Assembly: GCA_027007025.1 (NCBI GenBank)
Contig: JALTFL010000002.1
Coordinates: 167,066 to 231,065 of the forward strand
Source of the DNA: Nanobdellati archaeon
GTDB taxonomy: Archaea; Nanobdellota; Nanobdellia; CSSed11-243R1
Direction of reading: 5' to 3'
DNA length: 64,000 bases
Shown: piece after piece, positions 1 to 64,000 of the stretch
How positions within the stretch are numbered: position 1 is the first letter of the stretch
How the letters are laid out: each line of letters begins with the position of its first letter
The notes under the pieces: generated by a model
The model's database searches: none
Told to the model about the DNA's origin: nothing
The model's input: only the letters and a program-made list of their open reading frames with translations
Made by a program: the position numbers and the translations under genes

Positions 1-230
1 GACAATGTTTATTCGGTTCACAAATTTGGGACTGAGAATTTTATAGAAAAATTTGCGGAAGAGCACAACTTCAATCCCTTTCAATTGATTCAAAGAACGA
101 TAAACTTGAAGCCGACGATGGGGTTCCACGACGAGTTAAAGCATCCTGTAAAAGTTATGCTTTGGCGGTTTACGAAAAGGTAATAATATAAACCTACATT
201 TAGTTAGATATTAAACAAGGAGGCGTTAAG

Positions 231-422
231 ATGACGAATATGTCAAAAGATGAACAGGTGGGATATCACAAGGGAGCGCTTGAGTCGCTTGTCAAGGAAA
301 GGCAGGAGCTGTACAGATTAATCACAATTGTCGACCAGCTGATAAAACTTCATGCTGAGGCGCTTCAAAAGCTCGGCGTAAAGCTCACAAAAGACGAAGA
401 GGAACTGGAAAAGAAACTTTAA
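231..422 (+). CDS. hypothetical small coiled-coil protein (63 aa)
   Basis: ORF preceded by an AAGGAGG SD at 217-223. No recognisable family. Confidence 0.3.
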   Translation: MTNMSKDEQVGYHKGALESLVKERQELYRLITIVDQLIKLHAEALQKLGVKLTKDEEELEKKL

Positions 423-823
423 CTATACATTGGGTCAAACTTATCTTCTTTTTTGGTTTGTTTAGATTGAGACTCCTTTGTCTTTTGTTCAAGTATTTTC
501 TTGGCCAATTTTTGGGTCACAAAATAAGGGTCATATTTTTCTTTAATCATCTTAAGGATGTTATTTTCGGTTATCCTCAATTTCAATCTTTCGAAGTATT
601 GTACAATTTCATCCTCCAGCGGGTTATAACCAGATTCCTCTTCATACCAACTTATCTTTTTGTAGATTCCTAATCCACGTTCTAGCTCGGCTTGGAGTAT
701 GATTATGCTTCTTCCTTTGTTTAAATATTCATCAGGATTGTAGTCATTCCAATCATCTGGAAATTCCTCAAGTTCTTTCTCCAGATGGGACAATTGATTT
801 TTGAGTAGAGTTGTATAACACAT
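419..823 (-). CDS. hypothetical protein (134 aa)
   Basis: Intact ORF convergent with 231..422. No motif recognised. Confidence 0.3.
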   Translation of the reverse strand: MCYTTLLKNQLSHLEKELEEFPDDWNDYNPDEYLNKGRSIIILQAELERGLGIYKKISWYEEESGYNPLEDEIVQYFERLKLRITENNILKMIKEKYDPYFVTQKLAKKILEQKTKESQSKQTKKEDKFDPMYS

Positions 824-885
824 ATTTCATATGAATTTCGTAAGGTATATATATTTTATTATTTTAACTACTTCTTGATAGTATT

Positions 886-1656
886 ATGAGGAGTCCAGTA
901 ACATCATTTAAACACACAACTAAAGTCCAGAAGGCGTATGGCTTAAATGAAAATCTAAAAAAGGATATTATATCCAAAAGTGAGTTTTCGGAATATCCCG
1001 GCGATTACACCAATGATGTCCTCCTTGGAATGGGATTGGATTATGTTTTTGACAAAAGGGAATTGGGAGATGATGACACCTTATTCATTGTTGAAGGTGG
1101 ATTTCCACACATTCCTTTCATATCATGCGCATTGAGATATAACAATGTCGAGCCCTTTTTGTGGGTTGAAACTATCAAGCCAGACCTTAAGAGGACATAT
1201 TACTCAAACTTCGCGTATTTTAGCGAACAATTCAACAAATTGGAGCGCGGCAGTTTTCCTGCCCGAGTTTTTGACACTCACAGCAGCATTGACAGGAGCG
1301 ACTTGATACCAATGAACGGCGATTTAAAAGAGATGGGTGTTGAGACAGTCGTTTTTTTGATGGAAGGGGTTCTGCCTCTTGACAGCGAATATAACACCGA
1401 CAATGAACTTACCAAATTGTTTTCCGAGGAGAGAGAGTCGTATACCTCTTTGTATCGCTCGCTTAAGAGACGCTTTGATGTGAAGATATATGAGATTGAC
1501 CCTCGCACGACATCGCATGGTTTTGACAAGTTAGTCGAGCACATTGAATCGGACGATGACAAGATGAACTTTTTAGTTGAAGTGTGGGGGCACAATGAGC
1601 ATAGCTGGGATGAGTTGCGAAAAATCCTTTCGAAATTCAAGAAAAGTTTCTTTTAA
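886..1656 (+). CDS. hypothetical protein (256 aa)
   Basis: Long ORF with locally higher GC. No family recognised. Confidence 0.4.
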   Translation: MRSPVTSFKHTTKVQKAYGLNENLKKDIISKSEFSEYPGDYTNDVLLGMGLDYVFDKRELGDDDTLFIVEGGFPHIPFISCALRYNNVEPFLWVETIKPDLKRTYYSNFAYFSEQFNKLERGSFPARVFDTHSSIDRSDLIPMNGDLKEMGVETVVFLMEGVLPLDSEYNTDNELTKLFSEERESYTSLYRSLKRRFDVKIYEIDPRTTSHGFDKLVEHIESDDDKMNFLVEVWGHNEHSWDELRKILSKFKKSFF

Positions 1657-2328
1657 TCAATGTGTGATATCATATTTTAATCTATTCTTTTCTTTCGGCA
1701 CCCAATGCTTTTTTATGCCTTCCGTAAATTCTTTTGGAACATATTTTGCTCTATAAATGTTGTAATTTTCATCGTCAATCCTTATAACCAACCCTTCTTT
1801 TTTTGACGCTCCAAAATTGGAATTTTCGATTAAATGTTCAAGGTTATCCTTTCCATTTATACTTCCTTCGTAGATTGGTTGGTTATACACAATTTTTGTA
1901 TTATTTAGTATTCTAGACACTTTTTTTTGTGACAAAAATTTTTGTTCATTAGCATCAAATATATCATATGCAATGAAATAGGATGGAAGAGATAGATAAT
2001 GTATCGAGTGTTTCCAAAATACCCATTCACCAATCAAATACAAATTTTTATCGGATATCTTTTTTATTTCTTTTTCGTGTGTTTTATACCACAAGTCGAG
2101 ACTTTTGAATTTTGTGTCATAACCTGTAACAATACTACTTCTGCTTTTAAAATGTGGGCCAGCTTCGTCCGCGAAAATCATTAAATTATTCCCATCAATT
2201 TTCTCTTGAATTATCACATTAGATTCTAAAAATAACTTTACTTTATCCTTGTCTAATATCTTATCTTCGCGTGTGCCCTTTGAGAATATATAGGGTGTTT
2301 TTGGAAATTTGAACTCTTGCCACTTCAT
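1657..2328 (-). CDS. ATP-dependent RNA/DNA ligase-like nucleotidyltransferase (Rnl2-like minimal domain)
   Basis: Motif I KxDG (QEKIDGNN), motif IV EGLVIR and motif V AKYVPK are in the correct order. The protein is 223 aa with no OB domain. Confidence 0.5.
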   Translation of the reverse strand: MKWQEFKFPKTPYIFSKGTREDKILDKDKVKLFLESNVIIQEKIDGNNLMIFADEAGPHFKSRSSIVTGYDTKFKSLDLWYKTHEKEIKKISDKNLYLIGEWVFWKHSIHYLSLPSYFIAYDIFDANEQKFLSQKKVSRILNNTKIVYNQPIYEGSINGKDNLEHLIENSNFGASKKEGLVIRIDDENYNIYRAKYVPKEFTEGIKKHWVPKEKNRLKYDITH

Positions 2329-2384
2329 AATAGATTAATTTATCGTTATGCCTTTATAAAATTTACTACATATTAGTAGTAAGA

Positions 2385-2885
2385 CTAATATGCTTTTAAT
2401 TCTCTTTGTATATAAATCTCAGAAGGTATAACATCAACACCTATTGTTTGGTAACCATTTAGAATCTCTTCTATGTCACTATCTGAAGATATAATTTTAA
2501 CATTGTTCTGCTGTTTTGAAAGGGTATACGCAAGTTTAAGAAGAGCTGCATCCCCAAGTCCAACTCTACTATTTTTTTTGTATGAACAGTCTCTTAACGC
2601 GCCTTCTAAACTTTTGATATCAGTGTTGGTTATACCGACGTTCACTAAAGTTATTCTATCGTTCCCTATTAACCCCCACAATTTTTCCATAAGTCTTCCT
2701 GGAACAAGCAATTTTCCATCATCGCTATGTCTATGGTCATACTGTTGATGTATTAATTCATTCAAAACTTCATTAGGGAGTATATAATTGCCATCTAGCT
2801 CTTCAAGCTTGCCCTTATTGTAGAGTGTTATAACTGCTTGAGTGTCCAGAAGATATATAGGGTTTTCATCTTGAGCATTTATCAT
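2385..2885 (-). CDS. PIN-domain nuclease
   Basis: The acidic tetrad spacing matches a PIN fold: D in IYLLDTQ, E in PNEVLNEL, D in LGDAALLKLA, D in SSDSDI. It sits directly upstream of the ligase on the same strand. Confidence 0.45.
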   Translation of the reverse strand: MINAQDENPIYLLDTQAVITLYNKGKLEELDGNYILPNEVLNELIHQQYDHRHSDDGKLLVPGRLMEKLWGLIGNDRITLVNVGITNTDIKSLEGALRDCSYKKNSRVGLGDAALLKLAYTLSKQQNNVKIISSDSDIEEILNGYQTIGVDVIPSEIYIQRELKAY

Positions 2886-3184
2886 TTGTTCCTCACCAAC
2901 ATATTAATACATCAATTGTTTATAAATGTTACTACTATTAAGTAAATACATAGAGAAAGATTTATAAATACAACACTCTTTATTTCATTGTTGAAAATGA
3001 AACCAAAAGGCGATTATCGGAATTGAATCCTTCTTTGGAGATTTGCTTAGTTATATTTCTGAATTTCAGTCATATTCTCTAAAGTTTTCAGGAGGTGAAA
3101 TTATGGAAACTAGAGTTAAGAAGACAGGTGGTCGTCGGAATCACCAAAGAAAAACATTTTAAGCGTGAGGTAGTGAAGTATTCT

Positions 3185-4453
3185 ATGGATTTTGTTGAAA
3201 TTGGAGACATTTTGGATGGAAAACACACGGGCGAGAAGGTTGCGATTCGCGGATGGGTTTACAGGGAAAGAAAGCAAAAATCTGTTTCGTTTTTTTTGAT
3301 AAGGGATGATTCAGGAATAATACAAACAGCCGTCAAGCCCGGTTCTGAGTTTTGGGAAGACTCCCAGAAGCTCACGGTTGAGTCGTCAGTTAAAGTTTGG
3401 GGAACTGTCAAGGAAGACAAGAGAGCCCCGGGTGGATACGAAATCCAAGTAGAAAAACTTGAGATAGTCGGCATTGCGGAGAGGTTCCCAATCACGAAGG
3501 ACCAGAGCGAGGAATTCCTGAGAGATGTAAGGCATCTGTGGATTCGCAGCAGAAAAATGACGCTGTTCTTCAAGATAAGGAGTTTTGTGTTCGAAGCAAT
3601 ACATGAGTTTTACAAGAAGAAAGGATTCTATGAGATTCAGGCGCCAAGCTTTACGGGCTCCGCCTGCGAGGGGGGCTCTACGTTGTTCGAGGTGAAATAC
3701 TTCGACAAGAAGGCGTATTTGACGCAGTCGTGGCAGCTGTACGGCGAAGCAATGATTTTTTCCCTTCAGAAAATATATACTATTGCTCCGAGCTTCCGAG
3801 CCGAGAAAAGTAGGACAAGGAGACATCTCGCGGAATACTGGCACCACGAAATGGAAGCCGCGTGGATGCAGTTCGACGAGCTTTTGGAATTCGAGGAAGA
3901 GTTCGTAACTTTCGTGGCACATTATGTCGCGGAAAAGTGCGGCAAGGAACTCAAGGAGCTTGGAAGGGATGTTGAGGAGCTCAAGAAACTGAAACCTCCC
4001 TTCAAGAGAATGAGATATGAAGAGGCAATCAAAAAGCTCGGGAAGGAGTGGGGCTATGACTTGACGGACGCTGACGAAAGGAAACTTGTCGCGGAAATAG
4101 GTGCGCCGGTTTTCATAACCCATTTTCCGAGGGATATGAAAGCATTTTACATGCGCCCGGACCCTAAAGATAAGAAAGTCGTGCTTGCCGCTGATTTGTT
4201 GATTCCTGGAGTTGGCGAAACAACAGGCGGAAGCGAGAGAATCTATGACTTAAAGGAATTGGAAGAATCCCTTGAATTGTTCAAGCTTGACAAGAAGGAT
4301 TATGACTGGTACATTGACTTGAGGAGATATGGAACGGTTCCCCATTCAGGATTCGGACTCGGCATTGAAAGGTTGGTTATGTGGCTCGCCGGAGCGGAGC
4401 ACATAATGGAAACAATTCCATTCCCGAGAACAATTGTCCGGTTGCACCCTTAA
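3185..4453 (+). CDS. asnS: asparaginyl-tRNA synthetase (class II)
   Basis: Class II motifs are present (FRAEKSRTRRHLAEYWHHEMEAAWM, GGSERIYD, GFGLGIERLVMWL). The N-terminus aligns with archaeal AsnRS at MDFVEIGDILDG. The ORF track extends to GTG 3095. The likely ATG is 3185, with GAGGT at 3167-3171. Confidence 0.85.
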   Translation: MDFVEIGDILDGKHTGEKVAIRGWVYRERKQKSVSFFLIRDDSGIIQTAVKPGSEFWEDSQKLTVESSVKVWGTVKEDKRAPGGYEIQVEKLEIVGIAERFPITKDQSEEFLRDVRHLWIRSRKMTLFFKIRSFVFEAIHEFYKKKGFYEIQAPSFTGSACEGGSTLFEVKYFDKKAYLTQSWQLYGEAMIFSLQKIYTIAPSFRAEKSRTRRHLAEYWHHEMEAAWMQFDELLEFEEEFVTFVAHYVAEKCGKELKELGRDVEELKKLKPPFKRMRYEEAIKKLGKEWGYDLTDADERKLVAEIGAPVFITHFPRDMKAFYMRPDPKDKKVVLAADLLIPGVGETTGGSERIYDLKELEESLELFKLDKKDYDWYIDLRRYGTVPHSGFGLGIERLVMWLAGAEHIMETIPFPRTIVRLHP

Positions 4454-4511
4454 TTTTTAATTTTTTATTTTTGGGAAACTTTATAAACGAAATAAAATAT
4501 TCAACATTTGT

Positions 4512-4688
4512 GGCCGCGTAGCTCAAGCACACCCTTCTTAAGAAGAAGCGTGTACGGAAGAAGGGGGGTGCGGCAAGGCGGTTAGAGCGGCAGCCTGTTA
4601 AAGAACCCTTTCTTAGAAAGAAAGCGTTCACGGAAAGAAGGGGTTGGCTGTAAGCTGTAGGTCGGCGGTTCGAATCCGCCCGCGGCCG
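4512..4688 (+). tRNA. tRNA-Asn(GTT), two introns
   Basis: Acceptor GGCCGCG/CGCGGCC with discriminator G. D-stem GCTC/GAGC. Anticodon stem GCAGC/GCTGT with loop CTGTTAA. Variable region AGGTC. T-arm GGCGG-TTCGAAT-CCGCC. Intron 1 is about 4529-4578 in the D-loop. Intron 2 is about 4602-4653 at 37/38. TATA CTTTATAAA at 4479-4487, about -27. Confidence 0.75.
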
Positions 4689-4708
4689 CTTTCTTAATTT
4701 ATATAAAT

Positions 4709-5866
4709 GTGAACCAGTTTCTTTTTCTTATGCCGTTTACGAATATATTTCACTGGATGCAGAAGCTGAACAAGGAACTTGAGGAAGTTTATCTGACGTT
4801 GTATCTTAGGAAATTTGCCATAACTCTCGCAGGCATATTTATTCCAATTTATCTTTATACCATAGGATACAATTTTGGCGAGGTAATTGCAGTTGTTGCT
4901 ATGATGTACGCCGCAAAGATAATCCTCTCCCCTGTTTCGCTGAAAGTGAGCGAGAAGATTGGCGTCAAGCACACTATAATACTGAATGTTCCTCTTTTGC
5001 TTTTGTTCCTTTGGATGCTTTACATGCTTCCGAATTATCCCCATTATATAGGATATTTAGTTGCTCCCTTAATCTCCGCGTCGAACATGTTTTTTTGGAT
5101 TCCCATCAACAGCATATTCGCGAGATACGCTCACAAGAAAAGAACGGGCAAGGAAACAAGCTATCTTATGCTTACGTCGCGCCTTAGCGGAGTAATAGCC
5201 CCATTAGTCGGTGGTATAATTCTAACCGAACTTTCCTTCAACTACTTGTTTGCCATTGTCGGGGCAATTATGTCATTGAGCCTTATTCCATTGTTTATGT
5301 CCAAGGATTACGGCTGCAAAAGAAAAGATGTAGGCATGAAGATGGTGGGTGAGCATTTTAAGTATTATGTCGTGTATTTTATACAGGGTATGCTTTCAGC
5401 TACAATATATCTTGTGATTCCCTTCCTTTCACTTATGCTTTTGAAATCTTATGTATCAGTCGGCTCGGTCTCAACGCTTTTGCTGGTCGGCTCGTTTTTC
5501 GTCATATTTGTTGTGGGAAAACTCACGGACAAGTTTGAAGGCAAGCACCTCATAAAAATCGGCGGTGTTGTTCTTTCAGCGTCCCTCTTGATTTTGGCTT
5601 ACGCTAAGTCACCGTGGGTGGTTTATCTTTCGGTTCTTCTTGTAGGTATCGGCGTGGTGATGGTGTTTCTTCCAATTTTTGCGATTTCATCTCTGATTGC
5701 CAAGAAATACAACGAAACAGAGTTCATGATGATGCGGGAAATTTTCCTAGCCGCCGGCTCCACGACTTTTCTTTTGTCACTGCTCATTTTCCCAGATTCT
5801 CTTAAAATAATGGCGGGACTTTTAGTATCCGCTTTGGTTTCGGTTTACTTTGTTTTTTTCAGGTGA
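4709..5866 (+). CDS. MFS-type membrane transporter (about 12 TM)
   Basis: Hydrophobic helices throughout. Start uncertain. Confidence 0.45.
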   Translation: MNQFLFLMPFTNIFHWMQKLNKELEEVYLTLYLRKFAITLAGIFIPIYLYTIGYNFGEVIAVVAMMYAAKIILSPVSLKVSEKIGVKHTIILNVPLLLLFLWMLYMLPNYPHYIGYLVAPLISASNMFFWIPINSIFARYAHKKRTGKETSYLMLTSRLSGVIAPLVGGIILTELSFNYLFAIVGAIMSLSLIPLFMSKDYGCKRKDVGMKMVGEHFKYYVVYFIQGMLSATIYLVIPFLSLMLLKSYVSVGSVSTLLLVGSFFVIFVVGKLTDKFEGKHLIKIGGVVLSASLLILAYAKSPWVVYLSVLLVGIGVVMVFLPIFAISSLIAKKYNETEFMMMREIFLAAGSTTFLLSLLIFPDSLKIMAGLLVSALVSVYFVFFR

Positions 5867-6089
5867 TATGATGGAAAAGAAGATGAAAATTGCAGCTTCA
5901 AAGACGGCTTTTGTTTTTGGGCTCCTTGTTTGGATTTATGTAATCGCGATGCAGATAGCACATCCAGAAAGCGTCAGCTGGACATTTACATCTTGGCTTA
6001 GAATTAGAATGGACTTTGTCGGAGAAATTTCATTTTTGATTTCCATAATCAGTTTTTTTGTTTGGCAACTAGTAACGCTTAAAAAGTAG
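5850..6089 (+). CDS. small membrane protein
   Basis: 79 aa with 2 predicted TM helices. Overlaps the upstream stop. Confidence 0.3.
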   Translation: MFFSGDMMEKKMKIAASKTAFVFGLLVWIYVIAMQIAHPESVSWTFTSWLRIRMDFVGEISFLISIISFFVWQLVTLKK

Positions 6090-6106
6090 TGATTTTTTAA
6101 CTCATT

Positions 6107-6817
6107 ATGGGGAAACTTGAAGAAATAACTACGGAGATAGCATCGGTAGATAATGTAAAAGGAATTGTTATCTTTGGTTCATACGTCACTTCTTTGTCGC
6201 CCAGAGATATTGATGTTTTGGTTGTGTTGGGCTCGGATTTTTTTTTAACAAATCCGGAGGATTACAAGCAAATTGCGTCGTCATTGTTTAAACATTCCAT
6301 ATTTCCATCATTAGATATAACAATAAAAACGGATAAGGAATTTGAGATTACAAATATTGTTTCCCTTTCAAGGGGTTTCCTCCAGCACTTAAACAATGTA
6401 GGCAACATAATCTATGATGAGATTGGTCTTGAGAAAAATATACTCAAGCGACTTACGGAATTAAAATCAATGGACGGGTACTGGAATGAACTTGGCGACT
6501 CGCTTTCAATAAGAAAAGAGTACCTTTCAAGTTTATTGGGCAAGGATTACTCGCTTTCAGCTAGATTTTACCAGCAGGCAGTTAGAGAAGTGATGAAACT
6601 GGAGTTTCCAGAAGAGTTAGATACCAAAGATAGTATAATCCAACTTTTTTATGATACTCTTTTTGAAAAAGTGGATTATGCTTCGTTTTTTGGAGAATCT
6701 CCTGAGTTTACAGTATATAGAGTTTTGAATGCATTTAGATATAATAACCCTAGTGTGTTAAAAGATGAGATTGAAAAGGCAATGTTTGCCATGAATTCAT
6801 ATCTTGTATCTGAGTAA
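6107..6817 (+). CDS. nucleotidyltransferase-domain protein (Pol-beta superfamily)
   Basis: GS...DxD motif: IVIFGSYVTSLSPRDIDVLVVLGSD. Confidence 0.55.
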   Translation: MGKLEEITTEIASVDNVKGIVIFGSYVTSLSPRDIDVLVVLGSDFFLTNPEDYKQIASSLFKHSIFPSLDITIKTDKEFEITNIVSLSRGFLQHLNNVGNIIYDEIGLEKNILKRLTELKSMDGYWNELGDSLSIRKEYLSSLLGKDYSLSARFYQQAVREVMKLEFPEELDTKDSIIQLFYDTLFEKVDYASFFGESPEFTVYRVLNAFRYNNPSVLKDEIEKAMFAMNSYLVSE

Positions 6818-7858
6818 TGCTCCAACTTGCATTTCAGCGAATCTCTCTCCGGCTTCGTGCTCCTGGGAAATAATCGTCACGCTTGCCCCGTTTTTTTCGG
6901 CGTTTTCCATCAAGTTATTCAGTTCATCAAACTTGTTTTCCTCTTTGAGCTTTTCGATGTAACTGTCTGATACCAGTAAAGACCCCACCGCTCCGTATTC
7001 GACTGCTTTCTTGACTTCCTTGAGTCCATACGTCGCGAGCCCATCTTTTGAAACTTCCTCGAAGAATTTTTCAACTAACTTAGTCTCCTCGGAAATTCTT
7101 CCGCCTCTTGCGACTTTTTCAACGGCGCCTCTCTTGATGAGTTCGTTTATGCCTGTTTTCCCATGAGTGGATATCTTGAATAGGTTAATCTTTTTCTTGA
7201 GCTCAGGAAATTTTTCGATTATCTTTTTGAAATTTTCTGACAGGAACCCGACTCCGCCGAACACTATTTTGTTGACATTGTTGTGCTTCGCAGTTTCCTC
7301 GAGAAGTCTTGCTAGTTCAGTTAGAAATTCCTCTCTGCTTTTGTCGTAGAGCTTTTGTGCTTCCTTCTTTTTTCCGGGAAGCGACTTTGTCAAGTCTGTT
7401 ATATATTCAATTCCGAATTCCTTAAGCAGTGCGATTGTAGCGTCGCCGTAATCTGCCGCGCACAAAATCAGTTTCGGCTTTTTAGTCGATTCGACAGCAT
7501 CTTTTATTCTTTTAATCTGCCAGTTCTGCCAGTTTTCTTTTTTTATTGACAAAATATTTCCCCTTTCAACTGTGATGGTGTGAAACACTCCGTGTGGAAC
7601 ATTTTGATTTGATGATTCCACAATAGTTCCAAGAAGCCTAAGGGTGTTTTTTTGGAATTCAACTTTTTCGACTTTCAGCTTAACCCTCAATTTTACTCTT
7701 TTTCCCTCTTGCTCATCTGTCTTTTTCACAATTCTTGTCGTTTCGCTTTCAATCTCGTCGTCTTTGTCTATTATTCTTGAGAGCACCCAAATGTCATCAA
7801 GAGTGTCCACCTTAACTTTTAGGATTCCCTCTTTTTTATCCTCAAATATTATTTTCAT
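6797..7858 (-). CDS. pelA: Pelota/Dom34 mRNA surveillance factor
   Basis: N-terminus MKIIFEDKKEGILKVKVDTLDDIWVLSRII is Pelota-like. Length 353 aa. No GGQ, so not aRF1. Confidence 0.7.
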   Translation of the reverse strand: MKIIFEDKKEGILKVKVDTLDDIWVLSRIIDKDDEIESETTRIVKKTDEQEGKRVKLRVKLKVEKVEFQKNTLRLLGTIVESSNQNVPHGVFHTITVERGNILSIKKENWQNWQIKRIKDAVESTKKPKLILCAADYGDATIALLKEFGIEYITDLTKSLPGKKKEAQKLYDKSREEFLTELARLLEETAKHNNVNKIVFGGVGFLSENFKKIIEKFPELKKKINLFKISTHGKTGINELIKRGAVEKVARGGRISEETKLVEKFFEEVSKDGLATYGLKEVKKAVEYGAVGSLLVSDSYIEKLKEENKFDELNNLMENAEKNGASVTIISQEHEAGERFAEMQVGALLRYKI

Positions 7859-7946
7859 GTTTAATTTTATTCCTATGGTATATATAAACTAAACTCTATT
7901 TTGGCGTCATAAAACTTTTATAAAAGATAAACTCCTTTTTCATTTT

Positions 7947-8078
7947 ATGGTGAGAGACGAGGAAAGTTTGGTATGCCCGAACTGTGGTTCTAAAGAAATT
8001 GTTTTGCTTGAGTCTACAGGCGAAATGTACTGCAAAAAATGCGGCACCATACTTGAAGAAGAGTTGTTGAGGGCATAG
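7947..8078 (+). CDS. small zinc-ribbon protein (TFIIB-type CxxC...CxxC, 43 aa)
   Basis: Missed by the ORF track. MVRDEESLVCPNCGSKEIVLLESTGEMYCKKCGTILEEELLRA. Confidence 0.45.
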   Translation: MVRDEESLVCPNCGSKEIVLLESTGEMYCKKCGTILEEELLRA

Positions 8079-8160
8079 ATTTATAGGAAAAGCCCAATAT
8101 TGTTTTTAATAGATTTTTTCATCCACTAAGTTTATTAACTTCAGGTTAATTCTAATTCAT

Positions 8161-8412
8161 ATGTGTCTAAAACAATGGAAAAAAATGGAACCCTGGATGC
8201 AGGATGGAACGGTAGGCTTCGCAGTCGGATTGGTTCTTTACATTCTTAGACTGTTAGGGATTACATTTCCGTACTTGTCCAACTGGAACGCCGCAAATTT
8301 ATCGTTGGGAGCAGTAGGAGTAACAATGGTTGTCGCATACACCATCATTGGTATTTTTATTGGAGAACTAATTGAGCAAACGACAGGCATTAAAAGAAAA
8401 CGAAAGAAGTAA
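8161..8412 (+). CDS. small membrane protein
   Basis: 83 aa, 2 TM. Confidence 0.3.
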   Translation: MCLKQWKKMEPWMQDGTVGFAVGLVLYILRLLGITFPYLSNWNAANLSLGAVGVTMVVAYTIIGIFIGELIEQTTGIKRKRKK

Positions 8413-9516
8413 TTACTTAATTAACATCAATGTTTGGTATAAAATACCAGTGGTAAAGATAAGAATAGAATAATATATCGGTAAGTTTCCGCCTGGAATA
8501 ATCTTTTTGAATTTCTTCGTTTTTCTTGCTTTTAGGGCCATTACCATAGTCAACAAGCCGAGCATTCCGCCGGCGTATGTACCTGAGATTTGAAGGAATG
8601 TTATGAAACCCAATTTGACATACACATAAATTAGAAATGGTATGAACGCTGAAAGGAACCATGACATCCTTTTGTCAAGTCCAAAGTCGTTTACATACAC
8701 ATGTTTTATCGCGTCAGACAATGCTATGAACGGAACACCCATTGCGATTAGCACGAACAAATCCCCCAATATTCTGTAATGGGGCAGTCCAACAACAGCG
8801 ACTTCATTTACGCCAGTTCCCAAGCTGCCGACAAAAACATACGAGAACAAGGCATATGTTGACAACACTATTAGCATTGCAATTGTGCTTGCGGTTATTA
8901 CCTTTCTTTTGTCTTTTCCAAGGACTTTTTTCATTTCAGGAATTACATTGTAACCCAGACATGAGAATAATACAATCCCGAAAGGAATGAATATCTTTGA
9001 TGAGCTTAAAATGAAATTCTGTGAATTGCTTGCAGATGGAATGAAAACTGCTATCAAAAACACCAGCAGAATGATTTTTAGCGCCGCAATCGACAAATCA
9101 AGCTTGTTGAACCTCTTGAAGCCGAACAAAATCAAAGCCGCAGCAAACACGAAGAATGCAGTTCCCATTATCAATGGGCTTCCGCCAAGCATGTCCGCAA
9201 GGGCATATCCAATTGCTATAAGGTATGCTATTATCGCGGTATATATACCGAACGTTTCTGTCGCGAGCGTGAAAAATTTTCCTTTTCTTCCGAAATACTT
9301 CTTGGCGAGTCCGGATATCATATGCTCCTTTTTTTCGTTAAGCGACAATTCTGCGATATAAAGAGTCATAAATGTTGTCGCAATTCCGACGATGATGATA
9401 GTCACTAAACCTGTCAAAAATCCAATTTGTGAAAAAATATAGGGAAATCCAAGAATTGAAGCGCCGGCCACTGTGCTGACCATGAGTGCAACTGCAGTAA
9501 AAAGCTTCGAGTTCAT
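8413..9516 (-). CDS. amino acid permease (Trp/Tyr-permease / AAAP-like)
   Basis: Polytopic protein similar to aromatic amino acid permeases. The start is trimmed to an internal Met (MNSKLF) because the longer ORF would overlap the tRNA 5' end at 9560. Confidence 0.5.
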   Translation of the reverse strand: MNSKLFTAVALMVSTVAGASILGFPYIFSQIGFLTGLVTIIIVGIATTFMTLYIAELSLNEKKEHMISGLAKKYFGRKGKFFTLATETFGIYTAIIAYLIAIGYALADMLGGSPLIMGTAFFVFAAALILFGFKRFNKLDLSIAALKIILLVFLIAVFIPSASNSQNFILSSSKIFIPFGIVLFSCLGYNVIPEMKKVLGKDKRKVITASTIAMLIVLSTYALFSYVFVGSLGTGVNEVAVVGLPHYRILGDLFVLIAMGVPFIALSDAIKHVYVNDFGLDKRMSWFLSAFIPFLIYVYVKLGFITFLQISGTYAGGMLGLLTMVMALKARKTKKFKKIIPGGNLPIYYSILIFTTGILYQTLMLIK

Positions 9517-9559
9517 ACATAGTAAAGCTTTTAATATATTTATATTATTTTCTAAGTAT

Positions 9560-9812
9560 GCTCCCATAGTCTAGGAACCCTTTCTTGGGAAGAAAGCGTT
9601 CACGGAAAGAACCAAGAGAGGGATGGACATTCCGGTCAAGGATGCTGGACTCTCGCAACACCCTTTCTTAAAAGAAAGCGTGTACGGAAAGAACTTCCGT
9701 GGTGTTGGGGATATCCAGTGACCCGGGTTCAAAAGCACTTTCTCTCTTTGAAAAGAGAGAACCTGCGCTAAGAGAGAAACTTGGCGAGTGTTTGAAAGTC
9801 CCGGTGGGAGCA
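9560..9812 (+). tRNA. tRNA-Glu(CTC) (probable), three introns
   Basis: Acceptor GCTCCCA/TGGGAGC with discriminator A. D-stem GTCT/GGAT. Anticodon stem CTGGA/TCCAG with loop CTCTCG..A. T-arm CCGGG-TTCAAA..-CCCGG. Introns about 9576-9633 (D-loop), 9656-9712 (anticodon loop) and 9734-9797 (T-loop). TATA-like AT tract 9526-9545. T-tract after 9812. Confidence 0.6.
9718..9804 (+). repeat. 87-nt T-arm+T-loop-intron module, identical to 24327..24413
   Basis: GTGACCCGGGTTCAAAAGCAC...GTTTGAAAGTCCCGG reads identically in tRNA-Glu and tRNA-Gly(TCC). A diverged copy on the minus strand lies at about 38235..38292. Confidence 0.8.
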
Positions 9813-9884
9813 TTTTTTCTTTTTAGAAAATGTAAAATTTTATGAAGAATTAAATAAAAGGTATTTAATTATAATAAGAAGTAG

Positions 9885-10232
9885 GTGATGATTATCAGTG
9901 GGTTTGGATATGGTATCAAAAAGAGTACAAGCGAAGTAATTACTGGAGTTGTTGCCACCTCAGTTTATGGAGTGTTAGCAAACATGGGATTAATTCCATA
10001 TGAGATAGTTTTAGTATTTAATGTATTATCTATACTAGGGGTAATATTCCTTATAGAGAAAGCTCCATTTTGGTCGCTAACTTACTTAATTGGCTGGGTA
10101 ATTGGTATAATTTTTATGATATCTGTGGGTCTCTTGAGTTGGGTTGATATTACCATTTATATTGCTGTATCAATAGTATCTATTATGATAAAACTGGGTG
10201 TTCTTAACAGTCACTCTTCTCACTCTATATAA
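9885..10232 (+). CDS. small membrane protein
   Basis: 115 aa, 3 TM. Confidence 0.3.
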   Translation: MMIISGFGYGIKKSTSEVITGVVATSVYGVLANMGLIPYEIVLVFNVLSILGVIFLIEKAPFWSLTYLIGWVIGIIFMISVGLLSWVDITIYIAVSIVSIMIKLGVLNSHSSHSI

Positions 10233-10292
10233 TTATTTATGGTATCATTACCTCAAGGAAATTGAAAATACTTTTCAATGTATAAAAAAGTT

Positions 10293-10520
10293 TTATCTAA
10301 TTTTTTTATACATATCACATAAGTAATCATATAATGAGAACATAAATAAAAATCCTACTGTTTCACCCATGAGCCCACCTAAAAATTCAGCAGATAAAAA
10401 ATATGATACTGTTGCGCCGCCAAGTACGGAAAGGAAGGTAGTGATGATAAATGCTAATCCTATAGAGATATACACTCTTACTTTTAATCTACTTTTGAAT
10501 GTTTCAGTTGTATTTTTCAT
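10293..10520 (-). CDS. small membrane protein
   Basis: 75 aa, 2 TM. Confidence 0.25.
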   Translation of the reverse strand: MKNTTETFKSRLKVRVYISIGLAFIITTFLSVLGGATVSYFLSAEFLGGLMGETVGFLFMFSLYDYLCDMYKKIR

Positions 10521-10593
10521 GTTAATGATTAAATGGTTTGAATTATTTAAATATTTTGATGTATGTCAATAATCTATTTTGTGAAGTAGTATT

Positions 10594-11742
10594 TCACTTT
10601 TTAACAAACGCTATTAACATCACACTTGCGGCTGCGGATGTTATTGCGGCGTAGATGAACGGTGCGCTAGCCCCAACCGAATCCCAAAGAGCCCCCGCAA
10701 TCACGCTTGCTGGAAGGATAGCCAATCCTGACGCTGTCTGGTATATCCCGAGCGCAGTTCCCTTTTCGCTTTTTGGGGACAAGTCGGAAACAAATGCTCT
10801 TGACGTCCCGTCGACGAACGCAATCTGCAGCCCGTAAATGGCGAAGATAATCCATACAAGCGCATTTGAGGTTATGAATGAAAATGCTATCGCCGTCGCC
10901 CCGAGCAATACATAACCCAGCAATATTACATTTTTTCTTCCTATCTTGTCTGACCACATGCCTGCGGGCATTGAAAACACAGCATAGAAAACGTTGTATG
11001 TCAAGTAAAGCAGTGGTATAAAAGCGACGAATATTCCGAGATTCTCGGCTTTAAGTATGTAAAAAGCATAGCTGAAGTTTCCGAGGTTGAACACGACAGA
11101 TGTCAATATAAACAATTTGTAATTTCTGCTGAAATTTTTTAGAGAGAACTTTATCTTGTCCCCTATTTTGTGCCCTACATCTTTTACGAAAAACAAGATG
11201 ACTATAATTGAAAGGAAGGCAGGTATTGTGGCGTACCAGAAGATAGTCCTGTAATTTGTGGTTATATATCTCAGGAGCAAGAACGCGATTATGGTCCCTA
11301 TTATCGCCCCGCTTCTGTCCATCATCCTGTGGAACCCGAACCACTTTCCCCTTCTTTGCTTGCGTATGGATTCTGAAATCAGCGCGTCCCTCGGCGCGTC
11401 CCTTATTCCTTTCCCTATCCTGTCAGATAACCTTACCAAAAACACTTCAGCGACGTTGTTAGCTATTGCAAAAAATGGCTTTGACAGCGCTGAAAGGGAA
11501 TATCCAATTAAAACTAAAATTTTTCTTTTTTTGATTCTGTCAGAAATATGTCCTGAAAACGCCTTGAGTATCGACGCCGTGCTTGTGGCTATTCCTTCTA
11601 TTAGTCCTATTAATGACTTTGGTATTCCAAGAGTGTTGGCTAGAAATAAAGGTAAAAGCGGAAAAATCATATCGCTGCTGATGTCCGTGAATAAACTTAC
11701 CCATCCGAGAGCAATCACGTTCTTTTTAGCGTCTTTCTTCAT
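10594..11742 (-). CDS. MFS transporter
   Basis: MFS N-terminal signature (WVSLFTDISSDMIFPLLPLF), about 12 TM. Start set to the internal Met MKKDAKK. The ORF track extends to 11913. Confidence 0.6.
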   Translation of the reverse strand: MKKDAKKNVIALGWVSLFTDISSDMIFPLLPLFLANTLGIPKSLIGLIEGIATSTASILKAFSGHISDRIKKRKILVLIGYSLSALSKPFFAIANNVAEVFLVRLSDRIGKGIRDAPRDALISESIRKQRRGKWFGFHRMMDRSGAIIGTIIAFLLLRYITTNYRTIFWYATIPAFLSIIVILFFVKDVGHKIGDKIKFSLKNFSRNYKLFILTSVVFNLGNFSYAFYILKAENLGIFVAFIPLLYLTYNVFYAVFSMPAGMWSDKIGRKNVILLGYVLLGATAIAFSFITSNALVWIIFAIYGLQIAFVDGTSRAFVSDLSPKSEKGTALGIYQTASGLAILPASVIAGALWDSVGASAPFIYAAITSAAASVMLIAFVKK

Positions 11743-12100
11743 AGTTAGATAATGGCGCAAAGATGTTATTAAATGTATCGAATCCCTCTGCGACATAAAG
11801 AACATTATCTTTGACTTCAGCGATTTCTCCCCTTTTTGAAGGAAGTCCGCTGTTGGATTCAACAATGTTTTTGTAAATACCCTTAACAGATATGTTCTCT
11901 TTTGTGTTTTCAAGAGGTATCTCTGTGTAATTCACTCCGAGACTTGTTTTGCTGCGATTGTATACTACTAATTTCCCATCATCAGTTAATTCTATTGCGG
12001 AGTTCCAATCTCCTTCATAAAGCCTTTTTTCTATCTTGGACATCTTCTTGTTATCTTTTCCACCAAGGAGCTTAATTAACTCCTCATCAGTAGTAACCAT
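11726..12100 (-). CDS. hypothetical protein
   Basis: 124 aa soluble ORF. Confidence 0.35.
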   Translation of the reverse strand: MVTTDEELIKLLGGKDNKKMSKIEKRLYEGDWNSAIELTDDGKLVVYNRSKTSLGVNYTEIPLENTKENISVKGIYKNIVESNSGLPSKRGEIAEVKDNVLYVAEGFDTFNNIFAPLSNYEERR

Positions 12101-12172
12101 ACTATTTGAGAAGCATAACTCTTTTATAAACTTAACTATTTGGAAATTTAATAATCAGTCGGAGGTGATTAG

Positions 12173-12766
12173 ATGGTAGATTATGTAAAAGCAGTTAAGA
12201 GACCGTTCAGTGACTTGGCAAAGTTGTTAATTTATATTGTAATAAGTGTAATACCAATAGTGAATTTTATCAGTAGCGGTTATTTGCTTGATGTTGCTCA
12301 AACATCGATGAGACGGAAGAGTAAATTACCAGAGTTCAATGATTATACACGCTTATTTATAGAAGGAATAAAGATGATTATAATTGGATTTATTTATATG
12401 ATACCAGCATTAATTATTATGGTGCTTGCAGGGGTATCTATTGGATTTAAAATTACATCTTTAGCCACTTTTGGAGTGGGTATGATATTGGCGATAATAA
12501 CAGCATTGATTATGGCTTATATCAGCACTGGAGCAATATTGAGATATGCGGAGAAGAGGAACATAAAAGAAGCATTTAATTGTAGGGCAATTGGAAAGAA
12601 GATATTTAACTCTAAATTCTTCGTAGGCTGGATAATTGCGTTAGTGATAGCAGTGGTAATTGATGTTGTGCTTGGTATTATCCCATTGATTGGCGCATTG
12701 CTTGGAGCAGCGATAGGAGGAATTTTTTACATGAGTGTTATGGGAGAAATTTACGCTGAGGCGTAA
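12173..12766 (+). CDS. membrane protein of unknown function
   Basis: 4 TM. Preceded by an SD (GGAGGTGA). Confidence 0.4.
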   Translation: MVDYVKAVKRPFSDLAKLLIYIVISVIPIVNFISSGYLLDVAQTSMRRKSKLPEFNDYTRLFIEGIKMIIIGFIYMIPALIIMVLAGVSIGFKITSLATFGVGMILAIITALIMAYISTGAILRYAEKRNIKEAFNCRAIGKKIFNSKFFVGWIIALVIAVVIDVVLGIIPLIGALLGAAIGGIFYMSVMGEIYAEA

Positions 12767-12837
12767 TCCCCTTTCTTTTATTTTTTGCTTAGTAAACTTT
12801 TTAAGCGATTGTCACTCCTAATAAGTTAGGGTTTACA

Positions 12838-13488
12838 ATGAGTGATTCACTAACTGTTGCTGAAATTAAAAATATGAGCTTGGATGAATTAGTTCTAAAC
12901 AAAGATAAACTCCCTGACGTGGTAGATATATCTGAATTAACCTCCGATAATTTTGAGGATTTTAAATTTTGGCTTGATTACATAGACTGCAAAGAAGATG
13001 ACAATCCTGTCAAGAGTGTTAATTTTAACTTTGGAGATTCTACGAGGTATTTTCTTTCAGCTTATGGTGGAATGCCAGCCCTTATTGCCGCACATGAAGG
13101 CCTCCACGCTTTTGGGGGATTAGTTTCTGGAGCGACTATAGAGAAGATAGGTGTTAATTCCACAGGATTTTATGTTACGATGAGTGGGGATAATGTTGCT
13201 CGTTTTGTTTCTTCGATTGCACCGAACGCTGTTCTTCCGATTTTTGGTTTTTATTACATTAAAAAAGGAATTGATGAAAATGATACCGCCTATCTTGGAA
13301 TTGGTGCCTCTGCCACGCTGCTAAATTTTGGTTCAATATTTTTAGATTATGGGGACTTCGCAAATTTGACCGGTAGCGGGATAATTGGAAGATTATCTGC
13401 TTTGGGTATTGGTTTAGCAACTTATGGTATTGCATATGTTATTTCTTCTTTTGCCTACAAGCGAAGTAAAAGATTTAAAAACAAATAA
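12838..13488 (+). CDS. hypothetical protein with C-terminal TM
   Basis: 216 aa. Confidence 0.4.
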   Translation: MSDSLTVAEIKNMSLDELVLNKDKLPDVVDISELTSDNFEDFKFWLDYIDCKEDDNPVKSVNFNFGDSTRYFLSAYGGMPALIAAHEGLHAFGGLVSGATIEKIGVNSTGFYVTMSGDNVARFVSSIAPNAVLPIFGFYYIKKGIDENDTAYLGIGASATLLNFGSIFLDYGDFANLTGSGIIGRLSALGIGLATYGIAYVISSFAYKRSKRFKNK

Positions 13489-13505
13489 AGGGTAAAAATT
13501 TACAT

Positions 13506-13772
13506 GCGGGGGTGCCGGAGAGCCTTTCTTTCCGCCTTCTTAAAAAGAAGGCAGGTTGCCAAGAAGGAAAGAAAGAGCACGGAACGGTCAAACGGGCTGG
13601 GCTTAGGCGCATCTTTTCTTAAGAAGAAAAGCTGCACCAAAAGAAATCATTTTGGTGGATGCGTGGAAACCCAGTGGGTTAGTCCCTACGCGAGTAAGCC
13701 TTTTCTTGCGAAGAAAAGCCTTAAGGGAAAAGAAGCAGGATGGCTTCGCGATTTCGAATCTCGTCCCCCGCA
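13506..13772 (+). tRNA. tRNA-Leu(TAG), class II, three or more introns
   Basis: Acceptor GCGGGGG/CCCCCGC with discriminator A. Ser/Leu-type D-region (GCCGGAG...CGGTCAAACGGG). Anticodon stem CTGGG/CCCAG with loop CTTAGG..A. Long variable hairpin GGGTTAGTCCC. TTCGAAT T-loop. Introns about 13521-13584 (D-loop, looks nested), 13608-13668 (37/38) and 13695-13743 (T-stem/loop junction, with a clear 3-nt AGT bulge between CGCG and AAGCC/GGCTT helices). The T-stem has one mismatch. Confidence 0.6.
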
Positions 13773-13782
13773 TTTCATTATT

Positions 13783-13968
13783 ATGGCAAAGTGCAAATGG
13801 TACAATGTTTGTCCTATCGTGAGGTTTGTTGAGGAAGGCAGGCTCGATAGGAAGTGGGTTGAGAAATACTGCCTTGTTGGCAACAAAAAATGCATCCGTT
13901 ACCAAATGGAGGAAAAGGACGAGCCCCATCCTGACAATTTGCTTCCGGATGGAACTTACTTAAAGTAG
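13783..13968 (+). CDS. small Cys-rich protein (CxxxC...CxxxxxC)
   Basis: ATG directly after the tRNA. MAKCKWYNVCPIV...YCLVGNKKC. The longer track ORF 13504..13968 is an artefact that reads through the tRNA. Confidence 0.45.
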   Translation: MAKCKWYNVCPIVRFVEEGRLDRKWVEKYCLVGNKKCIRYQMEEKDEPHPDNLLPDGTYLK

Positions 13969-14002
13969 TTAACTTTTTAATTTAAGACTTCTTTTAGCTT
14001 TT

Positions 14003-16282
14003 ATGTCGCTTGAAGGGATTGAATTACAACTTATTAGAAATATATCAGTTCTTGAGCAAATCTTCTCAAAGCATGAAAGTTTCTTAGAGAGATTAGGTTC
14101 TTCTATAGCGAAATATGTGGAAGTTGCAGATATATCAAAGCCGCTTGTTGAAGCGGCAGGGGCGGAGATTGAATCAAAGGGAAGGGCATCTAGAAGAACG
14201 GTTTATGGAAGAAGAGGTGCATTTGGGAAGGGAAAAAGAGGCAAGGGAATTGTTCAATATCTTAGCGAGAAAAGCTGGGTGCTTGGCAATTTGATTCGTC
14301 TTGTTAAGGTTGAAAGGGCAGAGGCAGCTGAACAAGCAAGGTATCTTTATGTCACTTTAAGAGAAGTTAATTTAGAGGAAAAAAATGAAAAGTCTGAGGA
14401 GAGTAAAGAATCTAAGAAACTGAAGGCGAGAATAAAGAAAGTTGAAAAATTGACTCTTGCATGTGAGAAAGTTTTAGACAAAGAAGCAACACGGGATAAA
14501 AAATTAGCAAAAGTAACTGCAAAAGAAGTTGCCGCTTTAACTACAGCATATCACCTTTCTATGCGTGAAGGTATTTTTGCAAGGCGGCTTTTAAGTATTA
14601 TTGGCGCATCGGGAGCACTTAAAAGATTAGACATACTCTTTCAGAAAGAAGAGATCTTCTTTGCCAAGTTTATGAAGGAAGAAAATTGGATTGTTGATGA
14701 CATCGCTAATGATCTTAAAGGTATATTTAAATTAATAAAAGAAAATGAGAAAATCGAAAAGTTGATCGGTGGATCTACAGCTAAAATTAAGGGAGAAGAA
14801 AAACAGGCAAAGAAAGAAGAGAAAGTCTCTATGAGGATTAGGAGATTGATGAATTCGCTTGAGAAAATACAGAAACATTTAGAAAAAGTCAAAAAAGGTG
14901 CTGCAAAATATGGCATTAAAATTGAAAAATCAATTGTTATGCTTAATACGGAAGAAAAAGAGGTTCTTAAAGGGGAAAAGGAGGAAGAGAGAGATTTAGG
15001 TGATATTGAAAATCTATTTGAGAATATGAGAAGGTTTTCTTTGATGATTTCTAGATTTGATAATTCAATTTCCATAGCTGAGATTAGATTAGAGCCACAG
15101 ATTAAGTGGATAAACACAGCATTGATAAGTGCATACAAATTATCGAAAAAGAATCCTGCCGGTGTTACTTCCTTTTTGGGAAAAGTTGGAAATTTTGCTG
15201 GAAAAGCATTGGTTCCCTCGCTTAAGCGTATAGATGAAGAAAGAAGAGAATTGTTTAAGGAATTTGTTGGTGAAGAAGGTGTAATTAAAAGCTTGGAAAA
15301 GGATATGAGTAAGATGTATCAGCTTGAGAACAACGGTTTTGTCAGGGAATTAAAAAAGATGGAAACAAGTTTAGTAAAAATTGAGAAAAATGTCGTTGCC
15401 GGCAACAGAAAGGCAGTCGCGGATTTGAAAAAGGACATTGCTGAGTTAAGAGGCTCTTTGAGGGAAGAAAAAACGGTTGTTAAGGAAGAAGCACAATCTG
15501 GAGCTCAAAAAACAGCAGGTGAGGAAACTGAGACAAGGGCAAAGATTGCAGAATTAAACAAAAGAATTCTGGAAATTAAATCTAAATTTAGGGATATGAA
15601 GAGAGAATTTGACCCCGCTGTTAGGAAGTTTAAGCAGGCAGTTAAGGACGCACCTGAATTTAAGTTTGCAAATAAGACTTTGTTTGGGGTGTTTGGTAAG
15701 AATGTTGAGGCTAGAATGATAAAAGATGTTGACATAGCTGGGCATTATTTGAGGGATGAGGAGGATGTGGATTCCAAGGAGATTACAGCGCTTCGTAGAT
15801 GGACAGAGAATGTTACTGAGATTGACAATTATGCCTTGTTTGTTCGAGAGGTATATAAATCATTTCAAGATGAAAATCGGATGTTGAAAAGGATGATTTT
15901 CTTTTACAAAGACATTGCTCTATTTGAAAAAGATTTCTCTCTTGATGTGAGGAAGGCAGAAAAAACAATAGCAGACTTGGAAGCTGCAGTAAGGGATATA
16001 GAGGAAGTTATGAATAGGCACGCAGATATGTTTGGCGAGGAAGAAAGAGAGATGTTCACAGAGTTTAGGGAAATTTTCAGTAATTCTACTGCCATGTTGA
16101 ATGAGTTAAAAAGGACTGAAAATGCGCTTCTAGTGTATGCCCATAGCCTTCCGCAGATGATAGAAGCGAGCAAACGGGCAGAAGAATATGTGAATGATAT
16201 AAAAAAGTTGCTTAAGGAATCAGTGAAAAATGCAGTCAAACTCAAGAAAATCATGAGCAAAGGAATTCAGGCAAGATTATAG
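14003..16282 (+). CDS. large K/E-rich coiled-coil protein (759 aa)
   Basis: Heptad-like low-complexity sequence throughout. No NTPase motifs. Confidence 0.5.
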   Translation: MSLEGIELQLIRNISVLEQIFSKHESFLERLGSSIAKYVEVADISKPLVEAAGAEIESKGRASRRTVYGRRGAFGKGKRGKGIVQYLSEKSWVLGNLIRLVKVERAEAAEQARYLYVTLREVNLEEKNEKSEESKESKKLKARIKKVEKLTLACEKVLDKEATRDKKLAKVTAKEVAALTTAYHLSMREGIFARRLLSIIGASGALKRLDILFQKEEIFFAKFMKEENWIVDDIANDLKGIFKLIKENEKIEKLIGGSTAKIKGEEKQAKKEEKVSMRIRRLMNSLEKIQKHLEKVKKGAAKYGIKIEKSIVMLNTEEKEVLKGEKEEERDLGDIENLFENMRRFSLMISRFDNSISIAEIRLEPQIKWINTALISAYKLSKKNPAGVTSFLGKVGNFAGKALVPSLKRIDEERRELFKEFVGEEGVIKSLEKDMSKMYQLENNGFVRELKKMETSLVKIEKNVVAGNRKAVADLKKDIAELRGSLREEKTVVKEEAQSGAQKTAGEETETRAKIAELNKRILEIKSKFRDMKREFDPAVRKFKQAVKDAPEFKFANKTLFGVFGKNVEARMIKDVDIAGHYLRDEEDVDSKEITALRRWTENVTEIDNYALFVREVYKSFQDENRMLKRMIFFYKDIALFEKDFSLDVRKAEKTIADLEAAVRDIEEVMNRHADMFGEEEREMFTEFREIFSNSTAMLNELKRTENALLVYAHSLPQMIEASKRAEEYVNDIKKLLKESVKNAVKLKKIMSKGIQARL

Positions 16283-16311
16283 TAAATTATTAAATTATTC
16301 AGCTTCTTGAA

Positions 16312-16914
16312 ATGTTAATGGGAACATATGTCAAAAAATTGGAAGACTTTGAAAAACAGTTGGACTTGAAAAAGGAAGGCTTAACCATTACTGTTTCTGG
16401 GCTCTCAGGCTCTGGGAAATCCACTATTGGCAAGGCAATTGCGAAGGCATTTGGATTGGAACTGAAAAGCATGGGCGACGTCTTTCGTGATAGCGCGAAA
16501 GAAAAAGGTATTTCTATTGAGGAATTTTCAAAGTCGCGCAGCGAGGAAACAGATATCCTGCTTGACAAAAAAACTCTTGAGTTTGCCAAGAAGGGAAATG
16601 TTGTCCTTATCGGAAGGCTGACCGCGTGGGTCGCTGGCGACAACGCGGATGTCAAGCTTTGGGTTGACTGCGACAAGCAAACAAGAATCAAGAGGGTTGC
16701 TAAAAGAGAAAATATTTCCGAGGAAGAAGCAAAAAGGCGAATTGAGGAAAGGGACACTGCCGACGCCGAGAGATATAGTGAACTTTATGGAATTGACGTA
16801 AATGACAAGGGAGTTTATGACATCTTATTCGACAACACTGACGCGACATTTGAAGAAGCAATTACAAAACCCGTCGAGGCAATAAAAATATTACTGGACA
16901 GCACCTCAAACTAA
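16312..16914 (+). CDS. cmk: cytidylate kinase, archaeal type
   Basis: P-loop ITVSGLSGSGKSTIGKAIA. Archaeal CMK size and lid region. Confidence 0.7.
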   Translation: MLMGTYVKKLEDFEKQLDLKKEGLTITVSGLSGSGKSTIGKAIAKAFGLELKSMGDVFRDSAKEKGISIEEFSKSRSEETDILLDKKTLEFAKKGNVVLIGRLTAWVAGDNADVKLWVDCDKQTRIKRVAKRENISEEEAKRRIEERDTADAERYSELYGIDVNDKGVYDILFDNTDATFEEAITKPVEAIKILLDSTSN

Positions 16915-16932
16915 ATAAATACTGCTAGTATT

Positions 16933-17535
16933 ATGTTTTGTATGATTGATATAAATGGAAATAAAATAACACTTAAACGCCCTCTAACTCACTTGGATAA
17001 GTTTGTATTAAAGTTTATATCTGTACTTGATAAACTTAAGATAAAATATGTGATTGTTTCTGGATATGTTTCTATTTTATTGGGGAGGGCAAGAATGACA
17101 GAGGATGTTGATATTTTAATAGAAAAGTTAAGTGCACCTGATTTTACCAAGTTAGTTAAGGATATCGTGAAAAGTGGTTTTTGGTGTTTAAATTCGGATG
17201 ATTTATCTGAACTCTTTGAACTTATGAAAACTGGTCATTCTATCCGGTTTGCTGAAAAGGGGATTGTTATTCCAAATATAGAACTTAGGTTTGTTGATAA
17301 TTCTATCGACTTAGGTGCTTTGAAGAATCGTTTAGTTGTTAAATTAAGTGAGCATCGATTAAATATTTCTTCATTAGAGCTTCAGATAGCGTACAAGCTT
17401 TATCTTGGTAGCGATAAAGACGTTGAAGATGCGAGATATCTTTATAAGTTATTCGGCAATTTCATTAATAAGCGGAAGCTTAATGATTTTGTGGATATAT
17501 TAAAAGTCAAGGATAAGGTGAAGTACCTTGAATAG
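16933..17535 (+). CDS. nucleotidyltransferase-fold protein
   Basis: VSGYVSILLGRARMTEDVDIL resembles the minimal NTase motif. Confidence 0.4.
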   Translation: MFCMIDINGNKITLKRPLTHLDKFVLKFISVLDKLKIKYVIVSGYVSILLGRARMTEDVDILIEKLSAPDFTKLVKDIVKSGFWCLNSDDLSELFELMKTGHSIRFAEKGIVIPNIELRFVDNSIDLGALKNRLVVKLSEHRLNISSLELQIAYKLYLGSDKDVEDARYLYKLFGNFINKRKLNDFVDILKVKDKVKYLE

Positions 17536-17678
17536 TTTGTTAACTCAATTGAAAAAGCAAAAGGAAAAAAATTTTGAGGATAGGCTTAGATTTATTGATA
17601 TATGGGTAAATTTTGTGAAAAAACATCCTAAGAAAAGCAGCAAGCAGTATAAAAAATTATTAGATAGTTTGTATTAAA

Positions 17679-18878
17679 ATGGTTGCTCCGGCGAATCTTT
17701 GCGTGATATGTAAGGGAACAAAGCACCTGTGCGGAATAAATCCCTGCCCGCTTCTTGCTAAATTCAACGTCAAGCCAAAAATGAATATTGACAAGGAATT
17801 CTCGGGTCCATCGACGTCGGTTTTTGTGGGGCACTCAAATTATCCAAATGTTTTTGTCGGCCCGATAGGCGCCCTTGAAAACGAAAACATTGTTGACAAT
17901 CCCGCAAAATGGTTCGGCATGGAGTATGACAAAATAATTGAGATGCGTTCCCTCACAATCCGCTCGAAGTCTATCCAGAATGTAAAGTCAAAAGGAAAAT
18001 TTGTTGAGGAAAATCAGCTTCTTGCCATGTCAAAGAAGCCGACTGATGTTGACTTGAAATTTTTTAAGAAGCCAAATTTTAGAGTGAGTTTTTCGGATGT
18101 AACTCAGCCGATGGGTGCCTCCGCGCCAATTGAAAAATTGAAAATCATTGATAATCCCAAAATACCCCATAAAGTTGAAAAAGTTGTGGATGACGAATTA
18201 AAGGCGGTGGAGCAGGTTAACATACTGAAAAATAATTTTGACATCTATTACATCACCAACATATTCTCGAGCGGAGCCCTTGGCAAACATGAAAATCAAA
18301 AACTTGTCCCCACGAGATGGAGTATAACTGCTGTCGATGATATTCTCGCGAAGGAGATGATTAAAAGAATCAAAGATTATCCAAAGATAAATTCCTATTC
18401 TGTTTATGAGTCAAAATATCTGGACAACCATTTCATCATTTTGTTAATGCCCGGCAGATGGGAGTACGAAAACTTTGAGGCTTGGGCTCCCGGTTCGTCA
18501 TGGGCGCAGCAGGCAAAAGAAACGATAATCCTTGAAGAGTATGAGCCGTTTGACGGAAGGAAGAAATACGCCGACAAGGAGGCGGGTGGATATTACGCCG
18601 CGAGGTTTGCTGTGTGCGAGGCACTGGACAAAATGAAAAGGCAGGCGAGAGTCATTGTCTTCCGCGAGGTTTCTGAAGGATATATTGTGCCATTGGGAGT
18701 CTGGCAGGTAAGGGAAAATGTGAGAAACGCTATGAATTCACACCCGATTAAGTTTGATTCTCTTAATGAAGCACTTTTATATATACACTCTAAATTGAGA
18801 ATCCCGATTTTTGAATACAGGAAACAAAGCAGGATACTTCAGCAGAAAAACTTGCTTGATTTTTACCGAAAGATTTAA
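17679..18878 (+). CDS. Nre-family (COG1602-like) protein with N-terminal Cys cluster, putative DNA-repair associated
   Basis: N-terminal CxxCxG..C..C, about 400 aa, with an archaeal NreA-like C-terminal region. Assignment is from memory of the family pattern. Confidence 0.35.
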   Translation: MVAPANLCVICKGTKHLCGINPCPLLAKFNVKPKMNIDKEFSGPSTSVFVGHSNYPNVFVGPIGALENENIVDNPAKWFGMEYDKIIEMRSLTIRSKSIQNVKSKGKFVEENQLLAMSKKPTDVDLKFFKKPNFRVSFSDVTQPMGASAPIEKLKIIDNPKIPHKVEKVVDDELKAVEQVNILKNNFDIYYITNIFSSGALGKHENQKLVPTRWSITAVDDILAKEMIKRIKDYPKINSYSVYESKYLDNHFIILLMPGRWEYENFEAWAPGSSWAQQAKETIILEEYEPFDGRKKYADKEAGGYYAARFAVCEALDKMKRQARVIVFREVSEGYIVPLGVWQVRENVRNAMNSHPIKFDSLNEALLYIHSKLRIPIFEYRKQSRILQQKNLLDFYRKI

Positions 18879-18897
18879 AAGTGCCATTTTAGAGTAG

Positions 18898-19461
18898 TTG
18901 CATATGGGAATTGGGGAAGCTTTGAAAACACTCTTTGGCGAAAGTGAAGATAAAACACTAAATTCTATTCTTGAAATAAGCTCCATATTCACGAATGCAT
19001 TTGACAAATTTACATTAACCGGACGCCTGGCGGTTGATTTACATTTTGATAAAATGTTCCCTGCCGCTAGTGAGGTTGAATTATTGAGCACTATTAATAA
19101 AATCAATCCTGCCGTTAATCACATACTTGATAGGGGTTACAAAATTCAGTCAGTTGTACATGGCGATGAATTTTACAAAGTTAACCTTGGGAAAGAAAGG
19201 TATAACATTACTATTTATGCGTTTTCCGCTTTGCCGAATACAATAAAGGACTCTGAAAAGAAGATGATTAAATACAATGATACGGCGTATGATATTTTGC
19301 TCGCAAGCCCGGAGGACATTTTTTTGGTAGGGTTGCTTTATGATAAAACTTATCATACTTTAATGAACGAAATAAACAAGGAGAAACTCTTTAAAAAATA
19401 TAATAACTTTTCAGAAGACTTAAAGGATAGAATGGATAAAAACTTTAATCTAAATCAATAG
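18898..19461 (+). CDS. hypothetical protein
   Basis: 187 aa. Confidence 0.35.
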   Translation: MHMGIGEALKTLFGESEDKTLNSILEISSIFTNAFDKFTLTGRLAVDLHFDKMFPAASEVELLSTINKINPAVNHILDRGYKIQSVVHGDEFYKVNLGKERYNITIYAFSALPNTIKDSEKKMIKYNDTAYDILLASPEDIFLVGLLYDKTYHTLMNEINKEKLFKKYNNFSEDLKDRMDKNFNLNQ

Positions 19462-20433
19462 TTTCCCTTTGTCATATATCAACCTAAAATTGCCTTTTTT
19501 TATCGCTATTAACTTAGCGTTTGTTAACAAATAATCCTCATGGTCGTTACAGTAATAAATCGAGCCGAATTCTCTGCTTGGTCCCCTTGCGATGTGCAAT
19601 CCTCTTTTCTCGCTTTCGAGGATTTCTGCGGTTGGATTTGAGTTTATGTTAAATCCAAGTCCAAGTTCGCCAATAACATCCCCATACTTGTACATTTTAG
19701 CGCCCTCTTTTAGGATTTTTTCCATCTCTTTGTCTTTGCTTTCAATGTTCACAACTTTTCCGTTCTCCCATGTGACAATTACTGGCTCTTTTAAGAGATG
19801 TTCCCCTGCTCGATATTCGACATACATCTTTCCGTTTGTCATATCCTCAATTGGTCCCGTGAATATTTCTCCGGCGGGGAGATTTCCAAATCCTCTTTCT
19901 TCGACAGTTAAATCATCAAGCCATCTCCTGTCGCCTATGAATAGATCTAGCTCATACTCTCTATTCGGTCCAGATAGAACTTTGAAGACATTGTAATTTT
20001 TCAGAATATTCTTTAGCCTAAGAGCATCTTGCTTCATTTGAGTATAATTTATATCAAATGGACCATTATTTCTGAGCATTTCTTCAGTTATACCGGGGCA
20101 GTGCGCAATTTTCCCTATTTTTTCCAATTCTGTTAGCAGTTGAATTCTCATTGGGCGCTCTTCCGAAAATGCTTCAAATAGTGTGATTGTTAAGTCCGGC
20201 TGTATTTCATTTATTATATGATCTAATTCTGTTGGAATTTCCTTAAGAGGTCTTTTGTAATTATCAATTTCAAAATTAGTTATCTCTCCATCAAATTTGC
20301 TTTTAAGGATTGCATCTTCGAAGGCGTCAACAACAGCTTTTTTATGTTTGTCTTGAACTATTAAAATTCTCTTCGTATTTTGAATTTCGTAAATCGCCTC
20401 AAGTGCGCTTTTTAACCCTTCAGTAACACTCAT
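19450..20433 (-). CDS. aminopeptidase, M29 (AmpS/aminopeptidase T)-like
   Basis: C-terminal LGLGFNINSNPTAEILESEKRGLHIARG resembles M29 family motifs. Confidence 0.45.
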   Translation of the reverse strand: MSVTEGLKSALEAIYEIQNTKRILIVQDKHKKAVVDAFEDAILKSKFDGEITNFEIDNYKRPLKEIPTELDHIINEIQPDLTITLFEAFSEERPMRIQLLTELEKIGKIAHCPGITEEMLRNNGPFDINYTQMKQDALRLKNILKNYNVFKVLSGPNREYELDLFIGDRRWLDDLTVEERGFGNLPAGEIFTGPIEDMTNGKMYVEYRAGEHLLKEPVIVTWENGKVVNIESKDKEMEKILKEGAKMYKYGDVIGELGLGFNINSNPTAEILESEKRGLHIARGPSREFGSIYYCNDHEDYLLTNAKLIAIKKGNFRLIYDKGKLLI

Positions 20434-20494
20434 AAAAACACCCCTATTACTATATATCAGTAACTAATTTATATTTATTCCCATTTTAGCTATT

Positions 20495-20713
20495 ATGATA
20501 ATCAAAGTAAAAGTTGTTCCAAAATCCTCAAAAGTCTCTGTTGAGCAAAGAGACGATGTTCTCCATGTCAAGTTAACCGCTCCTCCGGACAAGGGCAAGG
20601 CAAACAAGCAGTTGGTTGAAGTTTTAGCCCGACATTTCGGCGTCAAGAAGCAAATGGTTAAAATTTTAAAAGGCGAAACATCTCATAATAAAGTAATTGA
20701 AATTGAAATTTAA
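20495..20713 (+). CDS. DUF167/YggU (UPF0235) protein
   Basis: KVKVVPKSSK...VKLTAPPDKGKANKQLVEVLARHFGV is diagnostic for the family. Confidence 0.7.
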   Translation: MIIKVKVVPKSSKVSVEQRDDVLHVKLTAPPDKGKANKQLVEVLARHFGVKKQMVKILKGETSHNKVIEIEI

Positions 20714-20786
20714 TGCCTCAGCACCGCCTTCTTAGGAAGAAGGTAGGTTGCCAAGAAATGCCTCGGTGGCATGATGTTGAGGTGAT
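20714..20786 (+). other. structured tRNA-Thr 5' leader with intron-like motif and pseudo 5'-half
   Basis: GCCTCAGCA (20715-23) can pair with TGTTGAGGT (20775-83). It encloses CCTTCTTAGGAAGAAGG-TAGGTTGCCAAGAA, a homolog of the element inside the tRNA-Leu D-loop intron. It also carries a duplicate of the tRNA 5' end, GCCTCGGTGGC, at 20760-70. Confidence 0.5.
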
Positions 20787-20940
20787 GCCTCGGTGGCGCA
20801 GTCGGTAGCGCGTAAGCCTTTTCTTTCCGTAAGAAAAGCATTAAGGGAAAAGAGATGGCTGTGCAGTTGCTTGGTAATTGGCTGCGTTTGGAAGCTTTCC
20901 AATGAGCAAAAGGTCGTGGGTTCGAATCCCACCCGAGGCT
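20787..20940 (+). tRNA. tRNA-Thr(GGT), two introns
   Basis: Acceptor GCCTCGG/CCGAGGC with discriminator T. D-arm GCGC-AGTCGGTA-GCGC. Intron 1 about 20813-20865, after position 26. Anticodon stem GTTGC/GCAAA with loop TTGGTAA. Intron 2 about 20878-20905 (28 nt, 37/38). Variable region AGGTC. T-arm GTGGG-TTCGAAT-CCCAC. Confidence 0.6.
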
Positions 20941-21030
20941 TTTATATATGCACTGTCTTATGTTAATTTTAACATTTTACAAGTGGTTACAAATAATAAT
21001 GCTTATAAATCAGCATTTTGTTATCCAACT

Positions 21031-21264
21031 ATGGGGCAAAAAGAGTTAGAAACTTTATTGAAAGAAGCAGGAATTGAAAAAGGAGATTTTGTTAAAATTT
21101 CTTTGAGGAATAAAGATTATCCAGTTTTTGGATATGTTAGATATATTTCTAATCGTCCTGTAAGCACAATTGTGTTTAATAAGGAAATAAACCAATATGA
21201 ATTTGGTGAAGAGGGTTATTTTGTTTATCTTGCTTTGTATCCTCCGGAAGAACTTAACCAATAA
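21031..21264 (+). CDS. hypothetical small protein (78 aa)
   Basis: Internal ATG downstream of the tRNA. The upstream part of track ORF 20878..21264 overlaps the tRNA. Confidence 0.35.
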   Translation: MGQKELETLLKEAGIEKGDFVKISLRNKDYPVFGYVRYISNRPVSTIVFNKEINQYEFGEEGYFVYLALYPPEELNQ

Positions 21265-21403
21265 CACATATATTATCAATGATTTCTGAAAATGCATATG
21301 GTGTGTTTTTTGATAGGAATATAAAATCTATAAAAAAGATAAACCCAAATATTTTGGAAGAATTATGATAATTTTGGTTTAACCCAACGCTTTATTATTC
21401 TTC

Positions 21404-21814
21404 ATGGTGATAACATTTTTAAACAGAAATTCTTTGTGTTACTTTATGACTTATTTGCAATTTATAATGGGTATTGGAAATCCTATTGTTGATGGGATAT
21501 ACTTCCCTCTGTACTTTGAGAACCACAAGGAGTTTGTACAATATATAAAAAGTAATCATCTTACTTATTTAAGATATGAGGAACTTCCTGCTTTGACGTT
21601 GGAATCCACATTCGCCGAAAAGGATGAAGAGATTAAAAAAATACTTAACGAGGCGTCCGCGGACACGTCTATAGTGGAAGTTTTGCATAAAGGTAGCAGA
21701 CTTTTTCCAAAGAGTATGGGAAGATATGTGGCAGATGTAACACCAATTAAGTTTAATCTAAATGAAAATTTTATAAAAATGAGTGGTATTTCAATGAAGT
21801 TGTCTGATTATTAA
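21404..21814 (+). CDS. hypothetical protein
   Basis: 136 aa. Confidence 0.35.
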   Translation: MVITFLNRNSLCYFMTYLQFIMGIGNPIVDGIYFPLYFENHKEFVQYIKSNHLTYLRYEELPALTLESTFAEKDEEIKKILNEASADTSIVEVLHKGSRLFPKSMGRYVADVTPIKFNLNENFIKMSGISMKLSDY

Positions 21815-21948
21815 ATGCTCTAGTTGAGTTTTATTTTATTCTTGAAGCGTAAGTCATATAAACCTATGCAAAGTGGATTATTTGTCGTAAGGCGCTAAAG
21901 CGCGTGCTAGTTCTTTGCGGCGGAAAAATTAGTAAAAGGTGAAAAATT

Positions 21949-22146
21949 TTGGAAGGAACTGTAAAATTTTATAACAGCAAAAAAAGATTCGGATTTATAT
22001 CCGGAGATGACGGAAAAGATTACTTCTTCCACTTTAGTGGAATAGAAAGAGGGGAGTTTGTCAAAGACAACGACAAAGTTTCCTTTGAGGTAGTAGAGGG
22101 CGACAAAGGTCCTAAAGCAGAACACGTGAAAGTAATTAAAGAGTGA
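21949..22146 (+). CDS. csp: cold-shock protein (CspA family)
   Basis: GTVKFYNSKKRFGFISGDDGKDYFFHFSGI matches the RNP1/RNP2 motifs. TTG start, with AGGTGA SD 8 nt upstream. Confidence 0.8.
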   Translation: MEGTVKFYNSKKRFGFISGDDGKDYFFHFSGIERGEFVKDNDKVSFEVVEGDKGPKAEHVKVIKE

Positions 22147-22187
22147 ATTATATTTTCTTTAAATTTTTTATTTTTTTATAGCTTTTG

Positions 22188-22817
22188 CTAAATATCTTGA
22201 AGTAGGATAGCATCTAAGTTAATTGGTATAACATTTCCATTTTTATCTATTAATCCTTTTTTCTTTAGTCTGTTTATACTTTCATCCTCTATTGGGATAC
22301 CATTACGTACGGCTTTATATTCTTCAAAAAGTCTAGGTGTTTCTTCACGCACGTATATTACAGATGAGTAGGCATTCACAAGTTCACTGTTGATTATTAA
22401 CTTTCCTCCTTGTCTCTTAAGTAATTCTAACTCCAATGCTGTAGAAACTGTTGGGTCATTTCTACTCTTGTAAGTGTCATTACCGCTATCAATCATCATT
22501 CTTAGTATACCAACAATAGATTTAATTGATTTGTATCTTCTCCTTTTGCTTGCTACTTCTTTTTTTATTGATTCTACTTCCTTATATGGCAAAAATTTTT
22601 CTATTTCGTATAGCTCATCATCTATTTTTTCAAGAATTCCAACGTCATTTAGAATTGTGATTAGTCGTTTAACATAGTCCCTACTTACTTTTTCATTTGG
22701 CTTTGAAATTTTTCTTAGATAATTTAAGAGCTCATCTTCTGAAAATTTTGTTATCCCATTGTCTTTAATAAAATTGTATAATTTTTCTATAGTCTCCTGT
22801 GGTGAGTGATACCCCAT
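22188..22817 (-). CDS. hypothetical protein
   Basis: 209 aa. Confidence 0.35.
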   Translation of the reverse strand: MGYHSPQETIEKLYNFIKDNGITKFSEDELLNYLRKISKPNEKVSRDYVKRLITILNDVGILEKIDDELYEIEKFLPYKEVESIKKEVASKRRRYKSIKSIVGILRMMIDSGNDTYKSRNDPTVSTALELELLKRQGGKLIINSELVNAYSSVIYVREETPRLFEEYKAVRNGIPIEDESINRLKKKGLIDKNGNVIPINLDAILLQDI

Positions 22818-22858
22818 ACATCCATCAAGGGGTATACTATTTTAAAACTTTACTATTC

Positions 22859-23287
22859 CTAAGAGATGACATCAATGACTTTTATTTTAAAATTTAGTGT
22901 CTTACCTGCTAGTGGAGGATTCAAGTCAACAGTTACTTTTTCATCCCCTATCTTTGTAATTCTCGCGGGCAATTGTCCCAAGTTTGGAACATCAATTCCA
23001 ATCGTCGCTCCTTCCTTCAATTCCATACTTTCGGGGAACTGCTTTTTTGGTATCTCAGCTATAAGCTCTGGGTTTGGCTGCCCGTACGCCTTTTCAGGAG
23101 GCAATTTAACATCCTTTTCTTCTCCCTTTTCCATACCTATTACAGCTTCTTCAAATCCTTTTATCAAGCTGCCGTCTCCGACCTTGAACTCCAGGGGCTG
23201 CTGCCCTTTGTTTGTGTCAAATACAGTCCCGTCTTCTAGTGTTCCTGTATACTCTACTTTTACTATATCTCCTTCCTTAATAGCCAT
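22859..23287 (-). CDS. FKBP-type peptidyl-prolyl cis-trans isomerase
   Basis: MAIKEGDIVKVEYTGTLEDGTVFDTN...FKVGDGSLIKGFEEAVIGM. Start set to the internal ATG with AAGGAG SD. The track extends to 23362. Confidence 0.75.
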   Translation of the reverse strand: MAIKEGDIVKVEYTGTLEDGTVFDTNKGQQPLEFKVGDGSLIKGFEEAVIGMEKGEEKDVKLPPEKAYGQPNPELIAEIPKKQFPESMELKEGATIGIDVPNLGQLPARITKIGDEKVTVDLNPPLAGKTLNFKIKVIDVIS

Positions 23288-23300
23288 TATATCAACTCCT

Positions 23301-23603
23301 TTACTTCCCAAGAATTTTTGAGAAAAATGATTTTTTGGTTTGTGGATGTAACTTTCTGTCAATTAAATCCACTACTTTCTCTTCAGTTATCTCTCCTCTT
23401 ATCATCTCACCATCAACAAACACCGCTGGAACTCCGAGCAAGTCATATCTTGCTGCCTTTGCCTTTCCTTCAGGTGTTGTTGTTCTATACTTATGAAAAT
23501 CTATTTCATCTCCCTTAAACTTTTTTCTTGCCTTCGCCACGGCGAGCTTAGCCGCTGGACAATGAGGGCAATTTGGAGAAACGAACAATTCCACTAATAC
23601 CAT
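23301..23603 (-). CDS. thioredoxin/glutaredoxin-like protein
   Basis: CPHC active site, then VPAVFVDG. Confidence 0.65.
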   Translation of the reverse strand: MVLVELFVSPNCPHCPAAKLAVAKARKKFKGDEIDFHKYRTTTPEGKAKAARYDLLGVPAVFVDGEMIRGEITEEKVVDLIDRKLHPQTKKSFFSKILGK

Positions 23604-23629
23604 ACTACTTTTTCCAAATTAACTCTTTA

Positions 23630-23845
23630 TTAATCTTTTGTAAAACTTCTCTTTGCGCCGCATTTCGGGCAAACCTGGGGAGGAATAGATGGTGCCCTTT
23701 GGTATGGTAATACATAACCACATTTTTTACATCGCCATTCTGCCATAGACGTTACTTTATTGTCATCCTTTAAATCATTTGTGTGAGAATCTTTGATAAT
23801 TTGTCCCTCTTTGGTGAAATTATAACTTGTATCAATATAAATCAC
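23630..23845 (-). CDS. rubredoxin-like zinc-ribbon protein
   Basis: CKKCGY...CPKCGA pair of CxxC knuckles. Confidence 0.4.
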   Translation of the reverse strand: MIYIDTSYNFTKEGQIIKDSHTNDLKDDNKVTSMAEWRCKKCGYVLPYQRAPSIPPQVCPKCGAKRSFTKD

Positions 23846-23888
23846 AACATTTAAAAAATGTCAATTTAATTTTTAGTTTGGTGATAAA

Positions 23889-24173
23889 GTGGCAGTAGTT
23901 GAGAGAGTGTTTTATGTTGAGAAGAAAGATGTATTTGACAATGATGCGCTGAAAATGCTTGGGTTTAAGTATGAAAGCGCGGCAACTTTGGGCGAGGACA
24001 AGTCCGGATATTTTATGATAATAAAAGCAGATGAAAACGAGTTTGACAAAGAAGAAATAAAATCCGCTCTTAAGGACACAACGGAATTGAGCGGAGAAGA
24101 AAAACAGAAAATAATAAATAAGTTTAAAGAAATTGAAGATAATGCAGCAAGCGGCTTTGCCATGTTTGATTGA
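23889..24173 (+). CDS. hypothetical protein
   Basis: 94 aa, acidic. Confidence 0.35.
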   Translation: MAVVERVFYVEKKDVFDNDALKMLGFKYESAATLGEDKSGYFMIIKADENEFDKEEIKSALKDTTELSGEEKQKIINKFKEIEDNAASGFAMFD

Positions 24174-24182
24174 TGTTTTTGT

Positions 24183-24421
24183 GCGCCGTTAGTCTAGCGA
24201 CCTTTTCTCTCGAGAAAAGCTCGACCAAAAGAGAGAAGGTTGGACAATGGTTAGGATCCGAGCCTTCCACCAACCCTTTCTTTCCAAAAGAAAGCGTTGA
24301 CGGAAAGAAAGGTAGGAGGTGAGCTCGTGACCCGGGTTCAAAAGCACTTTCTCTCTTTGAAAAGAGAGAACCTGCGCTAAGAGAGAAACTTGGCGAGTGT
24401 TTGAAAGTCCCGGACGGCGCA
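24183..24421 (+). tRNA. tRNA-Gly(TCC), three introns
   Basis: Acceptor GCGCCGT/ACGGCGC with discriminator A. D GTCT-AGC..GGTTA-GGAT. Anticodon stem CGAGC/GCTCG with loop CTTCCA..A. Variable region TGAC. T-arm CCGGG-TTCAAA..-CCCGG. Introns about 24199-24248 (D-loop), 24270-24321 (37/38) and 24343-24407 (T-loop). T7 tract after 24421. Confidence 0.7.
24327..24413 (+). repeat. second copy of the 87-nt T-arm+intron module
   Basis: See 9718..9804. Confidence 0.8.
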
Positions 24422-24477
24422 TTTTTTTCTTTTTTAAAAAACCAAAATTTAAAAAGAGGGTTAGTTGTTGATTTAAT

Positions 24478-25257
24478 GTGGAAAATCTGAGGGATTTGTT
24501 CAGCGAAGTAAAGAATCTAAGAGACAAAAAAAGGAACATGCTTGATAAGATTAGAGTAATTAATAATTCTATTCATACAAAGATGGAAAAAAAGAAGGAA
24601 ATTGCCAAGATTGTCAAGAAAAACAAAGGAGAGCGAGATAGAATTGTAGAAGAAATCAAGAAATTGATGGAGAAATTAAAAAGCATACCAAAGTCAGATA
24701 TCAAAGAGGATCCTAGAAGGATAAGAAAATTGATTGAAAGACTTGACTGGAAAATCCAGACAGAAGTTATGCCATACAAGAAGGAGCAGGAGCTCACGAA
24801 GAAGATAAAGGAACTACAGGTGCAGGCGGAGGAGCTTGAAAAGAAATACATAGGCATGAGAGAAAGGGGCAAAATAGAAAACGAAATCAAGCATCTGGAA
24901 CAGGAAAAGAGACTGCTTCATTCAACAGTCATCTCATATTCAAAGCAGTGGAAGGAGATTCATTCTGAAATCGAAAGTTTGATGGAAAAGAAAAACGAGC
25001 TTTTCAAGAAGATGGATGAGATTAATTCTAAAGTAAAAGAAATTGATGCCAAGATAGATTCTGTTAAGAAGGAAATTGGCAGGGAAAAAGCCAAAAGGAT
25101 AGAAGCCGAAGTTTTGGAGAGGGAAAAACGCAGCAAGATAATCAAAGACAAAATAAATGAAAAATTGCTTGAAGTCAAGGAAAAATTCAAGCATAAGAAG
25201 AAGCTGACAAAAGATGATTTGATGATACTCCAAGCGGCAGACGAAGGAATAATCTAA
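24478..25257 (+). CDS. K/E-rich coiled-coil protein
   Basis: 259 aa of heptad-like low complexity. Confidence 0.4.
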   Translation: MENLRDLFSEVKNLRDKKRNMLDKIRVINNSIHTKMEKKKEIAKIVKKNKGERDRIVEEIKKLMEKLKSIPKSDIKEDPRRIRKLIERLDWKIQTEVMPYKKEQELTKKIKELQVQAEELEKKYIGMRERGKIENEIKHLEQEKRLLHSTVISYSKQWKEIHSEIESLMEKKNELFKKMDEINSKVKEIDAKIDSVKKEIGREKAKRIEAEVLEREKRSKIIKDKINEKLLEVKEKFKHKKKLTKDDLMILQAADEGII

Positions 25258-25333
25258 AAGCACCTTCTTAAAGAGAAGCTGCACCAAGAAAAGAAAGTTT
25301 TATCAAAGAAATTATTTATAATAAATACTAAAA
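25258..25333 (+). other. intron-like element between ORF stop and tRNA-Gly(CCC)
   Basis: CCTTCTTAAAGAGAAGCTGCACCAAGAAAAGAAAG is homologous to the anticodon-loop intron of tRNA-Leu (13611-13648). Confidence 0.5.
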
Positions 25334-25454
25334 GCGCCACTAGTCTATTGGTAGGATACGAGCTTCCCAAGACCTTTTCTTTGGGAAAGAAAAGCTCTAC
25401 CAAAAGAAAGGTTGTAAACAGCTCGGGAGCCGGGTTCGATTCCCGGGTGGCGCA
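25334..25454 (+). tRNA. tRNA-Gly(CCC), one canonical anticodon-loop intron
   Basis: Acceptor GCGCCAC/GTGGCGC with discriminator A. D GTCT-ATTGGTA-GGAT. Anticodon stem CGAGC/GCTCG with loop TTCCCAA. Intron about 25371-25420 (50 nt, 37/38). Variable region GGAG. T-arm CCGGG-TTCGATT-CCCGG. Confidence 0.8.
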
Positions 25455-25545
25455 TTCTTCAGAAATATTTATATTTGATGATTACTTATTATATGATATC
25501 ACCATTTCTTTGCGTTTGGCGTTTAAATTACAAAGGGGGTAGATT

Positions 25546-26043
25546 ATGAAAAGATACGATAAAATAGATATAAGCTTAGATGAAAGAGGGGAATTATTGG
25601 ATGAACAACTTGGGGAAGATTTGTTAAGTGATACGACTTTGGTTTACATACAACAGATTGTTTCTGAAAAGATGTATTTTGGCAATAATGAAGTGGTGGA
25701 AGATGTAATGGGAAATGCTATGTTTGAGTACGATTTTGGTAATGAAGAAGTAAATATCCCATCAAGAGAAGAAGTAAATATCCCATCAAAAGAAGAAGAT
25801 ATGGACTACAATGTAAACCATACAAATTTGAGATATATGTTTCATCCATTGAGTGCTGTGTTTGATCATGCTGTAGAAACAGAGGAAGAGAAGAAGTGGA
25901 AGGATGAAAAGGAACTCGAAGGTATGGATTCATTATTGAATCCAGATAAGAACCATGCTGAAGAAACCAACTCTATATTCAGTGGACCAGAAATAGACAA
26001 TCCTGGATGGGAAGACCCTCCAGAAGATGACGACGACGAGTAA
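25546..26043 (+). CDS. acidic protein with internal tandem repeat
   Basis: D/E-rich. Contains a 27-nt tandem duplication (EEVNIPSRE/EEVNIPSKE) at about 25746-25799. Confidence 0.4.
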   Translation: MKRYDKIDISLDERGELLDEQLGEDLLSDTTLVYIQQIVSEKMYFGNNEVVEDVMGNAMFEYDFGNEEVNIPSREEVNIPSKEEDMDYNVNHTNLRYMFHPLSAVFDHAVETEEEKKWKDEKELEGMDSLLNPDKNHAEETNSIFSGPEIDNPGWEDPPEDDDDE

Positions 26044-26144
26044 TTGCATTGCTGGTGAGTGATGTGTACACATTCACCCCTCATTTGAGGGGTTTTTTTC
26101 TATAAATAGTATACATTAAGTTTATTGTTATAATATTATTCTTA

Positions 26145-26375
26145 GTGATTTTTAGGTGTAAATGGATAATTTTATTAATCATTGAAGACAGTAACTTCAT
26201 AAAACTTAAGGAGGATGTGAAAGAAATGTATGAATTTGGAGAATTTAAAGGAAGAAAAACTATAAAGCTTATGCGGACGCCAGACGACAAATATCCATTC
26301 ATATTTGGAAGGGCAAAAGCAAAGCTAATTGTTGAGAATTATGAGGTAATAAAGAAGTTTGCTGAGGAAGAATAA
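26145..26375 (+). CDS. hypothetical small protein
   Basis: 76 aa. Start uncertain. Confidence 0.25.
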   Translation: MIFRCKWIILLIIEDSNFIKLKEDVKEMYEFGEFKGRKTIKLMRTPDDKYPFIFGRAKAKLIVENYEVIKKFAEEE

Positions 26376-26538
26376 TTATTTTTCCTTTCTTCTTTTCCTT
26401 CTTGCCCTTCTTATTTTATCGTAACTTCCAGTTCTTCTTTTTCCTCTTCCTGCTTTTGACATAAATTTTTGAATGAGAGTAAGCTTTATTTAGCTTTCTA
26501 TCGCCAATTTTAAAAGACAGCAATGCTAATCAAATACT

Positions 26539-27051
26539 ATGAAACTTGTTGCTGTTTTGGCAATCGTACTGATAGTTTTTTCGCTTGGATGCGTTTCAAG
26601 TGGGAGACATGATGGAGGTGTCACCATGAAGGTTGAAAGTTCAGACTTGGGGGAATTTGTCCCAAAGCAATTCACATGCGACGGAGAGGGCATAAGCCCT
26701 TCTTTAAGTTGGAGCGGTTTCCCAAACGAGACAAAGTCATTTGCAATTGCGGTTAAAGACCCTGACGCGCCAATGGGAACATGGATTCATTGGCTCGTTT
26801 ACAACATCCCAAAAAATAAGACACATATCGCGCAAAACGAAATTCCGGGAACAGAAGTTATAAACGACTTCAAAAAGGAGCACTATGGGGGACCATGCCC
26901 GCCGTCCGGAACGCACAGGTATTATTTCATTGTTTATGCCCTTGATGTAGCTGACTTGGGGAAGATAAGTGACAAAAATGAATTTTTCGAAAAAGTTGAA
27001 TCCCATACAATTGCAAAGGGAGAATTAATGAGTAAGTATAGTAGGGAATAA
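26539..27051 (+). CDS. PEBP/YbhB-family lipoprotein
   Basis: Signal peptide with Cys (FSLGC), then the PEBP core DPDAP...HW, GPCPP, HRYYF. Confidence 0.75.
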   Translation: MKLVAVLAIVLIVFSLGCVSSGRHDGGVTMKVESSDLGEFVPKQFTCDGEGISPSLSWSGFPNETKSFAIAVKDPDAPMGTWIHWLVYNIPKNKTHIAQNEIPGTEVINDFKKEHYGGPCPPSGTHRYYFIVYALDVADLGKISDKNEFFEKVESHTIAKGELMSKYSRE

Positions 27052-27053
27052 TT

Positions 27054-27680
27054 TTGGAAGTCATTTACGAGAATAAGACAAATGAGATTAGGCTCATTAT
27101 CTCAAATCTAGTCATCATCTTAGTGTTTGGTATCCCTATGATTAGATTAAAAAACATGTTCCTCCCACTGCTCACTATTGTGCTGTTCTCAACAACAATA
27201 ATATTCGTTTTAGTAATTAGGGTATTAATAAGATCAAAGATATATTTCTCTGACAACGGAATCAAGATAGTCGATGTAAACAAAGAAATTCAAATACCCA
27301 AAGAAATAATAAGAAGCATAAACAAGGTGAGATTAACGTTCAACAACTATAACAGGTACATAGATATCCTTGGAATCTGTACCACTAGAATACCCTATGC
27401 AAAAATTGAATCAAAAAGAGGTATATTAGTTTCGATATACAATCTATTTGAGATACTACTACAAAAAGTAAATCTAACAGACTATGTTGAAATGCAATCG
27501 ATGTTCACACAAAACAAAGAGTTAAGTGGGTGTGACATAACTATCCCTCAAACATTCGACTACAAACTGCTGATGAAAAAGTTCAAAGAATACTTTCCAG
27601 AAAAAGTAACTGACAAAATCGTGGTAAAAAAGCAAAAAATAAATTTTAATAATATATCACTTAAAAAGGTATTAAAATGA
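27054..27680 (+). CDS. hypothetical membrane protein
   Basis: 208 aa, 2 TM. Confidence 0.3.
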   Translation: MEVIYENKTNEIRLIISNLVIILVFGIPMIRLKNMFLPLLTIVLFSTTIIFVLVIRVLIRSKIYFSDNGIKIVDVNKEIQIPKEIIRSINKVRLTFNNYNRYIDILGICTTRIPYAKIESKRGILVSIYNLFEILLQKVNLTDYVEMQSMFTQNKELSGCDITIPQTFDYKLLMKKFKEYFPEKVTDKIVVKKQKINFNNISLKKVLK

Positions 27681-28240
27681 AATTTGAAGAAATAAAAAAG
27701 CAAGCTGAAAATTGTAGGAAATGTGATTTGTGGAAGACGCGCACAAATGTAGTCTTCGGTGAAGGTCCAACTAATGCAAAAGTGATGTTTATAGGTGAAG
27801 CCCCTGGTTTCAACGAGGACAAGCAGGGGAAACCTTTCGTGGGAAGGGCGGGAAAGTTTCTCGACGAACTTCTGACTGCCGCCGGGTTGAAACGTGAAGA
27901 TGTATACATCACAAACATTGTTAAGTGCCGTCCGCCAAACAACAGGGACCCGACAGACAGCGAGATAAAAGCGTGTTATCCTTATCTTGATTTTCAGATA
28001 AGCCACATAAATCCGAAGATTATTGTTCCTCTCGGCAGGCACGCTTCCAAAGTCATTTTTGAGAGATACAAATTACCTTTTGAAGGGATTTCTAAGGAGC
28101 ATGGAAAAACGAGGGAAATTTCAAATTTATTTGGAAAGCTGAAAATTATTCCTATGTATCATCCCGCGGCGGCAATTTACAACCAGTCGCTTAAAGGCGT
28201 TTTAATCGAGGATTTCAAAAAGGCGCTTGGAAATGTGTGA
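27677..28240 (+). CDS. udg: uracil-DNA glycosylase, family 4
   Basis: CxKCxL cluster, GEGP..AKVMFIGEAPG, FVGRAGKFL, ITNIVKCRPP. Confidence 0.8.
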   Translation: MKFEEIKKQAENCRKCDLWKTRTNVVFGEGPTNAKVMFIGEAPGFNEDKQGKPFVGRAGKFLDELLTAAGLKREDVYITNIVKCRPPNNRDPTDSEIKACYPYLDFQISHINPKIIVPLGRHASKVIFERYKLPFEGISKEHGKTREISNLFGKLKIIPMYHPAAAIYNQSLKGVLIEDFKKALGNV

Positions 28241-28796
28241 TATAAAAGAAGCCAAAAAGCTGCTGAAAAGCAAATCTAATAAAAAGGCAAAAGAGAGTTA
28301 CAAAAAACTAATTCCAACAGCTGAGAAAGTTTATGGCGTCTATTCTAAGGAATTTAACAAGATTGTTTCTCGATTCAAAAATTGTGACTTTAATTTTGTA
28401 GAAAAACTTTGGAAAGGAAATTATTTAGAAGAAAAAATTTTGGCTGCAAAAATTCTTGGTAAAATCTGCAACAAAAATCCAGAACTAACATTAAAATTAG
28501 TGAAAAGGTTTGTAAAGGATATAGATAATTGGGCTGTTTGTGATGTTCTTGCCACGCAAGGCATAAGGAGAATTGCCAAAGAAAAACAAAGAGAACTATT
28601 CGGTTTGTCAAGGAAACTAATTAAATCAAAGAATCCTTGGGAGAGGAGATTTGCCATTGTGCTGCTTATTAATTTTGCAAAAGATTTTACTCACAAAAAT
28701 GAAATAAAACAAATAATAAAACAAGCCGAAAAAGACAAAGAGAATTGTGTTAAGAAAGCGCTTGATTGGCTGAAAAGAAAGCTCGGAAATGTTTAA
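28227..28796 (+). CDS. DNA alkylation repair enzyme (AlkD-like HEAT-repeat glycosylase)
   Basis: NWAVCDVL and WERRFAIVLLINF are typical of the family. Confidence 0.6.
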   Translation: MEMCDIKEAKKLLKSKSNKKAKESYKKLIPTAEKVYGVYSKEFNKIVSRFKNCDFNFVEKLWKGNYLEEKILAAKILGKICNKNPELTLKLVKRFVKDIDNWAVCDVLATQGIRRIAKEKQRELFGLSRKLIKSKNPWERRFAIVLLINFAKDFTHKNEIKQIIKQAEKDKENCVKKALDWLKRKLGNV

Positions 28797-29040
28797 ATAC
28801 TACTTGTGCCTAAGAAAGAGCTGGCAAGTCGGGGGCGAGAAACGAAGTGTCAAATTTTCTGTGAGTAGTTTTACCTTAGCTTATGCTCTTTAGATTATGT
28901 TATAAAAAGAGGAGGTGCCGGAATGGCAAAGAAAAAGAAGCAAGGCAAGAAAAAATAATTTCTCTCACGAATTCAATTTTTTATCATTTTTTTCTTTTTT
29001 TGTTTTGAATATATATCCGAAACATTTATATATAAGTTAT

Positions 29041-29090
29041 GAATACATATTCTTAATATATATTCAAAATGAATATATAGAATATCTTCA
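29041..29090 (+). promoter_or_regulatory. AT-rich inverted-repeat operator-like region upstream of the DUF5320 operon
   Basis: GAATACATATTC palindrome, plus AATATATATTC / GAATATATAG inverted pair and a further GAATATATA at 29009. Confidence 0.3.
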
Positions 29091-29109
29091 AAAAATGGGG
29101 GTGGTAATT

Positions 29110-29397
29110 ATGCCATACGGAGATAGAACAGGTCCGGAAGGAAAAGGACCAAGAACTGGAAGAGGACTTGGATACTGCGGCGGATACGACAGCCCAGGAT
29201 ACACAAGAGGAACACCAAGAGGAATGGGTTACGGAAGAGGTGCAGGCAGGGGCTTCGGAAGAGGCTTCGGCTGGAACAGAGCACCTGTAAACCAGACAAC
29301 GACTCAATCAACAAATGACGACTCATTGAAAGAGGAAGTAAGTGCATTGAAAAAAATGGTTGAGGAATTGAAAAAGAAAATAGATGAACTTAAATAA
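29110..29397 (+). CDS. DUF5320-like GRG-repeat protein
   Basis: MPYGDRTGPEGKGPRTGRGLGYCGG then RGxGxGRG repeats and a C-terminal coiled coil. GGGGTGG SD. The track ORF from 28915 is an extension. Confidence 0.6.
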   Translation: MPYGDRTGPEGKGPRTGRGLGYCGGYDSPGYTRGTPRGMGYGRGAGRGFGRGFGWNRAPVNQTTTQSTNDDSLKEEVSALKKMVEELKKKIDELK

Positions 29398-29419
29398 TCG
29401 GGGCTGCTAGGTAAACACA

Positions 29420-29845
29420 ATGGAAACCAAAGTCATTAAGGAAGTACTAATTAAATCTGCTAAAAGCATTTACAACAGCTTACCAATCTTGATAGGCGCG
29501 ATTTTGCTTATAGGGTTGGTAAGCGCTGCAGTTCCCAAATCATACTATGGAATGCTTTTCAGCAAAAATCCGGTCATTGATTCTTTTATAGGAAGCGGCA
29601 TAGGGAGTATCTTAGCAGGAAACCCCGTGACAAGTTACATACTCGGCGGTGAGTTTTTGAAGCAGGGAGTCAGCCTTGTTGCTGTAACCGCGTTTTTGGT
29701 TGCATGGGTTACTGTAGGTATTGTCCAATATCCCGCGGAAGCGATTTTGCTTGGAAAGAAATTCGCACTATATAGAAACATAAGCGCGTTTTTCCTCGCG
29801 ATAGTCGTGGCGATTATAACTGTCGTGGTGGTGAGAGTCATATGA
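29420..29845 (+). CDS. predicted permease subunit (DUF318-like)
   Basis: 4 TM. Start overlaps the next gene. Confidence 0.45.
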   Translation: METKVIKEVLIKSAKSIYNSLPILIGAILLIGLVSAAVPKSYYGMLFSKNPVIDSFIGSGIGSILAGNPVTSYILGGEFLKQGVSLVAVTAFLVAWVTVGIVQYPAEAILLGKKFALYRNISAFFLAIVVAIITVVVVRVI

Positions 29846-30348
29846 AACGCACCGAAAAAAGCATGGCGGGATGGTACTTTTTGATTTCAGTAATCATACT
29901 TTACGTAATCTCATTTTTCATAAGCAAAAAAATTACGCTAAACGGATTAAGATATACTATTAAGATTTTTGAAAAGGTAATCCCAATCTTCGTGCTGATT
30001 TATGTTTTGCTTGTGTTAATCAACTACTTTGTCAAGCCGAAATCCCTGGCAAAGCATCTTGGCGAGGGCTCCGGAATAAAGGGATGGACAATCGCAGTTG
30101 TCGCGGGAATACTTTCAAGCGGACCAATTTATATGTGGTATCCATTGCTAAATGAGTTGCAAAAGCACGGAGTAAGGAATGGTTTGATTGCAGTATTCCT
30201 TTACAACAGAGCTGTTAAGCCGGCGCTTTTGCCATTGATAATCTTTTACTTTGGATTGAAATTTACAATTGTTTTGACAATTGTAATGATTGGTGTTTCC
30301 ATAATCCAAGGTATGATGATAGATAAATTTGTGGAGGTGAAATCATGA
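29842..30348 (+). CDS. predicted permease subunit
   Basis: 5 TM. Translationally coupled (ATGA overlap). Confidence 0.45.
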   Translation: MKRTEKSMAGWYFLISVIILYVISFFISKKITLNGLRYTIKIFEKVIPIFVLIYVLLVLINYFVKPKSLAKHLGEGSGIKGWTIAVVAGILSSGPIYMWYPLLNELQKHGVRNGLIAVFLYNRAVKPALLPLIIFYFGLKFTIVLTIVMIGVSIIQGMMIDKFVEVKS

Positions 30349-30656
30349 AAATTGCCGTATCATCTGAGGGAGATAATGAAAATACACAAGTGAGCATGGT
30401 AAGCGGAAGGGCGCCGTATTATTTAATTTTTGAAGACGAAAATCTTGTCGAAGCTGTAAAAAACCCATTTGCCCTTGGGGGGGGTGGAGCCGGATTTGGA
30501 GTAGCACAAATGCTTGCGAATAAGGGTGTTGAAATTGTCGTAAGTGGAAAGTTCGGCCCAAATATGAGTTCCTCACTTCAGTCGAAAGGAATAAAAATTG
30601 TTGAAATGTCTGGATTAACAGCAAAAGAGGCGGTAAAGAGGGTCTTAAATGCCTAG
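30345..30656 (+). CDS. NifX/NifB-like dinitrogenase FeMo-cofactor-binding domain protein
   Basis: [10 protein letters not shown]...[12 protein letters not shown]...[23 protein letters not shown] matches the PF02579-type pattern. Confidence 0.7.
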
Positions 30657-31005
30657 ACCTATAAAATTCAGAAGAGTTGGATTCAACCCAGGTGCAATTT
30701 ATTTCAAACCTGTAGGTATACCCATGTCAACTTTGGAAGAAGTTATCTTGACAATGGAAGAATTTGAGGCAATTAGGCTTAAGGACTTGGAAGGACTTGA
30801 CCAAACAGAAGCTGCCAAAAAAATGAATGTCTCCCAGCCCACATTCAACAGAATTTTAAACTCTGCAAGAAGCAAAATAGCCGATGCATTAACAAATGGT
30901 AAGGCAATCCGTATAGAAGGTGGAAATTATGAATTTGTTGGCGGCGGAAGAGGTATGGGTAGGGGCTTTGGTAGAGGAAGAGGTATGGGGCGTGGTAGAG
31001 GATAA
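30649..31005 (+). CDS. DUF134 (UPF0251) predicted DNA-binding protein with GRG-repeat tail
   Basis: [17 protein letters not shown]...[35 protein letters not shown]-terminus [21 protein letters not shown]. Confidence 0.7.
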
Positions 31006-31007
31006 TT

Positions 31008-31738
31008 ATGGAACCCAAAATTAAGGCTAAAAATGTTACTTTGATAACTATTTATGACAACTATCAATATAACCCTAAATTAAAAACAGGGTGGGGCTTT
31101 TCTTGCCTAGTAAAAGTGAATGGAAAAAATATTTTGTTTGATACAGGAGGAAATGATTCTATCCTGTTAGGTAACATGGAAAAGATGAACATTGATCCAA
31201 ATCAAATAGATATTGTTGTATTATCACATATTCATGGAGACCATACTGGTGGGTTAACCGAATTTCTAGAAAAAATAGCAATGTAACTGTTTATGTGCCA
31301 CACGCCTTTCCCAAAAGCTTTAAAGCCAATGTTAAAAGTAGGGGAGTAAAAGTGATTGACGTCGATAAACCAATAAAAATTTTTAATTCTATTTACACAA
31401 CTGGCGAGCTTGGAACATTCATCAAAGAACAATCCTTAGTAATAACATCAGACAAAGGCTTAATTATTGTAACTGGTTGTTCTCACCCAGGTATTGTTAA
31501 TATTGTAAAAAAGGCCGAAGAAATTTTTGACAAAGAAGTTTATTTAGTTATAGGCGGATTTCATTTAATTGGAAGTTCCGATTCTGAATTAAAGAGTATC
31601 ATATCTGATTTTAGAAAACTTGGTGTCAAAAATGTAGCCCCTTGTCACTGCAGTGGAGATAGAGCAAGAGAATTATTTCGAGAGGAATATGGAGAGAACT
31701 TTATAAATAATGGCGTAGGAAAAATTATTAAAGTGTAG
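31008..31738 (+). pseudogene. MBL-fold metallo-hydrolase interrupted by a frameshift at an A6 run
   Basis: Two ORFs (31008..31286 and 31295..31738) form one MBL protein (HIHGDH motif in part 1). The frames rejoin if the A6 run at 31270-31275 is read as A7 (..FLEKNSNVTVYVPHAF..). Confidence 0.55.
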
Positions 31739-31757
31739 AAAATTCAGGTGATTAAAA

Positions 31758-32081
31758 ATGGTAAAAGTGGATAGAGAAAAATGTATTGGCTGCGGTGTCT
31801 GTGTAAGCGTTTGTCCTGAAGGCTTTGAAATTGTAGAAGGAAAATCAAGAGTAAAAAATGAGAATGCCAAATGTATTGCTGAAGCAGCTGCTAAATGCCC
31901 TATGAAAGCAATTTTATTAAATGAAAATGAAGAAAAAAGTTCCTCACAACCGCAACAACAATCTCAACAAAAACCATCCCAACCATTAGAAAGAGGTATG
32001 AGACGTGGCAGAGGAAGAGGCATGGGAAGAGGACTCGGCAGGGGACGCGGAATGGGGCGCGGAAGAGGCGGTAAGTTTTGA
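31758..32081 (+). CDS. 4Fe-4S ferredoxin-domain protein with GRG-repeat tail
   Basis: CIGCGVCVSVCP and CPMKA cysteine motifs. C-terminal [22 protein letters not shown]. Confidence 0.6.
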   Translation: MVKVDREKCIGCGVCVSVCPEGFEIVEGKSRVKNENAKCIAEAAAKCPMKAILLNENEEKSSSQPQQQSQQKPSQPLERGMRRGRGRGMGRGLGRGRGMGRGRGGKF

Positions 32082-32818
32082 ATATTTTGCTTTTGATTTT
32101 TATAGCGACTATGATTGATGGACTTGTCGCATTGATAGGTGTCTTCACGCTTATTTTTAATCCAAAAGTGCTTAACAAAATAATTTACGGGCTTGTCGCT
32201 TTCTCGGCGGGGGCTCTTTTCAGCGGGGCGCTGCTTCACATGATTCCCGAAACGTTGGGAAAGGCTTCTTCAAATATGATTTTTGGATTGGTGATAATTG
32301 GGTTTGCCGTTTTTTATTTGATGGAGCGGCTTCTTCACTGGCACCACTGCCACAAGGACAAGTGCGAAGTCCATTCATTCAGCTATCTAATTTTATTTGG
32401 AGACGGGATTCACAATTTCATAGATGGCTTGATAATCGCCGCGGGCTTTGCTGTCGGCATTCCATTTGGTATTATAACAACTTTGCTCATAATTGGACAT
32501 GAGATACCGCAGGAGCTCGGCGACTTCGGCGTTTTGGTTTACGGCGGGTTCAAGCCAAAGAAAGCGCTTTTATATAACTACATCTCGCAGCTTACCTGTG
32601 TGATTGGAGGGTTTATAGGGTATTTATTTTCATATTCTTCGCAGATGTTTTCAACTTATCTTCTGCCGTTTGCAGCTGGAGGATTCATTTACATATCGGC
32701 GTCCGATTTGATTCCCTCGCTTCACACAGAAAAGAACGTCGGCAAGTCCATGATTGCGTTTGTAGTATTTTTAACAGGTGTTCTTTTGATGGCTGGGCTC
32801 AAATTTGTTTTGCAGTAA
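32078..32818 (+). CDS. zupT: ZIP-family zinc/iron permease
   Basis: GHEIPQELGDFGVL motif. 8 TM. Confidence 0.7.
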   Translation: MNILLLIFIATMIDGLVALIGVFTLIFNPKVLNKIIYGLVAFSAGALFSGALLHMIPETLGKASSNMIFGLVIIGFAVFYLMERLLHWHHCHKDKCEVHSFSYLILFGDGIHNFIDGLIIAAGFAVGIPFGIITTLLIIGHEIPQELGDFGVLVYGGFKPKKALLYNYISQLTCVIGGFIGYLFSYSSQMFSTYLLPFAAGGFIYISASDLIPSLHTEKNVGKSMIAFVVFLTGVLLMAGLKFVLQ

Positions 32819-32885
32819 ATTGTCAATATAAGCATTACTGGACAACACCCTAAACTATAAAAAGGAAAATTTGGTAGTAATTTTC

Positions 32886-33923
32886 ATGGCAAAGAAATCT
32901 CCTAAAGAGGAAAAAGAAATTATTGAAGAAAAGGCAACTGATGTTGAAACAGCTCCAGAGCAAGTAACGGAGCCGGAGGAGAAATTTGAAATAGAAGATA
33001 TTCCTGGAGTCGGCGCGACGACAGCCCGGAAGATGAGGAGCGCCGGTTATGATGATCCAATGGGAATTGCCACGTCTAATCCTCTAAGCCTTGCGGAAGT
33101 TTGTGAGATTGGTGAGGCGACCGCAAGGAAGATTATACAAGCCGCACGCACTCATCTTAAGATGGATTTTGTAACTGGTGCGGAAATGCTCGAACGTATG
33201 AAAAAGATAAAAAAGATAACAACAGGTTCAAAGGCACTTGATAGTTTAATCGGCGGGGGAATAGAAACCCAAGCCATAACAGAAGCGTACGGCGCTTACG
33301 GAAGCGGAAAGTCACAGATGGCTTTTCAGCTCGCTATTAATGCACAACTTCCAGAGGAACAGGGAGGTTTGAATGGTGATGTAGTTTGGGTGGACACCGA
33401 AGGAACATTCCGTCCGAACAGAGTAATACAGCTTGCCGAAGCAAAAGGGTTGAATCCGAAGGAAGCCCTTGAAAGAATTCATGTCGCGAGAGCTTTTTCA
33501 GCGGACCATCAGATTTTGCTTGTTGAAAAGATACCTGAACTTTTCAAGAAATATCCTAACATAAAATTAATCATAGTTGATTCTCTCACTTCTATCTTTA
33601 GAAGCGAGTATGTGGGCAGGGGGACTCTTGCTGAGAGGCAGCAAAAACTCAACAAACACATACATACTTTGCAGAGATTGGCAGACAGGTATAATGTCGC
33701 AGTTTACATAACCAATCAGGTTATGGCAAAGCCTGATATGTTCTTTGGAGATCCGACACAAGCTGTAGGTGGACACGTGCTTGGTCACGCATCAACATAT
33801 AGGATTTATTTAAGGCATTCGAAAGGCGACAAGAGAGTAGCCAAACTTGTTGACTCACCGTGTTTACCAGAAGGCGAATGCGCGTTTAGGATAACAGAAG
33901 AAGGAATTCAAGATATTGATTAA
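32886..33923 (+). CDS. radA: DNA repair and recombination protein RadA
   Basis: HhH ([15 protein letters not shown]), Walker [10 protein letters not shown], Walker B LIIVDSL. ATG 32886. The track starts at TTG 32871. Confidence 0.85.
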
Positions 33924-35707
33924 TGGCGCTTTTTAAAAATAATATATACTCCACCAGCGAGTATTGTTATTAATAATATTAATATTGATAGCGATGACTT
34001 TCCATCTTCAAATATGAACAATCCCGTGAGGGATGGATTATTTTTTGATATTATGAATTGATAATCTTTTGAAATTATAGTTCCATCTTTGCTGCCAATT
34101 TTGAGGGTTGTATTATATACTCCTGTTTTGGTAAACTTGAGGATATACTCAAGCTTTGCTGTTTGATTAGGACATAATGTTGTTGAGTTAAATCTTTTAT
34201 CTACCATTGTAAACTTAATTGGCAATAGCGAAGAATTCAGCCCGAAAATTGTTTCGTTTGTCGGGTTTTCTATGTTGACTGAAACTGCCGTTGGTGTGTT
34301 AACATATGAATATACTTTTGTTGTGTTGTCTTTATAGATTGATGATTTGTTTATGGTAACTGTTTGATTGACAGTCTTGCTTGGTGAAGAAACACTTGTA
34401 AAAGTTTTGTCTATAATTTTTGTTTTCTGAAGTTCGAGCAAGTGAATGTCTGACAATTCAAATGGTCGCTTAACTTTCAATTTTATATCTCCTTCATAAT
34501 TGAGGCAACTGTTGTTTGCGGGAGCAATTAATATAATATTATTGTATTTTTTGAGCATATGTTGTTTTTGTGTGAGAATAATACTATCGTTTACAATCCC
34601 TTTTAAAATGCTGGATGTGTAATCTTTCGCAAAAGAAATTGTTTTGAAATCATTGTTGTCAAAATAAATAGCGAAACTGGTGTTTCTCATTCCAAATGCT
34701 TTTGCGGTGATTTTAACTTTAATAATACTTCCGTTAGCATATACCAGTCTGTTAGGATTTATTGACAATATCATTTTTGGAGACATATCAAACGAGAATG
34801 TTTTGTTTTTTGAAAATTTATCTGCGTTTATGTGAAAATTGAAATTTGTGTCAGGGCATCCTTTGCCGTCGTTATACATCCTGAAGTTGATTATTCTGCT
34901 TGACTTTCCCTCGGGGATGCTGTCAATTGGATTGTACTGTATGAACCACCCTTCATCATAATCAACCGAAATGTTTGGATAATAATTGTAATTTAAGGTA
35001 TCTATCTTGAACTGCAGCGGCATACCAATTGAAACATTTTTCTGCAATGGGGTGATGTTAACTTCAAAAATTTTGTTGTATACCTTCACAGTTGTATTGC
35101 TGCAAGTGTCGGCGCAAATCTCCAATGTGATTGTGCTTGTTTTTCTGTTTGGGTTTGTGGACTTGAATGGGATACTCACCTTTTTTGTGAACGAGCCGCT
35201 GCCCACAAAAATTTCATCGCTGGGTGTGTTGAATTCCATTTTGTTGAAATGTAATTTTATAACTACATTGTTGACATTCATAGCGTATGCTGTCGCGTTT
35301 ATGAAAAAAGAATTTCCTTTTTCAACTGTAAAACTGTTCGGGGCTGTTACTCTTGCGTATTTCGGCTTGACATTCACGAACAATATGTCGCTCTCATTGC
35401 CAATTGTAAACTTTATGCTAGTTTTTCCTGGAGTCAAAGCCGTAAAGTGATAACCGAGCGTTCCCGAGAATCCCCCATTTCCGAAGTCGACAACTTGGCT
35501 GGGAGAATCTAAACTTATGGCGCTTTCGTTGAAACTTGTTACAAGGAATATATGGTTTGATGTGTTTGTTGAAAATGAAACATTAATGCTGAAGGAATCT
35601 CCGTCAAGTACTTCAACGATGTCTTTTGAGGTAGACAAATATGGCTTTGCCACTGAAAGAATCATAAACACCAAACAAATTACCAATGCCGCCCTAACTT
35701 TATCCAT
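33920..35707 (-). CDS. secreted surface protein with C-terminal membrane anchor (adhesin/S-layer-like)
   Basis: N-terminal signal peptide. 595 aa rich in N/S/T. C-terminal TM plus KKRH. Confidence 0.45.
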
Positions 35708-35800
35708 TTCTCTTTCCGCCTTAGCGAGCGACTTTTCCCCCCTTTTAGAGGATAATTCTGGGGATTATAAAGGTTTTCCTAATATTTAGATAAGTTTATA

Positions 35801-36214
35801 TTGCTCTTTTTGTTAAATAATATTATGGAACTCAAAATTTTGATATTGTTTGTGGTCTTAGCATTAGCAGTTGTATCATTGGGATGTATTGGAGGCGAAA
35901 AACAGACGCCAATAAATTCAAATGTTAGCCACAATAATGAGATGCCTGTGACTAATGTAACAACATCAGAAAAGCAGATATACCAGTGTCCTTTAGATTC
36001 TAACAAAATAAATTATGACTGCGAAACCGATGCGGACTGTAAGATGGTAACATGCCATTCTGGCGCGGGAGATGTTGATGCGTGCGTGAGCGTGGATTCT
36101 GGATATGAAGGAGTTCATTCAACACACTGCGTCTGTAAGGTCACAGGCACATACACCTCTTTTGAGAATGGTACTACGACCACAGGGGAAATCAAAAACT
36201 GTAAGCATATCTGA
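35801..36214 (+). CDS. secreted Cys-rich small lipoprotein-like protein
   Basis: Signal peptide with LGC. At least 8 Cys in the mature part. Confidence 0.4.
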   Translation: MLFLLNNIMELKILILFVVLALAVVSLGCIGGEKQTPINSNVSHNNEMPVTNVTTSEKQIYQCPLDSNKINYDCETDADCKMVTCHSGAGDVDACVSVDSGYEGVHSTHCVCKVTGTYTSFENGTTTTGEIKNCKHI

Positions 36215-36219
36215 AGGGG

Positions 36220-36648
36220 GTGATACCTTTGTTTGAGGACATCTTTGGAGAATTTAGTAAGATGCAAAAGGATATGGAGAAATTGTTTTCTAAAATGTCA
36301 AATCAATTCAAAGAGTATGCCATTAGAGACGTACCCGCAGACATTTCTGAGTCAAATGGCGATGTGATTGTGAAGTTAGACATGCCTGGCGTCAACAAGA
36401 ATGACATAGATTTAGCAGTTACCGAGGATAGCATTTCTGTGAAAGCCAAACGTAAGGATATTCTTGAAGAAAATAAGGAAGGGATATATAGACAGGAAAG
36501 GGTGTCAAAGGGGTACAACTTTTACACCGAGCTTCCCGTGAGGGTGGAGCCGGAGACGGCTGAAGCAAAATACGAGAACGGTGTCTTGACTGTGAATATA
36601 AAAAAGGCAGAGAAGCAAAAGAATTCCAAAAAAGTGAAAGTGGAGTAA
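36220..36648 (+). CDS. hsp20: small heat shock protein (Hsp20/alpha-crystallin)
   Basis: Alpha-crystallin domain (VKLDMPGVNKNDIDLAV...AEAKYENGVLTVNI). Confidence 0.8.
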   Translation: MIPLFEDIFGEFSKMQKDMEKLFSKMSNQFKEYAIRDVPADISESNGDVIVKLDMPGVNKNDIDLAVTEDSISVKAKRKDILEENKEGIYRQERVSKGYNFYTELPVRVEPETAEAKYENGVLTVNIKKAEKQKNSKKVKVE

Positions 36649-36649
36649 T

Positions 36650-36958
36650 TTATTTTGTTATTATTTTTGTATATCTTTCTAGTAATGTTATAATAGTCGC
36701 GATTATTGTCAACCCTATTGTCCAGCTTAAAAGGACTTCCTCAAGTTTTTTCCATCCGAACTCTTGGTACATTATGATTGATGCTATGACTCCTATTATA
36801 ATAGGAATAGATATTACGCTTTTGAAGTGTGTTACTATAAATTTCAAGGATTCTTCTCTTTTGAGCCGCTCGTAGCTTTCGCCGTGCTTGTATCTCTCAG
36901 CTTTTTTTAGTTTGTATTTTTCCCATGAATTTTTCAGCATTCTATCGAGGTTGCTCAT
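36650..36958 (-). CDS. small membrane protein
   Basis: 102 aa, 2 TM. Confidence 0.3.
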   Translation of the reverse strand: MSNLDRMLKNSWEKYKLKKAERYKHGESYERLKREESLKFIVTHFKSVISIPIIIGVIASIIMYQEFGWKKLEEVLLSWTIGLTIIATIITLLERYTKIITK

Positions 36959-37015
36959 GTCAATTCCAATAAAGATTTATATTTTAAACCTTTCTAAGAT
37001 AATAGGGGGTATGAT

Positions 37016-37480
37016 ATGTTGGTGAGTTGTAGTATATGTGGCAAAAGAGATGCGACTGTTATAGCGGTTATTGAAGGAGTTTCTCTTGAAGTTTGCGACG
37101 AGTGCGCAAAGCTTGGAAGGGTGTCAAAAAGAATAGCCGAAAAGAAGGTAGTCAAGAAGACGAAGCCTGTTCCTCTGCGAAGGGAAGTGGAGGAATCAAT
37201 AGTTCTGGACTTCGCCGGAAAAATAAAGTCCGTCCGCGAGAAGAACGGCATGACTCAAGAAGATTTTGCTAAAACCCTGAATGAGAAGCTAAGCGTCATG
37301 AAGCACGTCGAAAACGGAAACCTGGTTCCGAGCCTCAAACTCGCCAGAAAGATAGAAGACAAGTTTGGCATTCAACTGATTGAGGAACAAGGAGAGGTCG
37401 GCGGAGGCGGAGCATCATTCGGCGCGTCGGAAAAGGCCACGCTGGGCGACTTGATTGAGATAAAAAGAAGAAAGAAATAA
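37016..37480 (+). CDS. mbf1: archaeal MBF1 homolog (zinc ribbon + HTH-XRE)
   Basis: N-terminal CSICG..CDEC Zn ribbon, then HTH (GMTQEDFAKTLNEKLSVMKHVENG). Confidence 0.65.
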   Translation: MLVSCSICGKRDATVIAVIEGVSLEVCDECAKLGRVSKRIAEKKVVKKTKPVPLRREVEESIVLDFAGKIKSVREKNGMTQEDFAKTLNEKLSVMKHVENGNLVPSLKLARKIEDKFGIQLIEEQGEVGGGGASFGASEKATLGDLIEIKRRKK

Positions 37481-37567
37481 TTACTGTTTTAATATTTCTT
37501 TTTTTGTTTTCATATAATTTTACATCACACCGAATGTTATAAAAAATACAAAAGAGTTAATTGATAT

Positions 37568-37906
37568 ATGCCATTTACAATTGTATCAACGCCAGCATTC
37601 ATGAGAAGAGTGAAGAAATTAAAAAAAGATCATAAGAATAGAATTAAAAAGTTTATAGAAAAAATCGAAAAAGAAGGATTGCATACCCTAAAGATTCTAA
37701 CCACTCAAAATGATTATATCCTTGGAGAAATAAAATCATCAAAGCCACCTTATAGATTATATGTTGTGTATGATCAAAAAACAAAAATATTCTACGCCTT
37801 ATTGTGGGAATCCAAAAACAAACAGAAGAAAATAATACGAAAATTAACTAAACAGCTAAAAATGGGTGTTGATATAGGGATAAATTATATATTTGGAGAA
37901 GAATAA
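37568..37906 (+). CDS. RelE/ParE-like toxin-fold protein (solo)
   Basis: The pattern ..KKFIEKIEKEGLHTLKIL..PPYRLYVVYDQKTKIFYALLWESKNKQ resembles the RelE superfamily. No antitoxin ORF is upstream. Confidence 0.3.
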   Translation: MPFTIVSTPAFMRRVKKLKKDHKNRIKKFIEKIEKEGLHTLKILTTQNDYILGEIKSSKPPYRLYVVYDQKTKIFYALLWESKNKQKKIIRKLTKQLKMGVDIGINYIFGEE

Positions 37907-37913
37907 AAAAAGA

Positions 37914-38144
37914 TTAGCCTAGTGCTTCTTTAAGTTCTTTTGCGGAGACTACTTTTATTTTTCCTGATTTTATTGCATCTACTTCTGCACCAAGCTTAAG
38001 CAATAAAAGTCTGTGGTAAAATTCAGTTGCAAAAGATTCTACAAGCTGTTTAGACATATTTCTAAGCATTTCCTTATCAAATTGTAGGACATCACCTTCT
38101 ATTTTTGCCACACCTTTCATCATTTTCACCTTGTAAATTAACAA
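37914..38144 (-). CDS. hypothetical protein
   Basis: 76 aa. Confidence 0.3.
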   Translation of the reverse strand: MLIYKVKMMKGVAKIEGDVLQFDKEMLRNMSKQLVESFATEFYHRLLLLKLGAEVDAIKSGKIKVVSAKELKEALG

Positions 38145-38201
38145 TCAAAGTGCTAAATATAAAGTTTTGCTTTATTATACACCGCTGACAAAAAGTTTAA
38201 G

Positions 38202-38393
38202 CGCCGGGACTGGGACTTCCACGCACCGCCAAGAGTTTCTCTCTTAGCGCAGGTTCTCTCTTTTCAAAGAGAGAAAGTGCTTTTGAACCCAGACATCCCG
38301 AAGGAAACAGGCTCTCGTAGACTTCTTTGGTCGAGCTTTCTTCCAAAGAAAGGTCATTCCAGGCCTGCGCAATACCAAGTTATGCGATCCCGG
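38202..38393 (-). tRNA. tRNA-Ser(GGA), class II, two introns
   Basis: Minus strand. Acceptor GCCGGGA/TCCCGGC with discriminator G. Anticodon stem CAGGC/GCCTG with loop CTGGAA(A/T). Long variable arm TTTCCTTCGGGATGT. T-arm CTGGG-TTCAAA..-CCCAG. Introns at 37/38 (about 43 nt) and in the T-loop (about 65 nt). TATA TTTATAAAAC on the minus strand at 38419-38428, about -30. T5 tract downstream. Confidence 0.7.
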
Positions 38394-38420
38394 CACTAAA
38401 CATAAAGAAATAAATCTGTT

Positions 38421-38735
38421 TTATAAAGTTTTATTTATCTCGTATTGCAACACCGGCAGGATTAGTGTGTTTCCAAATAGGATTAGTAAGAACCACAATA
38501 CCGGTTGATTGTCTTTCGTGACTTTTTTTGAAAACACTTCAGAGAAGCGGTAAATCCAGTATAAATTGACTATTGGTATTATGAGGAGCCACGCAGTTGG
38601 TATTTTGCCGCCCTTTTTGTTTAGTATATCCTTTGTCACAACAAACCAATAGAGAGCGTATATGCCGAATGTTATAATTGACAGAATGAATACAACAATA
38701 GGGTCTCTTTTTTCTATTTTTCTTTTCTTTGCCAT
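38421..38735 (-). CDS. small membrane protein
   Basis: 104 aa, 3 TM. Confidence 0.3.
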   Translation of the reverse strand: MAKKRKIEKRDPIVVFILSIITFGIYALYWFVVTKDILNKKGGKIPTAWLLIIPIVNLYWIYRFSEVFSKKVTKDNQPVLWFLLILFGNTLILPVLQYEINKTL

Positions 38736-38749
38736 GTTGTTCTATATAC

Positions 38750-39376
38750 CTATTTGTTTTTATTTGTTTTGATGCTTTTGTACACCCAGTATCCCGCTTT
38801 TTTTCCGAGAACCTCCAAGTTTCCGAAAAGCTCTTCCATATGCTCTGCTATTCTTTCCCCGCCGTGCCGCTTCCTGACTACGACTTGCAGATTTCCTTTT
38901 TCGTTAAGGTGCTCGTACGCACCATCAATTAATTTATAACAATTTTCAAGCCCGGCAGTCTGCGGGGGATTCAGGAGAACGATGTCAAACACTTCATTCT
39001 TTAATCCGGAGAAAAAGTAGCTTTGCTTTGCGGCGGCGTTTTTTACATTGTTTATCTTTATGTTTTTCTTTGCGCAGTCCACTGCCCTCTCGTTTATGTC
39101 CGCCATTGTCACGCTGCAAGTTGGACACATCTTCGCGGCGGCTATACCTATTGCTCCGTAGCCGCACCCCAAGTCAAGAATTTTACTTTCCTTTCTCAAT
39201 TCCATATATGTTATTAATGTCATTGTTCCCAAATCAATCTTCCTGGGCGAAAAAATTCCCGACGCGGTTATGAAATTCATGGGTATTCCCGCTATGACTG
39301 CGTGGAATTTGTATTCTATCCTTTTTGACTTCGGTTTTTTGACGTAGTAATGTTCATGCCTCGAAAGCCTAACCAT
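38750..39376 (-). CDS. SAM-dependent methyltransferase (MTS/RsmC-like small domain)
   Basis: Motif I ILDLGCGYGAIG and motif IV-like LLNPPQ. Confidence 0.6.
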   Translation of the reverse strand: MVRLSRHEHYYVKKPKSKRIEYKFHAVIAGIPMNFITASGIFSPRKIDLGTMTLITYMELRKESKILDLGCGYGAIGIAAAKMCPTCSVTMADINERAVDCAKKNIKINNVKNAAAKQSYFFSGLKNEVFDIVLLNPPQTAGLENCYKLIDGAYEHLNEKGNLQVVVRKRHGGERIAEHMEELFGNLEVLGKKAGYWVYKSIKTNKNK

Positions 39377-39479
39377 AAATGGAATTAGAATTAAAGGGTT
39401 TATTAATTTATTTAATCGTGATTACTTCAAAATGGGCAATTATATATATTCTAAGTGACTTATAAAATATGGGGGTGAT

Positions 39480-39737
39480 GTGATGAGTGTAGTTGCCTAT
39501 GTGCTTTTGAATGTAAGAAAAGGTGGAAATAATAACGTAGCGGAATTGTTAAGGAATATGCAAGGCATCATTGACGTCACCGAGCTTTATGGAGAGTATG
39601 ACATCATAGCAAAAGTCGAGAAGGAGAACATGGAAGAATTGCAAAGATTTTTAATAAACAACATACGTTCTATAAAAGAAATAGAGCAAACCGCTACCAT
39701 GATTGCAACAAGTGAAAAATATGGCATCAATAGATGA
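39480..39737 (+). CDS. stand-alone Lrp/AsnC RAM-domain protein
   Basis: 85 aa with a beta-alpha-beta-beta-alpha-beta pattern, typical of the AsnC C-terminal domain. Confidence 0.5.
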   Translation: MMSVVAYVLLNVRKGGNNNVAELLRNMQGIIDVTELYGEYDIIAKVEKENMEELQRFLINNIRSIKEIEQTATMIATSEKYGINR

Positions 39738-40050
39738 CTTCCAAAAATTAGACATTCGTGTGGGCAAGATATTGTCTGCTGAATTGCATGAAAAGGCAAG
39801 AAAGCCTATGTACAAATTAGTTATTGATTTCGGCGAAGAAATAGGTAGAAAAAATGCCGTCGCCGGGGTAACGGAATTTTACAGCAGGGACGAGCTTGTT
39901 GGAAAAATTGTAGTCGCGATAGTCAATCTCGAGCCTAAAACCATTGCGGGGTTTACTTCTGAATGTATGACGCTTGGGGCGCTTGATGAGGATAAGTTCG
40001 CGCTTCTAATGCCCGACAAAGAAGTAAAGCTAGGTAGTAAAATTTATTAA
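39703..40050 (+). CDS. csaA: tRNA-binding protein (CsaA/Trbp111 OB-fold)
   Basis: LDIRVGKILSAELHEKARKPMYKLVIDFGEE...VGKIVVAIVNLEPKTIAGFTSECMTLGA. Possible start at 39721. Confidence 0.7.
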   Translation: MQQVKNMASIDDFQKLDIRVGKILSAELHEKARKPMYKLVIDFGEEIGRKNAVAGVTEFYSRDELVGKIVVAIVNLEPKTIAGFTSECMTLGALDEDKFALLMPDKEVKLGSKIY

Positions 40051-40071
40051 CTATATAGTAATAAATAAATT

Positions 40072-40716
40072 ATGAGAAAACAACTTGAGGATATGCTTGG
40101 TATTCACACACGTGAAGAATTTCTAAAAGTAATTGAAGAAAAATATAAAAAAGACCCAGATTATAGATTATCTCTTGATCCATCTCTATATAGGTTGGGG
40201 TATAAGAGACGCTTTGATTGGAATCTTGCTGATTCAGAAGGAAATTTCTCTCTAAGTAGGTTGGAAGAAGAAATTGTTGGGAAATCTAGAAGAGAAACTA
40301 ATGTTGTTTGGACAAAAGAAACAATTTTGTATTGCGTAAAATATTTTGTTGATAAGAGTATGTTTAGCTCAGAAAATCCAATGAATGTAGAAATTAGACT
40401 TCCGAGTGGGGATTTGGTTAATGTTTCTCCAAAGAAAGTTTATAACATTGCTTCAAAAAAAAGAAAGATGTTTTCAAGAAATAATAGATTCGTTGGTTTG
40501 AGTGGTTTAGTGAACATGGCATGTGGGGAATATATTGAACCTAATAATATGGACTTAAAAGAGGAAGTAGTTAGGTGGTGGTATTCCACTCACGGTTTTT
40601 TTGGAGTTGATAAGATGATGATTTCTCCAGAGATGTCATGGGCGCAAATTGAAAAACATACAGGTAGAACAAGGCGGCAAATTATCAGTGAGATGGGTAA
40701 ACACCAACAGGCATAG
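40072..40716 (+). CDS. hypothetical protein
   Basis: 214 aa. Confidence 0.35.
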   Translation: MRKQLEDMLGIHTREEFLKVIEEKYKKDPDYRLSLDPSLYRLGYKRRFDWNLADSEGNFSLSRLEEEIVGKSRRETNVVWTKETILYCVKYFVDKSMFSSENPMNVEIRLPSGDLVNVSPKKVYNIASKKRKMFSRNNRFVGLSGLVNMACGEYIEPNNMDLKEEVVRWWYSTHGFFGVDKMMISPEMSWAQIEKHTGRTRRQIISEMGKHQQA

Positions 40717-41671
40717 TAACCCTGTCAAGTTTTACCGCTATTCCCTTTTCAGCCTCAACCATGCCCTGCGAGCGCATTTGTGCAAATCCGATACCTACAA
40801 GCTCGTTCTTTAATGTCATTACTGCAACTTCATTTCCTTTTTTTATACCCTCTTCGACTTTTGAGATTCCAGGGACTCCAAGGGGCGCGCCGTGAGTAAG
40901 GGAATCAACTGTAGAATCAAATACCCATACCTTCGGCACGAGCTTTGTGACATTTTCCATTGGCTGCATGACATACCTCAAATATTTTTCGTTGCCCTCT
41001 TCCTTCCAGAAGGCGTATGCATCCTCCAAGTCCTGAAGGGTTGCCATTCTTTCGTCTTCTTTGAATCCGCCTGCCTTTGTTCTTCTCAATTCTGCCATGT
41101 GAGCGCGGGTTCCAGCCATCGAGCCGAGCTGCTCGCAAAGTCTTCGTATGTATGTTCCCTTTTCAGTTCCGGCTCTGAATAACACATCTCTTCCTTTTTT
41201 CTCTATGAATTCCAAATAATAAATCTCCCTTTCTCTGACTACACGCTTCACGTGGGAGCGCTTTGGCGGGAGTTGTTCTATCTTGCCTATGAATTTTTTC
41301 ATGGCATCTCTTATTTTTCCCTCATGTATGTCAGAGTGCAGGTGCATGAGCGCGACATATTCCTTTCCGGACAGCAGAAACAATCTCATTATCTTCGTGG
41401 CGTTGTTTATTGCAATTGGAAGGACTCCTGTTACTGCCGGGTCCAGCGTCCCTCCGTGCCCTGCCTTTTTGGCGTGAAGTATTTTTTTTACCCAGTCGCT
41501 TACCTGGTGGCTTGTGGGTCCCTTCGGCTTGTCAAGATTTATGATTCCATTTTTTAAATATTCATCAATTGGCCTCTTTTCAGGAATGTAACCATAGCTA
41601 AAGTCAGTCTCATCTTCCTTGCGGATGAGTATTTCTCTTTTTTCCATTTTCTCGTACGGCAGTTGTCCCAT
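40685..41671 (-). CDS. cbf5: H/ACA RNP pseudouridine synthase Cbf5 (TruB family)
   Basis: Catalytic GHGGTLDP motif. KPKGPTSH. C-terminal PUA domain. Confidence 0.85.
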   Translation of the reverse strand: MGQLPYEKMEKREILIRKEDETDFSYGYIPEKRPIDEYLKNGIINLDKPKGPTSHQVSDWVKKILHAKKAGHGGTLDPAVTGVLPIAINNATKIMRLFLLSGKEYVALMHLHSDIHEGKIRDAMKKFIGKIEQLPPKRSHVKRVVREREIYYLEFIEKKGRDVLFRAGTEKGTYIRRLCEQLGSMAGTRAHMAELRRTKAGGFKEDERMATLQDLEDAYAFWKEEGNEKYLRYVMQPMENVTKLVPKVWVFDSTVDSLTHGAPLGVPGISKVEEGIKKGNEVAVMTLKNELVGIGFAQMRSQGMVEAEKGIAVKLDRVTMPVGVYPSH

Positions 41672-41713
41672 TGTAAAAAATTTAAATACTAGTAAGTATT
41701 TAATAATTACCCC

Positions 41714-42601
41714 ATGAAAGCGAAGAAAGCGGTTGTCGTAGGCAACTTAGCGATACGGAATGAAATAAAAGGCAGGAAGAAGGTAACCACTCTAGCAGGT
41801 TCTTATTTTGCGGCGCTACAGCTTGCTAAACTAGGATATGACGTAACCTTAGTGTCGCGTTTGGCGTCAAATTTCCCAGAAAAGTATTTGAAGATGATTA
41901 AATCCGCGAAGATTCACCTGCTGAAGCAGCCGTCTTGGGAAACTACAGAGTATGATGTAACATACCATAAGGACGAATCTAAAACAGCATTTGTCCATTC
42001 CGATGCCGGACCCATAATGAGCGTCCCGCGCATTGATGCAGATTTGGTAATCATAACTTCTTACATAGGGCACATAGGAATTGACGTTTTGAAAAACTTG
42101 AAGAGGGAGGAAAATATACTTGCGCTTGATGTCCAGGGATTTACCAAGTACAAGCACCAAAATGGTGAGTTGACTTACGTCCCATGGCTTGAAAAAGAAG
42201 AGTACCTAAAATATGCAGACATTGTCAAACTTAATGCCGCTGAATTGTATTATTTAACTGGGAAAACTACCATAAATTCTGCTTCCGAGCTCTTAAAACT
42301 CGGTCCGAAAGTTGTCATGCTGACATTGGGGAACAGAGGTGCATACGTTTTCCACGACAAGAAATACATGAAGATACCTGTATATAAAGACGTCAAGTTA
42401 AAAGACAAAGTCGGCGTTGGAGATGTTTACACAGCTGCATTTGCCTCAAAGTATTCCGAAAGCGAGGATATAGTCAAGGCATCTTACTTTGCTTCAGCCG
42501 CGGCGTCATTCTGTGTAGAAAAAGTCGGCGCTGAGGGAATAGCAAACGAGAAAAAAATAAACAAAAGATATAAAGTTCTAAAAGATATTTTTTTAGTTTG
42601 A
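41714..42601 (+). CDS. PfkB-family carbohydrate/nucleoside kinase
   Basis: GGxGxN-like N-terminus and the C-terminal VGVGDVYTAAF anion-hole motif. Confidence 0.7.
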   Translation: MKAKKAVVVGNLAIRNEIKGRKKVTTLAGSYFAALQLAKLGYDVTLVSRLASNFPEKYLKMIKSAKIHLLKQPSWETTEYDVTYHKDESKTAFVHSDAGPIMSVPRIDADLVIITSYIGHIGIDVLKNLKREENILALDVQGFTKYKHQNGELTYVPWLEKEEYLKYADIVKLNAAELYYLTGKTTINSASELLKLGPKVVMLTLGNRGAYVFHDKKYMKIPVYKDVKLKDKVGVGDVYTAAFASKYSESEDIVKASYFASAAASFCVEKVGAEGIANEKKINKRYKVLKDIFLV

Positions 42602-42997
42602 TTTTGTTGCTTCTGCGGATTTCAATGCTTCTTCGACAATTTCATCTTCTGTCTTTTTAGATTTCTTCTTTGACTTTGCTTCTGGTGCCTTTTTCTTCAA
42701 TGGTCTTATCTTCTTTGGCTTTTCTCCGCCCTTTCTCGCTCGTTTTTCTTTTACTTTCGGCTCATGTTTTTCCAAAATGCCTTTTTCTTCAAATATCTTT
42801 TTGACTTCCTCTGTTGTTGCTCCCTTTTTTACGTCTATTTTTTCAGGAAGCAACTCAATGTGGTTTATATTACATTTTCTTCTTTTGACATTGCCATCTA
42901 TAATCACGAATTTGTTATCAACTACATCCACAATGACTGCTTTTTTTCCGGCTTCTCTCCCGGCTATTTTCATGCATAGTCTTCCGATTTCTATCAT
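42593..42997 (-). CDS. rpl14e: ribosomal protein L14e with K-rich C-terminal extension
   Basis: KOW core IEIGRLCMKIAGREAGKKAVIVDVVD. Confidence 0.75.
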   Translation of the reverse strand: MIEIGRLCMKIAGREAGKKAVIVDVVDNKFVIIDGNVKRRKCNINHIELLPEKIDVKKGATTEEVKKIFEEKGILEKHEPKVKEKRARKGGEKPKKIRPLKKKAPEAKSKKKSKKTEDEIVEEALKSAEATKSN

Positions 42998-43251
42998 AAT
43001 CCTCCCCTCACTCTAGATACCATCTCTTTTCTCATGCATTTCGGACACAAGTCCGGCATGATTCTTGAAGGTCTCTTCTTTGATTTTGTGCTGCTTCGCT
43101 CTATACCATGTAGTGGTTTCCCACAAATTCTACACTTACGTTCAGTTTTTTCAGTCTTTTTGTAATGCGTTTTTGACTTTCCGCCAGGTGTTTTCAATCT
43201 TTTTTGGGTTTTGCTTCTTGATCTTAACATAGGTTTTACCATCATTCCCAC
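42994..43251 (-). CDS. rpl34e: ribosomal protein L34e
   Basis: RSRSKTQKRLKTPGGK...CRICGKPLHG. Confidence 0.75.
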   Translation of the reverse strand: MGMMVKPMLRSRSKTQKRLKTPGGKSKTHYKKTEKTERKCRICGKPLHGIERSSTKSKKRPSRIMPDLCPKCMRKEMVSRVRGGL

Positions 43252-43919
43252 TTCCTTAAATAAACATTTTTCAATGCTTTATTTAAAATAGATGATGTCA
43301 CTAATGATATTAAAATGTATGTCCCAAGCCATCCAATCTCGCTTCCCATCCATGGGAGACTAAATGGCAGTTTGATAAACACTAATTTGTGGGGCGTTAT
43401 CTTTACTGTTAAATTATCCTTAGCTATATTCACTACTTTGCTTGCACCTAATATTGACGTGTTTACCTCATTTCCGTTTATAAAAACCTTGCAGTCACTT
43501 GAGTTGATTGTGGCATCCATACTCTGTGATTTACTGAATGTTTCGTTTATGCCTGCGCATGGAATTGCTAAGTGCCCATTACCGCTTATGTCAAAATGTA
43601 TTTGGGAGCCAACTCCTATTGGAGCATACGCGAACGATGCTCCTATAATATAAAACACAATTATATACGGTAAAAATGTTATGAACATCGGCTTGAACTG
43701 CTGCTTCATGATTGTCATGTTTATATTGAGCAGTTCATCCTGTTTTTCATGATATTCCTTGCTTTTTGGGTCGACTTCTTTTAACTCCTTCTGAAGTTTT
43801 TTCATCCTTTCTCTTGAGTCATTTACTAATTTTTCATTTATAAGTAATTTATTGATTAAGATAGTTATAACGGAAAGTCCAATTGCTATTCCACTTACCG
43901 CTAATAAATCACTAACCAT
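43242..43919 (-). CDS. DUF106 family membrane protein (archaeal Oxa1/YidC-like insertase)
   Basis: TM1, coiled coil, TM2, TM3 topology. Conserved position next to secY. Confidence 0.5.
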   Translation of the reverse strand: MVSDLLAVSGIAIGLSVITILINKLLINEKLVNDSRERMKKLQKELKEVDPKSKEYHEKQDELLNINMTIMKQQFKPMFITFLPYIIVFYIIGASFAYAPIGVGSQIHFDISGNGHLAIPCAGINETFSKSQSMDATINSSDCKVFINGNEVNTSILGASKVVNIAKDNLTVKITPHKLVFIKLPFSLPWMGSEIGWLGTYILISLVTSSILNKALKNVYLRKWE

Positions 43920-43920
43920 A

Positions 43921-45315
43921 TTATCCCATCACCTTTCTTACCATAGGATTCATTTCAGCCATATGTGCCTTTTGAAGGTCCTCATATATCTTGTATATAA
44001 TCATTACTGTCAAGATTATACCTGTCCCTCTGCTGAGGGCGTTGAATACATCCGCAACTGCGGCAAGCGCACCTACTGTGATTCCACCAAGAATTGTAAG
44101 CGGTATTATGTACCTCGCTAGAACTTTTTCTAATATTCTTTTGTCTCTTCTGAACCCTGGCATGCTCAGTCCAGAGCTTAATATCTGGTCTGCCACGTCG
44201 CTGGGACTGCTTTTGCCCACGTTCAGCCATAAATATGAGAAGAATATGGAACCTATAATCATAAATGATGCGTAGAAAATGGTTGACTTTAATGCAACCA
44301 TGTTTAATCCATTAACGAAGATTGATGAGATTGATGGATGTTGGATATACTTAGCTATCCCGGAAATTGGCACCTGCGTGTACCTGCCCCCTCCCATTTG
44401 GACTGTTTCAAATTCACCTAGCCATGGAAGACCCGCGTTGAACATCATCAATGCCCACATCTGAAGGCTGGCGATGAGCGCTGCTGTTAATATAACAGGT
44501 ATATTCGAAGTGTAAAACCATTTGATGGGCCATTTTATACCATATCCTCTGACCTTACCGAAGGATAAAGGAATGTTAATCTGCACACCTGAGAAATATA
44601 CCGCCATTAAGAACACCACTATTGTTGACACTATACTTATGAACGGCCAAAATGCAAGGGATGAATTTCCGCTTGATACAAGTGCTATTATTTTGGGTAC
44701 GGCTCCTACGGGGTATTGCGTTCTGGGGTCAAGCAATGGAGATAACCCTTTTGTTATTATTTGTCTGGATACCCCTGCTGCGATGAACAATGATATACCT
44801 GAGCCGACACCCCATTTGCTTGTTACTTCATCAAGAAGCATAAGTATTGAACCGCCTGCAATTAATTGTACTATTAGAATTGTTGCACCTACCAGTCCTG
44901 GAACTGCAGGTGGAAGTGCACCAGATAGTACATATGCAGCGTTTTCGAATATTATAAAAAATAGCGAAAAGAATTTTTGATATCCTTGGTATTTTTTTCT
45001 ACCTTCGGGTGTTTTCAAGTCGACTTTTATAACTTCCGCACCTGAAAGCAATTGAAGCATGATTGATCCAGTTACTATAGGACCAATACCAAGTGATATC
45101 AATGAGCCGAAGTTAGCGGCGAGTAAAATTGAAAGAGTTTCAAATTGGGCGACATAATTTCTGTTAAGGCCATATAATGGTGTTAAAGATAGAATAAAAT
45201 AAAGTGTTAGCGCTACTCCCGTCCATATTAACTTTTCTTTAAGCGTGAGCTTCTTTATAGGTTTTACAACCTCTGGAAAGCTCGAAAAAATTTTTTCAAA
45301 TCCCATTTTATTCAC
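43921..45315 (-). CDS. secY: preprotein translocase subunit SecY
   Basis: 10-TM SecY signature. Positioned after L15. Confidence 0.9.
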   Translation of the reverse strand: MNKMGFEKIFSSFPEVVKPIKKLTLKEKLIWTGVALTLYFILSLTPLYGLNRNYVAQFETLSILLAANFGSLISLGIGPIVTGSIMLQLLSGAEVIKVDLKTPEGRKKYQGYQKFFSLFFIIFENAAYVLSGALPPAVPGLVGATILIVQLIAGGSILMLLDEVTSKWGVGSGISLFIAAGVSRQIITKGLSPLLDPRTQYPVGAVPKIIALVSSGNSSLAFWPFISIVSTIVVFLMAVYFSGVQINIPLSFGKVRGYGIKWPIKWFYTSNIPVILTAALIASLQMWALMMFNAGLPWLGEFETVQMGGGRYTQVPISGIAKYIQHPSISSIFVNGLNMVALKSTIFYASFMIIGSIFFSYLWLNVGKSSPSDVADQILSSGLSMPGFRRDKRILEKVLARYIIPLTILGGITVGALAAVADVFNALSRGTGIILTVMIIYKIYEDLQKAHMAEMNPMVRKVMG

Positions 45316-45721
45316 TTAATATCTTTCCGCCGGCAGCTTCTATTTTATTTTTGGCTTTTTCTGTGAAAATTTTTACTTTTACCATAAGTTTTTTTGTGAC
45401 TTTACCGCTTCCCAATAATTTTTGGTAGCCAAGCTTTGACAAGTCTATTTCGTTGCCTATCTTTGAAGCCATTTTGTCCAGGCTGCCGATATTTGTTGCC
45501 TTTGGGTGGAAATCCTGCTTTTGTTTTACGCTTGTGAATCCTTTTCCATGCGAGCTTAATTCGGGATGTTTAATTAAGAGGGTTCTTTTATGGGCTGCTC
45601 TTTTGTTTATGCCCGCCTTTCCTCTTCCTCCTCTGTTACCTGCTCCTCGGGCTCTCTTGCCGCTGCCTCTGCCTGTTTTTCTTCCTCTAATTCTTTTGGA
45701 TTTCTTTCTGTGTCTTATCAT
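45308..45721 (-). CDS. rpl15: ribosomal protein L15 (uL15)
   Basis: RKKSKRIRGRKTGRGSGKRARGAGNRGGRGKAG. Confidence 0.85.
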   Translation of the reverse strand: MIRHRKKSKRIRGRKTGRGSGKRARGAGNRGGRGKAGINKRAAHKRTLLIKHPELSSHGKGFTSVKQKQDFHPKATNIGSLDKMASKIGNEIDLSKLGYQKLLGSGKVTKKLMVKVKIFTEKAKNKIEAAGGKILSE

Positions 45722-46194
45722 ATCATCCTCTCCAAAAGCGCGTTAATTTCTTTTCCGCGGTATCCAAATACTCCGCCAAGTGAATATGGTTTCTTTAACC
45801 CTTTTCTTTCAAATCCTTTTGTTGGGGGTTTCAACTTGAAGAATTGTTTTAACCCAGGGATATCTTTTAGTCTAATCTTTTCTTCTGTGACTTCTTTGGC
45901 AATTTCATCAACACCTTTGCCCGTCTTTTCTTTTATATACTCAGGTGTGATTTTCTTGTTGCCTGGGAGCTTGCCTCTCTTTTCAATGAGTTTCTTTGCG
46001 ATTTTTTCGTCAAGTTCTCCCCATGCGATATATCTATCAACTTTTTTTAGCATACCAATTATTTCTTTTTTATTTGGCAATATTGTGCAATGGTGTTTCT
46101 TGTACAGCTTAAGCAGCTGCAATGTTTTTTCTACTTCTTTCTTAACATTCACTTTCCCTTTTATTCTAACGACTGCTATTGCCATATTAATCAC
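45718..46194 (-). CDS. rpl30: ribosomal protein L30 (uL30)
   Basis: AVVRIKGKVNVKKEVEKTLQLLKL. Archaeal long form. Confidence 0.85.
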   Translation of the reverse strand: MINMAIAVVRIKGKVNVKKEVEKTLQLLKLYKKHHCTILPNKKEIIGMLKKVDRYIAWGELDEKIAKKLIEKRGKLPGNKKITPEYIKEKTGKGVDEIAKEVTEEKIRLKDIPGLKQFFKLKPPTKGFERKGLKKPYSLGGVFGYRGKEINALLERMI

Positions 46195-46885
46195 TTAAGT
46201 TTCCCTCTTTCATACCTGATTGCTTTTTGAAACTTTCATTTACTTTTGTTCCGGTTAATTGCTTGAGCGCATTAAAACATGCAAATGCAAGATTTATTCT
46301 TGTGGATGTCTGCCCGAAAGTTTTGCTCCAGACATCATTTACACCTGCCAATCTAAGTATCTTCTTACATTCATCCGCTATGCATAATCTAAGTCCTTTT
46401 GGAGCGGGTTTAATTATTATCCTTGAACTTCCCATCTTACCTTCTATAGTAAATGGTATTGAATGTGGTTCTCCACATGCACATTCCCAGCTTCCACATC
46501 CTCTTTTTATTTTGATTATGTTCAATTTGGCGTTTCTAATCGCCTTTTCCTTTGCCGGGACTGTTTCTCCTGAAGAGCCAAGTCCGATTCCAACATATCC
46601 GTCTTTGTTTCCGACTGCTGCCAGACATGTAAACTTGATTTTGGAGCCGTCACCTGTTTTCTTTTGGGTTTGCTTGAATGCTCTTCTTTTTCCACCACCA
46701 AACTTACCTTTTGATTGCCCTATGAGTATCAAGTCAGTTTCAAGATTTGGAAGTAAGAGGTCTACTATTTCCGGCTCTTTTATTTTCAGTCCCTTGTCTA
46801 TTATTTCATCTATACTTTTTATCTCGCCGTTCTTTACCATTCTTCCAAGTTTTGTTTTTGGAATCCATTCTTCTGAACTATTCAT
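46187..46885 (-). CDS. rps5: ribosomal protein S5 (uS5)
   Basis: Conserved uS5 core (FKQTQKKTGDGSKIKFTCLAAVGNKDGYVGIGLG). Confidence 0.85.
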   Translation of the reverse strand: MNSSEEWIPKTKLGRMVKNGEIKSIDEIIDKGLKIKEPEIVDLLLPNLETDLILIGQSKGKFGGGKRRAFKQTQKKTGDGSKIKFTCLAAVGNKDGYVGIGLGSSGETVPAKEKAIRNAKLNIIKIKRGCGSWECACGEPHSIPFTIEGKMGSSRIIIKPAPKGLRLCIADECKKILRLAGVNDVWSKTFGQTSTRINLAFACFNALKQLTGTKVNESFKKQSGMKEGNLSD

Positions 46886-47472
46886 CCGTGTTCACCACTT
46901 ATTCTTTTTTTGACTTCCTGGAAGTGTTCCACAAACTTATCTGGTTCCAGCTTGTTTTTTAAAACTTCTGAAAATTTCTTTTCATATTCTTCCGGATTTT
47001 CCGCCTTTAAAATTTTGGCGTAATCTTCAATATGATACCCCTGAATTACCCTTTCTTTAGGGAATACTTTCTCGTCGTGAGGTATGTTCAATTCTCCATC
47101 GACAGCGCCTTTTAAGGCAGCGTAAATTTTACACCCTTTTGTTAAATTATATAACCCTGTATCCAATATCGCGTCTTTTATTCCTTTCTTAATTGCTTTA
47201 AGGGCGCAAAGGTATCCTGTAAGGTATGCTGCTGGTATATTGCTTGTGTTTCCTTTGTATCCATATTGTTTTAGCTGAAGGGATGAAACCGAGACTTTTA
47301 CCTCATCTCCTTTTGGATTATATTTTACTATTTGACAGGTTATGCTATTATTTGATTTCCTCACTACGAATCTCATCTTGCCTGACTTCAAGAGAGTTAG
47401 TCTCTTCTTGTAATTAGTCAATCCTTTTCTTCTTCGTTTATACTTTACTATGTATCTTGGTCCTTCAGCCAT
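46882..47472 (-). CDS. rpl18: ribosomal protein L18 (uL18)
   Basis: Operon position and the RFVVRKSNNSITCQIV motif. Confidence 0.85.
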   Translation of the reverse strand: MAEGPRYIVKYKRRRKGLTNYKKRLTLLKSGKMRFVVRKSNNSITCQIVKYNPKGDEVKVSVSSLQLKQYGYKGNTSNIPAAYLTGYLCALKAIKKGIKDAILDTGLYNLTKGCKIYAALKGAVDGELNIPHDEKVFPKERVIQGYHIEDYAKILKAENPEEYEKKFSEVLKNKLEPDKFVEHFQEVKKRISGEHG

Positions 47473-47473
47473 T

Positions 47474-47917
47474 TTATTCCCTCATTAATTTTTCCAGGTA
47501 TGTTCTCAGATGTGATGCGCTTCTGAAAAAGTTACCTTTTACTTTTGAGTATAAATTTCTATGTGTCTTCGAATCAATTTTTCCTGACATCTTTATTGAC
47601 TTAAGCACTCCTCTTAGCGGACGCACTTTATTTATCCATTCTCTTTTCTTGTTGGTTCTTGCCTTTTCCGCACCTTTTCTTCTTCCGTGTCCCTTTCTTC
47701 TCCCTTTCTTCCTTTGGGCTTTAAGCATTCTTGCTCTGGCACGGCTAACACCTACTTTTGGTTTTGCTTTTATCATGCCTTGCTTAATCAATCCTCTGAT
47801 GTCTTCTTTTGTTATCGCCTTGGAAATTTCCTCCGCGCTATCTGGGTCTATCCAGATGCGTTTTTCTCCAACCTTCAATATTTTTGCCGCGATTCTTCTT
47901 TGCAAGTTGAGCTTCAT
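47474..47917 (-). CDS. rpl19e: ribosomal protein L19e
   Basis: MKLNLQRRIAAKILKVGEKRIWIDP. Confidence 0.85.
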   Translation of the reverse strand: MKLNLQRRIAAKILKVGEKRIWIDPDSAEEISKAITKEDIRGLIKQGMIKAKPKVGVSRARARMLKAQRKKGRRKGHGRRKGAEKARTNKKREWINKVRPLRGVLKSIKMSGKIDSKTHRNLYSKVKGNFFRSASHLRTYLEKLMRE

Positions 47918-48333
47918 TTCTTAGCCTCTTTTTTGTTTTTCTTTAAATATTCTTCAGGTTTTCTAACATTTACAATCTTTATTTTTTTGCTGAGTGCTTT
48001 TTCTATTACGGCTATTTTCTTTTTCTTGCCTATGTTCGCAATCTTGATTGCATCTGTTGCTGGATTTACCTTTTCTAATTGAACGAGATTTTTAATATCA
48101 ATAATCTTAAGCCCGCTTGTATGTGTCCCTCTTAGCTTTTTCGGGGACGCGTAACCAATATCTGGTGCAGCACCTTTGTGGTAGCTGAGCAATTTCTTTA
48201 CTCTGCCATGCATTCCTTTGGCTTTTCTCCATATAGATTTTATTCTTTTTCTTGAAGCGCCAAGCCTAGGGAACTTTGGTTTCTTCTTTCTCATGTTTTT
48301 TATTTTGCTTGTCATTTTACTTACCTTTTTCAA
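47914..48333 (-). CDS. rpl32e: ribosomal protein L32e
   Basis: Operon position and a basic core. Confidence 0.8.
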   Translation of the reverse strand: MKKVSKMTSKIKNMRKKKPKFPRLGASRKRIKSIWRKAKGMHGRVKKLLSYHKGAAPDIGYASPKKLRGTHTSGLKIIDIKNLVQLEKVNPATDAIKIANIGKKKKIAVIEKALSKKIKIVNVRKPEEYLKKNKKEAKK

Positions 48334-48838
48334 CTATAAATATGCCGTCCTGGAATATCCTTCTGTCTTTTCCAACAATTCTTGTTGTACGCTCTATATT
48401 CGCGGCTGTCTGCGCGACTGCATCTAGGTTTATTCCGGTTACGGTTATGTCTTGCTTTTGGATTTTTACTTCAGCACCTGGCAATATCTTCGCTTTTCTT
48501 GGTGCTCTTTCTCCTATGAAGTTTTCGATTACCACTTTGTCCCCATCAACTTTGACAGTTGTTGGGAAGTGGGTGTATACGACCTTTAGTTTGTATGTGA
48601 ATCCTTCAGTGCTCCCTTTTATCATATTGTTTATGTGGGCCACAAATGTTTTTATAAGCCTCTTGTCCTTTCTACTTTCTCCAGATGTTGTAAGTTTTAT
48701 TTCGTCTCCTTTAACACTAATCTTAACTATTGGATGAGACAATTTCTTTTTTACCTCACCCAATTTTCCTACGACTATCATATTGCCTTTCTCGTATTTT
48801 GCTTGCATGCCTTCTGGCAGTTTGATTATCTCTTCCAT
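48317..48838 (-). CDS. rpl6: ribosomal protein L6 (uL6)
   Basis: Two-domain uL6 pattern, in operon position. Confidence 0.85.
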   Translation of the reverse strand: MEEIIKLPEGMQAKYEKGNMIVVGKLGEVKKKLSHPIVKISVKGDEIKLTTSGESRKDKRLIKTFVAHINNMIKGSTEGFTYKLKVVYTHFPTTVKVDGDKVVIENFIGERAPRKAKILPGAEVKIQKQDITVTGINLDAVAQTAANIERTTRIVGKDRRIFQDGIFIVEKGK

Positions 48839-48847
48839 TTTTATCCC

Positions 48848-49231
48848 TTAGTATATATACGCTAAAAGCTGTCCTCCAATTTTTTCTTTCTTTGCTTTTT
48901 CCTGTGTCATTATACCTTTTGTCGTTGAGATTATCAACATCCCAAATCCTTTTGCCGGAAGATATCTCTTCTCGAACTTTTCAAAGTTCAAAGCTGAGGT
49001 TGAGAATCTTGGCTTTATAGCTCCGCAGTTGTTGATTGCACCCTTTAGCTTTATTTTTGCTATTCCTCCCTTGTTGTCGTCGATTATCTCAAATTCGTCA
49101 ATATATCCTTTTTCATGTATGAGTGTCAATATGTTTTTTAGCAATTTGGATATTGGCTTGACTATGCATTCTGATTTTCCCTTCTTTTCTGCATTTTTTA
49201 TCTGCGAGAGCGCATGTGCAAGTATATCCAT
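48848..49231 (-). CDS. rps8: ribosomal protein S8 (uS8)
   Basis: MDILAHALSQIKNAEKKGK. Confidence 0.85.
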   Translation of the reverse strand: MDILAHALSQIKNAEKKGKSECIVKPISKLLKNILTLIHEKGYIDEFEIIDDNKGGIAKIKLKGAINNCGAIKPRFSTSALNFEKFEKRYLPAKGFGMLIISTTKGIMTQEKAKKEKIGGQLLAYIY

Positions 49232-49233
49232 TT

Positions 49234-49473
49234 TTACACCTCATGTCCATACTTCTTGAATCCTAAGTCGGATGACAAATCTCTGAAGCACTGCCTACAC
49301 AAATTAAGCCCATATTTTCTTATATGTGCCGTGTGCTTGCCACACCTTTCGCATTTTCTTGTGGCAATTCCATGGCTTCTTTTCTTTGGCTTGCTGTGTT
49401 TCAAAAATCTCTCCTTCTTTGCAGGTTTGTGTTCGATTTGTTTCAACAATTTCTCATAACTTTTTATAGTCAA
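49234..49473 (-). CDS. rps14: ribosomal protein S14 (uS14, zinc-binding type)
   Basis: CERCGKHTAHIRKYGLNLCRQCFR. Confidence 0.85.
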   Translation of the reverse strand: MTIKSYEKLLKQIEHKPAKKERFLKHSKPKKRSHGIATRKCERCGKHTAHIRKYGLNLCRQCFRDLSSDLGFKKYGHEV

Positions 49474-49483
49474 TTATATCACC

Positions 49484-50041
49484 TTAAAAATATGTTGTCC
49501 TCTTTCTTTTTCCAACTTGGATTTCAAATTTATTTTTGAAAAATTCTATGGATTCATCTTTTGTTATCCTGTGATGAGTTCCTATCTTCGCACGTCTATA
49601 TGCCTTTCTTTTTGTTCTATACCCACCTTTTCTTTTTAGCGTAATGCTTACATCTAATCCAATTATACCAAGTGATGGGTCATATCTGACGTCTGGTATG
49701 TGGATATATTCATTTATTCCGAATGAAAGGTTTCCTTCCTCGTCAAACTGGCTCGGTTCGACTGTATTGTCAACCGCCTTGAACAACCTTTTCAGCAATG
49801 CTATTGCTTCTTTTCCTCTTAATGTTGTTTTTACACCCAATGCAAGCCCAGGTCTTACTCCCCAGCTTGGGATTCTTTTTTTGGAGCGAGTCACTACAAC
49901 TTTGGTGCCTGCGATTCTTTCCAGGAGAACTTTTGCCTTTTCCAATTTGTCACCTGCTTCACCTACTCCAACGTTTAGGGTAATCTTGTCAATCATTATT
50001 TCTCTCATTGGATTTTCTTTTTCGTCACTCACTTTCTTCAC
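49484..50041 (-). CDS. rpl5: ribosomal protein L5 (uL5)
   Basis: KITLNVGVGEAGDKLEKA. Confidence 0.85.
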   Translation of the reverse strand: MKKVSDEKENPMREIMIDKITLNVGVGEAGDKLEKAKVLLERIAGTKVVVTRSKKRIPSWGVRPGLALGVKTTLRGKEAIALLKRLFKAVDNTVEPSQFDEEGNLSFGINEYIHIPDVRYDPSLGIIGLDVSITLKRKGGYRTKRKAYRRAKIGTHHRITKDESIEFFKNKFEIQVGKRKRTTYF

Positions 50042-50747
50042 CCGGCAGTTTTATTTCAGGCTTGTCTTTTCCAATTACAAAAATATATTTCTTAAGTGTC
50101 TCGAATGACTTTCCGTCATTTGTCTGCAATGCCACTCTGTCCTGGTTTGAACCTGGCATCGACTTGAACTCAATAATTTTTGCTGTTTCGCCAATGTGTG
50201 TTCCATCTGTAATATAAACATAAACATCTTTTTCAAGAGGCAAGTGTTTCTTTATTTCCTGGTTTGGAAGGGATATCTCAATAGTGTCCCCCGTGTTGAA
50301 TTTCTTTTCATCAATTAGTATGTTTCTTCCATCATGCAATGTGATTTGTATCTTTCCTTTTTTAGCGGCTTTTTTATTCTTTATTTTGCACAGTTTTATC
50401 TTAGCTTCATTTTCACTTATCTTCACGAGTTTTACCTTTCCTTTTTCGTCAAACAAAAATCTGTAATTGCTGTTTATTGATGGAATTGATATAACATCCA
50501 TAAGCCCGACAGGGAACTTGTAATCCTTTCTTATCTTTTGGTCAACAAGCACGCTGTTCGCGTTCAATATTTTTTTTGCTTCTTTTGCACTTTTTGTTAA
50601 TCTCATTAAGTCACGTAAAATTACCGCTAGTGGTAGGCTATTGTCTTTCGGATGAGGTCCAGGATTAGCTCTAATTATATAGTGTGCCTCTTTCTTAAGT
50701 ACTGGATATATTTTTGGTGATGCTAATCTGTGAATATGTCTGCTCAT
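50025..50747 (-). CDS. rps4e: ribosomal protein S4e
   Basis: HIHRLASPKIYPVLKKEAHYIIRANPGPH. Confidence 0.85.
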   Translation of the reverse strand: MSRHIHRLASPKIYPVLKKEAHYIIRANPGPHPKDNSLPLAVILRDLMRLTKSAKEAKKILNANSVLVDQKIRKDYKFPVGLMDVISIPSINSNYRFLFDEKGKVKLVKISENEAKIKLCKIKNKKAAKKGKIQITLHDGRNILIDEKKFNTGDTIEISLPNQEIKKHLPLEKDVYVYITDGTHIGETAKIIEFKSMPGSNQDRVALQTNDGKSFETLKKYIFVIGKDKPEIKLPGEESE

Positions 50748-51109
50748 TTCTTTTCACCCTTTGTTTTATTTTCAATTTTTGATTTTCTAAGCTTGTCACT
50801 TAAATCCAAGCCGGTTATTATTAAATTTGATGGGTTTATTGGAACTTTTGTGTTTGTCCCGTCTGCTTTTTGTATTTGAATACTCTCGATGTAAACTTTG
50901 CCTTTGTTTGGAATTATTCTCTCAACTTTGTTTATTTTTCCCTTGAATTTTCCTCTCACAATTTTTACTTCATCTCCTTTTCTTAATCCAAAAGTTCTCA
51001 ATTTGTATTTTGCGCGGAGATCTTTTGATAGATAAACCATGACTCCTTTTATGGTTGATTTTTTACTCATTCTTTTCCTATTTTTGGATGGGTTTTTTGT
51101 TTTTGACAT
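50744..51109 (-). CDS. rpl24: ribosomal protein L24 (uL24)
   Basis: KOW motif GDEVKIVRGKFKGKINKV. Confidence 0.85.
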   Translation of the reverse strand: MSKTKNPSKNRKRMSKKSTIKGVMVYLSKDLRAKYKLRTFGLRKGDEVKIVRGKFKGKINKVERIIPNKGKVYIESIQIQKADGTNTKVPINPSNLIITGLDLSDKLRKSKIENKTKGEKK

Positions 51110-51110
51110 A

Positions 51111-51515
51111 TTATACCACCATATTTGAAATTCTAGTCACAAGCGAAAATCTTTCAATTACTTCTCTTGCAACGGGACCTTTTATTACGGTTCCCTTTGG
51201 TTCCCCTTTCTTTAAGTCTTTCATGACAATTGCGGCATTGTCTTCAAATTTTATTCTTGTTCCATTTTTCCTTCTGTATTCTTTCTTCTGTCTTATTATT
51301 ACGCATGGAACTATTGTGTGTTTCATATCCGGCGTACCCACCTTAACTGCTCCGAGTACAACATCTCCAACACCGCACTTTGGAAGTCTTGACCTTACTC
51401 CCTTATACCCTTTTACTGCAATTATCTCTATCTCTTTGGCTCCTGAGTTGTCAGCTATCTTAACTCTGCTTCCAACCTGCAGTCCTCTTGTTACTTTTGC
51501 CTTTAGTCCTTTCAT
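51111..51515 (-). CDS. rpl14: ribosomal protein L14 (uL14)
   Basis: VGSRVKIADNSGAKEIEII. Confidence 0.9.
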   Translation of the reverse strand: MKGLKAKVTRGLQVGSRVKIADNSGAKEIEIIAVKGYKGVRSRLPKCGVGDVVLGAVKVGTPDMKHTIVPCVIIRQKKEYRRKNGTRIKFEDNAAIVMKDLKKGEPKGTVIKGPVAREVIERFSLVTRISNMVV

Positions 51516-51859
51516 TTTTTATTCACTTTTCCAATCACTACGAATTTTTTTGTTTTGGATATTGGGCGACATTCTCCAATAATTACCTTGTCGCCTTCTT
51601 TTATGTGTATACATGGGGGTTTGTGAGCATTAACTTTGGTGAATTTCTTTTCAAATCTTTCATACTTTGGGAAATATACCATTCTCTCCCATTTAATTAT
51701 GGCAGTTCTTGATGACTTCACGCTTTCAACTACACCTTCAAAGATTCTCCCCCTTATACTTAAATTCCCATGAAACGGGCAATTAATGTCATTACAAGTT
51801 TCACTAGGGGGTTCTATCCCAGGTATCCCAACATTTTTTTTCTTTATCTTTTCCGTCAT
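51512..51859 (-). CDS. rps17: ribosomal protein S17 (uS17)
   Basis: GRIFEGVVESVKSSRTAIIKWER. Confidence 0.85.
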   Translation of the reverse strand: MTEKIKKKNVGIPGIEPPSETCNDINCPFHGNLSIRGRIFEGVVESVKSSRTAIIKWERMVYFPKYERFEKKFTKVNAHKPPCIHIKEGDKVIIGECRPISKTKKFVVIGKVNKK

Positions 51860-51860
51860 T

Positions 51861-52142
51861 TCAAATCCTCTTTTTTGGAATTGATTTTTTGATTCTTTTT
51901 TCGGGGTTTCCGCTTAAGAGCGTACCTTCGATTTTGACAATTCCTTTGTCGGTTTTTATCTTCAGGGTGCATTCCCTTTTTATTATTTTTTTTTCACCTT
52001 TCTTTGTTTTTATTGTGAGCATGTTTTTTGTTTCGTCGACTATTTTTCCTTTCAAGCCGACGAGACTTTTGTTTTTGCTTTCTTCAATCTCGGCTTCAAG
52101 CCCAATCAACTCGTGTTTTATGAGGTTTTTTGGAGTTATCAT
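51861..52142 (-). CDS. rnp1: RNase P protein subunit Rpp29 (Pop4)
   Basis: Conserved position between SUI1 and S17. Sm-like LIGLEAEIEESKNKSLVGLKGKIVDETKNMLTI. Confidence 0.7.
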   Translation of the reverse strand: MITPKNLIKHELIGLEAEIEESKNKSLVGLKGKIVDETKNMLTIKTKKGEKKIIKRECTLKIKTDKGIVKIEGTLLSGNPEKRIKKSIPKKRI

Positions 52143-52466
52143 TTACCTCACTTCGATTTGGTCTTCCGTGAATCCGGATTTCACGAGCACTTCTTTTGCC
52201 TTTTGTTTGTGTTCGCCTTGGAGTTCGATTGCGTTATCTTTGCTTGTTCCACCACATGCGAGTTCGGATTTGAATTTCTTAGCCAATTTTTTCACGTCAA
52301 TATCTTTTGGGTCAAATCCTTCGATGATGGTTGTTATTTTTCCATATCTTCTCTTCACAGTTCTTATGCGTATTTTTTGTTTTTCCTTTGCTATTGTCTC
52401 GCAAACGCATAATTCCTTGGGCAAACCACATTTTGGGCAAACTTCTGCCATGTTACTTTGAAACAC
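52143..52466 (-). CDS. sui1: translation initiation factor SUI1 (aIF1)
   Basis: N-terminal CPKCG..CVC zinc knuckle and the SUI1 domain. Confidence 0.8.
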
Positions 52467-52659
52467 CTCTCTCTCTTTTTACTGTTAAAATCCTGGCGAT
52501 TGTTTTTCTTATCTCTCTTATCTTACCAGGATTATCTGGAGCAGCACCTTGTGATATTTTTGTTCTCGCTTTCATGAGCTCTTTTTTCAAGTCAAATAGC
52601 TTCTTATCAAGTTCTTCATCTTTCATTTTCTTTATATCTTTGATGTGTAATATTGCCAT
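52453..52659 (-). CDS. rpl29: ribosomal protein L29 (uL29)
   Basis: [18 protein letters not shown]. Confidence 0.8.
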
Positions 52660-52661
52660 TT

Positions 52662-53297
52662 TTACTTTGCCTCTTCCTCGGGTACTTCTTCGACTTTTAT
52701 TTCTTTTGAATATACTTGGTCAGGCATCTTTATCCCTGGTGGTAATAGATTGACTGTTATGCCGACTACGCCAGGTTTTAGCTTGACGACTTTGTATCCT
52801 TTCTTTACCTTGCTTATCGCGATATCACCGCACTTTGGAAGGTGTCCCGCGTAAAATCTCCAGCTTCTAGCACGAGAGCTTGGTATCTTCCCGGACAATC
52901 TTATCTCCGCGCCTACTGCTCCTGCTCTCAGCATTTTTTCAATTGACTTGTGTCCAATTGCTTTAAATCTTGATACACCGAATTTCATTATTTGCGAACC
53001 AATTCTTTCAGCCATAACCTGTGCGTCAAGCTCTGGAATGTCAACTTCTCTTACTTCTACCACCGGTGATTCCAGTTTGAATTTCTTTTGAAGAGTTTCT
53101 TGGATTGATCTTATGTTTATTCCTCTCCTTCCGACAATCAATCCGGGTTTTGATGAGTAGATTATTATGCTATACCCTACAGGTGTCTTTTGAATATCCA
53201 CATGTGAAAATCCAACTCTATCTAATTTATTTTCAAGATATTCTTTAATTGAGTGCTCGTTTATCTTGTCTTTGATGAATTTCCTTTCTACGACCAT
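52662..53297 (-). CDS. rps3: ribosomal protein S3 (uS3)
   Basis: KH domain GLIVGRRGINIRSIQETL. Confidence 0.9.
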   Translation of the reverse strand: MVVERKFIKDKINEHSIKEYLENKLDRVGFSHVDIQKTPVGYSIIIYSSKPGLIVGRRGINIRSIQETLQKKFKLESPVVEVREVDIPELDAQVMAERIGSQIMKFGVSRFKAIGHKSIEKMLRAGAVGAEIRLSGKIPSSRARSWRFYAGHLPKCGDIAISKVKKGYKVVKLKPGVVGITVNLLPPGIKMPDQVYSKEIKVEEVPEEEAK

Positions 53298-53298
53298 T

Positions 53299-53895
53299 TT
53301 ACTTCTTCACCTTTTTCTTTGTTGGTTTTTTCTCTTTTTCTCTTTCAGCAACAATGATTTCTATATTTGAATATCTTCCTTTCTTTTCTTTTGATATCAC
53401 ACGCTCGCTACGCGCTATTTTGACATAAAGTCTTTCCGGGTCCATATTAAGGTATGTTGCGTTTGCAATTGCGTTCTCCAAGACTTCAAGTATATATTTT
53501 GAAACTTTTACGGGATATCTGCCCGCGCCAAAACCCTTTCCAGGCTTGTGAGGCGTGTCCTTTTTGTACCTGTAGTATCTTATTGGTCTCTTCAATTCAA
53601 TTGCGTCTTTGAGTATTTTTTTTGCATTTTCAACAGGTTGTCCCTTTATTGCTCTGCAGACTTCTACTGATATCTTTGGGGATATCGGAAGGTAAGATCC
53701 TTTTCCTTTGATTTCACTTACCTTTGGTTTTTTTATTTCTGCTTTTTTCTTTGTTTCTTTCTTTTTGGTTTCTTTTGGAGCTCCTTCAGCTGCTGCTTCT
53801 TTTTCTTCCTTCTTCTTTCTAGCTTTTTCTTCCAATTTTTCCTTTGTCTTTTCCTGTCTTGCTTCAAGCTTTGAACTTGTCATAATTTGCCTCAT
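53299..53895 (-). CDS. rpl22: ribosomal protein L22 (uL22) with about 55-aa K/E-rich N-terminal extension
   Basis: Core YLPISPKISVEVCRAIKGQPVENAKKIL. The N-terminus is a lysine-rich low-complexity addition. Confidence 0.85.
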   Translation of the reverse strand: MRQIMTSSKLEARQEKTKEKLEEKARKKKEEKEAAAEGAPKETKKKETKKKAEIKKPKVSEIKGKGSYLPISPKISVEVCRAIKGQPVENAKKILKDAIELKRPIRYYRYKKDTPHKPGKGFGAGRYPVKVSKYILEVLENAIANATYLNMDPERLYVKIARSERVISKEKKGRYSNIEIIVAEREKEKKPTKKKVKK

Positions 53896-54311
53896 TACTT
53901 AGTTGGTACAAACGCCGAACCACGTGTAGCTCCAACTCCTGGTGAATTGTGCTGAACTTTTTTTCTTGTTATTGCAAATTCTCCAAGATAATGTCCGAGC
54001 ATTTCGGGTGTAACATCAAGTTTTACAAACTCCTTCCCATTATGTATTCCAAATGTAAGTCCTACCATTATTGGAAGTGTAACCATGCTTCTGCAGTGTG
54101 TTTTTATCATCTTTGGTTCTTTTCCAGATTCAGCTTCCTTTCTTGCCTTCTTTATTTTAATCAACAATTTCTTTTCTTCGTCGGTCATTCCTTTCTTTAT
54201 GCTTCTTCTTTGCCTTGATGGAATTAAATTTATAAATTCATTTATGTCCATTTTTTTAAGTTCACTGAATGTGTATCCTCTATATGTGAAATCTTCTGCC
54301 AACATGATCAC
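53895..54311 (-). CDS. rps19: ribosomal protein S19 (uS19)
   Basis: [19 protein letters not shown]. Confidence 0.9.
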
Positions 54312-55039
54312 CTTTTCTTCCTACCTGTTCTCTTGGAAGCTATGCTTCCGACTTTTCTTCCAGGTGGAGCATTTCTTGGAGCAACTTTCTTCTTTGAACT
54401 CTGGGTTGACCTTCTCTTACCTCCAAATGGATGCGAAACCGCGTTCATTGCCACACCTGATACTTTTGGCCAGTATTTTCCTCTTGCCTTCTTTATGAAA
54501 AAATTCTTACCTGCTTTGACAAGCGGTTTTTCTTTTCTTCCGAAGCCCGCAACCAAACCTATTGTTGCCCTACAGTTTGGATTCAACTGCTTCAATTTTT
54601 TGCTTGGTAATTTGACTATAACCCTATTCTCTTCGTGTGCTACAACCTTAGCAGCGCTCCCGCTTGTTCTTACTATCTTTCCGCCATCACCGGGTGCCAA
54701 TTCCAAGTTGTATATCTGGGTACCCGCGGGTATGCTTTTTAATGGAAGTATGTTTCCTGTTTTCACAGATGCTGCTGCACCCGCTTCTACTTTGTCACCC
54801 ACTTTGATGCCATATGGCGCAGGAAGTATAGCCTGAGCGCCTGATTTGTATTCTACAAGCATGACTGGCGCGGTTCTTGCGGTGTCATTAACTATATTCA
54901 ATACTTTTCCTTCTATCTTGCCTTCTCTTTCATCTTCATCAAGCGGCTTGTATCTTGATTGGAATCTGTACCTGAAGCTAGGTGCACTAAATGCTGTTGT
55001 TCCTTTTCCAGCTCTTTGTTGTCTCATTCGCTTTGGCAT
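54308..55039 (-). CDS. rpl2: ribosomal protein L2 (uL2)
   Basis: uL2 core ([26 protein letters not shown]). Confidence 0.9.
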
Positions 55040-55048
55040 AATTCACAC

Positions 55049-55300
55049 CTACATCAAACCTAATTGGGTGGCTATGTCAATTGCAGGATATTCCTTTTGC
55101 AATCTTACATAAGCCTTTTTTCTTCCCTTTTGGTCTATTAACACTCTTACTTCCTTAACCTTGACTTTGAATCTGTCTTCAAGTTCTTTTTTTATCTTGC
55201 TTCTTGTTGCAGTTTTATCTGCTACGAAAGTTATAACATTATCTGATTCAAGCATTCTTATTGCTTTTTCAGTTGATATTGGATATTTTAATACTTCCAT
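55049..55300 (-). CDS. rpl23: ribosomal protein L23 (uL23)
   Basis: KYPISTEKAIRMLESDNVITFVAD. Confidence 0.85.
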   Translation of the reverse strand: MEVLKYPISTEKAIRMLESDNVITFVADKTATRSKIKKELEDRFKVKVKEVRVLIDQKGRKKAYVRLQKEYPAIDIATQLGLM

Positions 55301-55306
55301 TTTTTA

Positions 55307-56116
55307 TCACATGAACAATTTTTTTTCTCCAAGTGTTTTGATTGCTTCTTCGCTCCATATGACAATCCTTCCAGGATGTGTTCCCGGAGCAAGCACTTCT
55401 GCGTTCAAATCTTTTACAACATAAACGTCTGCGCCTGCAATATTCTTTGCGGATTTTGACAAGTCACATTTCTTTGAAACGACAAAAAGAGGACCTACTT
55501 TTTTCTTATATCTTCTTCCTCTCATTGTTCCTTTTCCTGCTCTTACTTTCTTTTCTTTTGCCCTTTCTATTTCTTCTTTCAAACCGACTTTCTCAAGAAG
55601 CTCTTTAATCTCTTTGGCTTTTTTCACATTTTCAATTTTGGATTCTATAATGATTGGGATTTCTTTTACGTTTTCAATTTTGTGTCCGCGTGACAACACG
55701 ATTTCCTTTACGGCTGTTGCCGCTATAGCGCTTCTTATTGCTTTCTTTCTCTCCTTGTTGTTTATCTTTTCGGCAAGCACCTTTTCAACCTTAGGTGGGT
55801 GAGCCACCCTTCCGCCGACAGTGTTTGGAGCTGTTGCACCAAGAGTAATGAACCTGCTTCCCTGTCTAACTGTTATCTTTCTTGGAGTTCTTGACTGTCC
55901 GAATCCATAGGTTGTCCTATATTCCCTTCTTCTTTTTGAGAATTCAGATGAATATCTATTCCCTGCGTTTTCTTTTAACCCATGAGGCTGCATTTTGTGG
56001 GATTGAATCGCAAGAACAGTGCGCCTAATCAAGTCTGGCCTGACTTCCTCGCTGAACTGTGCTGGAAGTTTTATATCTCCCTTGGCTTCTCCTTTGATTG
56101 AAAGTACTTTCGTCAT
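55307..56116 (-). CDS. rpl4: ribosomal protein L4 (uL4)
   Basis: Operon position and uL4 core. Confidence 0.85.
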   Translation of the reverse strand: MTKVLSIKGEAKGDIKLPAQFSEEVRPDLIRRTVLAIQSHKMQPHGLKENAGNRYSSEFSKRRREYRTTYGFGQSRTPRKITVRQGSRFITLGATAPNTVGGRVAHPPKVEKVLAEKINNKERKKAIRSAIAATAVKEIVLSRGHKIENVKEIPIIIESKIENVKKAKEIKELLEKVGLKEEIERAKEKKVRAGKGTMRGRRYKKKVGPLFVVSKKCDLSKSAKNIAGADVYVVKDLNAEVLAPGTHPGRIVIWSEEAIKTLGEKKLFM

Positions 56117-57108
56117 TTCTTAACACCATCGATTTGGATTATATCCGGGGCTTGTGATGGAACGCTGCTTTTTGGGTTTATGGCAAATCTCATCCTCACC
56201 GGTCTCTTTGATGAGCCCGGTATAGAACCCTTTACAATTATATAATCTCCTTTGATAATCCCGTAGTTTTGAAATCCACCTTTCGGGGCGATTCCTTCAT
56301 TTCCAATACCTATTATCCATTTATTGTAATCGTACCTGTTGTGGAATCCCATCTGTCCAGGCATTGGAATCGTCCATCTTACCTTTCTTGGGACATCCGG
56401 ACCTATTGATGCGACTCCTCTTCTTTTTCTGTCTGTCTTTTTGGATTCCAGTTTTACGCCAAATCTTTTGATGGTTCCCTGAAATCCTTTTCCTTTTGTG
56501 ACTGCGATTATGTCAACTTGGTCTCCCGGCTTTAACACGTCTGAAGCCGAAATTTCATTTCCCAATATTGACTTTGCATACTCAAATTTGCTAGAAACAT
56601 CTTTGCCGCCGATTCCAATTTCAAATATTTCAGGCTTCTTCTTGTTGGCTCTTCCTTTTGGTAATGTGTAAACAAGAACTGTGACTTCAATTACTTCATC
56701 CAATTTGACTTTTGAAATTTGCTCTTCGATTTTCTTTTCTTTTTTTGGAGGTGTTATCTTTTTCTTCAGCTCCTTGTCAAGTTTTTCGGTCCAAATTTCT
56801 GTGAGAACTTTCTTGAATCCTCTAGCATCTTTTTTGTATAATCTTATTGCTGCAATTTTCATCTTTGGAGAATCCAAGATTGTGACTGGGATTGAAATGA
56901 CTTCGCCTTTTGTCGGCGAGTGTGGAGAATTATCGACGAAGGAAATTTGTGTCATACCTGCTTTGTATGCGGCAAAGCCAAGAAGTTTTGGTTCGTCGGA
57001 ATGAGGCCAGTTTTTTATTCTTGGATAAATTCTTTTAGCCCTAACTTTAGGTACAAATGCTCTACTTCCTCTTGTTGGTCTTTCTTTTTGTCCGACTTGA
57101 TGTCCCAT
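56113..57108 (-). CDS. rpl3: ribosomal protein L3 (uL3)
   Basis: First gene of the cluster. Core FKGTIKRFGV... Confidence 0.9.
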   Translation of the reverse strand: MGHQVGQKERPTRGSRAFVPKVRAKRIYPRIKNWPHSDEPKLLGFAAYKAGMTQISFVDNSPHSPTKGEVISIPVTILDSPKMKIAAIRLYKKDARGFKKVLTEIWTEKLDKELKKKITPPKKEKKIEEQISKVKLDEVIEVTVLVYTLPKGRANKKKPEIFEIGIGGKDVSSKFEYAKSILGNEISASDVLKPGDQVDIIAVTKGKGFQGTIKRFGVKLESKKTDRKRRGVASIGPDVPRKVRWTIPMPGQMGFHNRYDYNKWIIGIGNEGIAPKGGFQNYGIIKGDYIIVKGSIPGSSKRPVRMRFAINPKSSVPSQAPDIIQIDGVKK

Positions 57109-57247
57109 TTATTCACCTTTTGATGTGTTTTTTCATATTCCAGGGGTTTTTAAAGCTTACTTATGTGTCTAAGGGCCCTATTTTGCAGAAAACGACTTGT
57201 AACGGTTTTTTAACGGCTGATCAGTACACTAAACACCAATCTTATGC

Positions 57248-57257
57248 TTTATAAATA
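57248..57257 (+). promoter_or_regulatory. TATA-box candidate for the P-type ATPase gene
   Basis: CTTTATAAATA about 60 nt upstream of ATG 57314, in the divergent region with the r-protein operon. TTTAAAAA on the other strand at about 57144-57155 may serve rpl3. Confidence 0.3.
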
Positions 57258-57313
57258 TTTCCCAAATAAAATCTCCAAAAAACCTTTTAAGGAATTACTA
57301 ACTTTATTTGCTC

Positions 57314-59821
57314 ATGAAATACAAGGGATTGTCTTCAATTGAGGCGCAAAAGCTGCTTGAGGAGTATGGTCCAAATGAACTGAAGCGCACAAAAAAAGTC
57401 AGTCCAGTTAAAATATTTATTTCTCAATTCACTTCGCCTATTATACTGCTGTTAATTGCCGCCGCGATTATTTCATTTGCAATGGGATACCTTCCAGGAC
57501 AAGAATCTAACACAGTGGATACAACATTAATTTTGATTATAGTTTTTGCGTCAGGCATAGCAGGTTTTGTTCAGGATTACAAGGCGGAAAAGGCAGTCGC
57601 CGCCCTTCAAAAAATGGCACAACCTAAGGCGATAGTTATCAGGGATGGAAGACAAATACAAATTCCATCTTCGCAGGTTGTTCCGGGAGATATACTCATT
57701 TTAAATGCGGGGGATGTAATTGCTGCCGACGCGGTTGTTTTGGAAACTGCTAAGTTGAAAGTAAACGAATCCGCGCTTACTGGTGAGTCCAAAGCTGTTA
57801 CTAAAAAAGAAAAGGATCATGTCTTCAAGAATACTTATGTTTATGTCGGAGAGGCTGTCGCGAAAGTTGTCGCGACTGGAATGAAAACAAAGATTGGGCA
57901 GATAGCAAGCAAGCTTCAAGAGATAAAAGAAGAAAAAACTCCGTTTCAGGATGAGATGGCAAGTTTGAGCAAAAAGCTTGTTTACTTAACAGTTGGTATA
58001 ATTATTGTGACTCTTATATTCTCTGTTTTCAAATATAGTTTGTATGAATCTTTGCTCACTTCGATTTCTCTTGCTGTCGCGGCAATTCCAGAAGGGCTTC
58101 CAGCGGTTGTAACATTGTCTCTTGCGCTTGGAGCGAGCATAATGGCAAAGGAGAACAGTTTGGCGAGAAAGCTTTCGACTGTGGAATCAATTGGCGCGGT
58201 GGATGTTATATGCACCGACAAGACGGGGACAATAACCAAGAATGAGATGACTGTGACTAAGCTTTATACTTCTGAAGAAATGGATGCCAATCATCTAAAG
58301 TTCAGCCGAAGCACCAAGCAGCTTTTGCTTTGTGGCGGACTCTGTAATGACGCCGAAATGAATGAGGAAGGAAACTACATTGGAGACCCGACGGAAATCG
58401 CTTTGCTGAAAATTTCCAAGAAATATATTGATGATGAGATAAATTCTTTTTCAAGAGTTGATGAGGTTCCATTTTCCTCGGAAAGAAAGATGATGAGTGT
58501 TGTCGTGAAGAAAAAAGGAAGCAAGGATTTATTAGTATACTCAAAGGGCGCCCCTGAAGTTTTGATTAAAAAATGCACCCGCATATTTGAGGATGGAAAA
58601 ACAAGAAGGATTACCCAAAAAGATAAGAAAAAAATACTGTCGCAGAACAAGAAGTTCGCGTCCGCTGGATTGAGGGTTTTGGGATTTGCCTTCAAGCAGA
58701 CTAAGTCTAAGAAAAACGTGGAATCCGGATTAATTTGGATTGGGCTCCAGGCTATGATAGACCCGCCTCATCCTGAAGTAAAGGACGCGCTTGTTAAGTG
58801 TAGGACAGCAGGAATTCGTGTCATAATGATTACGGGTGATAGTCCAATAACCGCCAGTGCTATTGCCCGCGAGGTTGGACTTGAAAGCAAGGGAGTTTTG
58901 ACGGGAGATCAACTCAAAAAAATGAGCGACTACGAGCTTGAAGAAAAGTTAAATAATGACTATAATATATTCGCCCGTGTTGACCCATTTCACAAGCTTA
59001 AAATTCTTGAGATTCTGAGAAAAAACAAAAGGGTTGCTATGACCGGCGACGGCGTGAATGACGCCTTGGCAATAAAGCGTGCAGATGTCGGGATTGCGAT
59101 GGGCATAAACGGAACAGAGGTTGCAAAGCAGGCGAGCGACATGATTCTTCTTGACGACAATTTCGCGACTATCGTCACGGCAATAAAAGAAGGAAGAAGA
59201 ATATTTGACAACATACGCTCGTTTGTTGATTACTTATTAACCACAAATACTGCTGAAGTTATGCTTGTTCTGCTGGCGACGATATTTTTGACACTTAAAT
59301 ATCCTATTCTGCTTCCGGTTCAGCTTTTGTGGATAAATCTTCTTACTGATGGACTTCCGGCTTTGGCTCTTGGGGTTGAACCTCCACGAAAGGACATCAT
59401 GAATGAGAAGCCGAGAAAAAAAGGGGAGCCAATCTTGAACAGGCAGTTGATGTGGTTGATAGGTGCTATAGGGACAAAGAAAACGATTCTGGTATTCCTT
59501 ACTTTCTTTTTGGCTCTGCCGTTCGGAGTTGACGTCGCAAGAACAACGTTATTTACAGGTATAATATTGTATGAGTTTGTCAGGATTGGCGCCATTAAAT
59601 ATATGAACAAGCAAAGCTGGCTTTCCAACAAGTGGCTTCTTGCGGCTCTTGGCGGTTCTGTTGTGGCACAACTAGTAATTTTATACACGCCATTAAACAG
59701 CTATTTTCATATAGTCCCGCTTGGACTGGTTCCTTGGATAATAATAATCGGAGGAGTAACTGTTGGTTACATCCTTGCAATAATAATAACAGAAATAATA
59801 ATGAAAAAAATAAAAGATTAG
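57314..59821 (+). CDS. P-type cation-transporting ATPase (type II, Ca2+/Mg2+-like)
   Basis: DKTGTITKN phosphorylation site, TGDSPITA, and the TGDGVNDALAIKRADVGIAMG hinge. ATG 57314. The track begins at TTG 57308. Confidence 0.85.
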   Translation: MKYKGLSSIEAQKLLEEYGPNELKRTKKVSPVKIFISQFTSPIILLLIAAAIISFAMGYLPGQESNTVDTTLILIIVFASGIAGFVQDYKAEKAVAALQKMAQPKAIVIRDGRQIQIPSSQVVPGDILILNAGDVIAADAVVLETAKLKVNESALTGESKAVTKKEKDHVFKNTYVYVGEAVAKVVATGMKTKIGQIASKLQEIKEEKTPFQDEMASLSKKLVYLTVGIIIVTLIFSVFKYSLYESLLTSISLAVAAIPEGLPAVVTLSLALGASIMAKENSLARKLSTVESIGAVDVICTDKTGTITKNEMTVTKLYTSEEMDANHLKFSRSTKQLLLCGGLCNDAEMNEEGNYIGDPTEIALLKISKKYIDDEINSFSRVDEVPFSSERKMMSVVVKKKGSKDLLVYSKGAPEVLIKKCTRIFEDGKTRRITQKDKKKILSQNKKFASAGLRVLGFAFKQTKSKKNVESGLIWIGLQAMIDPPHPEVKDALVKCRTAGIRVIMITGDSPITASAIAREVGLESKGVLTGDQLKKMSDYELEEKLNNDYNIFARVDPFHKLKILEILRKNKRVAMTGDGVNDALAIKRADVGIAMGINGTEVAKQASDMILLDDNFATIVTAIKEGRRIFDNIRSFVDYLLTTNTAEVMLVLLATIFLTLKYPILLPVQLLWINLLTDGLPALALGVEPPRKDIMNEKPRKKGEPILNRQLMWLIGAIGTKKTILVFLTFFLALPFGVDVARTTLFTGIILYEFVRIGAIKYMNKQSWLSNKWLLAALGGSVVAQLVILYTPLNSYFHIVPLGLVPWIIIIGGVTVGYILAIIITEIIMKKIKD

Positions 59822-59822
59822 A

Positions 59823-60194
59823 TTAATATTTTTTTTTAGACTCTTTTATGAACCTGTTATATGTGTCTCCGTCAATTTCTGTTATGTCCATTACTGCAAC
59901 TTTCTTTAATTCCCCACTTTCTTTGTCTTTATATGGGCGTATTGTTATATCTATATGATAAAATGATGGTGTATACTCCTCTTTTTGTGTTTGGTATGGT
60001 GCGTTGTCAGGGTCATCCAATGCGTATAATCTATTTTCTATTTCGTCGGGCATTTTGAGTCCAACAACTTTGTGTTTTGCGCCTATCCCACTGTCACCAA
60101 TAGACATAACTTTTGTTCCCTTATTTAACTCAAGTTCTCTAAGAATTTCATCTAAACTGATTTTGTTTTCGAAAGGTATTGCCTTTTTAGCCAT
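59823..60194 (-). CDS. hypothetical protein
   Basis: 123 aa. Confidence 0.35.
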   Translation of the reverse strand: MAKKAIPFENKISLDEILRELELNKGTKVMSIGDSGIGAKHKVVGLKMPDEIENRLYALDDPDNAPYQTQKEEYTPSFYHIDITIRPYKDKESGELKKVAVMDITEIDGDTYNRFIKESKKKY

Positions 60195-60212
60195 TTTCTC
60201 ACCTCTAATTTA

Positions 60213-60740
60213 TTATGCAACTTTTCGTTTATAAACCTTTCTATTTTTACTACTATAAAATGACGATAAATTATGCTTTATGTGGATAATATCCTTCCTG
60301 TCAGCAAAAAGCTCGTAGGCATTCAATATTCCAACCAAATATGGCAGTTCTTCATCATAATTAATTATTCTGCTGCAACTTAATTTTTTGTCAAACTCAA
60401 GTAGAGCATACACCTTTCCTCCTTGTTCATCGATGTAATACATAGTTAAGTTAGGTATGTTGTTTCCTACCTTTCGCAACCCAATCAATGATGTATCTTC
60501 TCTTATTGAGTGGTTTATCTGTAGGGTGTAATATGTATCATACCCCTTTCTCATCCTGACTTTACCGTCCCAATTCGCCTCGTGTTCCTTGTCCAGGAGT
60601 ATTGACGGCGGGGTGTCCATTGCTATCGCGAACAATATATTATACGCGTTCATTCCGTTAATCGTCTTTAAGAATCTTTTTTTGTTCCGATTAAGAATTG
60701 TCTCGAGTAAACTTTCGCTTGCTTCAAAATCTTTTTTCAT
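60213..60740 (-). CDS. hypothetical protein
   Basis: 175 aa. Confidence 0.35.
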   Translation of the reverse strand: MKKDFEASESLLETILNRNKKRFLKTINGMNAYNILFAIAMDTPPSILLDKEHEANWDGKVRMRKGYDTYYTLQINHSIREDTSLIGLRKVGNNIPNLTMYYIDEQGGKVYALLEFDKKLSCSRIINYDEELPYLVGILNAYELFADRKDIIHIKHNLSSFYSSKNRKVYKRKVA

Positions 60741-60797
60741 TTTTTAATCTATGAATATTAAAATATAATAGTTAATAAAATTTACTACTTTTTAGTG

Positions 60798-62261
60798 TTA
60801 TCCTTTGACAACACCAAGGGGCTTCAGTCTTGCGACAAGATTTCCTATTCCTGCCTCTTGACTGACTCTTGCGACTTCGTCGATGTCTTTGTAGGCGCCC
60901 GGCGCTTCCTCCGCAACCCCACGCTTTGACGCTGATTTTATTATAATGCCTCTTTCTCCAAGCTGCTTCTTAATGATATCTGCTTGATACTGTCGCATTG
61001 CGGCGTGCCTGCTCATCAACCTTCCAGCCCCGTGCGCAGTTGAGCCGAACGTCTTTTCCATTGATGTTGAGCTTCCAGCCAGTACGTAGCTTGCGGTTCC
61101 CATACTTCCGGGAATAAGCACAGGTTGCCCAACATCCCTATAATCTATTGGTATCTCAGGGCGCCCTGGACCAAATGCCCGGGTTGCGCCCTTCCTGTGA
61201 ACATAAACTTTTCTCAATTTTCCGTTAATCTTATGCTCTTCGACTTTTGCGAGGTTGTGAGCTACGTCATATACGAGTTCCATGCCGAGGGATTCCCAGT
61301 CTTTTTTGAAAACTTCTTCGAATGCCTGCCTACTCCAGTGCATAATCATCTGTCTGTTTGTCCACGCGAAGTTTGCCGCCGCGCTCATTGCCTTGAAATA
61401 TTTTTCAGCGAGCTCGCTTCCTGACGGCGCGTAAATCAATTCCCTGTCGGGTAAAGTTTTAATTATGTCCGGAAATGTTTTTTCCATCTCGCGGAGGTAG
61501 TCTGAACATACTTGGTGTCCGAATCCGCGGCTACCCGTGTGAATCATCAACGTTGCTTGTCCTTCCTCAAGCCCGAATGCCTTGGCTGCTTTTTTGTCAA
61601 ATATTTTTTCGACATATTGAACTTCAAGGAAATGGTTTCCTGCTCCGAGGCTTCCTAGTTGTGGCATACCTCTCTTTTTGGCTTCCTTGCTGGTGTATCT
61701 CGGGTCCGCGATTTTCAATCTTCCATTTTCTTCTATGTGTTTCAAGTCCCTTTCGGCACCGTATTCATTTTCAACAGCCCACTCAACACCATATTTCAAG
61801 ACTTTGTTAAACTCATCGACGTTTTTTATTCTAGTGAGTCCCTTGCTGCCGAGCCCGCTTGGAACATTCTTAAACAGGGCGTTTAGAATTGGTTTCATAT
61901 TATCTTCGGCATCTTTTTTTGTTAGGTTTGTTCTTATCAATCTAACTCCACAATTTATATCATAACCAATTCCGCCCGGCGATATCCCACCGTTTTCATA
62001 GTCGAGTGCCGCGACTCCACCTATTGGGAATCCATATCCCTCGTGTCCGTCTGGAAGAATTATGGAATACTTGTAAATGCCCGGCAGTGTCGCTACCCCC
62101 GCGCCCTGCGTTAGTGTCCTGTCTTGTTTCATTTTGTTCAACAATTTTTCAGACGCAAAAACTCTTCCTGGAACGTTCATATTTGGCACGGTTCCAACTG
62201 GGATTTCCCATTCGACGTCGCTTATTTTCTTCAATTCCAAATTATTGATTTCTTTCATCAT
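60798..62261 (-). CDS. rtcB: RNA-splicing ligase RtcB (tRNA 3'-phosphate/5'-OH ligase)
   Basis: Metal-binding GYDINCG, NHF, HTGSRGFGHQV, HNLA motifs. Start at ATGATG after the GAGGTGG SD. The track extends to TTG 62285. Confidence 0.9.
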   Translation of the reverse strand: MMKEINNLELKKISDVEWEIPVGTVPNMNVPGRVFASEKLLNKMKQDRTLTQGAGVATLPGIYKYSIILPDGHEGYGFPIGGVAALDYENGGISPGGIGYDINCGVRLIRTNLTKKDAEDNMKPILNALFKNVPSGLGSKGLTRIKNVDEFNKVLKYGVEWAVENEYGAERDLKHIEENGRLKIADPRYTSKEAKKRGMPQLGSLGAGNHFLEVQYVEKIFDKKAAKAFGLEEGQATLMIHTGSRGFGHQVCSDYLREMEKTFPDIIKTLPDRELIYAPSGSELAEKYFKAMSAAANFAWTNRQMIMHWSRQAFEEVFKKDWESLGMELVYDVAHNLAKVEEHKINGKLRKVYVHRKGATRAFGPGRPEIPIDYRDVGQPVLIPGSMGTASYVLAGSSTSMEKTFGSTAHGAGRLMSRHAAMRQYQADIIKKQLGERGIIIKSASKRGVAEEAPGAYKDIDEVARVSQEAGIGNLVARLKPLGVVKG

Positions 62262-62274
62262 TACCACCTCAGAA

Positions 62275-62709
62275 TCATATATCAATTAACACCTTTATTA
62301 TGTATTTATTATTTTCTTTTTTTATTTCCATATAATGATATGTTATTGCCTTTACATGAGTGCCTTCCTCGTGCTTTTCAGGGTTGTACTTTTCGCCCCC
62401 CGCCTCTGCTCTAAGATACCATTTTCCTTCTTTTTCATCGATTTTTTTAACTTTGACATTATGGAACACCAACCCTTCGGCGTCCTGCAGTATTAGAAAT
62501 TGCGAGAGGAAATCAAACAAGAGAGATTCCTTATCCTCTGACGAAATATGGATGGTTTTTTTCACGTTTTTGCCCACATTGTCCGAAACCACAATCGCAT
62601 AGCCTAATCCCACAGCCGCGTTTTCAAATGCTTCTTCTAGTGTATCTCCCCACGATTCAATATACATGTCCGCCGTGTGCTCCAAAAACCTGAATTTTTT
62701 TTTGCTCAT
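62275..62709 (-). CDS. archease (RtcB activator)
   Basis: FRFLEHTADMYIESWG N-terminal archease signature. Directly upstream of rtcB. Confidence 0.8.
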   Translation of the reverse strand: MSKKKFRFLEHTADMYIESWGDTLEEAFENAAVGLGYAIVVSDNVGKNVKKTIHISSEDKESLLFDFLSQFLILQDAEGLVFHNVKVKKIDEKEGKWYLRAEAGGEKYNPEKHEEGTHVKAITYHYMEIKKENNKYIIKVLIDI

Positions 62710-62743
62710 ACACTTTTTAAATTATCATTCTATTAAAAACTTA

Positions 62744-63247
62744 ATGAAATCCGAAGATTACTACAACAAAATCGCGAAAGGATACAACGAGCTTTACGGG
62801 AGAGAGCAGATGAACAAGTGGCATATAGCCAAAAAGATGATTCCCCTGTCAAAGGAAGATGTCGTCCTTGATTTGGGTAGCGGCACGGGCATAATACTTC
62901 CGGAGCTTTCGAAGATGGTTCGCTATGTTTTCGCAGTGGACAGCTCAATAAGTATGTTAACTAAATCTCCAAAACTTGAAAACGTGAAGTATATCCAGGC
63001 GGACGCCGAAAAGCTTCCATTTCCAGACAAGCATATTGACAAGACAATTTCCCTTTCAATGATGCAGGATGTTGACGATTGGGACAAGGTGCTAAGGGAA
63101 ATAAAGAGAGTGACTCGCGGATATGTCTTGATTTCAATGATAAAACGCAACAAGGATTTAAACAACGTAAAAGAAAAACTTTCTAAGTATTTTAATATTC
63201 AAAAATTCGTTGAGGAAGAAAAAGATTTCATATTCCTACTTTTGTAG
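62744..63247 (+). CDS. class I SAM-dependent methyltransferase (Methyltransf_11-like)
   Basis: VLDLGSGTG motif I. Start at MKSEDYY. The track ORF extension would overlap archease. Confidence 0.65.
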   Translation: MKSEDYYNKIAKGYNELYGREQMNKWHIAKKMIPLSKEDVVLDLGSGTGIILPELSKMVRYVFAVDSSISMLTKSPKLENVKYIQADAEKLPFPDKHIDKTISLSMMQDVDDWDKVLREIKRVTRGYVLISMIKRNKDLNNVKEKLSKYFNIQKFVEEEKDFIFLLL

Positions 63248-63964
63248 TCATTTTCTTCTGTACCATAACCTTACTTTATTAGGGGATATGTTTATTGTTT
63301 GTTTGGCTTCCATTTCAGCAAATGTTCTCATCAATTTTAATCTCAAATAATTTTTTATGGTAACTTTTGTGTAACCTGTCGCCTTTGATATTTTGTTAAG
63401 TGATATGTGTGGATTTTCTAACATCATATCATATACCACTTTTTCAAGCGCGATTTTTTTTATCTCTTTTATAGATGTGAATCCGTAACTCTCGTAATGA
63501 ATCCCCAATTCTTCTCTCATTTTCTTTTGAGTAATTCTTCTTCCGTTTTCAATTTCGTTTAGGGCGTAGTCAATAATCATCCTCCTTCCTTCCATATAAT
63601 CATACTTTCTTTTGTTGAACTCACTCACTGGAAGCCCGGCAGCTTTCTTCAATTCTGCCCAGCTTTCAAAGTAAGAATCAAATCCAATTCCAAAGAGGGC
63701 ATTAAATAGTGAAGGTGTGATATTTGGGCGCTTTTTAAGTTCATCAATAAGGTATAATTTAATTTTTTCTTTTTCTTCTTCGTCTGGGGAGATAACCCAT
63801 TGTTTTCTTCTTTCTTTTCCTATGTCCTTTCTGACTACTTTTGCCAGCTCGCTTTCGTTCATTTCCAATAAAGATGATAAATACTCCTTTTCTAAAAGCA
63901 AAGTTACATCTTCTTCTGTGAATTTTCCATAGTACTCCTTTAGGAATTCATCAATATTATGCAT
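63248..63964 (-). CDS. hypothetical protein, possible C-terminal HTH
   Basis: 238 aa. Confidence 0.35.
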   Translation of the reverse strand: MHNIDEFLKEYYGKFTEEDVTLLLEKEYLSSLLEMNESELAKVVRKDIGKERRKQWVISPDEEEKEKIKLYLIDELKKRPNITPSLFNALFGIGFDSYFESWAELKKAAGLPVSEFNKRKYDYMEGRRMIIDYALNEIENGRRITQKKMREELGIHYESYGFTSIKEIKKIALEKVVYDMMLENPHISLNKISKATGYTKVTIKNYLRLKLMRTFAEMEAKQTINISPNKVRLWYRRK

Positions 63965-64000
63965 AATTTAACATATATTTTATAAGATATAAATTTGTCG

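Follow-up and report, generated by a model that had tools for sequence, protein, structure and literature searches.

Candidate bulge-helix-bulge introns, nearly all with a common core of about 40 nt, interrupt every tRNA gene found in 64 kb of a DPANN-like archaeal genome

The analyzed stretch of DNA (64,000 nt, below called the window) originates from a metagenome-assembled genome (MAG) and contains seven tRNA genes, for Asn-GTT, Glu-CTC, Leu-TAG, Thr-GGT, Gly-TCC, Gly-CCC, and Ser-GGA, all of them interrupted (Table 1). Together they carry 16 introns of 28–66 nt, namely three each in Glu, Leu, and Gly-TCC, two each in Asn, Thr, and Ser, and one in Gly-CCC; this amounts to 2.3 introns per gene (for these seven genes only), and introns constitute 62% of the gene length. 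The initial annotation, made from the sequence alone, had named the same anticodons and estimated about 16 introns, which agrees with our count, while the number of tRNAs with two or three introns is six out of seven rather than five, and the tRNA-Ser gene starts at 38394 and not at 38393. TATA-like boxes are observed approximately 25–35 nt upstream of the tRNA genes (in particular, TTTATAAA about 30 nt upstream of tRNA-Asn), and T-runs follow most of them. The GC content is 58–68% in exons, 36–50% in introns, and 0.35–0.40 (about 38%) in the genome. The closest loci belong to MAGs labelled Nanoarchaeota, Woesearchaeota, and Parvarchaeota, and hence the host is DPANN-like and not a member of Thermoproteales, consistent with the low-GC, DPANN-like context suggested initially.

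Table 1. Coordinates of tRNA genes, introns, free-standing core modules, and splicing-related genes in the window. H, central helix of the bulge-helix-bulge (BHB) motif; outer, outer helix.
Feature	Position	Strand	Description
tRNA-Asn(GTT) gene	4512..4688	+	exons 4512-4526, 4577-4600, 4653-4688; 75 nt mature; spliced form called tRNA-Asn(gtt) by ARAGORN
Asn intron 1	4527..4576	+	50 nt, D-loop 15/16; relaxed BHB, H 3/4, both bulges AAG; core module present
Asn intron 2	4601..4652	+	52 nt, canonical 37/38; H 3/4, h' 5/6, outer 4/4; core module present
tRNA-Glu(CTC) gene	9560..9812	+	exons 9560-9574, 9631-9655, 9713-9733, 9799-9812; 75 nt mature
Glu intron 1	9575..9630	+	56 nt, D-loop 15/16; H 4/4, paired with D-stem 5' strand
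Glu intron 2	9656..9712	+	57 nt, canonical 37/38; strict BHB: H 4/4, h' 6/6, outer 4/4
Glu intron 3	9734..9798	+	65 nt, T-loop 59/60; strict BHB
tRNA-Leu(TAG) gene, class II	13506..13772	+	exons 13506-13520, 13585-13607, 13669-13694, 13753-13772; 84 nt mature
Leu intron 1	13521..13584	+	64 nt, D-loop; second core module nested in the first (compared with L003, L004)
Leu intron 2	13608..13668	+	61 nt, 37/38; central helix weak (H 2/4), flanking helices strong
Leu intron 3	13695..13752	+	58 nt, T-stem/T-loop junction 53/54; H 4/4 (CGCG:CGCG)
Insertion between DUF167 gene stop codon and tRNA-Thr	20714..20786	+	free-standing core module at 20723-20763
tRNA-Thr(GGT) gene	20787..20940	+	exons 20787-20813, 20867-20876, 20905-20940; 73 nt mature
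Thr intron 1	20814..20866	+	53 nt, anticodon stem 27/28; strict BHB: H 4/4, h' 5/6, outer 4/4
Thr intron 2	20877..20904	+	28 nt, canonical 37/38; sole intron without core module
tRNA-Gly(TCC) gene	24183..24421	+	exons 24183-24197, 24248-24269, 24322-24342, 24408-24421; 72 nt mature
Gly-TCC intron 1	24198..24247	+	50 nt, D-loop 15/16; H 4/4, h' 6/6
Gly-TCC intron 2	24270..24321	+	52 nt, 37/38; H 4/4, outer 4/4
Gly-TCC intron 3	24343..24407	+	65 nt, T-loop 59/60
Free-standing core module	25257..25297	+	directly past stop of ORF 24478-25257, upstream of TATA-like box of tRNA-Gly(CCC)
tRNA-Gly(CCC) gene	25334..25454	+	exons 25334-25369, 25420-25454; 71 nt mature; called directly by ARAGORN -i
Gly-CCC intron	25370..25419	+	50 nt, canonical 37/38
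tRNA-Ser(GGA) gene, class II	38202..38394	-	exons 38394-38357, 38313-38282, 38215-38202; 84 nt mature
Ser intron 1	38314..38356	-	43 nt, 37/38; central helix weak (H 2/4)
Ser intron 2	38216..38281	-	66 nt, T-loop 59/60
RtcB, tRNA-splicing ligase	60798..62285	-	Pfam PF01139, E=6.7e-175
Archease, RtcB cofactor	62275..62709	-	Pfam PF01951, E=2e-43

Default ARAGORN assigns the expected identity and anticodon to all seven products spliced in silico, and these close into normal cloverleaves with a perfect 7-bp acceptor stem and the canonical T-loop (TTCRANT). Applied to the unspliced window, default ARAGORN reports no tRNAs, the Rfam tRNA model at the gathering threshold reports only tRNA-Thr (a match of 46 bits with a large insertion), and ARAGORN with the intron option reports three loci, two of them mis-named, as was anticipated when it was proposed that standard finders would miss or mis-call most of these genes. 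No uninterrupted tRNA was found in the 64 kb and about 5 kb of its flanks.

Seven of the introns occupy the canonical site 37/38, and the other nine are found in positions 15/16 (four introns), 59/60 (three), 27/28, and 53/54 (one each). Thus, the earlier description of the introns as non-canonically placed holds for nine but not for seven of them; among the sites listed there, the D-loop, 37/38, and the T-loop or T-stem junction are retained, while the one placed after position 26 is best assigned to 27/28.

The rule for the cut positions, that is, the geometry of the anticodon–intron pair, is well established. The junctions were selected by cloverleaf restoration only, independently of the BHB motif, and their placement can slide by 1–2 nt where the flanking bases repeat. 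The 4-bp central helix of the motif is complete at 10 of the 16 junctions, compared to 3% of control positions (binomial P=4e-12), and at least three pairs in this helix together with at least 5/6 in h' are observed at 12 junctions, compared to 1.9% of controls (P=3e-18). Four further introns have three of the four central pairs, and the remaining two (Leu intron 2 and Ser intron 1, both at 37/38) have two, with h' being at least 4/6 in all 16 introns. The outer helix is missing in the D-loop and 53/54 introns, which therefore have relaxed HBh' motifs, and for these introns an endonuclease of broad specificity is expected.

Judging by these features, we consider it very probable that the window contains seven functional DPANN-type tRNA genes, each split by one to three short, protein-spliced BHB introns. 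Each interrupted gene would yield a single precursor transcript, in which the last bases of the 5' exon would pair with those of the intron into a 4-bp helix between two 3-nt bulges, while the inner helix is supplied by the intron's own hairpin. The archaeal tRNA splicing endonuclease (EndA) would then cut within both bulges, and the exons would be joined by RtcB with Archease, the introns probably being circularized by the same proteins. The genes encoding RtcB and Archease are present in the window; no match to the EndA domains PF01974 or PF02778 was found among its ORFs, and a 180-aa EndA is encoded by a metagenome contig (L042) bearing the intron core described below.

Self-splicing group I or II introns, or expansion segments kept in the mature tRNA, are an extremely improbable explanation of the inserts. 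Nothing specific favors it, although group I introns do occur in rRNA genes of DPANN archaea (PMC6125680). The inserts, just 28–66 nt long, match no Rfam intron family even at E<=10; moreover, retention of inserts within the D-loop, the T-loop, or the anticodon stem should interfere with normal tRNA folding, and tRNA-Leu from the related locus L003 is not recognized as a tRNA when its 32-nt variable-arm insert is left in.

Several of the exact junctions can be read from intron-free orthologues. The Glu exons in the window are 100% identical to those in L003 and L004, all differences from L003 being intronic; the L004 orthologue lacks intron 1 and reads GTCTAGTCCGG, exactly the predicted junction, and the L003 orthologue lacks intron 3 and reads GGGTTCAAATCCCGG, again as predicted. 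The Leu gene of L006, colinear with the prediction, has no interruption at the first two junctions (D-loop and anticodon loop), and the uninterrupted tRNA-Gly(TCC) genes from L008 and L009 align colinearly with the spliced Gly-TCC product. The Leu 53/54 intron is missing in L003, L004, and L006, where a 59/60 intron is found instead, and the Thr 27/28 intron is missing in these three loci and in L007. Four-intron tRNA-Leu genes are also present in relatives. These gains and losses are seen between genomes whose neighboring proteins are 77–86% identical. When the Thr locus is compared with the near-identical strains L001 and L002, all five differences fall inside Thr intron 1.

The same gene structures recur in independent assemblies: the interrupted tRNA-Thr locus in L001 and L002, the interrupted tRNA-Asn locus in L080 (another contig, from an NCBI MAG), and orthologous interrupted genes in MAGs from other sites. 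Hence, even given the metagenomic source of the window, chimeric joins or repeat collapse during assembly or binning could hardly have produced the observed structures.

Fifteen of the 16 introns share a three-part core of about 40 nt, in which a pyrimidine tract is combined with its reverse complement and with a mirrored version of the latter, the hinge being a mini-hairpin. The second purine tract (R2) mirrors the first one (R1) about the mini-hairpin linker, the two forming a homopurine mirror repeat, and a pyrimidine tract complementary to it is present as well. In the mirror test, anchored identity runs have a median of 7, compared to 2.6 in shuffled controls (90 copies, 5–6 subfamilies); many of these copies were retrieved by a search pattern in which about five of the mirror positions are already fixed, and thus the independent support comes from the 5–6 sequence-distinct subfamilies and not from 90 copies. 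All three segments co-vary across these subfamilies, and the core interior is the fastest-changing part between strains. Similarity can extend further: Glu intron 3 and Gly-TCC intron 3 are identical in 65/65 positions (100%), and the first 48 nt of Ser intron 2 are identical to these two T-loop introns, confirming the existence of shared intron families suggested initially. Intron positions varying among close relatives, together with identical introns in different tRNAs, indicate that the introns are rapidly gained and lost, likely by spread of the shared core.

All 17 core copies in the window are located at tRNA loci on the tRNA strand, 15 of them in introns (all in the sense orientation) and two outside tRNAs. 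On both sides of the copy upstream of tRNA-Thr, the 5' end of the tRNA is repeated in direct orientation (one TGCCTCAG, two TGCCTCGGTGGC), and this insertion is missing in L003, where the tRNA begins 2 nt past the stop codon. Direct repeats of this kind, with variable length of 8–13 nt, are found beside some core copies; no transposase was seen in the window or in association with the core. In metagenomes, the core is also observed in rRNA genes, in the flanks of tRNAs, and between genes, many copies being internal to rRNA genes or placed immediately past the tRNA discriminator base; some follow protein genes, are antisense, or form inverted pairs or tandem arrays. On some contigs, the core is found in the sense orientation inside archaeal LSU and SSU rRNA genes, and at least one such insert has a plausible BHB, judged by eye only. 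Uninterrupted tRNAs also occur in other genomes bearing the same core.

The dispersed, repeat-like occurrence of the core in metagenomes and its two copies outside tRNAs in the window could mean that insertions of small MITE- or REP-like repeats destroyed the genes, with intact copies being used elsewhere. We consider this very unlikely, as it would require inactivation of the genes for all seven different isoacceptors in a small genome, while the exons are perfectly conserved and the introns diverge, the acceptor stems are perfect once spliced, every insertion is at a BHB-forming site, far above chance, the intron copies are uniformly sense (15/15), and neither the window nor its flanks provide an uninterrupted tRNA.

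The core could be a functional RNA signal rather than a selfish element, for instance a site recognized by a processing or decay factor or by a chaperone, located in those stretches of stable-RNA precursors that are removed during maturation (introns, leaders, and trailers). The strict association with tRNA loci and the tRNA strand in the window (17/17), the many metagenome copies in rRNA genes or right after the discriminator base, and the co-variation of the three segments are consistent with such a role. At the same time, copies are found after protein genes, in antisense, and in inverted pairs; the same tRNA position is filled or empty among close relatives, and hence no individual copy is needed; Thr intron 2 seems to work without the core, and the core interior changes fastest. 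We regard this role as possible, if somewhat doubtful.

It is unlikely that the core is a self-propagating element whose triplex-encoding design drives its spread and seeds BHB introns in tRNA and rRNA genes. Such an element might fold back into a purine-motif triple helix within one molecule, either RNA or DNA (single-stranded or H-form), and spread via polymerase stalling and template switching, or via reverse splicing; new BHB introns would then be seeded in tRNA and rRNA genes, and copies left in their flanks. A mirror repeat is the sequence requirement for H-DNA (PMC11667243), and the purine tracts R1 and R2 form one, the resemblance being at the sequence level only; purine-motif triplexes containing RNA are disputed (PMC7583470). 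If true, the core would be the first sequence-defined vehicle for archaeal intron gain; 'intron transposition' in Thermoproteales has been inferred, with no mechanism known (PMC4090602).

The tRNA genes of the window are a known archaeal oddity in an extreme, newly characterized form. The presence of one core of about 40 bases in nearly all introns makes this an extreme case, and may help to show how such introns spread. With its high intron density, visible gain and loss, identical introns, and traceable core, the lineage is favorable for studying the origin and movement of archaeal introns. Moreover, surveys of DPANN genomes relying on standard tRNA finders will under-count tRNAs, and the missing ones may be misread as gene loss or split genes.

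Split and permuted tRNA genes, known from Nanoarchaeum equitans, Caldivirga, and Thermofilum, resemble the present ones in their occurrence in DPANN or other archaea, in their processing by EndA via BHB-like motifs (predicted for the present genes), and in being overlooked by standard finders. Here, however, all exons of a given tRNA follow each other in order at a single locus, spanning 121–267 nt, and neither trans-splicing nor permutation is needed. The small BHB introns of archaeal rRNA genes are related to ours by the same core in metagenome LSU and SSU genes, the window itself containing no rRNA gene. Similar to REP, REPIN, and MITE repeats, the core is a short, structured, multi-copy repeat, often located just after genes, with inverted pairs and local duplications beside its copies; unlike them, it seems to have neither terminal inverted repeats nor a fixed-length target duplication, and is strictly sense in tRNA genes.

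Markedly increased tRNA gene disruption, including multi-intron genes, is described for several DPANN lineages in the available part of the report by Kaneta et al. (2018, PMC5829648), where incomplete predicted tRNA sets are taken to hide unidentified disrupted genes; the initial statement that such density is known mainly from Thermoproteales omits this report and thus holds only in part. The available text gives per-genome proportions and focuses on the enzyme (EndA of type alpha4 with an L3 loop), and contains neither this lineage nor the shared intron core or its copies in rRNA genes and flanks. ARMAN-2 has EndA of the epsilon2 type (PMC3239211).

The closest parallel in intron number is Thermoproteales, whose multi-intron tRNA genes and 'intron transposition' were described by Sugahara (2008) and Fujishima (2010), as summarized in PMC4090602 and PMC8450103, with the mean of 0.84 introns per gene and the published maximum of 1.54 (71 in 46 genes, P. 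calidifontis; PMC8450103). In both cases, a tRNA gene can contain several short BHB introns and escape standard finders, and very similar introns are found in unrelated tRNAs or in different positions, implying recent spread. The host here, however, is a low-GC DPANN-type archaeon and not a crenarchaeon, the density of 2.3 introns per gene (from seven genes) is above the genome-wide record of 1.54, single genes of relatives contain four introns while the stated maximum is three, and 15 of the 16 introns carry one three-part core that is also found outside tRNAs.

Standard tRNA finders, which the initial annotation predicted would miss or mis-call these genes, do exactly that. Across the 64-kb window, ARAGORN calls no tRNA by default and three loci with its intron option, two of them mis-named; the extra calls obtained with relaxed thresholds are obvious false positives inside ORFs. 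At gathering thresholds, Rfam yields a single tRNA match in the window (20787-20940, in an alignment with a 72-nt insertion). Other Rfam matches, to mir-4484 and tmRNA, are by-products of intron hairpins and T-arms. The loci were located from GC-rich patches around T-arm-like fragments and around a recurrent CTTTCTT...AAGAAAG hairpin, and exon boundaries were set solely by the need for a normal cloverleaf. All seven loci have perfect acceptor stems, with the internal arms set apart by inserts. The products of in-silico splicing (71-84 nt) are named by default ARAGORN as tRNA-Asn(gtt), Glu(ctc), Leu(tag), Thr(ggt), Gly(tcc), Gly(ccc) and Ser(gga), and each has a 7-bp acceptor stem, G18G19 in the D-loop and a TTCRANT T-loop, with class II variable arms in Leu and Ser. 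The observation of seven intron-split tRNA genes with these anticodons is thus confirmed, and its interpretation is supported apart from minor corrections.

Coordinates of the interrupted tRNA genes, core copies and splicing-related genes (window positions, or handles of metagenome contigs)
Feature	Position	Strand	Details
tRNA Asn-GTT	4512-4688	+	2 introns
tRNA Glu-CTC	9560-9812	+	3 introns
tRNA Leu-TAG	13506-13772	+	3 introns
Nested core module	13533-13566		inside Leu intron 1
Insertion, DUF167 stop codon to tRNA-Thr	20714-20786		72 nt; free core module + flanking direct repeats
tRNA Thr-GGT	20787-20940	+	2 introns
tRNA Gly-TCC	24183-24421	+	3 introns
Free core copy	25257-25297		few nt past stop of ORF 24478-25257; upstream of tRNA-Gly(CCC) TATA-like box
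tRNA Gly-CCC	25334-25454	+	1 intron
tRNA Ser-GGA	38202-38394	-	2 introns
RtcB + Archease	60798-62709	-	adjacent, 11-nt overlap; RtcB E=6.7e-175
Core in LSU rRNA	L045, L047, L049, L051, L065, L076		metagenome contigs
Core in SSU rRNA	L070		metagenome contig

The GC-rich non-coding patches of the window contain no further tRNAs and correspond to small protein genes, and none were found in the 3.5 kb that precede it or the 1.9 kb that follow. Local GC peaks are due to a glycine-arginine repeat in three nearby proteins, DUF5320, DUF134 and ferredoxin (28915-29397, 30649-31005, 31758-32081), which is C-terminal in the latter two. A mechanical 154-aa ORF (13504-13968) begins within tRNA-Leu; the true start of the gene in it is probably the ATG at 13783, giving a cysteine-rich protein of 61 aa with no family match.

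The 16 introns are 28-66 nt long and amount to 870 nt, against 534 nt of exons. Seven of them, one per gene, occupy the canonical 37/38 site; the others are found at the D-loop 15/16 site (four introns: Asn, Glu, Leu, Gly-TCC), the 27/28 site (Thr), the 53/54 site (Leu) and the T-loop 59/60 site (three introns: Glu, Gly-TCC, Ser). The earlier description of the positions as non-canonical therefore stands for nine of the 16 introns and fails for the seven at 37/38, and the number of tRNAs with two or three introns, initially put at five of seven, is six.

Archaeal splice sites have a characteristic bulge-helix-bulge (BHB) geometry, with a 4-bp helix followed by a 3-nt bulge on each strand, the cut falling after the second bulge base. 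This family geometry was applied to the junctions, which had been picked independently of it, and the same intron lengths slid along the same precursors served as the control. The central helix is complete at ten of the 16 junctions compared to 3.0% of control positions (binomial P=4e-12), and at least three pairs are formed at 14; the central helix together with a good inner helix is observed at 12/16 junctions and at 1.9% of controls (P=3e-18). An outer helix, and with it a strict motif, is present in the introns of the T-loop, in the one at 27/28 and in most of those at 37/38; the D-loop and 53/54 introns lack it and have relaxed motifs. The central helices of the second Leu and the first Ser introns are weak. 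Direct repeats apparent at most junctions stem from the near-palindromic BHB helices and do not reflect a general target-site duplication, true duplications being confined to the core copies in 5' flanks (see below). By-eye inspection of the introns revealed no C/D-box sRNA or k-turn motif.

Relatives were found via the neighbouring protein Nre, among MAGs labelled Nanoarchaeota, Woesearchaeota and Parvarchaeota; at the tRNA-Thr locus, MAG GCA_015522785.1 and another assembly from that population each match the window with ~97% identity. On the relatives' contigs, too, ARAGORN calls no tRNA by default. Intron positions in the orthologous tRNAs are partly different, and where an intron is missing in a relative, the sequence is exactly the predicted splice junction. 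In particular, tRNA-Glu has no T-loop intron in relative L003 (junction sequence GGGTTCAAATCCCGG) and no D-loop intron in relative L004 (mature nucleotides 1-29 contiguous and 100% identical), the D-loop and the anticodon loop are both unbroken in tRNA-Leu of relative L006, and the Thr 27/28 intron is missing in four relatives. Moreover, Gly-TCC is, once spliced, colinear with Gly-TCC genes of Nanohaloarchaea that are uninterrupted.

These comparisons bear on the possibility that the seven loci are pseudogenes or assembly artefacts, which does not fit the data: the Glu exons of the window and L003 are 100% identical, all differences being intronic, and TATA-like boxes upstream and T-runs downstream of the tRNA genes are in keeping with expression. 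All five differences between the window and the near-identical strains (L001, L002) fall within Thr intron 1 (266 aligned bases). Exon conservation combined with intron change fits functional genes with fast-evolving introns.

A module of ~40 nt, the core, is present in 15 of the 16 introns, the sole exception being the 28-nt Thr intron 2. In it, a pyrimidine tract Y (e.g. CCCTTTCTT) is separated by a short loop from its reverse complement, the purine tract R1; a linker of 6-11 nt, usually a 1-4-bp mini-hairpin (e.g. CGT-NN-ACG or CCTTAAGG), then leads to another purine tract, R2. The inner BHB helix of the splicing-competent fold forms between the 5' part of Y on one side and the 3' part of R2 and the flanks on the other. 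Flanking sequence that lies between module and splice sites varies by site and provides the central helix. A covariance model of the module, applied to the full window with filters off, matches 17 copies, 15 intronic and two in 5' flanks, all at the seven tRNA loci and on the tRNA strand; since the training copies match by construction, the informative outcome is that there are no further credible copies in the window.

Complementarity of Y to both R1 and R2 is copy-specific (0/2000 permutations). The best description of R2 is that it mirrors R1, with the linker as anchor: among 90 unique copies, many of them fetched by a pattern imposing part of the mirror symmetry, the median anchored identity run is 7, compared to 2.6 when R2 is shuffled and 3.7 when it is reversed. 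Because of this retrieval, the real evidence for the mirror comes from its presence across five or six sequence-distinct subfamilies. Simple Watson-Crick pairing of Y with R2 suits some copies, being worse than the mirror in 16/29 and better in 5/29. Judged from its sequence, the Y/R1/mirror-R2 layout is the design of a putative intramolecular purine-motif triplex or H-DNA mirror repeat; RNA-containing purine-motif triplexes are disputed (PMC7583470).

Among the copies in 5' flanks, the one ahead of tRNA-Thr is flanked by directly repeated copies of the tRNA 5' end (TGCCTCAG at 20714, TGCCTCGGTGGC at 20758 and 20786). L003 lacks this insert, and the same layout is seen 5' of tRNA-Glu in L004 (1608-1657) and twice in metagenome contigs L063 and L077. 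As a leader/acceptor-stem BHB intron, the insert has a central helix of 4/4 pairs, but its inner and outer helices are poor, and the analogous L004 and L063 cases do not fit this reading. The copy ahead of tRNA-Gly(CCC) probably lies outside the precursor, as it is upstream of the TATA-like box. In Leu intron 1, the loop, R1 and linker of the L003 and L004 orthologues are swapped for a module whose subfamily has its only other member in the Thr 5' flank. Two-step splicing of an intron within an intron was rejected here, as removal of the inner module leaves a loopless hairpin; nested insertion, or replacement, is the better reading of Leu intron 1. The strain differences at 20787-20940 are confined to 14 columns of Thr intron 1, in the loop, R1 and linker; they bring this intron closer to Leu intron 3, a hint that intron copies exchange sequence.

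Similar copies also occur at different sites. Glu and Gly-TCC share the same T-loop intron (65/65 positions) within identical T-arms, and the Ser copy matches it over 48 nt, diverging where pairing with its own exon is required. Between relatives, introns of the same tRNA can occupy different sites: Leu has one at 53/54 in the window and at 59/60 in L003, L004 and L006, and Thr has one at 27/28 in the window and in the D-loop in relative L005. The tRNA-Leu(TAG) genes of L003 (5416-5684) and L004 (5886-6154) have four introns to remove (D-loop, 37/38, variable arm, 59/60), the variable-arm intron being 32-33 nt with a complete central helix. Archaeal tRNA genes are stated to have at most three introns (PMC8450103), a number that these two genes surpass.

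A metagenome pattern search retrieved 45 copies of one subfamily on 40 contigs from many samples, several of which Rfam places within archaeal LSU and SSU rRNA genes; one LSU contig, L076, has head-to-head sense and antisense copies. Other metagenome copies follow protein genes, form inverted pairs, or lie in tandem arrays duplicating tRNA ends. On six contigs (L040, L042, L052, L054, L061, L072), the core begins 0-5 nt past the discriminator base of tRNAs that are otherwise normal; after several such copies comes another hairpin, AATTCAC-TTCG-GTGAATT. No module was found in viral contigs with any pattern tried: one gave no matches, and the other matched just coding sequence without a pyrimidine tract, so a viral origin was set aside. 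Our reading is that the core is a mobile, or at minimum proliferating, element that persists in stable-RNA genes because it can be removed by splicing; a functional RNA signal is a serious alternative explanation of the same copies.

RtcB and Archease join exon halves with 2',3'-cyclic phosphate and 5'-OH ends and circularise introns. The introns of the window would be cleaved by the splicing endonuclease EndA, a step that we infer, since no EndA was found in the window (essentially all ORFs of at least 100 aa by Pfam, unannotated ones by NCBIfam, relaxed E-values), and the exons would be joined by RtcB with Archease. The core-carrying contig L042 encodes a 180-aa single-unit EndA adjoining an intron-containing tRNA-Trp(CCA) (EndA/tRNA-Trp region 4014-4556 and 4650-4830), whose intron of ~100 nt appears to bear C- and D-box-like motifs, as in the classical guide RNA encoded by this intron. 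Two ORFs downstream of RtcB/Archease (60213-60740, 59823-60194) have no family match. A 223-aa protein at 1657-2328 (minus strand) matches RNA ligase family PF09414 (E=1e-24), distinct from RtcB, and lies 0.8 kb from a class II aaRS (3095-4453), itself directly 5' of tRNA-Asn. The relaxed motifs imply a broad-specificity EndA, the kind proposed for DPANN lineages in PMC5829648.

Multiple BHB introns per tRNA gene and families of similar introns are features of Thermoproteales, and the introns described here are of the same kind. Thermoproteales average 0.84 introns per gene, with a maximum of 71 in 46 genes (PMC8450103), and increased tRNA disruption is reported for DPANN (PMC5829648); the density in the window is 2.3 introns per gene over seven genes, and genomes with the same core elsewhere also contain uninterrupted tRNAs. 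Searches of the open-access literature turned up no account of the intron load of this lineage, of a core shared between its introns, or of core copies in rRNA genes or flanks. The density, the four-intron genes of the relatives and the dispersed three-part core set this case apart from a routine instance of tRNA introns in archaea and make it more interesting.

Follow-up and report, generated by a model that had tools for sequence, protein, structure and literature searches.

The 64-kb window, by which we mean the whole stretch of DNA that was analysed, comes from a DPANN archaeon whose genome has a G+C content of 37% and in which A-rich purine runs are common. Seven tRNA genes in this window are interrupted by 16 short introns of the bulge-helix-bulge (BHB) type. 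ARAGORN called no tRNA on the unspliced 64 kb and missed all seven genes, and the only tRNA match obtained with Rfam was tRNA-Thr (46.3 bits). The 16 introns were curated by hand, then excised, and the tRNAs were called again. All seven products were recognized as tRNAs with perfect cloverleafs and the expected anticodons (Asn GTT, Glu CTC, Leu TAG, Thr GGT, Gly TCC, Gly CCC and Ser GGA). The H and h′ helices were found at all 16 intron junctions, and the central BHB helix H has all four pairs in 10 introns, three in four introns and two in the remaining two. These sequence features suggest that the inserts are BHB introns with predicted splicing and predicted splice sites, several of which are ambiguous by 1–3 nt. 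The gene for the RtcB tRNA-splicing ligase (Pfam PF01139, E = 6.7e-175), the enzyme expected to ligate the exons and circularise the introns after BHB cleavage, lies on the minus strand at 60798–62285. The approximately 40 window ORFs scanned and the gene table for 14.5–30.3 kb contained no gene for a transposase, a reverse transcriptase or a splicing endonuclease.

A first-pass annotation had sorted the introns into six families, A to F, recurring in different tRNAs and at different positions. On the plus strand, tRNA-Asn (4512–4688) carries a variant of family A at position 15/16 (intron 1, 4527–4576) and a family A intron at 37/38 (intron 2, 4601–4652); helix H has three of four pairs in both, and h′ is 10–11 bp long. 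The tRNA-Glu gene (9560–9812) contains family A introns at 15/16 (9575–9630) and 37/38 (9656–9712) and a family F intron at 59/60 (9734–9798). In tRNA-Leu (13506–13772), intron 1 at 15/16 (13521–13584) has an outer pyrimidine/purine stem around a family D module, and is followed by a family E intron at 37/38 (intron 2, 13608–13668) and a family C intron at 53/54 (intron 3, 13695–13752). The family C intron of tRNA-Thr (gene 20787–20940, intron 20814–20866) had been correctly recognized but placed after position 26; the BHB rule puts it at 27/28, which yields a perfect anticodon stem, TTTGC/GCAAA. The second Thr intron, 28 nt at 37/38 (20877–20904), falls outside all the families. The tRNA-Gly(TCC) gene (24183–24421) carries introns of family B at 15/16 (24198–24247), A at 37/38 (24270–24321) and F at 59/60 (24343–24407); helix H is fully paired in every intron of the Glu, Thr and Gly(TCC) genes. 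The single intron of tRNA-Gly(CCC) (25334–25454) is a family B copy at 37/38 (25370–25419). The copies reported for tRNA-Ser also exist, at 37/38 (family B, 38356–38314) and 59/60 (family F, 38281–38216), but this gene lies on the minus strand at 38394–38201, outside the range to which it had been assigned.

All family motifs listed in the annotation are present at the places named. We scored the similarity within families against 100 dinucleotide-preserving shuffles. The Z values were 10.6–17.5 for family A (4.1–12.5 for the Asn intron 1 variant), 6.9–14.3 for B, 13.4 for C, 16.3 for D and 23–33 for F, and lowest for E (6.4, for the extragenic copy at 25259–25298 against Leu intron 2). The family F introns of Glu and Gly(TCC) are identical in 65 of 65 nt, loop and linker bases included, as are their T-arm flanks (16 nt on the 5′ side and 6 nt on the 3′ side), and the Ser copy is 92% identical to that of Glu. 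The module in the Thr leader matches the core of Leu intron 1 with 91% identity over 34 nt (family D). These similarities support common descent of introns that now sit in different tRNAs and at non-equivalent positions. The tracts are of low complexity, and purine runs abound at 37% G+C, so that resemblance through composition alone, with the introns as assembly artefacts or the genes as pseudogenes, had to be considered. This explanation is refuted by the shuffles (Z 6–33) and by the seven spliced products, all perfect cloverleafs; ordered motifs with covarying helices and the 99.97–100% identity of three independent assemblies across these loci also stand against it.

The unit common to these introns is a module of about 40 nt, carried by 15 of the 16 (the exception is Thr 37/38), in all 15 cases in sense orientation and starting within −1 to +2 nt of the 5′ splice site. 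It consists, in order, of a helix P2, a C·C mismatch, a hairpin P1, an AC(C/GG) turn and a purine tract R2. P2 is 3–4 bp long and free in sequence yet covarying, and the mismatch next to it is conserved, being present in 75 of 77 unique family A copies. P1 is a hairpin of 7–10 bp in which a pyrimidine strand is followed by a purine strand, R1. The tract R2 is the mirror image of R1, and its length tracks that of the hairpin. Thus, R2 position 9 is A in all 17 copies that have a ninth P1 pair and in only 11 of 53 copies that lack it (Fisher 3e-9). Across families, the mirror match exceeds the direct match in 28 copies and falls below it in 3 (Wilcoxon 5e-6). The mirror arrangement has the geometry of an intramolecular triplex, and a triplex fold may be proposed from it; purine-motif triplexes reportedly form poorly with RNA strands.

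In an alignment that was fitted to the model and so leans towards it, both partners change in 10 of the 12 pairs of P1 and P2, and pairing reaches 97% of the cells as against 80% in shuffles (equalled by none of 500). The two variable P2 pairs are paired in 97% of the 77 unique family A copies, compared with 47% in permutations, and the value for the gapless alignment A4 is 99.6%. For each of the five families tested, folding the isolated module gave P2-mismatch-P1 and left R2 single-stranded. In compact introns this fold and the BHB fold are mutually exclusive because both use the same 5′ strand.

A covariance model (model R1) built solely from 19 family A copies recovers the B, C, E and A′ copies in the window with E values of 3e-8 to 0.02, all within tRNA genes. 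Its matches include both Asn introns (4528–4565, E = 3e-7; 4602–4642, E = 4e-14) and the Gly(CCC) intron (E = 3e-8). Another three matches with E < 0.05 are on the opposite strand, again within tRNA genes, and no full-length sense-strand match at that threshold lies outside the tRNA genes of the window. One structured module underlies all the families, and a model trained only on family A also finds B, C and E. Nor are the families discrete, since orthologs of the Leu 37/38 intron, which belongs to E here, are of type B in sister genomes. In these orthologs the fold is kept while P2 changes from CGA/TCG to GCA/TGC, and part of the family signal is compensatory evolution of P2 in orthologous introns. 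The relatedness claimed in the annotation thus holds, and its six separate families do not: they are variants of one module, probably sub-lineages of a single element. Moreover, the 3′ tails that form H and h′ vary among copies of the same family, which indicates that the shared unit is the module and not the spliced intron.

A search of related genomes, proposed earlier, recovered the family A core in 94 metagenome contigs and revealed orthologs with different introns. Across sister genomes, the tRNA-Glu, tRNA-Leu and tRNA-Thr orthologs vary in the presence, position and family of their introns. For example, the T-loop intron of family F in tRNA-Glu is absent from the AUK188 gene (L002, 15640–15828), which is otherwise 96% identical and keeps the first two introns and an intact T-loop. 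L001 and L002 contain a variable-arm intron without a module. These comparisons support a fast turnover of intron content between sister genomes.

Copies outside introns were also examined. In the tRNA-Thr leader (20713–20786, plus strand), read directly from the sequence, a family D module (20722–20757) is bracketed by 9-nt direct repeats, ATGCCTCAG at 20713–20721 and ATGCCTCGG at 20758–20766; the latter runs on to 20771, partly duplicating the tRNA 5′ end, and is followed by a 13-nt spacer and AT. In a related genome, L139, both the first repeat and the module are missing, and this locus represents the empty site. The module in L001 is flanked by GCTCCCAT, and those in L096 by 12-nt repeats. 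Direct repeats of the target were seen solely at copies in leaders, where they measure 8–12 nt, and in trailers, with an overall range of 8–13 nt; a hand comparison of H5′+B5 with H3′+B3 found no consistent target-site duplication at true introns. A degenerate, E-like copy, read from the sequence and matched weakly by the model (E = 0.29), lies on the plus strand at 25259–25298, directly after the stop codon of the ORF 24478–25257, with tRNA-Gly(CCC) starting about 35 nt further downstream. It had been placed in the leader of that gene. Its resemblance to family E was borne out, but because it follows a stop codon and lies upstream of a TATA-like, AT-rich stretch (judged by eye), it is intergenic or part of a 3′-UTR. 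In the metagenomes, module copies occur as introns in archaeal SSU (16S) and LSU (23S) rRNA genes, directly 3′ of a 5S rRNA gene, of a tRNA 3′ end and of stop codons of protein genes, and in 55-nt tandem arrays. No clear pattern emerged when the orientation of intergenic copies was compared with that of the genes beside them. The model found no match in most DPANN loci of greater distance, and where these loci carry tRNA genes, the genes are mostly intact. The module is a structured repeat element common in a subset of DPANN archaea.

The annotation had read the recurrence of introns as transposition or homing through the splicing machinery. In such a scheme, excised introns would be reinserted into other RNAs at BHB-like sites by reversed endonuclease and ligase action, reverse transcribed and recombined into the genome. 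The sense orientation and nearly fixed start of the module in all 15 introns, the sharing of the element by BHB introns of tRNA, 16S and 23S rRNA genes and the presence of RtcB in the window would fit this route. The mechanism of the Thermoproteales precedent is unsettled; the review PMC4090602 favours gain at the DNA level. However, many copies lie where no BHB can form (behind stop codons, 5S rRNA and tRNA 3′ ends, and in tandem arrays), duplicated target DNA flanks the leader copies, the variable H/h′ tails leave the module as what is common, and the scanned ORFs include no reverse transcriptase. We therefore regard mobility at the RNA level as improbable.

The non-spliceable copies, the repeat-flanked leader copies and the empty site point instead to a repeat element acting at the DNA level, which fits the data better than homing through splicing. 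We consider it probable that these are BHB introns organised around a single structured repeat element, small and non-coding, which spread as DNA. New copies would arise by insertion or duplication of DNA, sometimes leaving direct repeats of the target, and further copies by gene conversion between tRNA genes with common arm sequences. In the intron copies, a variable 3′ tail complementary to the 5′ edge of the module and to the last four exon bases would pair to give helices h′ and H, so that the host splicing endonuclease could excise the insert and RtcB reseal the tRNA. Copies would survive only at harmless sites, either in intergenic DNA or at positions from which BHB splicing excises them. 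Family borders may have lost sharpness as P2 underwent compensatory change and as the copy at a given site gave way to a different one.

The deep conservation and covariation of the module argue that its fold is under selection, which makes a host function, rather than a selfish element, possible. The module could then be a structured host RNA, such as a signal for 3′-end protection, for termination or for processing, or a platform for protein binding, whose copies resemble one another through selection and concerted evolution by gene conversion and not through transposition. Copies directly behind stop codons, 5S rRNA and tRNA 3′ ends are consistent with such a role, as are the compensatory changes seen in many metagenomes and the fold retained in the Leu 37/38 orthologs. 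On the other hand, the module is not needed for splicing, since module-less introns that must be spliced exist (Thr 37/38; the variable arm of L001 and L002). Presence differs at orthologous sites of close genomes, identity extends to unconstrained loop and linker bases, the module fold is incompatible with the BHB fold in compact introns, and the model is silent in most of the more distant loci with their mostly intact tRNA genes. We hold this explanation to be unlikely, though less so than mobility at the RNA level. The introns resemble copies of a small genetic element that spreads.

Prokaryotic repeats of the MITE, REP and PATE types are short, non-coding, high-copy, hairpin-forming, mostly intergenic, and tandem or clustered, and some such hairpin elements are moved by single-strand transposases of the IS200/IS605 type. 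The module resembles them in all the former respects, in the complementary ends of its intron copies (for example, AACCC...GGGTT) and in a tetranucleotide by the hairpin foot that pairs with another nearby. It differs in having no partner transposase among the window ORFs scanned and in direct repeats of 8–13 nt that are absent from true introns. To our knowledge, a mirror-repeat third tract is no feature of those elements, nor do they typically reside as spliceable introns in genes for tRNA and rRNA. The introner elements found in eukaryotic algae and fungi are reportedly DNA transposons that create spliceosomal introns, as Huff, Zilberman and Roy are said to have found in 2016. In both cases mobile DNA would survive in genes by carrying or creating host splicing signals; the likeness is an analogy only, with the BHB endonuclease and RtcB here in place of the spliceosome.

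Mirror-repeat homopurine tracts form intramolecular triplexes in DNA (H-DNA, GAA·TTC repeats), and RNA triple helices such as the ENE of MALAT1 and PAN combine two U-rich strands with one A-rich strand. The module likewise offers one pyrimidine and two purine strands, with a third strand antiparallel to the purine strand of the duplex, identical to it in sequence and matched to the duplex in length. Unlike the ENE, its sense strand would require a purine·purine-pyrimidine triplex, a type well established for DNA and not for RNA, and the triplex here is putative.

A close precedent is the transposition of tRNA introns in Thermoproteales (Fujishima, Sugahara, Tomita and Kanai 2010, Mol Biol Evol 27:2233, as cited in PMC4090602 and PMC10714607). 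There, too, near-identical introns occupy different positions in unrelated tRNAs, gain was inferred by comparing close species, and the mechanism is as unsettled as it is here. Thermoproteales are Crenarchaeota, whereas the present genome, at 37% G+C, belongs to a different superphylum, DPANN. In the present case a single covarying module with a mirror purine tract is common to all families, and it also turns up in introns of rRNA genes, in the leaders and trailers of genes and in tandem arrays between them; some of the Thermoproteales families may have internal structure too. Disrupted tRNA genes have been described in DPANN with 'L3'-loop endonucleases, including genomes for which full tRNA sets cannot be predicted (PMC5829648), as with the seven genes missed by ARAGORN here; that study reports neither intron sequence families nor a conserved module. 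Neither the module nor its triplex-like mirror arrangement nor its occurrence outside introns appears to have been described before.

Among the archaeal proteins encoded in the window are pelota, NreA, RadA, SecY, Cbf5 and those of a ribosomal protein cluster, and its asparaginyl-tRNA synthetase (AsnRS) is 87–89% identical to proteins of DPANN metagenome-assembled genomes (MAGs) labelled Nanoarchaeota or "archaeon", namely Dive96_bin10.467 (locus L001), AUK188 (L002) and AUK136 (L003). Sequence reading combined with self-BLAST yielded seven tRNA genes. Six of them (Asn, Glu, Leu, Thr, Gly-TCC and Gly-CCC) are on the plus strand; the seventh, Ser-GGA, is on the minus strand at 38.2–38.4 kb, outside the interval covered by the first-pass annotation. 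ARAGORN called no tRNA in the whole 64 kb, against at least seven genes present, and none in the four closest MAG loci (L001–L004); the single tRNA match of Rfam in the window was tRNA-Thr, with a long insert. Standard finders miss the tRNA genes of the window and its closest relatives, so that tRNAs are systematically undercounted in DPANN genomes of this kind, and tRNA annotation in this clade will be badly incomplete. In most of the more distant DPANN loci with tRNA genes, these genes are intact. The tRNA loci are 99.97–100% identical in three independent public assemblies (NCBI GCA_015522785.1, a Logan contig and an ENA scaffold), which indicates that the unusual genes are not assembly artefacts; no strain-level presence or absence was found among this organism's other assemblies, all at that same identity. 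Mechanical ORFs at 13504–13968, 20878–21264 and 4377–4631 overlap intron-rich tRNA genes and are easily mis-annotated as proteins; a real small ORF apparently begins only downstream of tRNA-Leu, at ~13785.

The 16 introns were placed by hand, with the intact tRNAs of the more distant DPANN loci and the BHB rule as guides; under this rule each strand has a 4-nt helix followed by a 3-nt bulge that is cut after its second base. Automatic enumeration of BHB-like site pairs was abandoned, because ARAGORN accepted many wrong combinations, with wrong anticodons, and the hand-curated sites were then verified: all seven spliced products were called tRNA with the expected anticodons. The introns lie at positions 15/16 (four genes), 27/28, 37/38 (all seven genes), 53/54 and 59/60 (three genes). 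The first Thr intron falls at 27/28 under the strict rule, and the anticodon stem is then perfect. The central helix H has 4/4 pairs in 10 introns, 3/4 in four and 2/4 in two, a count that is not independent of the rule by which the splice sites were partly picked, and the inner helix h' spans 3–12 bp. Minimum-free-energy folds of most introns contain a BHB-type stem. Judged from sequence, the inserts match archaeal BHB introns, in that they interrupt tRNA genes, or rRNA genes in the case of related copies, and their removal from the seven tRNA genes in silico leaves canonical tRNAs. Rfam gave no match to group I or II self-splicing introns or C/D box sRNA, either at the gathering threshold or at E up to 10, for these introns of 28–66 nt. 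The minus strand encodes the tRNA-splicing ligase RtcB (60798–62285; PF01139, E 7e-175) and a second RNA ligase of 223 aa (1657–2328; PF09414, ATP-dependent RNA ligase domain, E 1e-24), which could matter for RNA circularisation or repair. No splicing endonuclease gene was seen among the ORFs scanned within the 64-kb window.

Similar introns had been noticed in different tRNAs and at different positions, and sorted into families A–F. Alignment reproduced these families. Against 100 dinucleotide-preserving shuffles, local alignment Z scores between introns were 10.6–17.5 in family A (4.1–12.5 for A', the Asn intron 1 variant), 6.9–14.3 in B, 13.4 in C, 16.3 in D, 6.4 in E and 23–33 in F, where Glu and Gly-TCC share the same 65 nt without a mismatch. 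Because the family scores (6–33) exceed the shuffles, the resemblance is not a matter of low-complexity composition. In the same analysis the 28-nt Thr 37/38 intron matched no other intron. One family can occupy different positions: A is found at 15/16 and 37/38, B likewise, and C at 53/54 and 27/28. The families differ chiefly in one pair of complementary segments, f/f': GAAC/GTTC, ACAC/GTGT or CAAC/GTTG in A, CGA/TCG or AGA/TCT in B, GCA/TGC in E and F, and TAAG/CTTA in C. The 37/38 intron of tRNA-Leu is orthologous in four genomes, of type B (CGA/TCG) in three and of type E (GCA/TGC with an 11-nt insertion) in the window, so that a family label can change through compensatory substitution.

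A common architecture was found in 15 of the 16 introns. It consists of f (3–4 nt), a C, a pyrimidine run Y, a 2–5-nt loop and a purine run R1, followed by a second C, f', then AC(C), ACGG or AGGG, and finally a second purine run, R2. R1 is complementary to Y (hairpin P1) and f' to f (helix P2). When the family-A core AGAAAGCGTNNACGGAAAGAA was scanned over a metagenome collection, 94 contigs matched; the fetched loci held 105 core matches, 84 of them with a complete upstream hairpin. P2 is 4 bp long in 77 unique copies; its two variable pairs were 97% paired, as against 47% with permuted partners (maximum 59% in 2000 permutations), and the C.C mismatch was present in 75. In a gapless alignment of 19 family-A sequences, which holds real sequences only, 99.6% of the cells were paired and 18 had changed on both sides, and no shuffle out of 500 came up to the real alignment in paired fraction, number of double-sided cells or covariation score. 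Modules of differing length were misaligned by MAFFT in their 5' halves, with gaps driven to the ends, and those alignments were excluded from the structure counts.

A covariance model built from the family-A sequences only was run over the whole window without filters. It returned the four A introns (E 1e-13 to 1e-18), Gly-CCC B (3e-8), Leu C (8e-8), Asn A' (3e-7), Leu E (3e-7), Thr C (1e-4), and Gly-TCC B and Ser B (0.02 each). No full-length sense-strand hit at E < 0.05 was found in the window outside tRNA genes, and the three opposite-strand hits at E < 0.05 all lay inside them. Among named genomes, hits were confined to that of the window, L001–L004, L006, L007, L015, L018 and L030. Fitting 45 hits from these MAGs and the window to the model gave an alignment, biased towards that model, in which 10 of 12 pairs changed on both sides and 97% of cells were paired. 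Modules of five families, taken in isolation, folded as P2, mismatch and P1 with R2 single-stranded. A model of the module could serve to find and mask such introns, together with the corresponding introns of rRNA genes, a source of distortion in 16S-based surveys.

The fold of this ~40-nt module, and its mirror tract above all, is the unexpected part of the phenomenon. R2 is R1 read backwards, and is neither a repeat of R1 nor a Watson-Crick partner of Y. This is visible in asymmetric R1/R2 tracts of family C (AAGAAAAG and GAAAAGAA), of L030, one of the hit genomes (GAAAAGAAG and GAAGAAAAG; AAAAAGAAAG and GAAAGAAAAA), and of Leu intron 1 of AUK188 (GAGAAAGAAA and AAAGAAAGAG). The longest mirror match exceeded the longest direct match in 28 of 42 unique copies drawn from all families and fell short of it in 3 (Wilcoxon 5e-6). 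In family A, the length of R2 tracks that of P1 (Spearman 0.74): R2 position 9 is A in 17/17 copies with a ninth hairpin pair versus 11/53 without it (Fisher 3e-9), and the same test at position 8 gave 53/53 versus 9/19 (Fisher 2e-7), both p values being generous, since related copies are not independent. R2 lengthens on its 3' side, as predicted by a strand running antiparallel to R1 along the hairpin and not by Watson-Crick pairing with Y. Pairing between Y and R2 does make the h' helix in minimum-free-energy folds of compact introns; as the explanation of R2 it fails for the mirror orientation, for the 3'-side covariation in length and for R2 in intergenic copies. The homopurine mirror repeat of the module is in register with its complementary pyrimidine strand, and the arrangement of R2 and P1 has the geometry of an intramolecular triplex, purine.purine-pyrimidine in the sense strand and pyrimidine.purine-pyrimidine in the complement. 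Its covariation makes the mirror tract a candidate for a naturally occurring intramolecular triplex of the purine type. The hairpin loop of three related copies (L063, L066 and L128) is complementary to the bases directly past R2, as in a pseudoknot with a connecting strand that lines the stem; this pairing, P3, is confined to these three copies and was rejected as a general feature.

In every module intron the module starts between −1 and +2 nt relative to the 5' splice site. The 3' tail, of 0 to ~25 nt, provides a complement of both f and the C run, which forms h', and four exon-complementary bases, which form H. Because P2 and h' both use segment f, the module fold and the BHB fold are mutually exclusive. 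In the minimum-free-energy folds of the compact introns (Asn 1, Asn 2, Glu 1, Gly-TCC 1, Gly-CCC and Thr 1) Y pairs with R2 or with a third purine run, and the longer introns (Glu 2, Leu 2 and F) keep P1 inside h'. The module is not required for splicing, since introns without it exist, at Thr 37/38 in the window and in the variable arm of tRNA-Leu in L001 and L002.

Copies of the module also occur outside tRNA introns. Rfam placed copies inside archaeal rRNA genes, SSU in contigs L044, L087, L107 and L110 and LSU in L052, L059 and L068, and two further contigs, L121 and L132, have the same 16S flank beside the module together with SSU rRNA matches. The 16S intron of L121 has a perfect BHB by hand reading (ACTG/CAGT and CACACCC/GGGTGTG). 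In module-bearing contigs, rRNA genes far exceed the Rfam model length: in L110 (4316–6122 and 800–3978) and L052 (4570–6639 and 27–4093) the SSU genes measure 1807 and 2070 nt versus 1478, and an LSU gene 4067 nt versus 2987, so each rRNA gene should have several introns. At least one module-bearing lineage, that of L110, has an archaeal RNase P RNA, which lies beside the rRNA operon. In L095 a module lies 28 nt past a 5S rRNA gene. In L075 (7796–8135) a tRNA 3' end (TTCAAATCTCGGCGCGGGCA) is directly followed by a module and then by AACAAAAAAATG, and the whole set is duplicated ~200 nt downstream; the duplicates are separated by unrelated sequence and resemble attachment-site remnants of an integrated element.

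Other copies are intergenic. Modules stand directly past stop codons in L073, L076, L002 (AsnRS gene) and the window (25259–25298). In the window (3095–4688) tRNA-Asn lies ~60 nt downstream of the gene for its own synthetase; at the corresponding position in AUK188 (L002 10001–11360) there is a lone E-type module right behind the stop codon and no tRNA. Tandem arrays with a period of 55 nt and no BHB potential occur in L076 (three units; 3520–3710, minus strand), L073 (1340–1460, minus strand), L061, L090 and L098; in them an identical 55-nt unit (a module with a spacer of 11–12 nt, about CGCAATTCCATA) is repeated two or three times, beginning at the stop codon of the upstream gene. Many intergenic copies are followed by a second hairpin, conserved at its base (GAATT...AATTC) and variable but covarying in its inner stem (L058 11262–11330; L075 7870–7930; L067, L080, L084, L101, L115 and L123), which suggests a longer composite element. 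The orientation of intergenic copies relative to flanking ORFs was mixed, and the counts are too small to separate function at the RNA level from function at the DNA level. A scan of viral contigs with the A and B/E cores gave no genuine copies, the three B/E hits having no hairpin. Taken together, the spreading unit is the structured module, which also lives outside introns.

Comparison of sister genomes showed how quickly the introns turn over. The tRNA-Glu of AUK188 shares the 15/16 and 37/38 introns with the window at 96% identity and has an intact T-loop; the tRNA-Glu genes of L001 and L003 lack the 15/16 and 59/60 introns and have other family types at 37/38, and that of L001 has a T-stem intron plus a leader module. 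The F intron of tRNA-Glu, absent from all three relatives, is most simply read as recently gained; the Gly-TCC copy matches it exactly, and so do the T-arm flanks (16 nt 5' and 6 nt 3'), a pattern that fits gene conversion. The T-arm intron of tRNA-Leu is at 53/54 (C) in the window and inside the T-loop elsewhere, of type A in L002 and L003 and type B in L001, and the variable-arm intron is found only in L001 and L002. In tRNA-Thr the 27/28 C intron is common to the window and the relative L139 and absent from a second relative, L140, and at 37/38 each of the three genomes has an intron of unrelated sequence. In the Dive96 genome (L142 1754–2539) tRNA-Thr is missing from the syntenic position, and a phage-integrase family gene lies ~1.2 kb off. 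For the protein between the two tRNA-Gly genes, too few homologs were found for comparing those loci. The first-pass observation is thus real and of significance, and its reading is right in taking the introns for related copies, which are gained, lost and replaced rapidly. Over its proposed mechanism, homing through the splicing machinery, the evidence favours spread at the DNA level.

Marks of DNA-level events are found beside some copies. In the Thr leader of the window, a D module (20722–20757) is flanked by the 9-nt direct repeats ATGCCTCAG and ATGCCTCGG; the leader of L139 is otherwise the same but has neither the first repeat nor the module, and so shows the empty site. The tRNA-Glu leader of L001 reads GCTCCCAT-module-GCTCCCAT, with 8-nt repeats, and in L096 and L130 two GCTCCGTTCGTC-module units precede the real 5' end, the repeats of L096 being 12 nt. 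A duplication spanning the first tRNA bases would regenerate an intact gene downstream of the insert, and leader copies would survive for this reason. An older duplication of the tRNA-Thr 5' end (ATGCCTCGGTGGC) encloses a spacer of 13–15 nt conserved between the two species (TGATGTTGAGGTG and GAAGGTATTGAGGCG; window 20772–20786, L139 3705–3685, minus strand), which may be a decayed earlier insert. Repeat lengths at leader and trailer copies vary (8, 9, 12 and 13 nt), and the direct repeats, together with the tandem arrays, could alternatively have arisen by structure-induced local duplication. Target-site duplication at the true introns was rejected, as a hand check gave matches at 0–5/6 positions, high only where the 4-mer is self-complementary, so that the target-duplication evidence is limited to leaders and trailers.

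On how archaeal tRNA and rRNA genes come by BHB introns, work on Thermoproteales showed movement but no mechanism. The locus offers several handles on intron gain: a recognisable element of ~40 nt with a testable fold, copies in and out of spliceable sites, filled and empty sites in sister genomes, and target duplications at some copies. A bolder proposal, which we consider possible but rather doubtful, is that the module represents an undescribed class of element, a hairpin folding into an intramolecular triplex that propagates as DNA through DPANN and makes new tRNA and rRNA BHB introns, its fold being recognised by the propagation machinery; it would then be an archaeal counterpart of eukaryotic "introners". 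Rfam holds no family matching the module, and a full-text literature search of incomplete coverage found no description of it, of intron elements shared between tRNA and rRNA genes in DPANN, or of a triplex-type intron motif.

Among known systems, the module was compared with MITE-like DNA transposons. Intron copies have complementary ends (AACCC/GGGTT, AAGCC/GGCTT and GACC/GGTT) that might correspond to terminal inverted repeats, but these are equally demanded by helix h' of the BHB and are missing from intergenic copies such as those of L076. As to a target duplication of fixed length, the repeats at modules measure 8, 9 and 12 nt and are not found at true introns; L139 shows an empty site. 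No partner element with a transposase of its own turned up in the scanned ORFs of the window, nor in a precomputed gene table covering 14.5–30.3 kb. For DPANN whose endonucleases carry the L3 insert, a larger number of disrupted tRNA genes is reported, along with predicted tRNA sets that are incomplete (PMC5829648). In Thermoproteales, similar introns at different positions of different tRNAs were read as large-scale transposition (Fujishima et al. 2010), by a mechanism still called unknown and thought to act on DNA (PMC4090602; PMC10714607). The module introns are likewise highly similar across tRNA genes and positions, and likewise differ in presence and absence at orthologous sites of close relatives.

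What the first reader, a model, noticed from the sequence alone, without database searches (positions are those of the whole stretch)
4602..4653. Intron architecture: one pyrimidine arm plus two purine arms that are mirror repeats (alternative hairpins; triplex/H-DNA-capable)
Most introns read Y-arm (CCTTTCTT), short loop, R-arm 1 (AAGAAAG), spacer, R-arm 2 (GAAAGAAGG). R1 and R2 are mirror repeats of each other. The Y-arm can pair with either R-arm. One pairing gives a local hairpin. The other closes the long helix that sets up the bulge-helix-bulge. The homopurine/homopyrimidine mirror symmetry is the textbook requirement for intramolecular triplex (H-DNA or R.R-Y RNA triplex) formation. This could influence intron stability, recombination or transposition.
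Basis: inference. Interest (0 to 1): 0.55.

Follow-up and report, generated by a model that had tools for sequence, protein, structure and literature searches.

The report
Triplex-type repeat inside tRNA-Asn intron
The second intron of an asparagine tRNA gene in a tiny hydrothermal-vent archaeon is one copy of a dispersed repeat with a pyrimidine arm, its hairpin partner and a mirror-image purine arm. All three arms change together across copies and species, as a three-stranded fold would require, but the fold itself is untested.

Summary
It reads Y CTTTCTT, loop AGA, R1 AAGAAAG, linker CGTTCACG, R2 GAAAGAA, then GGGGTT.

R2 is the exact mirror of R1. Y can pair with R1 (-4.1 kcal/mol) or with R2+GGGG (-12.7 kcal/mol), and the second pairing forms the helix under the splice motif.

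The mirror symmetry is strongly constrained:
- About 78 such elements lie in this 678-kb genome, against 0-5 in Markov-simulated genomes.
- There are 32 different arm sequences.
- Among asymmetric arms, 71 have a mirror-only third arm and 3 a direct-only one.
- The A/T-run length matches in all three arms, also in orthologous introns of sister genomes and in other families of the class.

Y:R1 is supported by covariation (98.8% of cells paired). Y:R2 pairing is at background family-wide (74.9% against 73.8%), although the tRNA-Asn orthologues keep some long closing helix.

The plan matches class II "potential intrastrand triplex" repeats of bacteria (Holder 2015). I found no paper describing it in archaeal tRNA introns. 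This scan has already reported the same family on other windows and genomes. Which molecule folds, DNA or RNA, and what the fold does remain inferred.

The parts
4512..4688 (+). tRNA-Asn(GTT) gene with two introns. Exons are 4512-4526, 4577-4600 and 4653-4688.
   Evidence: Sequence. In-silico splicing gives a 76-nt cloverleaf that ARAGORN calls tRNA-Asn(gtt). Default ARAGORN finds no tRNA in the window, and at gathering score Rfam finds only the tRNA at 20787-20940.
4527..4576 (+). Intron 1, in the D-loop. The boundaries are ambiguous within the CAAG...CAAG repeat. The BHB is relaxed, with AAG/AAG bulges. Its arms are Y CTTCTT 4534-4539, loop AAG, R1 AAGAAG 4543-4548, linker CGTGTACG 4549-4556, R2 GAAGAA 4557-4562, then G6.
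   Evidence: Read by hand. The product was checked. The CM hit is 4526-4565. The arms carry the run of two (TT / AA / AA) in all three positions.
4601..4652 (+). Intron 2, at the canonical 37/38 position. This is the finding; it is equivalent to 4602-4653.
   Evidence: BHB scan: anticodon stem 5 bp, central helix CUGU/GCUG with 3 of 4 pairs, UAA bulges on both sides, and an 11-bp inner helix after 2+1 unpaired nucleotides. Splicing check.
4606..4614 (+). Y arm, CCCTTTCTT. Positions 4608-4614 pair with R1. Positions 4604-4614 can instead pair with 4635-4645.
4618..4624 (+). R1 arm AAGAAAG, the Watson-Crick partner of Y across a 3-nt loop (4615-4617).
   Evidence: Family-wide, 98.8% of Y:R1 cells are paired, with 48 cells changed on both sides.
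4625..4632 (+). Linker CGTTCACG, with self-complementary ends (CG....CG) that set R2 antiparallel to R1 in the mirror register.
   Evidence: 36 of 78 linkers have both end pairs complementary (CG..CG 26, CC..GG 9), against 6.1 after letter shuffling, maximum 15.
4633..4639 (+). R2 arm GAAAGAA, the exact mirror of R1. Together with 4640-4645 (GGGGTT) it is also the 3' strand of the long closing helix.

Best explanation
What it is. Window 4601-4652 is an enzyme-spliced (bulge-helix-bulge) intron at the canonical 37/38 position of tRNA-Asn. Its body is one copy of a dispersed repeat family, co-oriented with the tRNA genes that carry it, found in a Nanoarchaeota-type DPANN lineage. The plan of the repeat is pyrimidine arm, short loop, purine arm R1, a 6-8-nt linker that often has complementary ends, then purine arm R2 = mirror of R1.

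Shown:
- Y:R1 is a real, covarying hairpin.
- R2 tracks R1/Y position by position across dozens of arm variants, several genera and families, and orthologous introns. No Watson-Crick pairing and no copying process explains this.
- The intron can be removed in silico to give a normal tRNA.
- One alpha-type splicing endonuclease gene is present.

Inferred:
- The mirror rule is kept by selection for a fold-back three-strand contact, with R2 antiparallel along R1 in the groove of Y:R1. This is the class II intrastrand-triplex plan.
- The fold most likely forms when the sense strand is single-stranded DNA, or possibly in the transcript.
- It serves the repeat's own persistence or spread, or a general gene-end role, rather than tRNA splicing.
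- In this particular intron lineage the same Y arm is also used, with R2 plus a following G-run, to build the helix that presents the two splice bulges. The two hairpins are therefore real alternatives here, and either purine arm could act as third strand to the other's duplex.
For: Anatomy and splicing.

Alternative pairings in this intron: -12.7 against -4.1 kcal/mol.

Excess over chance: 79 mirror-bearing records against 0-5 in Markov genomes.

Mirror covariation:
- 32 distinct arms. Full-arm mirror in 46 copies, against a permutation mean of 10.2 and maximum of 20 in 2000 permutations.
- Asymmetric arms: mirror-only 71, direct-only 3.
- Run-length match in 81 of 121, against a permutation mean of 39 and maximum of 56.
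- On the CM alignment of 62 distinct copies from 11 genomes, mirror identity is 0.856, against 0.766 shuffled (maximum 0.806), at most 0.71 when slid, and at most 0.73 for a direct repeat.
- Distant families show runs of 6-9 without the inner C/G, and GAGA-type arms, mirrored in all three arms in most copies shown.

Orthologous tRNA-Asn introns:
- The D-loop intron has a T/A run of 3 in G002 and 4 in G001, and TTCTT in G000, in all three arms.
- G001 keeps R2 although a separate arm closes the helix.

Other points:
- Y:R1 covariation.
- Linker end-pair covariation.
- Distribution: 6 of 6 genomes of the family and 19 of 41 of the class sample, G000 included.
- About 52 of 78 copies are tRNA-associated, and others sit 2-6 nt after stop codons in the sense direction.
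- The plan equals class II of Holder et al. 2015.
- EndA.
Against: - No physical evidence of any triplex.
- The arms are short (6-11 nt) and A-rich. The bacterial motif shown to fold in vitro is G/C-rich, and in-vivo footprinting did not support it even there (PMC4666352).
- Purine-motif triplexes with RNA strands are reported not to form in some studies and to form in others (PMC7583470).
- In about 30 of 78 copies part of R2 is predicted to pair with downstream sequence (a second hairpin), which competes with a triplex.
- Copies within a genome and among relatives are not independent, so the permutation figures overstate significance.
- The CM and the regex searches favour purine/pyrimidine arms.
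- The organism is probably thermophilic (vent metagenome), which disfavours 7-layer A.A-T triplexes.
- Wobble-type evidence for which strand folds was uninformative.
Confidence: 0.5

Rival explanations
1. RNA helix switch. The selected function is the pair of alternative Watson-Crick hairpins in the pre-tRNA, Y:R1 against Y:R2. This could, for example, time or gate BHB formation. The mirror symmetry would then be a by-product of near-symmetric arms that let Y pair with both.
For: In this intron both helices are possible, and the long one is in the MFE. All four tRNA-Asn orthologues are predicted to close the helix with Y plus a downstream purine tract. 22 of 78 copies favour Y pairing with the R2 zone.
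Against: Family-wide, Y:R2 pairing is at background and its C-G closing pairs hold in only 18 and 28 of 61 rows. Watson-Crick pairing of Y with R2 does not depend on the run length that covaries. Strongly asymmetric arms are mirrored, not directly repeated (71 against 3). G001 has a separate complementary arm and still keeps R2. Copies outside introns keep the mirror arm.
Confidence: 0.15
2. RNA-level triple helix. In the transcript (pre-tRNA, excised or circularised intron, or 3' trailer), the free purine arm lies in the major groove of the duplex formed by Y and the other purine arm. This would stabilise or mark the RNA.
For: Elements are co-oriented with the tRNA genes that carry them in this window. 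The mirror covariation and the linker mini-stem fit a single-strand fold-back. Simulations report that Mg2+ helps stabilise antiparallel GAA third strands on RNA duplexes (PMC9631886). The 2020 review lists evidence on both sides.
Against: Experiments cited in PMC4666352 and PMC7583470 report that RNA strands are excluded from purine-motif triplexes. Second-hairpin pairing of R2 competes with it in many copies.
Confidence: 0.15
3. Opposite-strand plan. The functional form is on the complementary strand, as DNA or antisense RNA. There the same element reads Hoogsteen pyrimidine arm, pyrimidine arm, purine arm (class IV, U.A-U / C+.G-C), a chemistry known to fold in RNA.
For: By complementarity every class II element carries a pyrimidine-motif plan on the other strand, which from the class definitions I read as class IV (PMC4666352). 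Pyrimidine-motif RNA triple helices are well established (PMC7583470).
Against: All copies in this window lie sense to the tRNA genes that carry them, which gives no reason for antisense transcripts. Cytosine protonation is needed. No data were obtained on this point.
Confidence: 0.08
4. No structural constraint. The mirror pattern is low-complexity coincidence, or the inheritance of a few ancestral variants.
For: The arms are short A/G and T/C tracts, many of them nearly symmetric. Copies are related by descent.
Against: 0-5 mirror-bearing records are expected against 79 observed. There are 32 arm types across at least four linker classes. Mirror-only against direct-only is 71 to 3. The run of 3 (G002) against 4 (G001) holds in all three arms of one orthologous intron in sister genomes, although the R2-side difference is a complex 7-nt indel. 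Copying cannot produce mirror repeats.
Confidence: 0.04

Closest known systems
Class II potential intrastrand triplex repeats of bacteria (PIT / BoxC / TM-ECO; Hoyne et al. 2000 as cited in, and Holder et al. 2015, PMC4666352)
   Same: The strand plan is the same: 5' pyrimidine tract, its purine partner, then a 3' purine tract antiparallel and identical to the partner (the reverse-Hoogsteen plan). They are also short, multi-copy and dispersed, they vary between close relatives, and the opposite strand carries a pyrimidine-motif plan.
   Different: The bacterial motif is G/C-rich, almost invariant in sequence and intergenic. Here the arms are A/T-rich and highly variable, with three-way covariation. 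The elements are archaeal, co-oriented with the tRNA genes that carry them, and sit inside tRNA genes as spliced introns. No sequence homology is claimed or was tested.
Multi-intron tRNA genes and intron 'transposition' in Thermoproteales, and DPANN archaea with alpha4-type EndA carrying the L3 loop (Fujishima 2010 as summarised in PMC4090602; Kaneta 2018, PMC5829648)
   Same: BHB-type introns occur at D-loop, anticodon-loop and T-loop positions. Related intron sequences are shared by different tRNAs and positions. A single small EndA is associated with heavy tRNA gene disruption in DPANN.
   Different: I found no description of a hairpin plus mirror-arm core, or of the same element outside tRNA genes, in those papers or in the full-text searches.
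H-DNA at homopurine/homopyrimidine mirror repeats, and GAA/TTC triplexes (PMC11667243; PMC9631886)
   Same: The R1/R2 pair is a homopurine mirror repeat of GAA-like sequence with a short spacer.
   Different: The arms are only 6-11 nt. The extra same-strand pyrimidine arm makes this an intrastrand (single-strand fold-back) plan rather than duplex H-DNA.

Membership tests
Archaeal BHB-spliced tRNA intron | Interrupts a tRNA gene; removal restores a canonical cloverleaf. | tested here: met
   Splicing out 4527-4576 and 4601-4652 gives tRNA-Asn(gtt), 76 nt.
Archaeal BHB-spliced tRNA intron | hBHBh' motif: two 3-nt bulges separated by a 4-bp helix and flanked by helices. | tested here: inconclusive
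   Intron 2 has a 5-bp outer helix, UAA/UAA bulges, a central helix with 3 of 4 pairs (U.U mismatch) and an inner 11-bp helix after 2+1 extra unpaired nucleotides. Intron 1 fits only a relaxed form (read by hand).
Archaeal BHB-spliced tRNA intron | Splicing endonuclease encoded in the genome. | tested here: met
   One 176-aa EndA with N-terminal and catalytic domains. No paralogue was found in the 93%-complete genome.
Archaeal BHB-spliced tRNA intron | Intron absent from the mature RNA. | not testable with these tools
   No RNA run was listed for this DNA.
Class II intrastrand triplex motif (ITxF / PIT definition) | Order on one strand: pyrimidine tract, Watson-Crick purine tract, then a 3' third tract. 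| tested here: met
   A mirror arm of at least 7 nt lies downstream in 71 records and upstream in 3.
Class II intrastrand triplex motif (ITxF / PIT definition) | The third tract is antiparallel and identical to the duplex purine tract (G.G-C, A.A-T). | tested here: met
   There are 7 of 7 layers in this intron and 6 of 6 in intron 1.
Class II intrastrand triplex motif (ITxF / PIT definition) | Stem of at least 8 nt, the size Holder et al. treat as clearly above chance. | tested here: not met
   This intron has 7 layers. Many other copies have 8-12.
Class II intrastrand triplex motif (ITxF / PIT definition) | Folds into a triplex in vitro or in vivo. | not testable with these tools
   This needs CD/UV melting, NMR and DMS footprinting.
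RNA conformational switch (two alternative helices) | Both alternative helices are conserved or covary across homologues. | tested here: not met
   Y:R1 is 98.8% paired with covariation. Y:R2 is 74.9% paired, equal to the shuffled and slid controls.
Transposed / shared tRNA intron family (Thermoproteales type) | Related intron sequences at different positions of different tRNAs in one genome. | tested here: met
   D-loop, anticodon-loop and T-loop copies occur in several tRNA genes.

The most novel reading that the evidence does not exclude
The three-way covariation is evolutionary evidence that a fold-back purine-type triple-stranded structure really forms in cells. It may be the working part of a new kind of small non-autonomous element. 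Such an element would settle at gene ends and inside tRNA genes, where the splicing endonuclease renders it harmless, which would make it a source of archaeal tRNA introns. If the fold forms in the transcript, it would be the first natural extended purine-motif RNA triple helix.
Probability: 0.25. Interest if true: 0.85.

Novelty: new variant of a known kind. Interest (0 to 1): 0.62.

Why it matters
Two open questions meet here: whether intrastrand triplexes have any biological reality, and where archaeal tRNA introns come from.

In bacteria the triplex-type repeats are nearly invariant, so their structure could never be tested by covariation, and in-vivo footprinting did not support stable triplex formation. 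Here dozens of arm variants keep the mirror rule, which is the comparative signature normally taken as proof of a structure. The same element fills most tRNA introns of a genome-reduced archaeon and also sits outside tRNA genes.

That gives a concrete candidate for intron origin that can be tested in vitro, and short natural sequences for triplex biophysics.

Tried and rejected
- ARAGORN in default mode found no tRNA in the window. At gathering score Rfam found only one, at 20787-20940. Both are blind to multi-intron genes.
- Sequencing runs: no RNA holder was listed.
- Third-strand chemistry. Substitutions of R2 relative to the mirror were mostly a terminal G to C in one linker class, and did not discriminate between triplex chemistries.
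- Wobble test for which strand folds. Internal U.G (5) against C.A (8) mismatches were too few and too noisy.
- Transposase link. There was no Y1 (IS200/IS605) transposase hit and no TnpB-type hit above cut-off in the 93%-complete genome.
- Synteny of the upstream aminoacyl-tRNA synthetase with tRNA-Asn was not found in any of the 38 relatives' loci fetched, so it gave no wide orthologue series.
- My strict BHB scanner did not recover intron 1. Its boundaries rest on hand reading and on the spliced product.
- A model in which Y is the Hoogsteen strand of an R2:downstream-pyrimidine duplex was considered. It was set aside because only 3-4 nt of R2 are usually paired downstream.
- Full intron tables for the other tRNA genes of the window were not built.

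Full report
**The locus.** The window belongs to a 678-kb, 5-contig, 37% G+C genome that is 93% complete. The closest named relatives of its proteins are Nanoarchaeota / Nanoarchaeia MAGs. The DNA is held by hydrothermal-vent metagenomes.

Positions 4512-4688 are a G+C-rich island directly after a class II (D/K/N) aminoacyl-tRNA synthetase gene. Default ARAGORN finds no tRNA in the window, and at gathering score Rfam finds only one elsewhere. Read by hand, the island is a tRNA-Asn(GTT) gene broken by two introns. Removing 4527-4576 (D-loop) and 4601-4652 (37/38) gives a 76-nt cloverleaf that ARAGORN calls tRNA-Asn(gtt).

**The splice motif.** A BHB scan finds the following for 4601-4652:
- the anticodon stem as outer helix;
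- a central helix with 3 of 4 pairs;
- two UAA bulges;
- an 11-bp inner helix after a few unpaired bases.

This is a slightly relaxed motif. One 176-aa alpha-type EndA is encoded, and no second subunit was found. That agrees with the published link between loop-bearing alpha4 EndAs and disrupted tRNA genes in DPANN (PMC5829648).

**The arms.** Intron 2 reads as follows:
- CCC-TTTCTT, with Y at 4608-4614;
- AGA loop;
- AAGAAAG (R1, 4618-4624);
- CGTTCACG linker;
- GAAAGAA (R2, 4633-4639);
- GGGGTT.

R2 is R1 read backwards. Y pairs with R1 as a 7-bp local hairpin (-4.1 kcal/mol). Alternatively AACCCUUUCUU pairs with AAGAAGGGGUU (-12.7 kcal/mol). The second pairing is in the MFE and lies next to the splice bulges.

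Intron 1 has the same plan with one residue fewer per arm: CTTCTT / AAGAAG / GAAGAA. So the description is right for this gene. The literal strings are particular to this intron, since GAAAGAAGG occurs once in the window. It is the architecture that recurs.

**A repeat family.** BLAST, a regex and a motif-free scan all find many copies. The motif-free scan looks for any perfect pyrimidine/purine hairpin of at least 7 bp and then asks what lies downstream. Results:
- About 78 hairpins in this genome are followed, 6-11 nt later, by the mirror of their purine arm. There are 79 strand-records, against 0-5 in Markov-simulated genomes.
- A mirror arm of at least 7 nt lies downstream in 71 records and upstream in 3.
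- Thirteen strict copies lie inside or at the tRNA-like loci of this window, at D-loop, anticodon-loop and T-loop positions, all in the sense orientation.
- Genome-wide, about 52 of 78 copies are tRNA-associated. Others lie in tRNA trailers or 2-6 nt after stop codons.
- A covariance model built from 24 copies finds the family in all six other genomes of the same family and in 19 of 41 genomes (G000 included) of the sampled class.

**The decisive test: is the mirror symmetry constrained?** It is.
- The genome holds 32 different arm sequences. Examples are AAGAAAG, AAGAAAAG, AAAGAGAGAA, AAGAAAGAAAAG and GAGAAAGAAA. Nearly every one is followed by its own mirror.
- Full-arm mirrors number 46, against 10.2 (maximum 20) when downstream tracts are permuted among copies.
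- For arms that are not themselves symmetric, the third arm is mirror-only in 71 cases and direct-only in 3.
- The length of the inner T/A run (2, 3, 4, 5 or 6) agrees between Y/R1 and R2 in 81 of 121 parsed elements, against a permutation mean of 39 and maximum of 56. It does so across different linker classes.
- On the model-based alignment of 62 distinct copies from 11 genomes, mirror identity is 0.856. The controls are 0.766 for column shuffles, at most 0.71 for slid registers and at most 0.73 for a direct-repeat reading.
- Copies from other families show runs of 6 to 9, loss of the inner C/G, and GAGA-type arms, in most cases in all three arms together.

**Orthologous introns.** The orthologous tRNA-Asn genes of sister genomes show the same rule. 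The D-loop intron has TTCTT in G000, TTTT in G001 and TTT in G002, with matching R1 and R2 in each, while its flanks align well between G001 and G002. The R2-side difference between G001 and G002 is a complex 7-nt indel. Copying can make direct or inverted repeats but not mirror repeats, so I read this as compensatory evolution under a structural rule.

**Which pairings does covariation support?**
- Y:R1 is supported. 98.8% of cells are paired, 48 cells are changed on both sides, and the slid controls reach at most 77%.
- Y:R2 in the register used by this intron is not supported family-wide. It is 74.9% paired, against 73.8% shuffled and 68-74% slid, and its C-G closing pairs hold in only 18 and 28 of 61 rows.
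- Ensemble folding predicts Y pairing with R1 in 47 of 78 copies and with the R2 zone in 22 of 78. Part of R2 pairs with downstream sequence (a second hairpin) in about 30.
- In T-loop introns the helix under the bulges is made by flanks such as GCACCC/GGGTGC.
- Within the tRNA-Asn anticodon-intron lineage, all four orthologues are predicted to close the helix with Y plus a downstream purine tract. The partner differs: R2 plus a G-run in G000, a fused tract in G002, the R2 zone in G004, and a separate arm AGAAAGGG in G001, where R2 is still retained in the loop.

So the alternative-hairpin picture is right for this intron, but it is not what holds R2 in mirror form.

**A further detail fits a fold-back.** In 36 of 78 copies the linker ends are complementary (CG....CG in 26, CC....GG in 9). 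After letter shuffling the figure is 6.1, with a maximum of 15. This includes an inner-pair swap from G:C to C:G. The mini-stem places R2 antiparallel to R1 in exactly the mirror register.

**Comparison with what is known.** The plan is that of class II 'potential intrastrand triplex' motifs (PIT, BoxC, TM-ECO). The order is pyrimidine tract, purine tract, then a reverse-Hoogsteen purine tract. The opposite strand carries a pyrimidine-motif plan (PMC4666352).

According to that paper, the E. coli motif folds as DNA in vitro, in-vivo footprinting did not support a stable triplex, and purine-motif triplexes do not form in RNA. A 2020 review lists evidence on both sides (PMC7583470). Simulations of GAA third strands on RNA duplexes find that Mg2+ helps stabilise the antiparallel form (PMC9631886).

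The elements here differ from the bacterial ones. They are A/T-rich, variable with covariation, archaeal, co-oriented with the tRNA genes that carry them, and used as tRNA introns. Multi-intron tRNA genes and shared intron families are known from Thermoproteales and DPANN (PMC4090602, PMC5829648). I found no paper linking them to a mirror-arm or triplex-type core.

**Earlier work in this scan.** Earlier follow-ups reported the same family on other windows of this genome and in other DPANN genomes, with the same closest analogue. I took the PIT/BoxC name and the Holder paper from those notes and then checked the plan myself.
- the direct test of the alternative-hairpin idea;
- the orthologue series for tRNA-Asn;
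- the linker end-pair covariation.

**What remains inferred.** Three things are still open: that a triple-stranded fold forms at all, in which molecule, and what it is for.

I favour a fold of the single-stranded sense strand that serves the repeat itself, with the closing helix of this intron as a secondary use of the Y arm. A selected RNA helix switch, an RNA triplex and the opposite-strand plan are less likely rivals. The short A-rich arms, the probably hot habitat and the competing second hairpin all argue for caution. No RNA data were available, and no transposase of the single-strand type was found.

Noticed in passing
window 3095-4453 (+) and 4512-4688: A class II aminoacyl-tRNA synthetase of the Asp/Lys/Asn type lies 58 nt upstream of tRNA-Asn on the same strand. 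The pairing was not found in any of the 38 relatives' loci fetched.
   Followed up: partly
L073:2818-2870 against L072:2824-2860 (just after the synthetase stop codon): One Nanoarchaeota MAG has CACC-TTTTT-AGG-AAAAAG-CTG-CACC-AAAAAG after the stop codon. A close relative has only CACC-AAAAAA at that place. The hairpin-plus-linker module is therefore present or absent between 4-nt direct repeats, while the third purine tract stays. This may show the unit that is gained or lost.
   Followed up: no
G000 C4:141065-141592 (L110:1474-2004, minus strand): This is the only splicing endonuclease gene found. It is a 176-aa alpha-type protein (N-terminal plus catalytic domain), in a genome full of D-loop and T-loop introns with relaxed splice motifs. 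No second subunit was detected by sequence.
   Followed up: partly
L060 and L061 (tRNA-Asn of G001 and G002), against window 4664-4680: The sister genomes carry a third, T-loop (59/60) intron in tRNA-Asn that G000 lacks. The two sister copies have different arms (TTTCTCTTTT in G001, CTTTTCTT in G002). In G001 the third arm is the exact mirror. In G002 its A-run is one longer than in the hairpin arms.
   Followed up: partly
G000 C4:7538, C1:6256, C1:25438, C4:63459: Copies of the element start 2-6 nt after the stop codon of a protein ORF, in the sense direction. The one at C1:25438 is followed by a T-run. This suggests a gene-end role unrelated to tRNA.
   Followed up: partly
window 9740-9800, 24349-24410, 38254-38275 (minus strand), and five further contig sites: A subfamily with arms TTCTCTCTTT / AAAGAGAGAA / AAGAGAGAAA and linker CCTGCGCT fills the T-loop intron of several different tRNA genes. 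The sequence is nearly identical between genes, which suggests recent copying.
   Followed up: no
window 20787-20940: The one tRNA that Rfam detects has an element-bearing intron at about 20811-20856. It also has a second inserted stretch, at about 20870-20905, that does not look like the family. I did not work out its splice sites.
   Followed up: no
whole genome G000: Standard tRNA finders recover only about 20-25 tRNA loci, many with the wrong anticodon or intron call. For example, ARAGORN in intron mode calls the Asn gene as Ser. Annotation of this lineage's tRNA set will be badly incomplete.
   Followed up: partly
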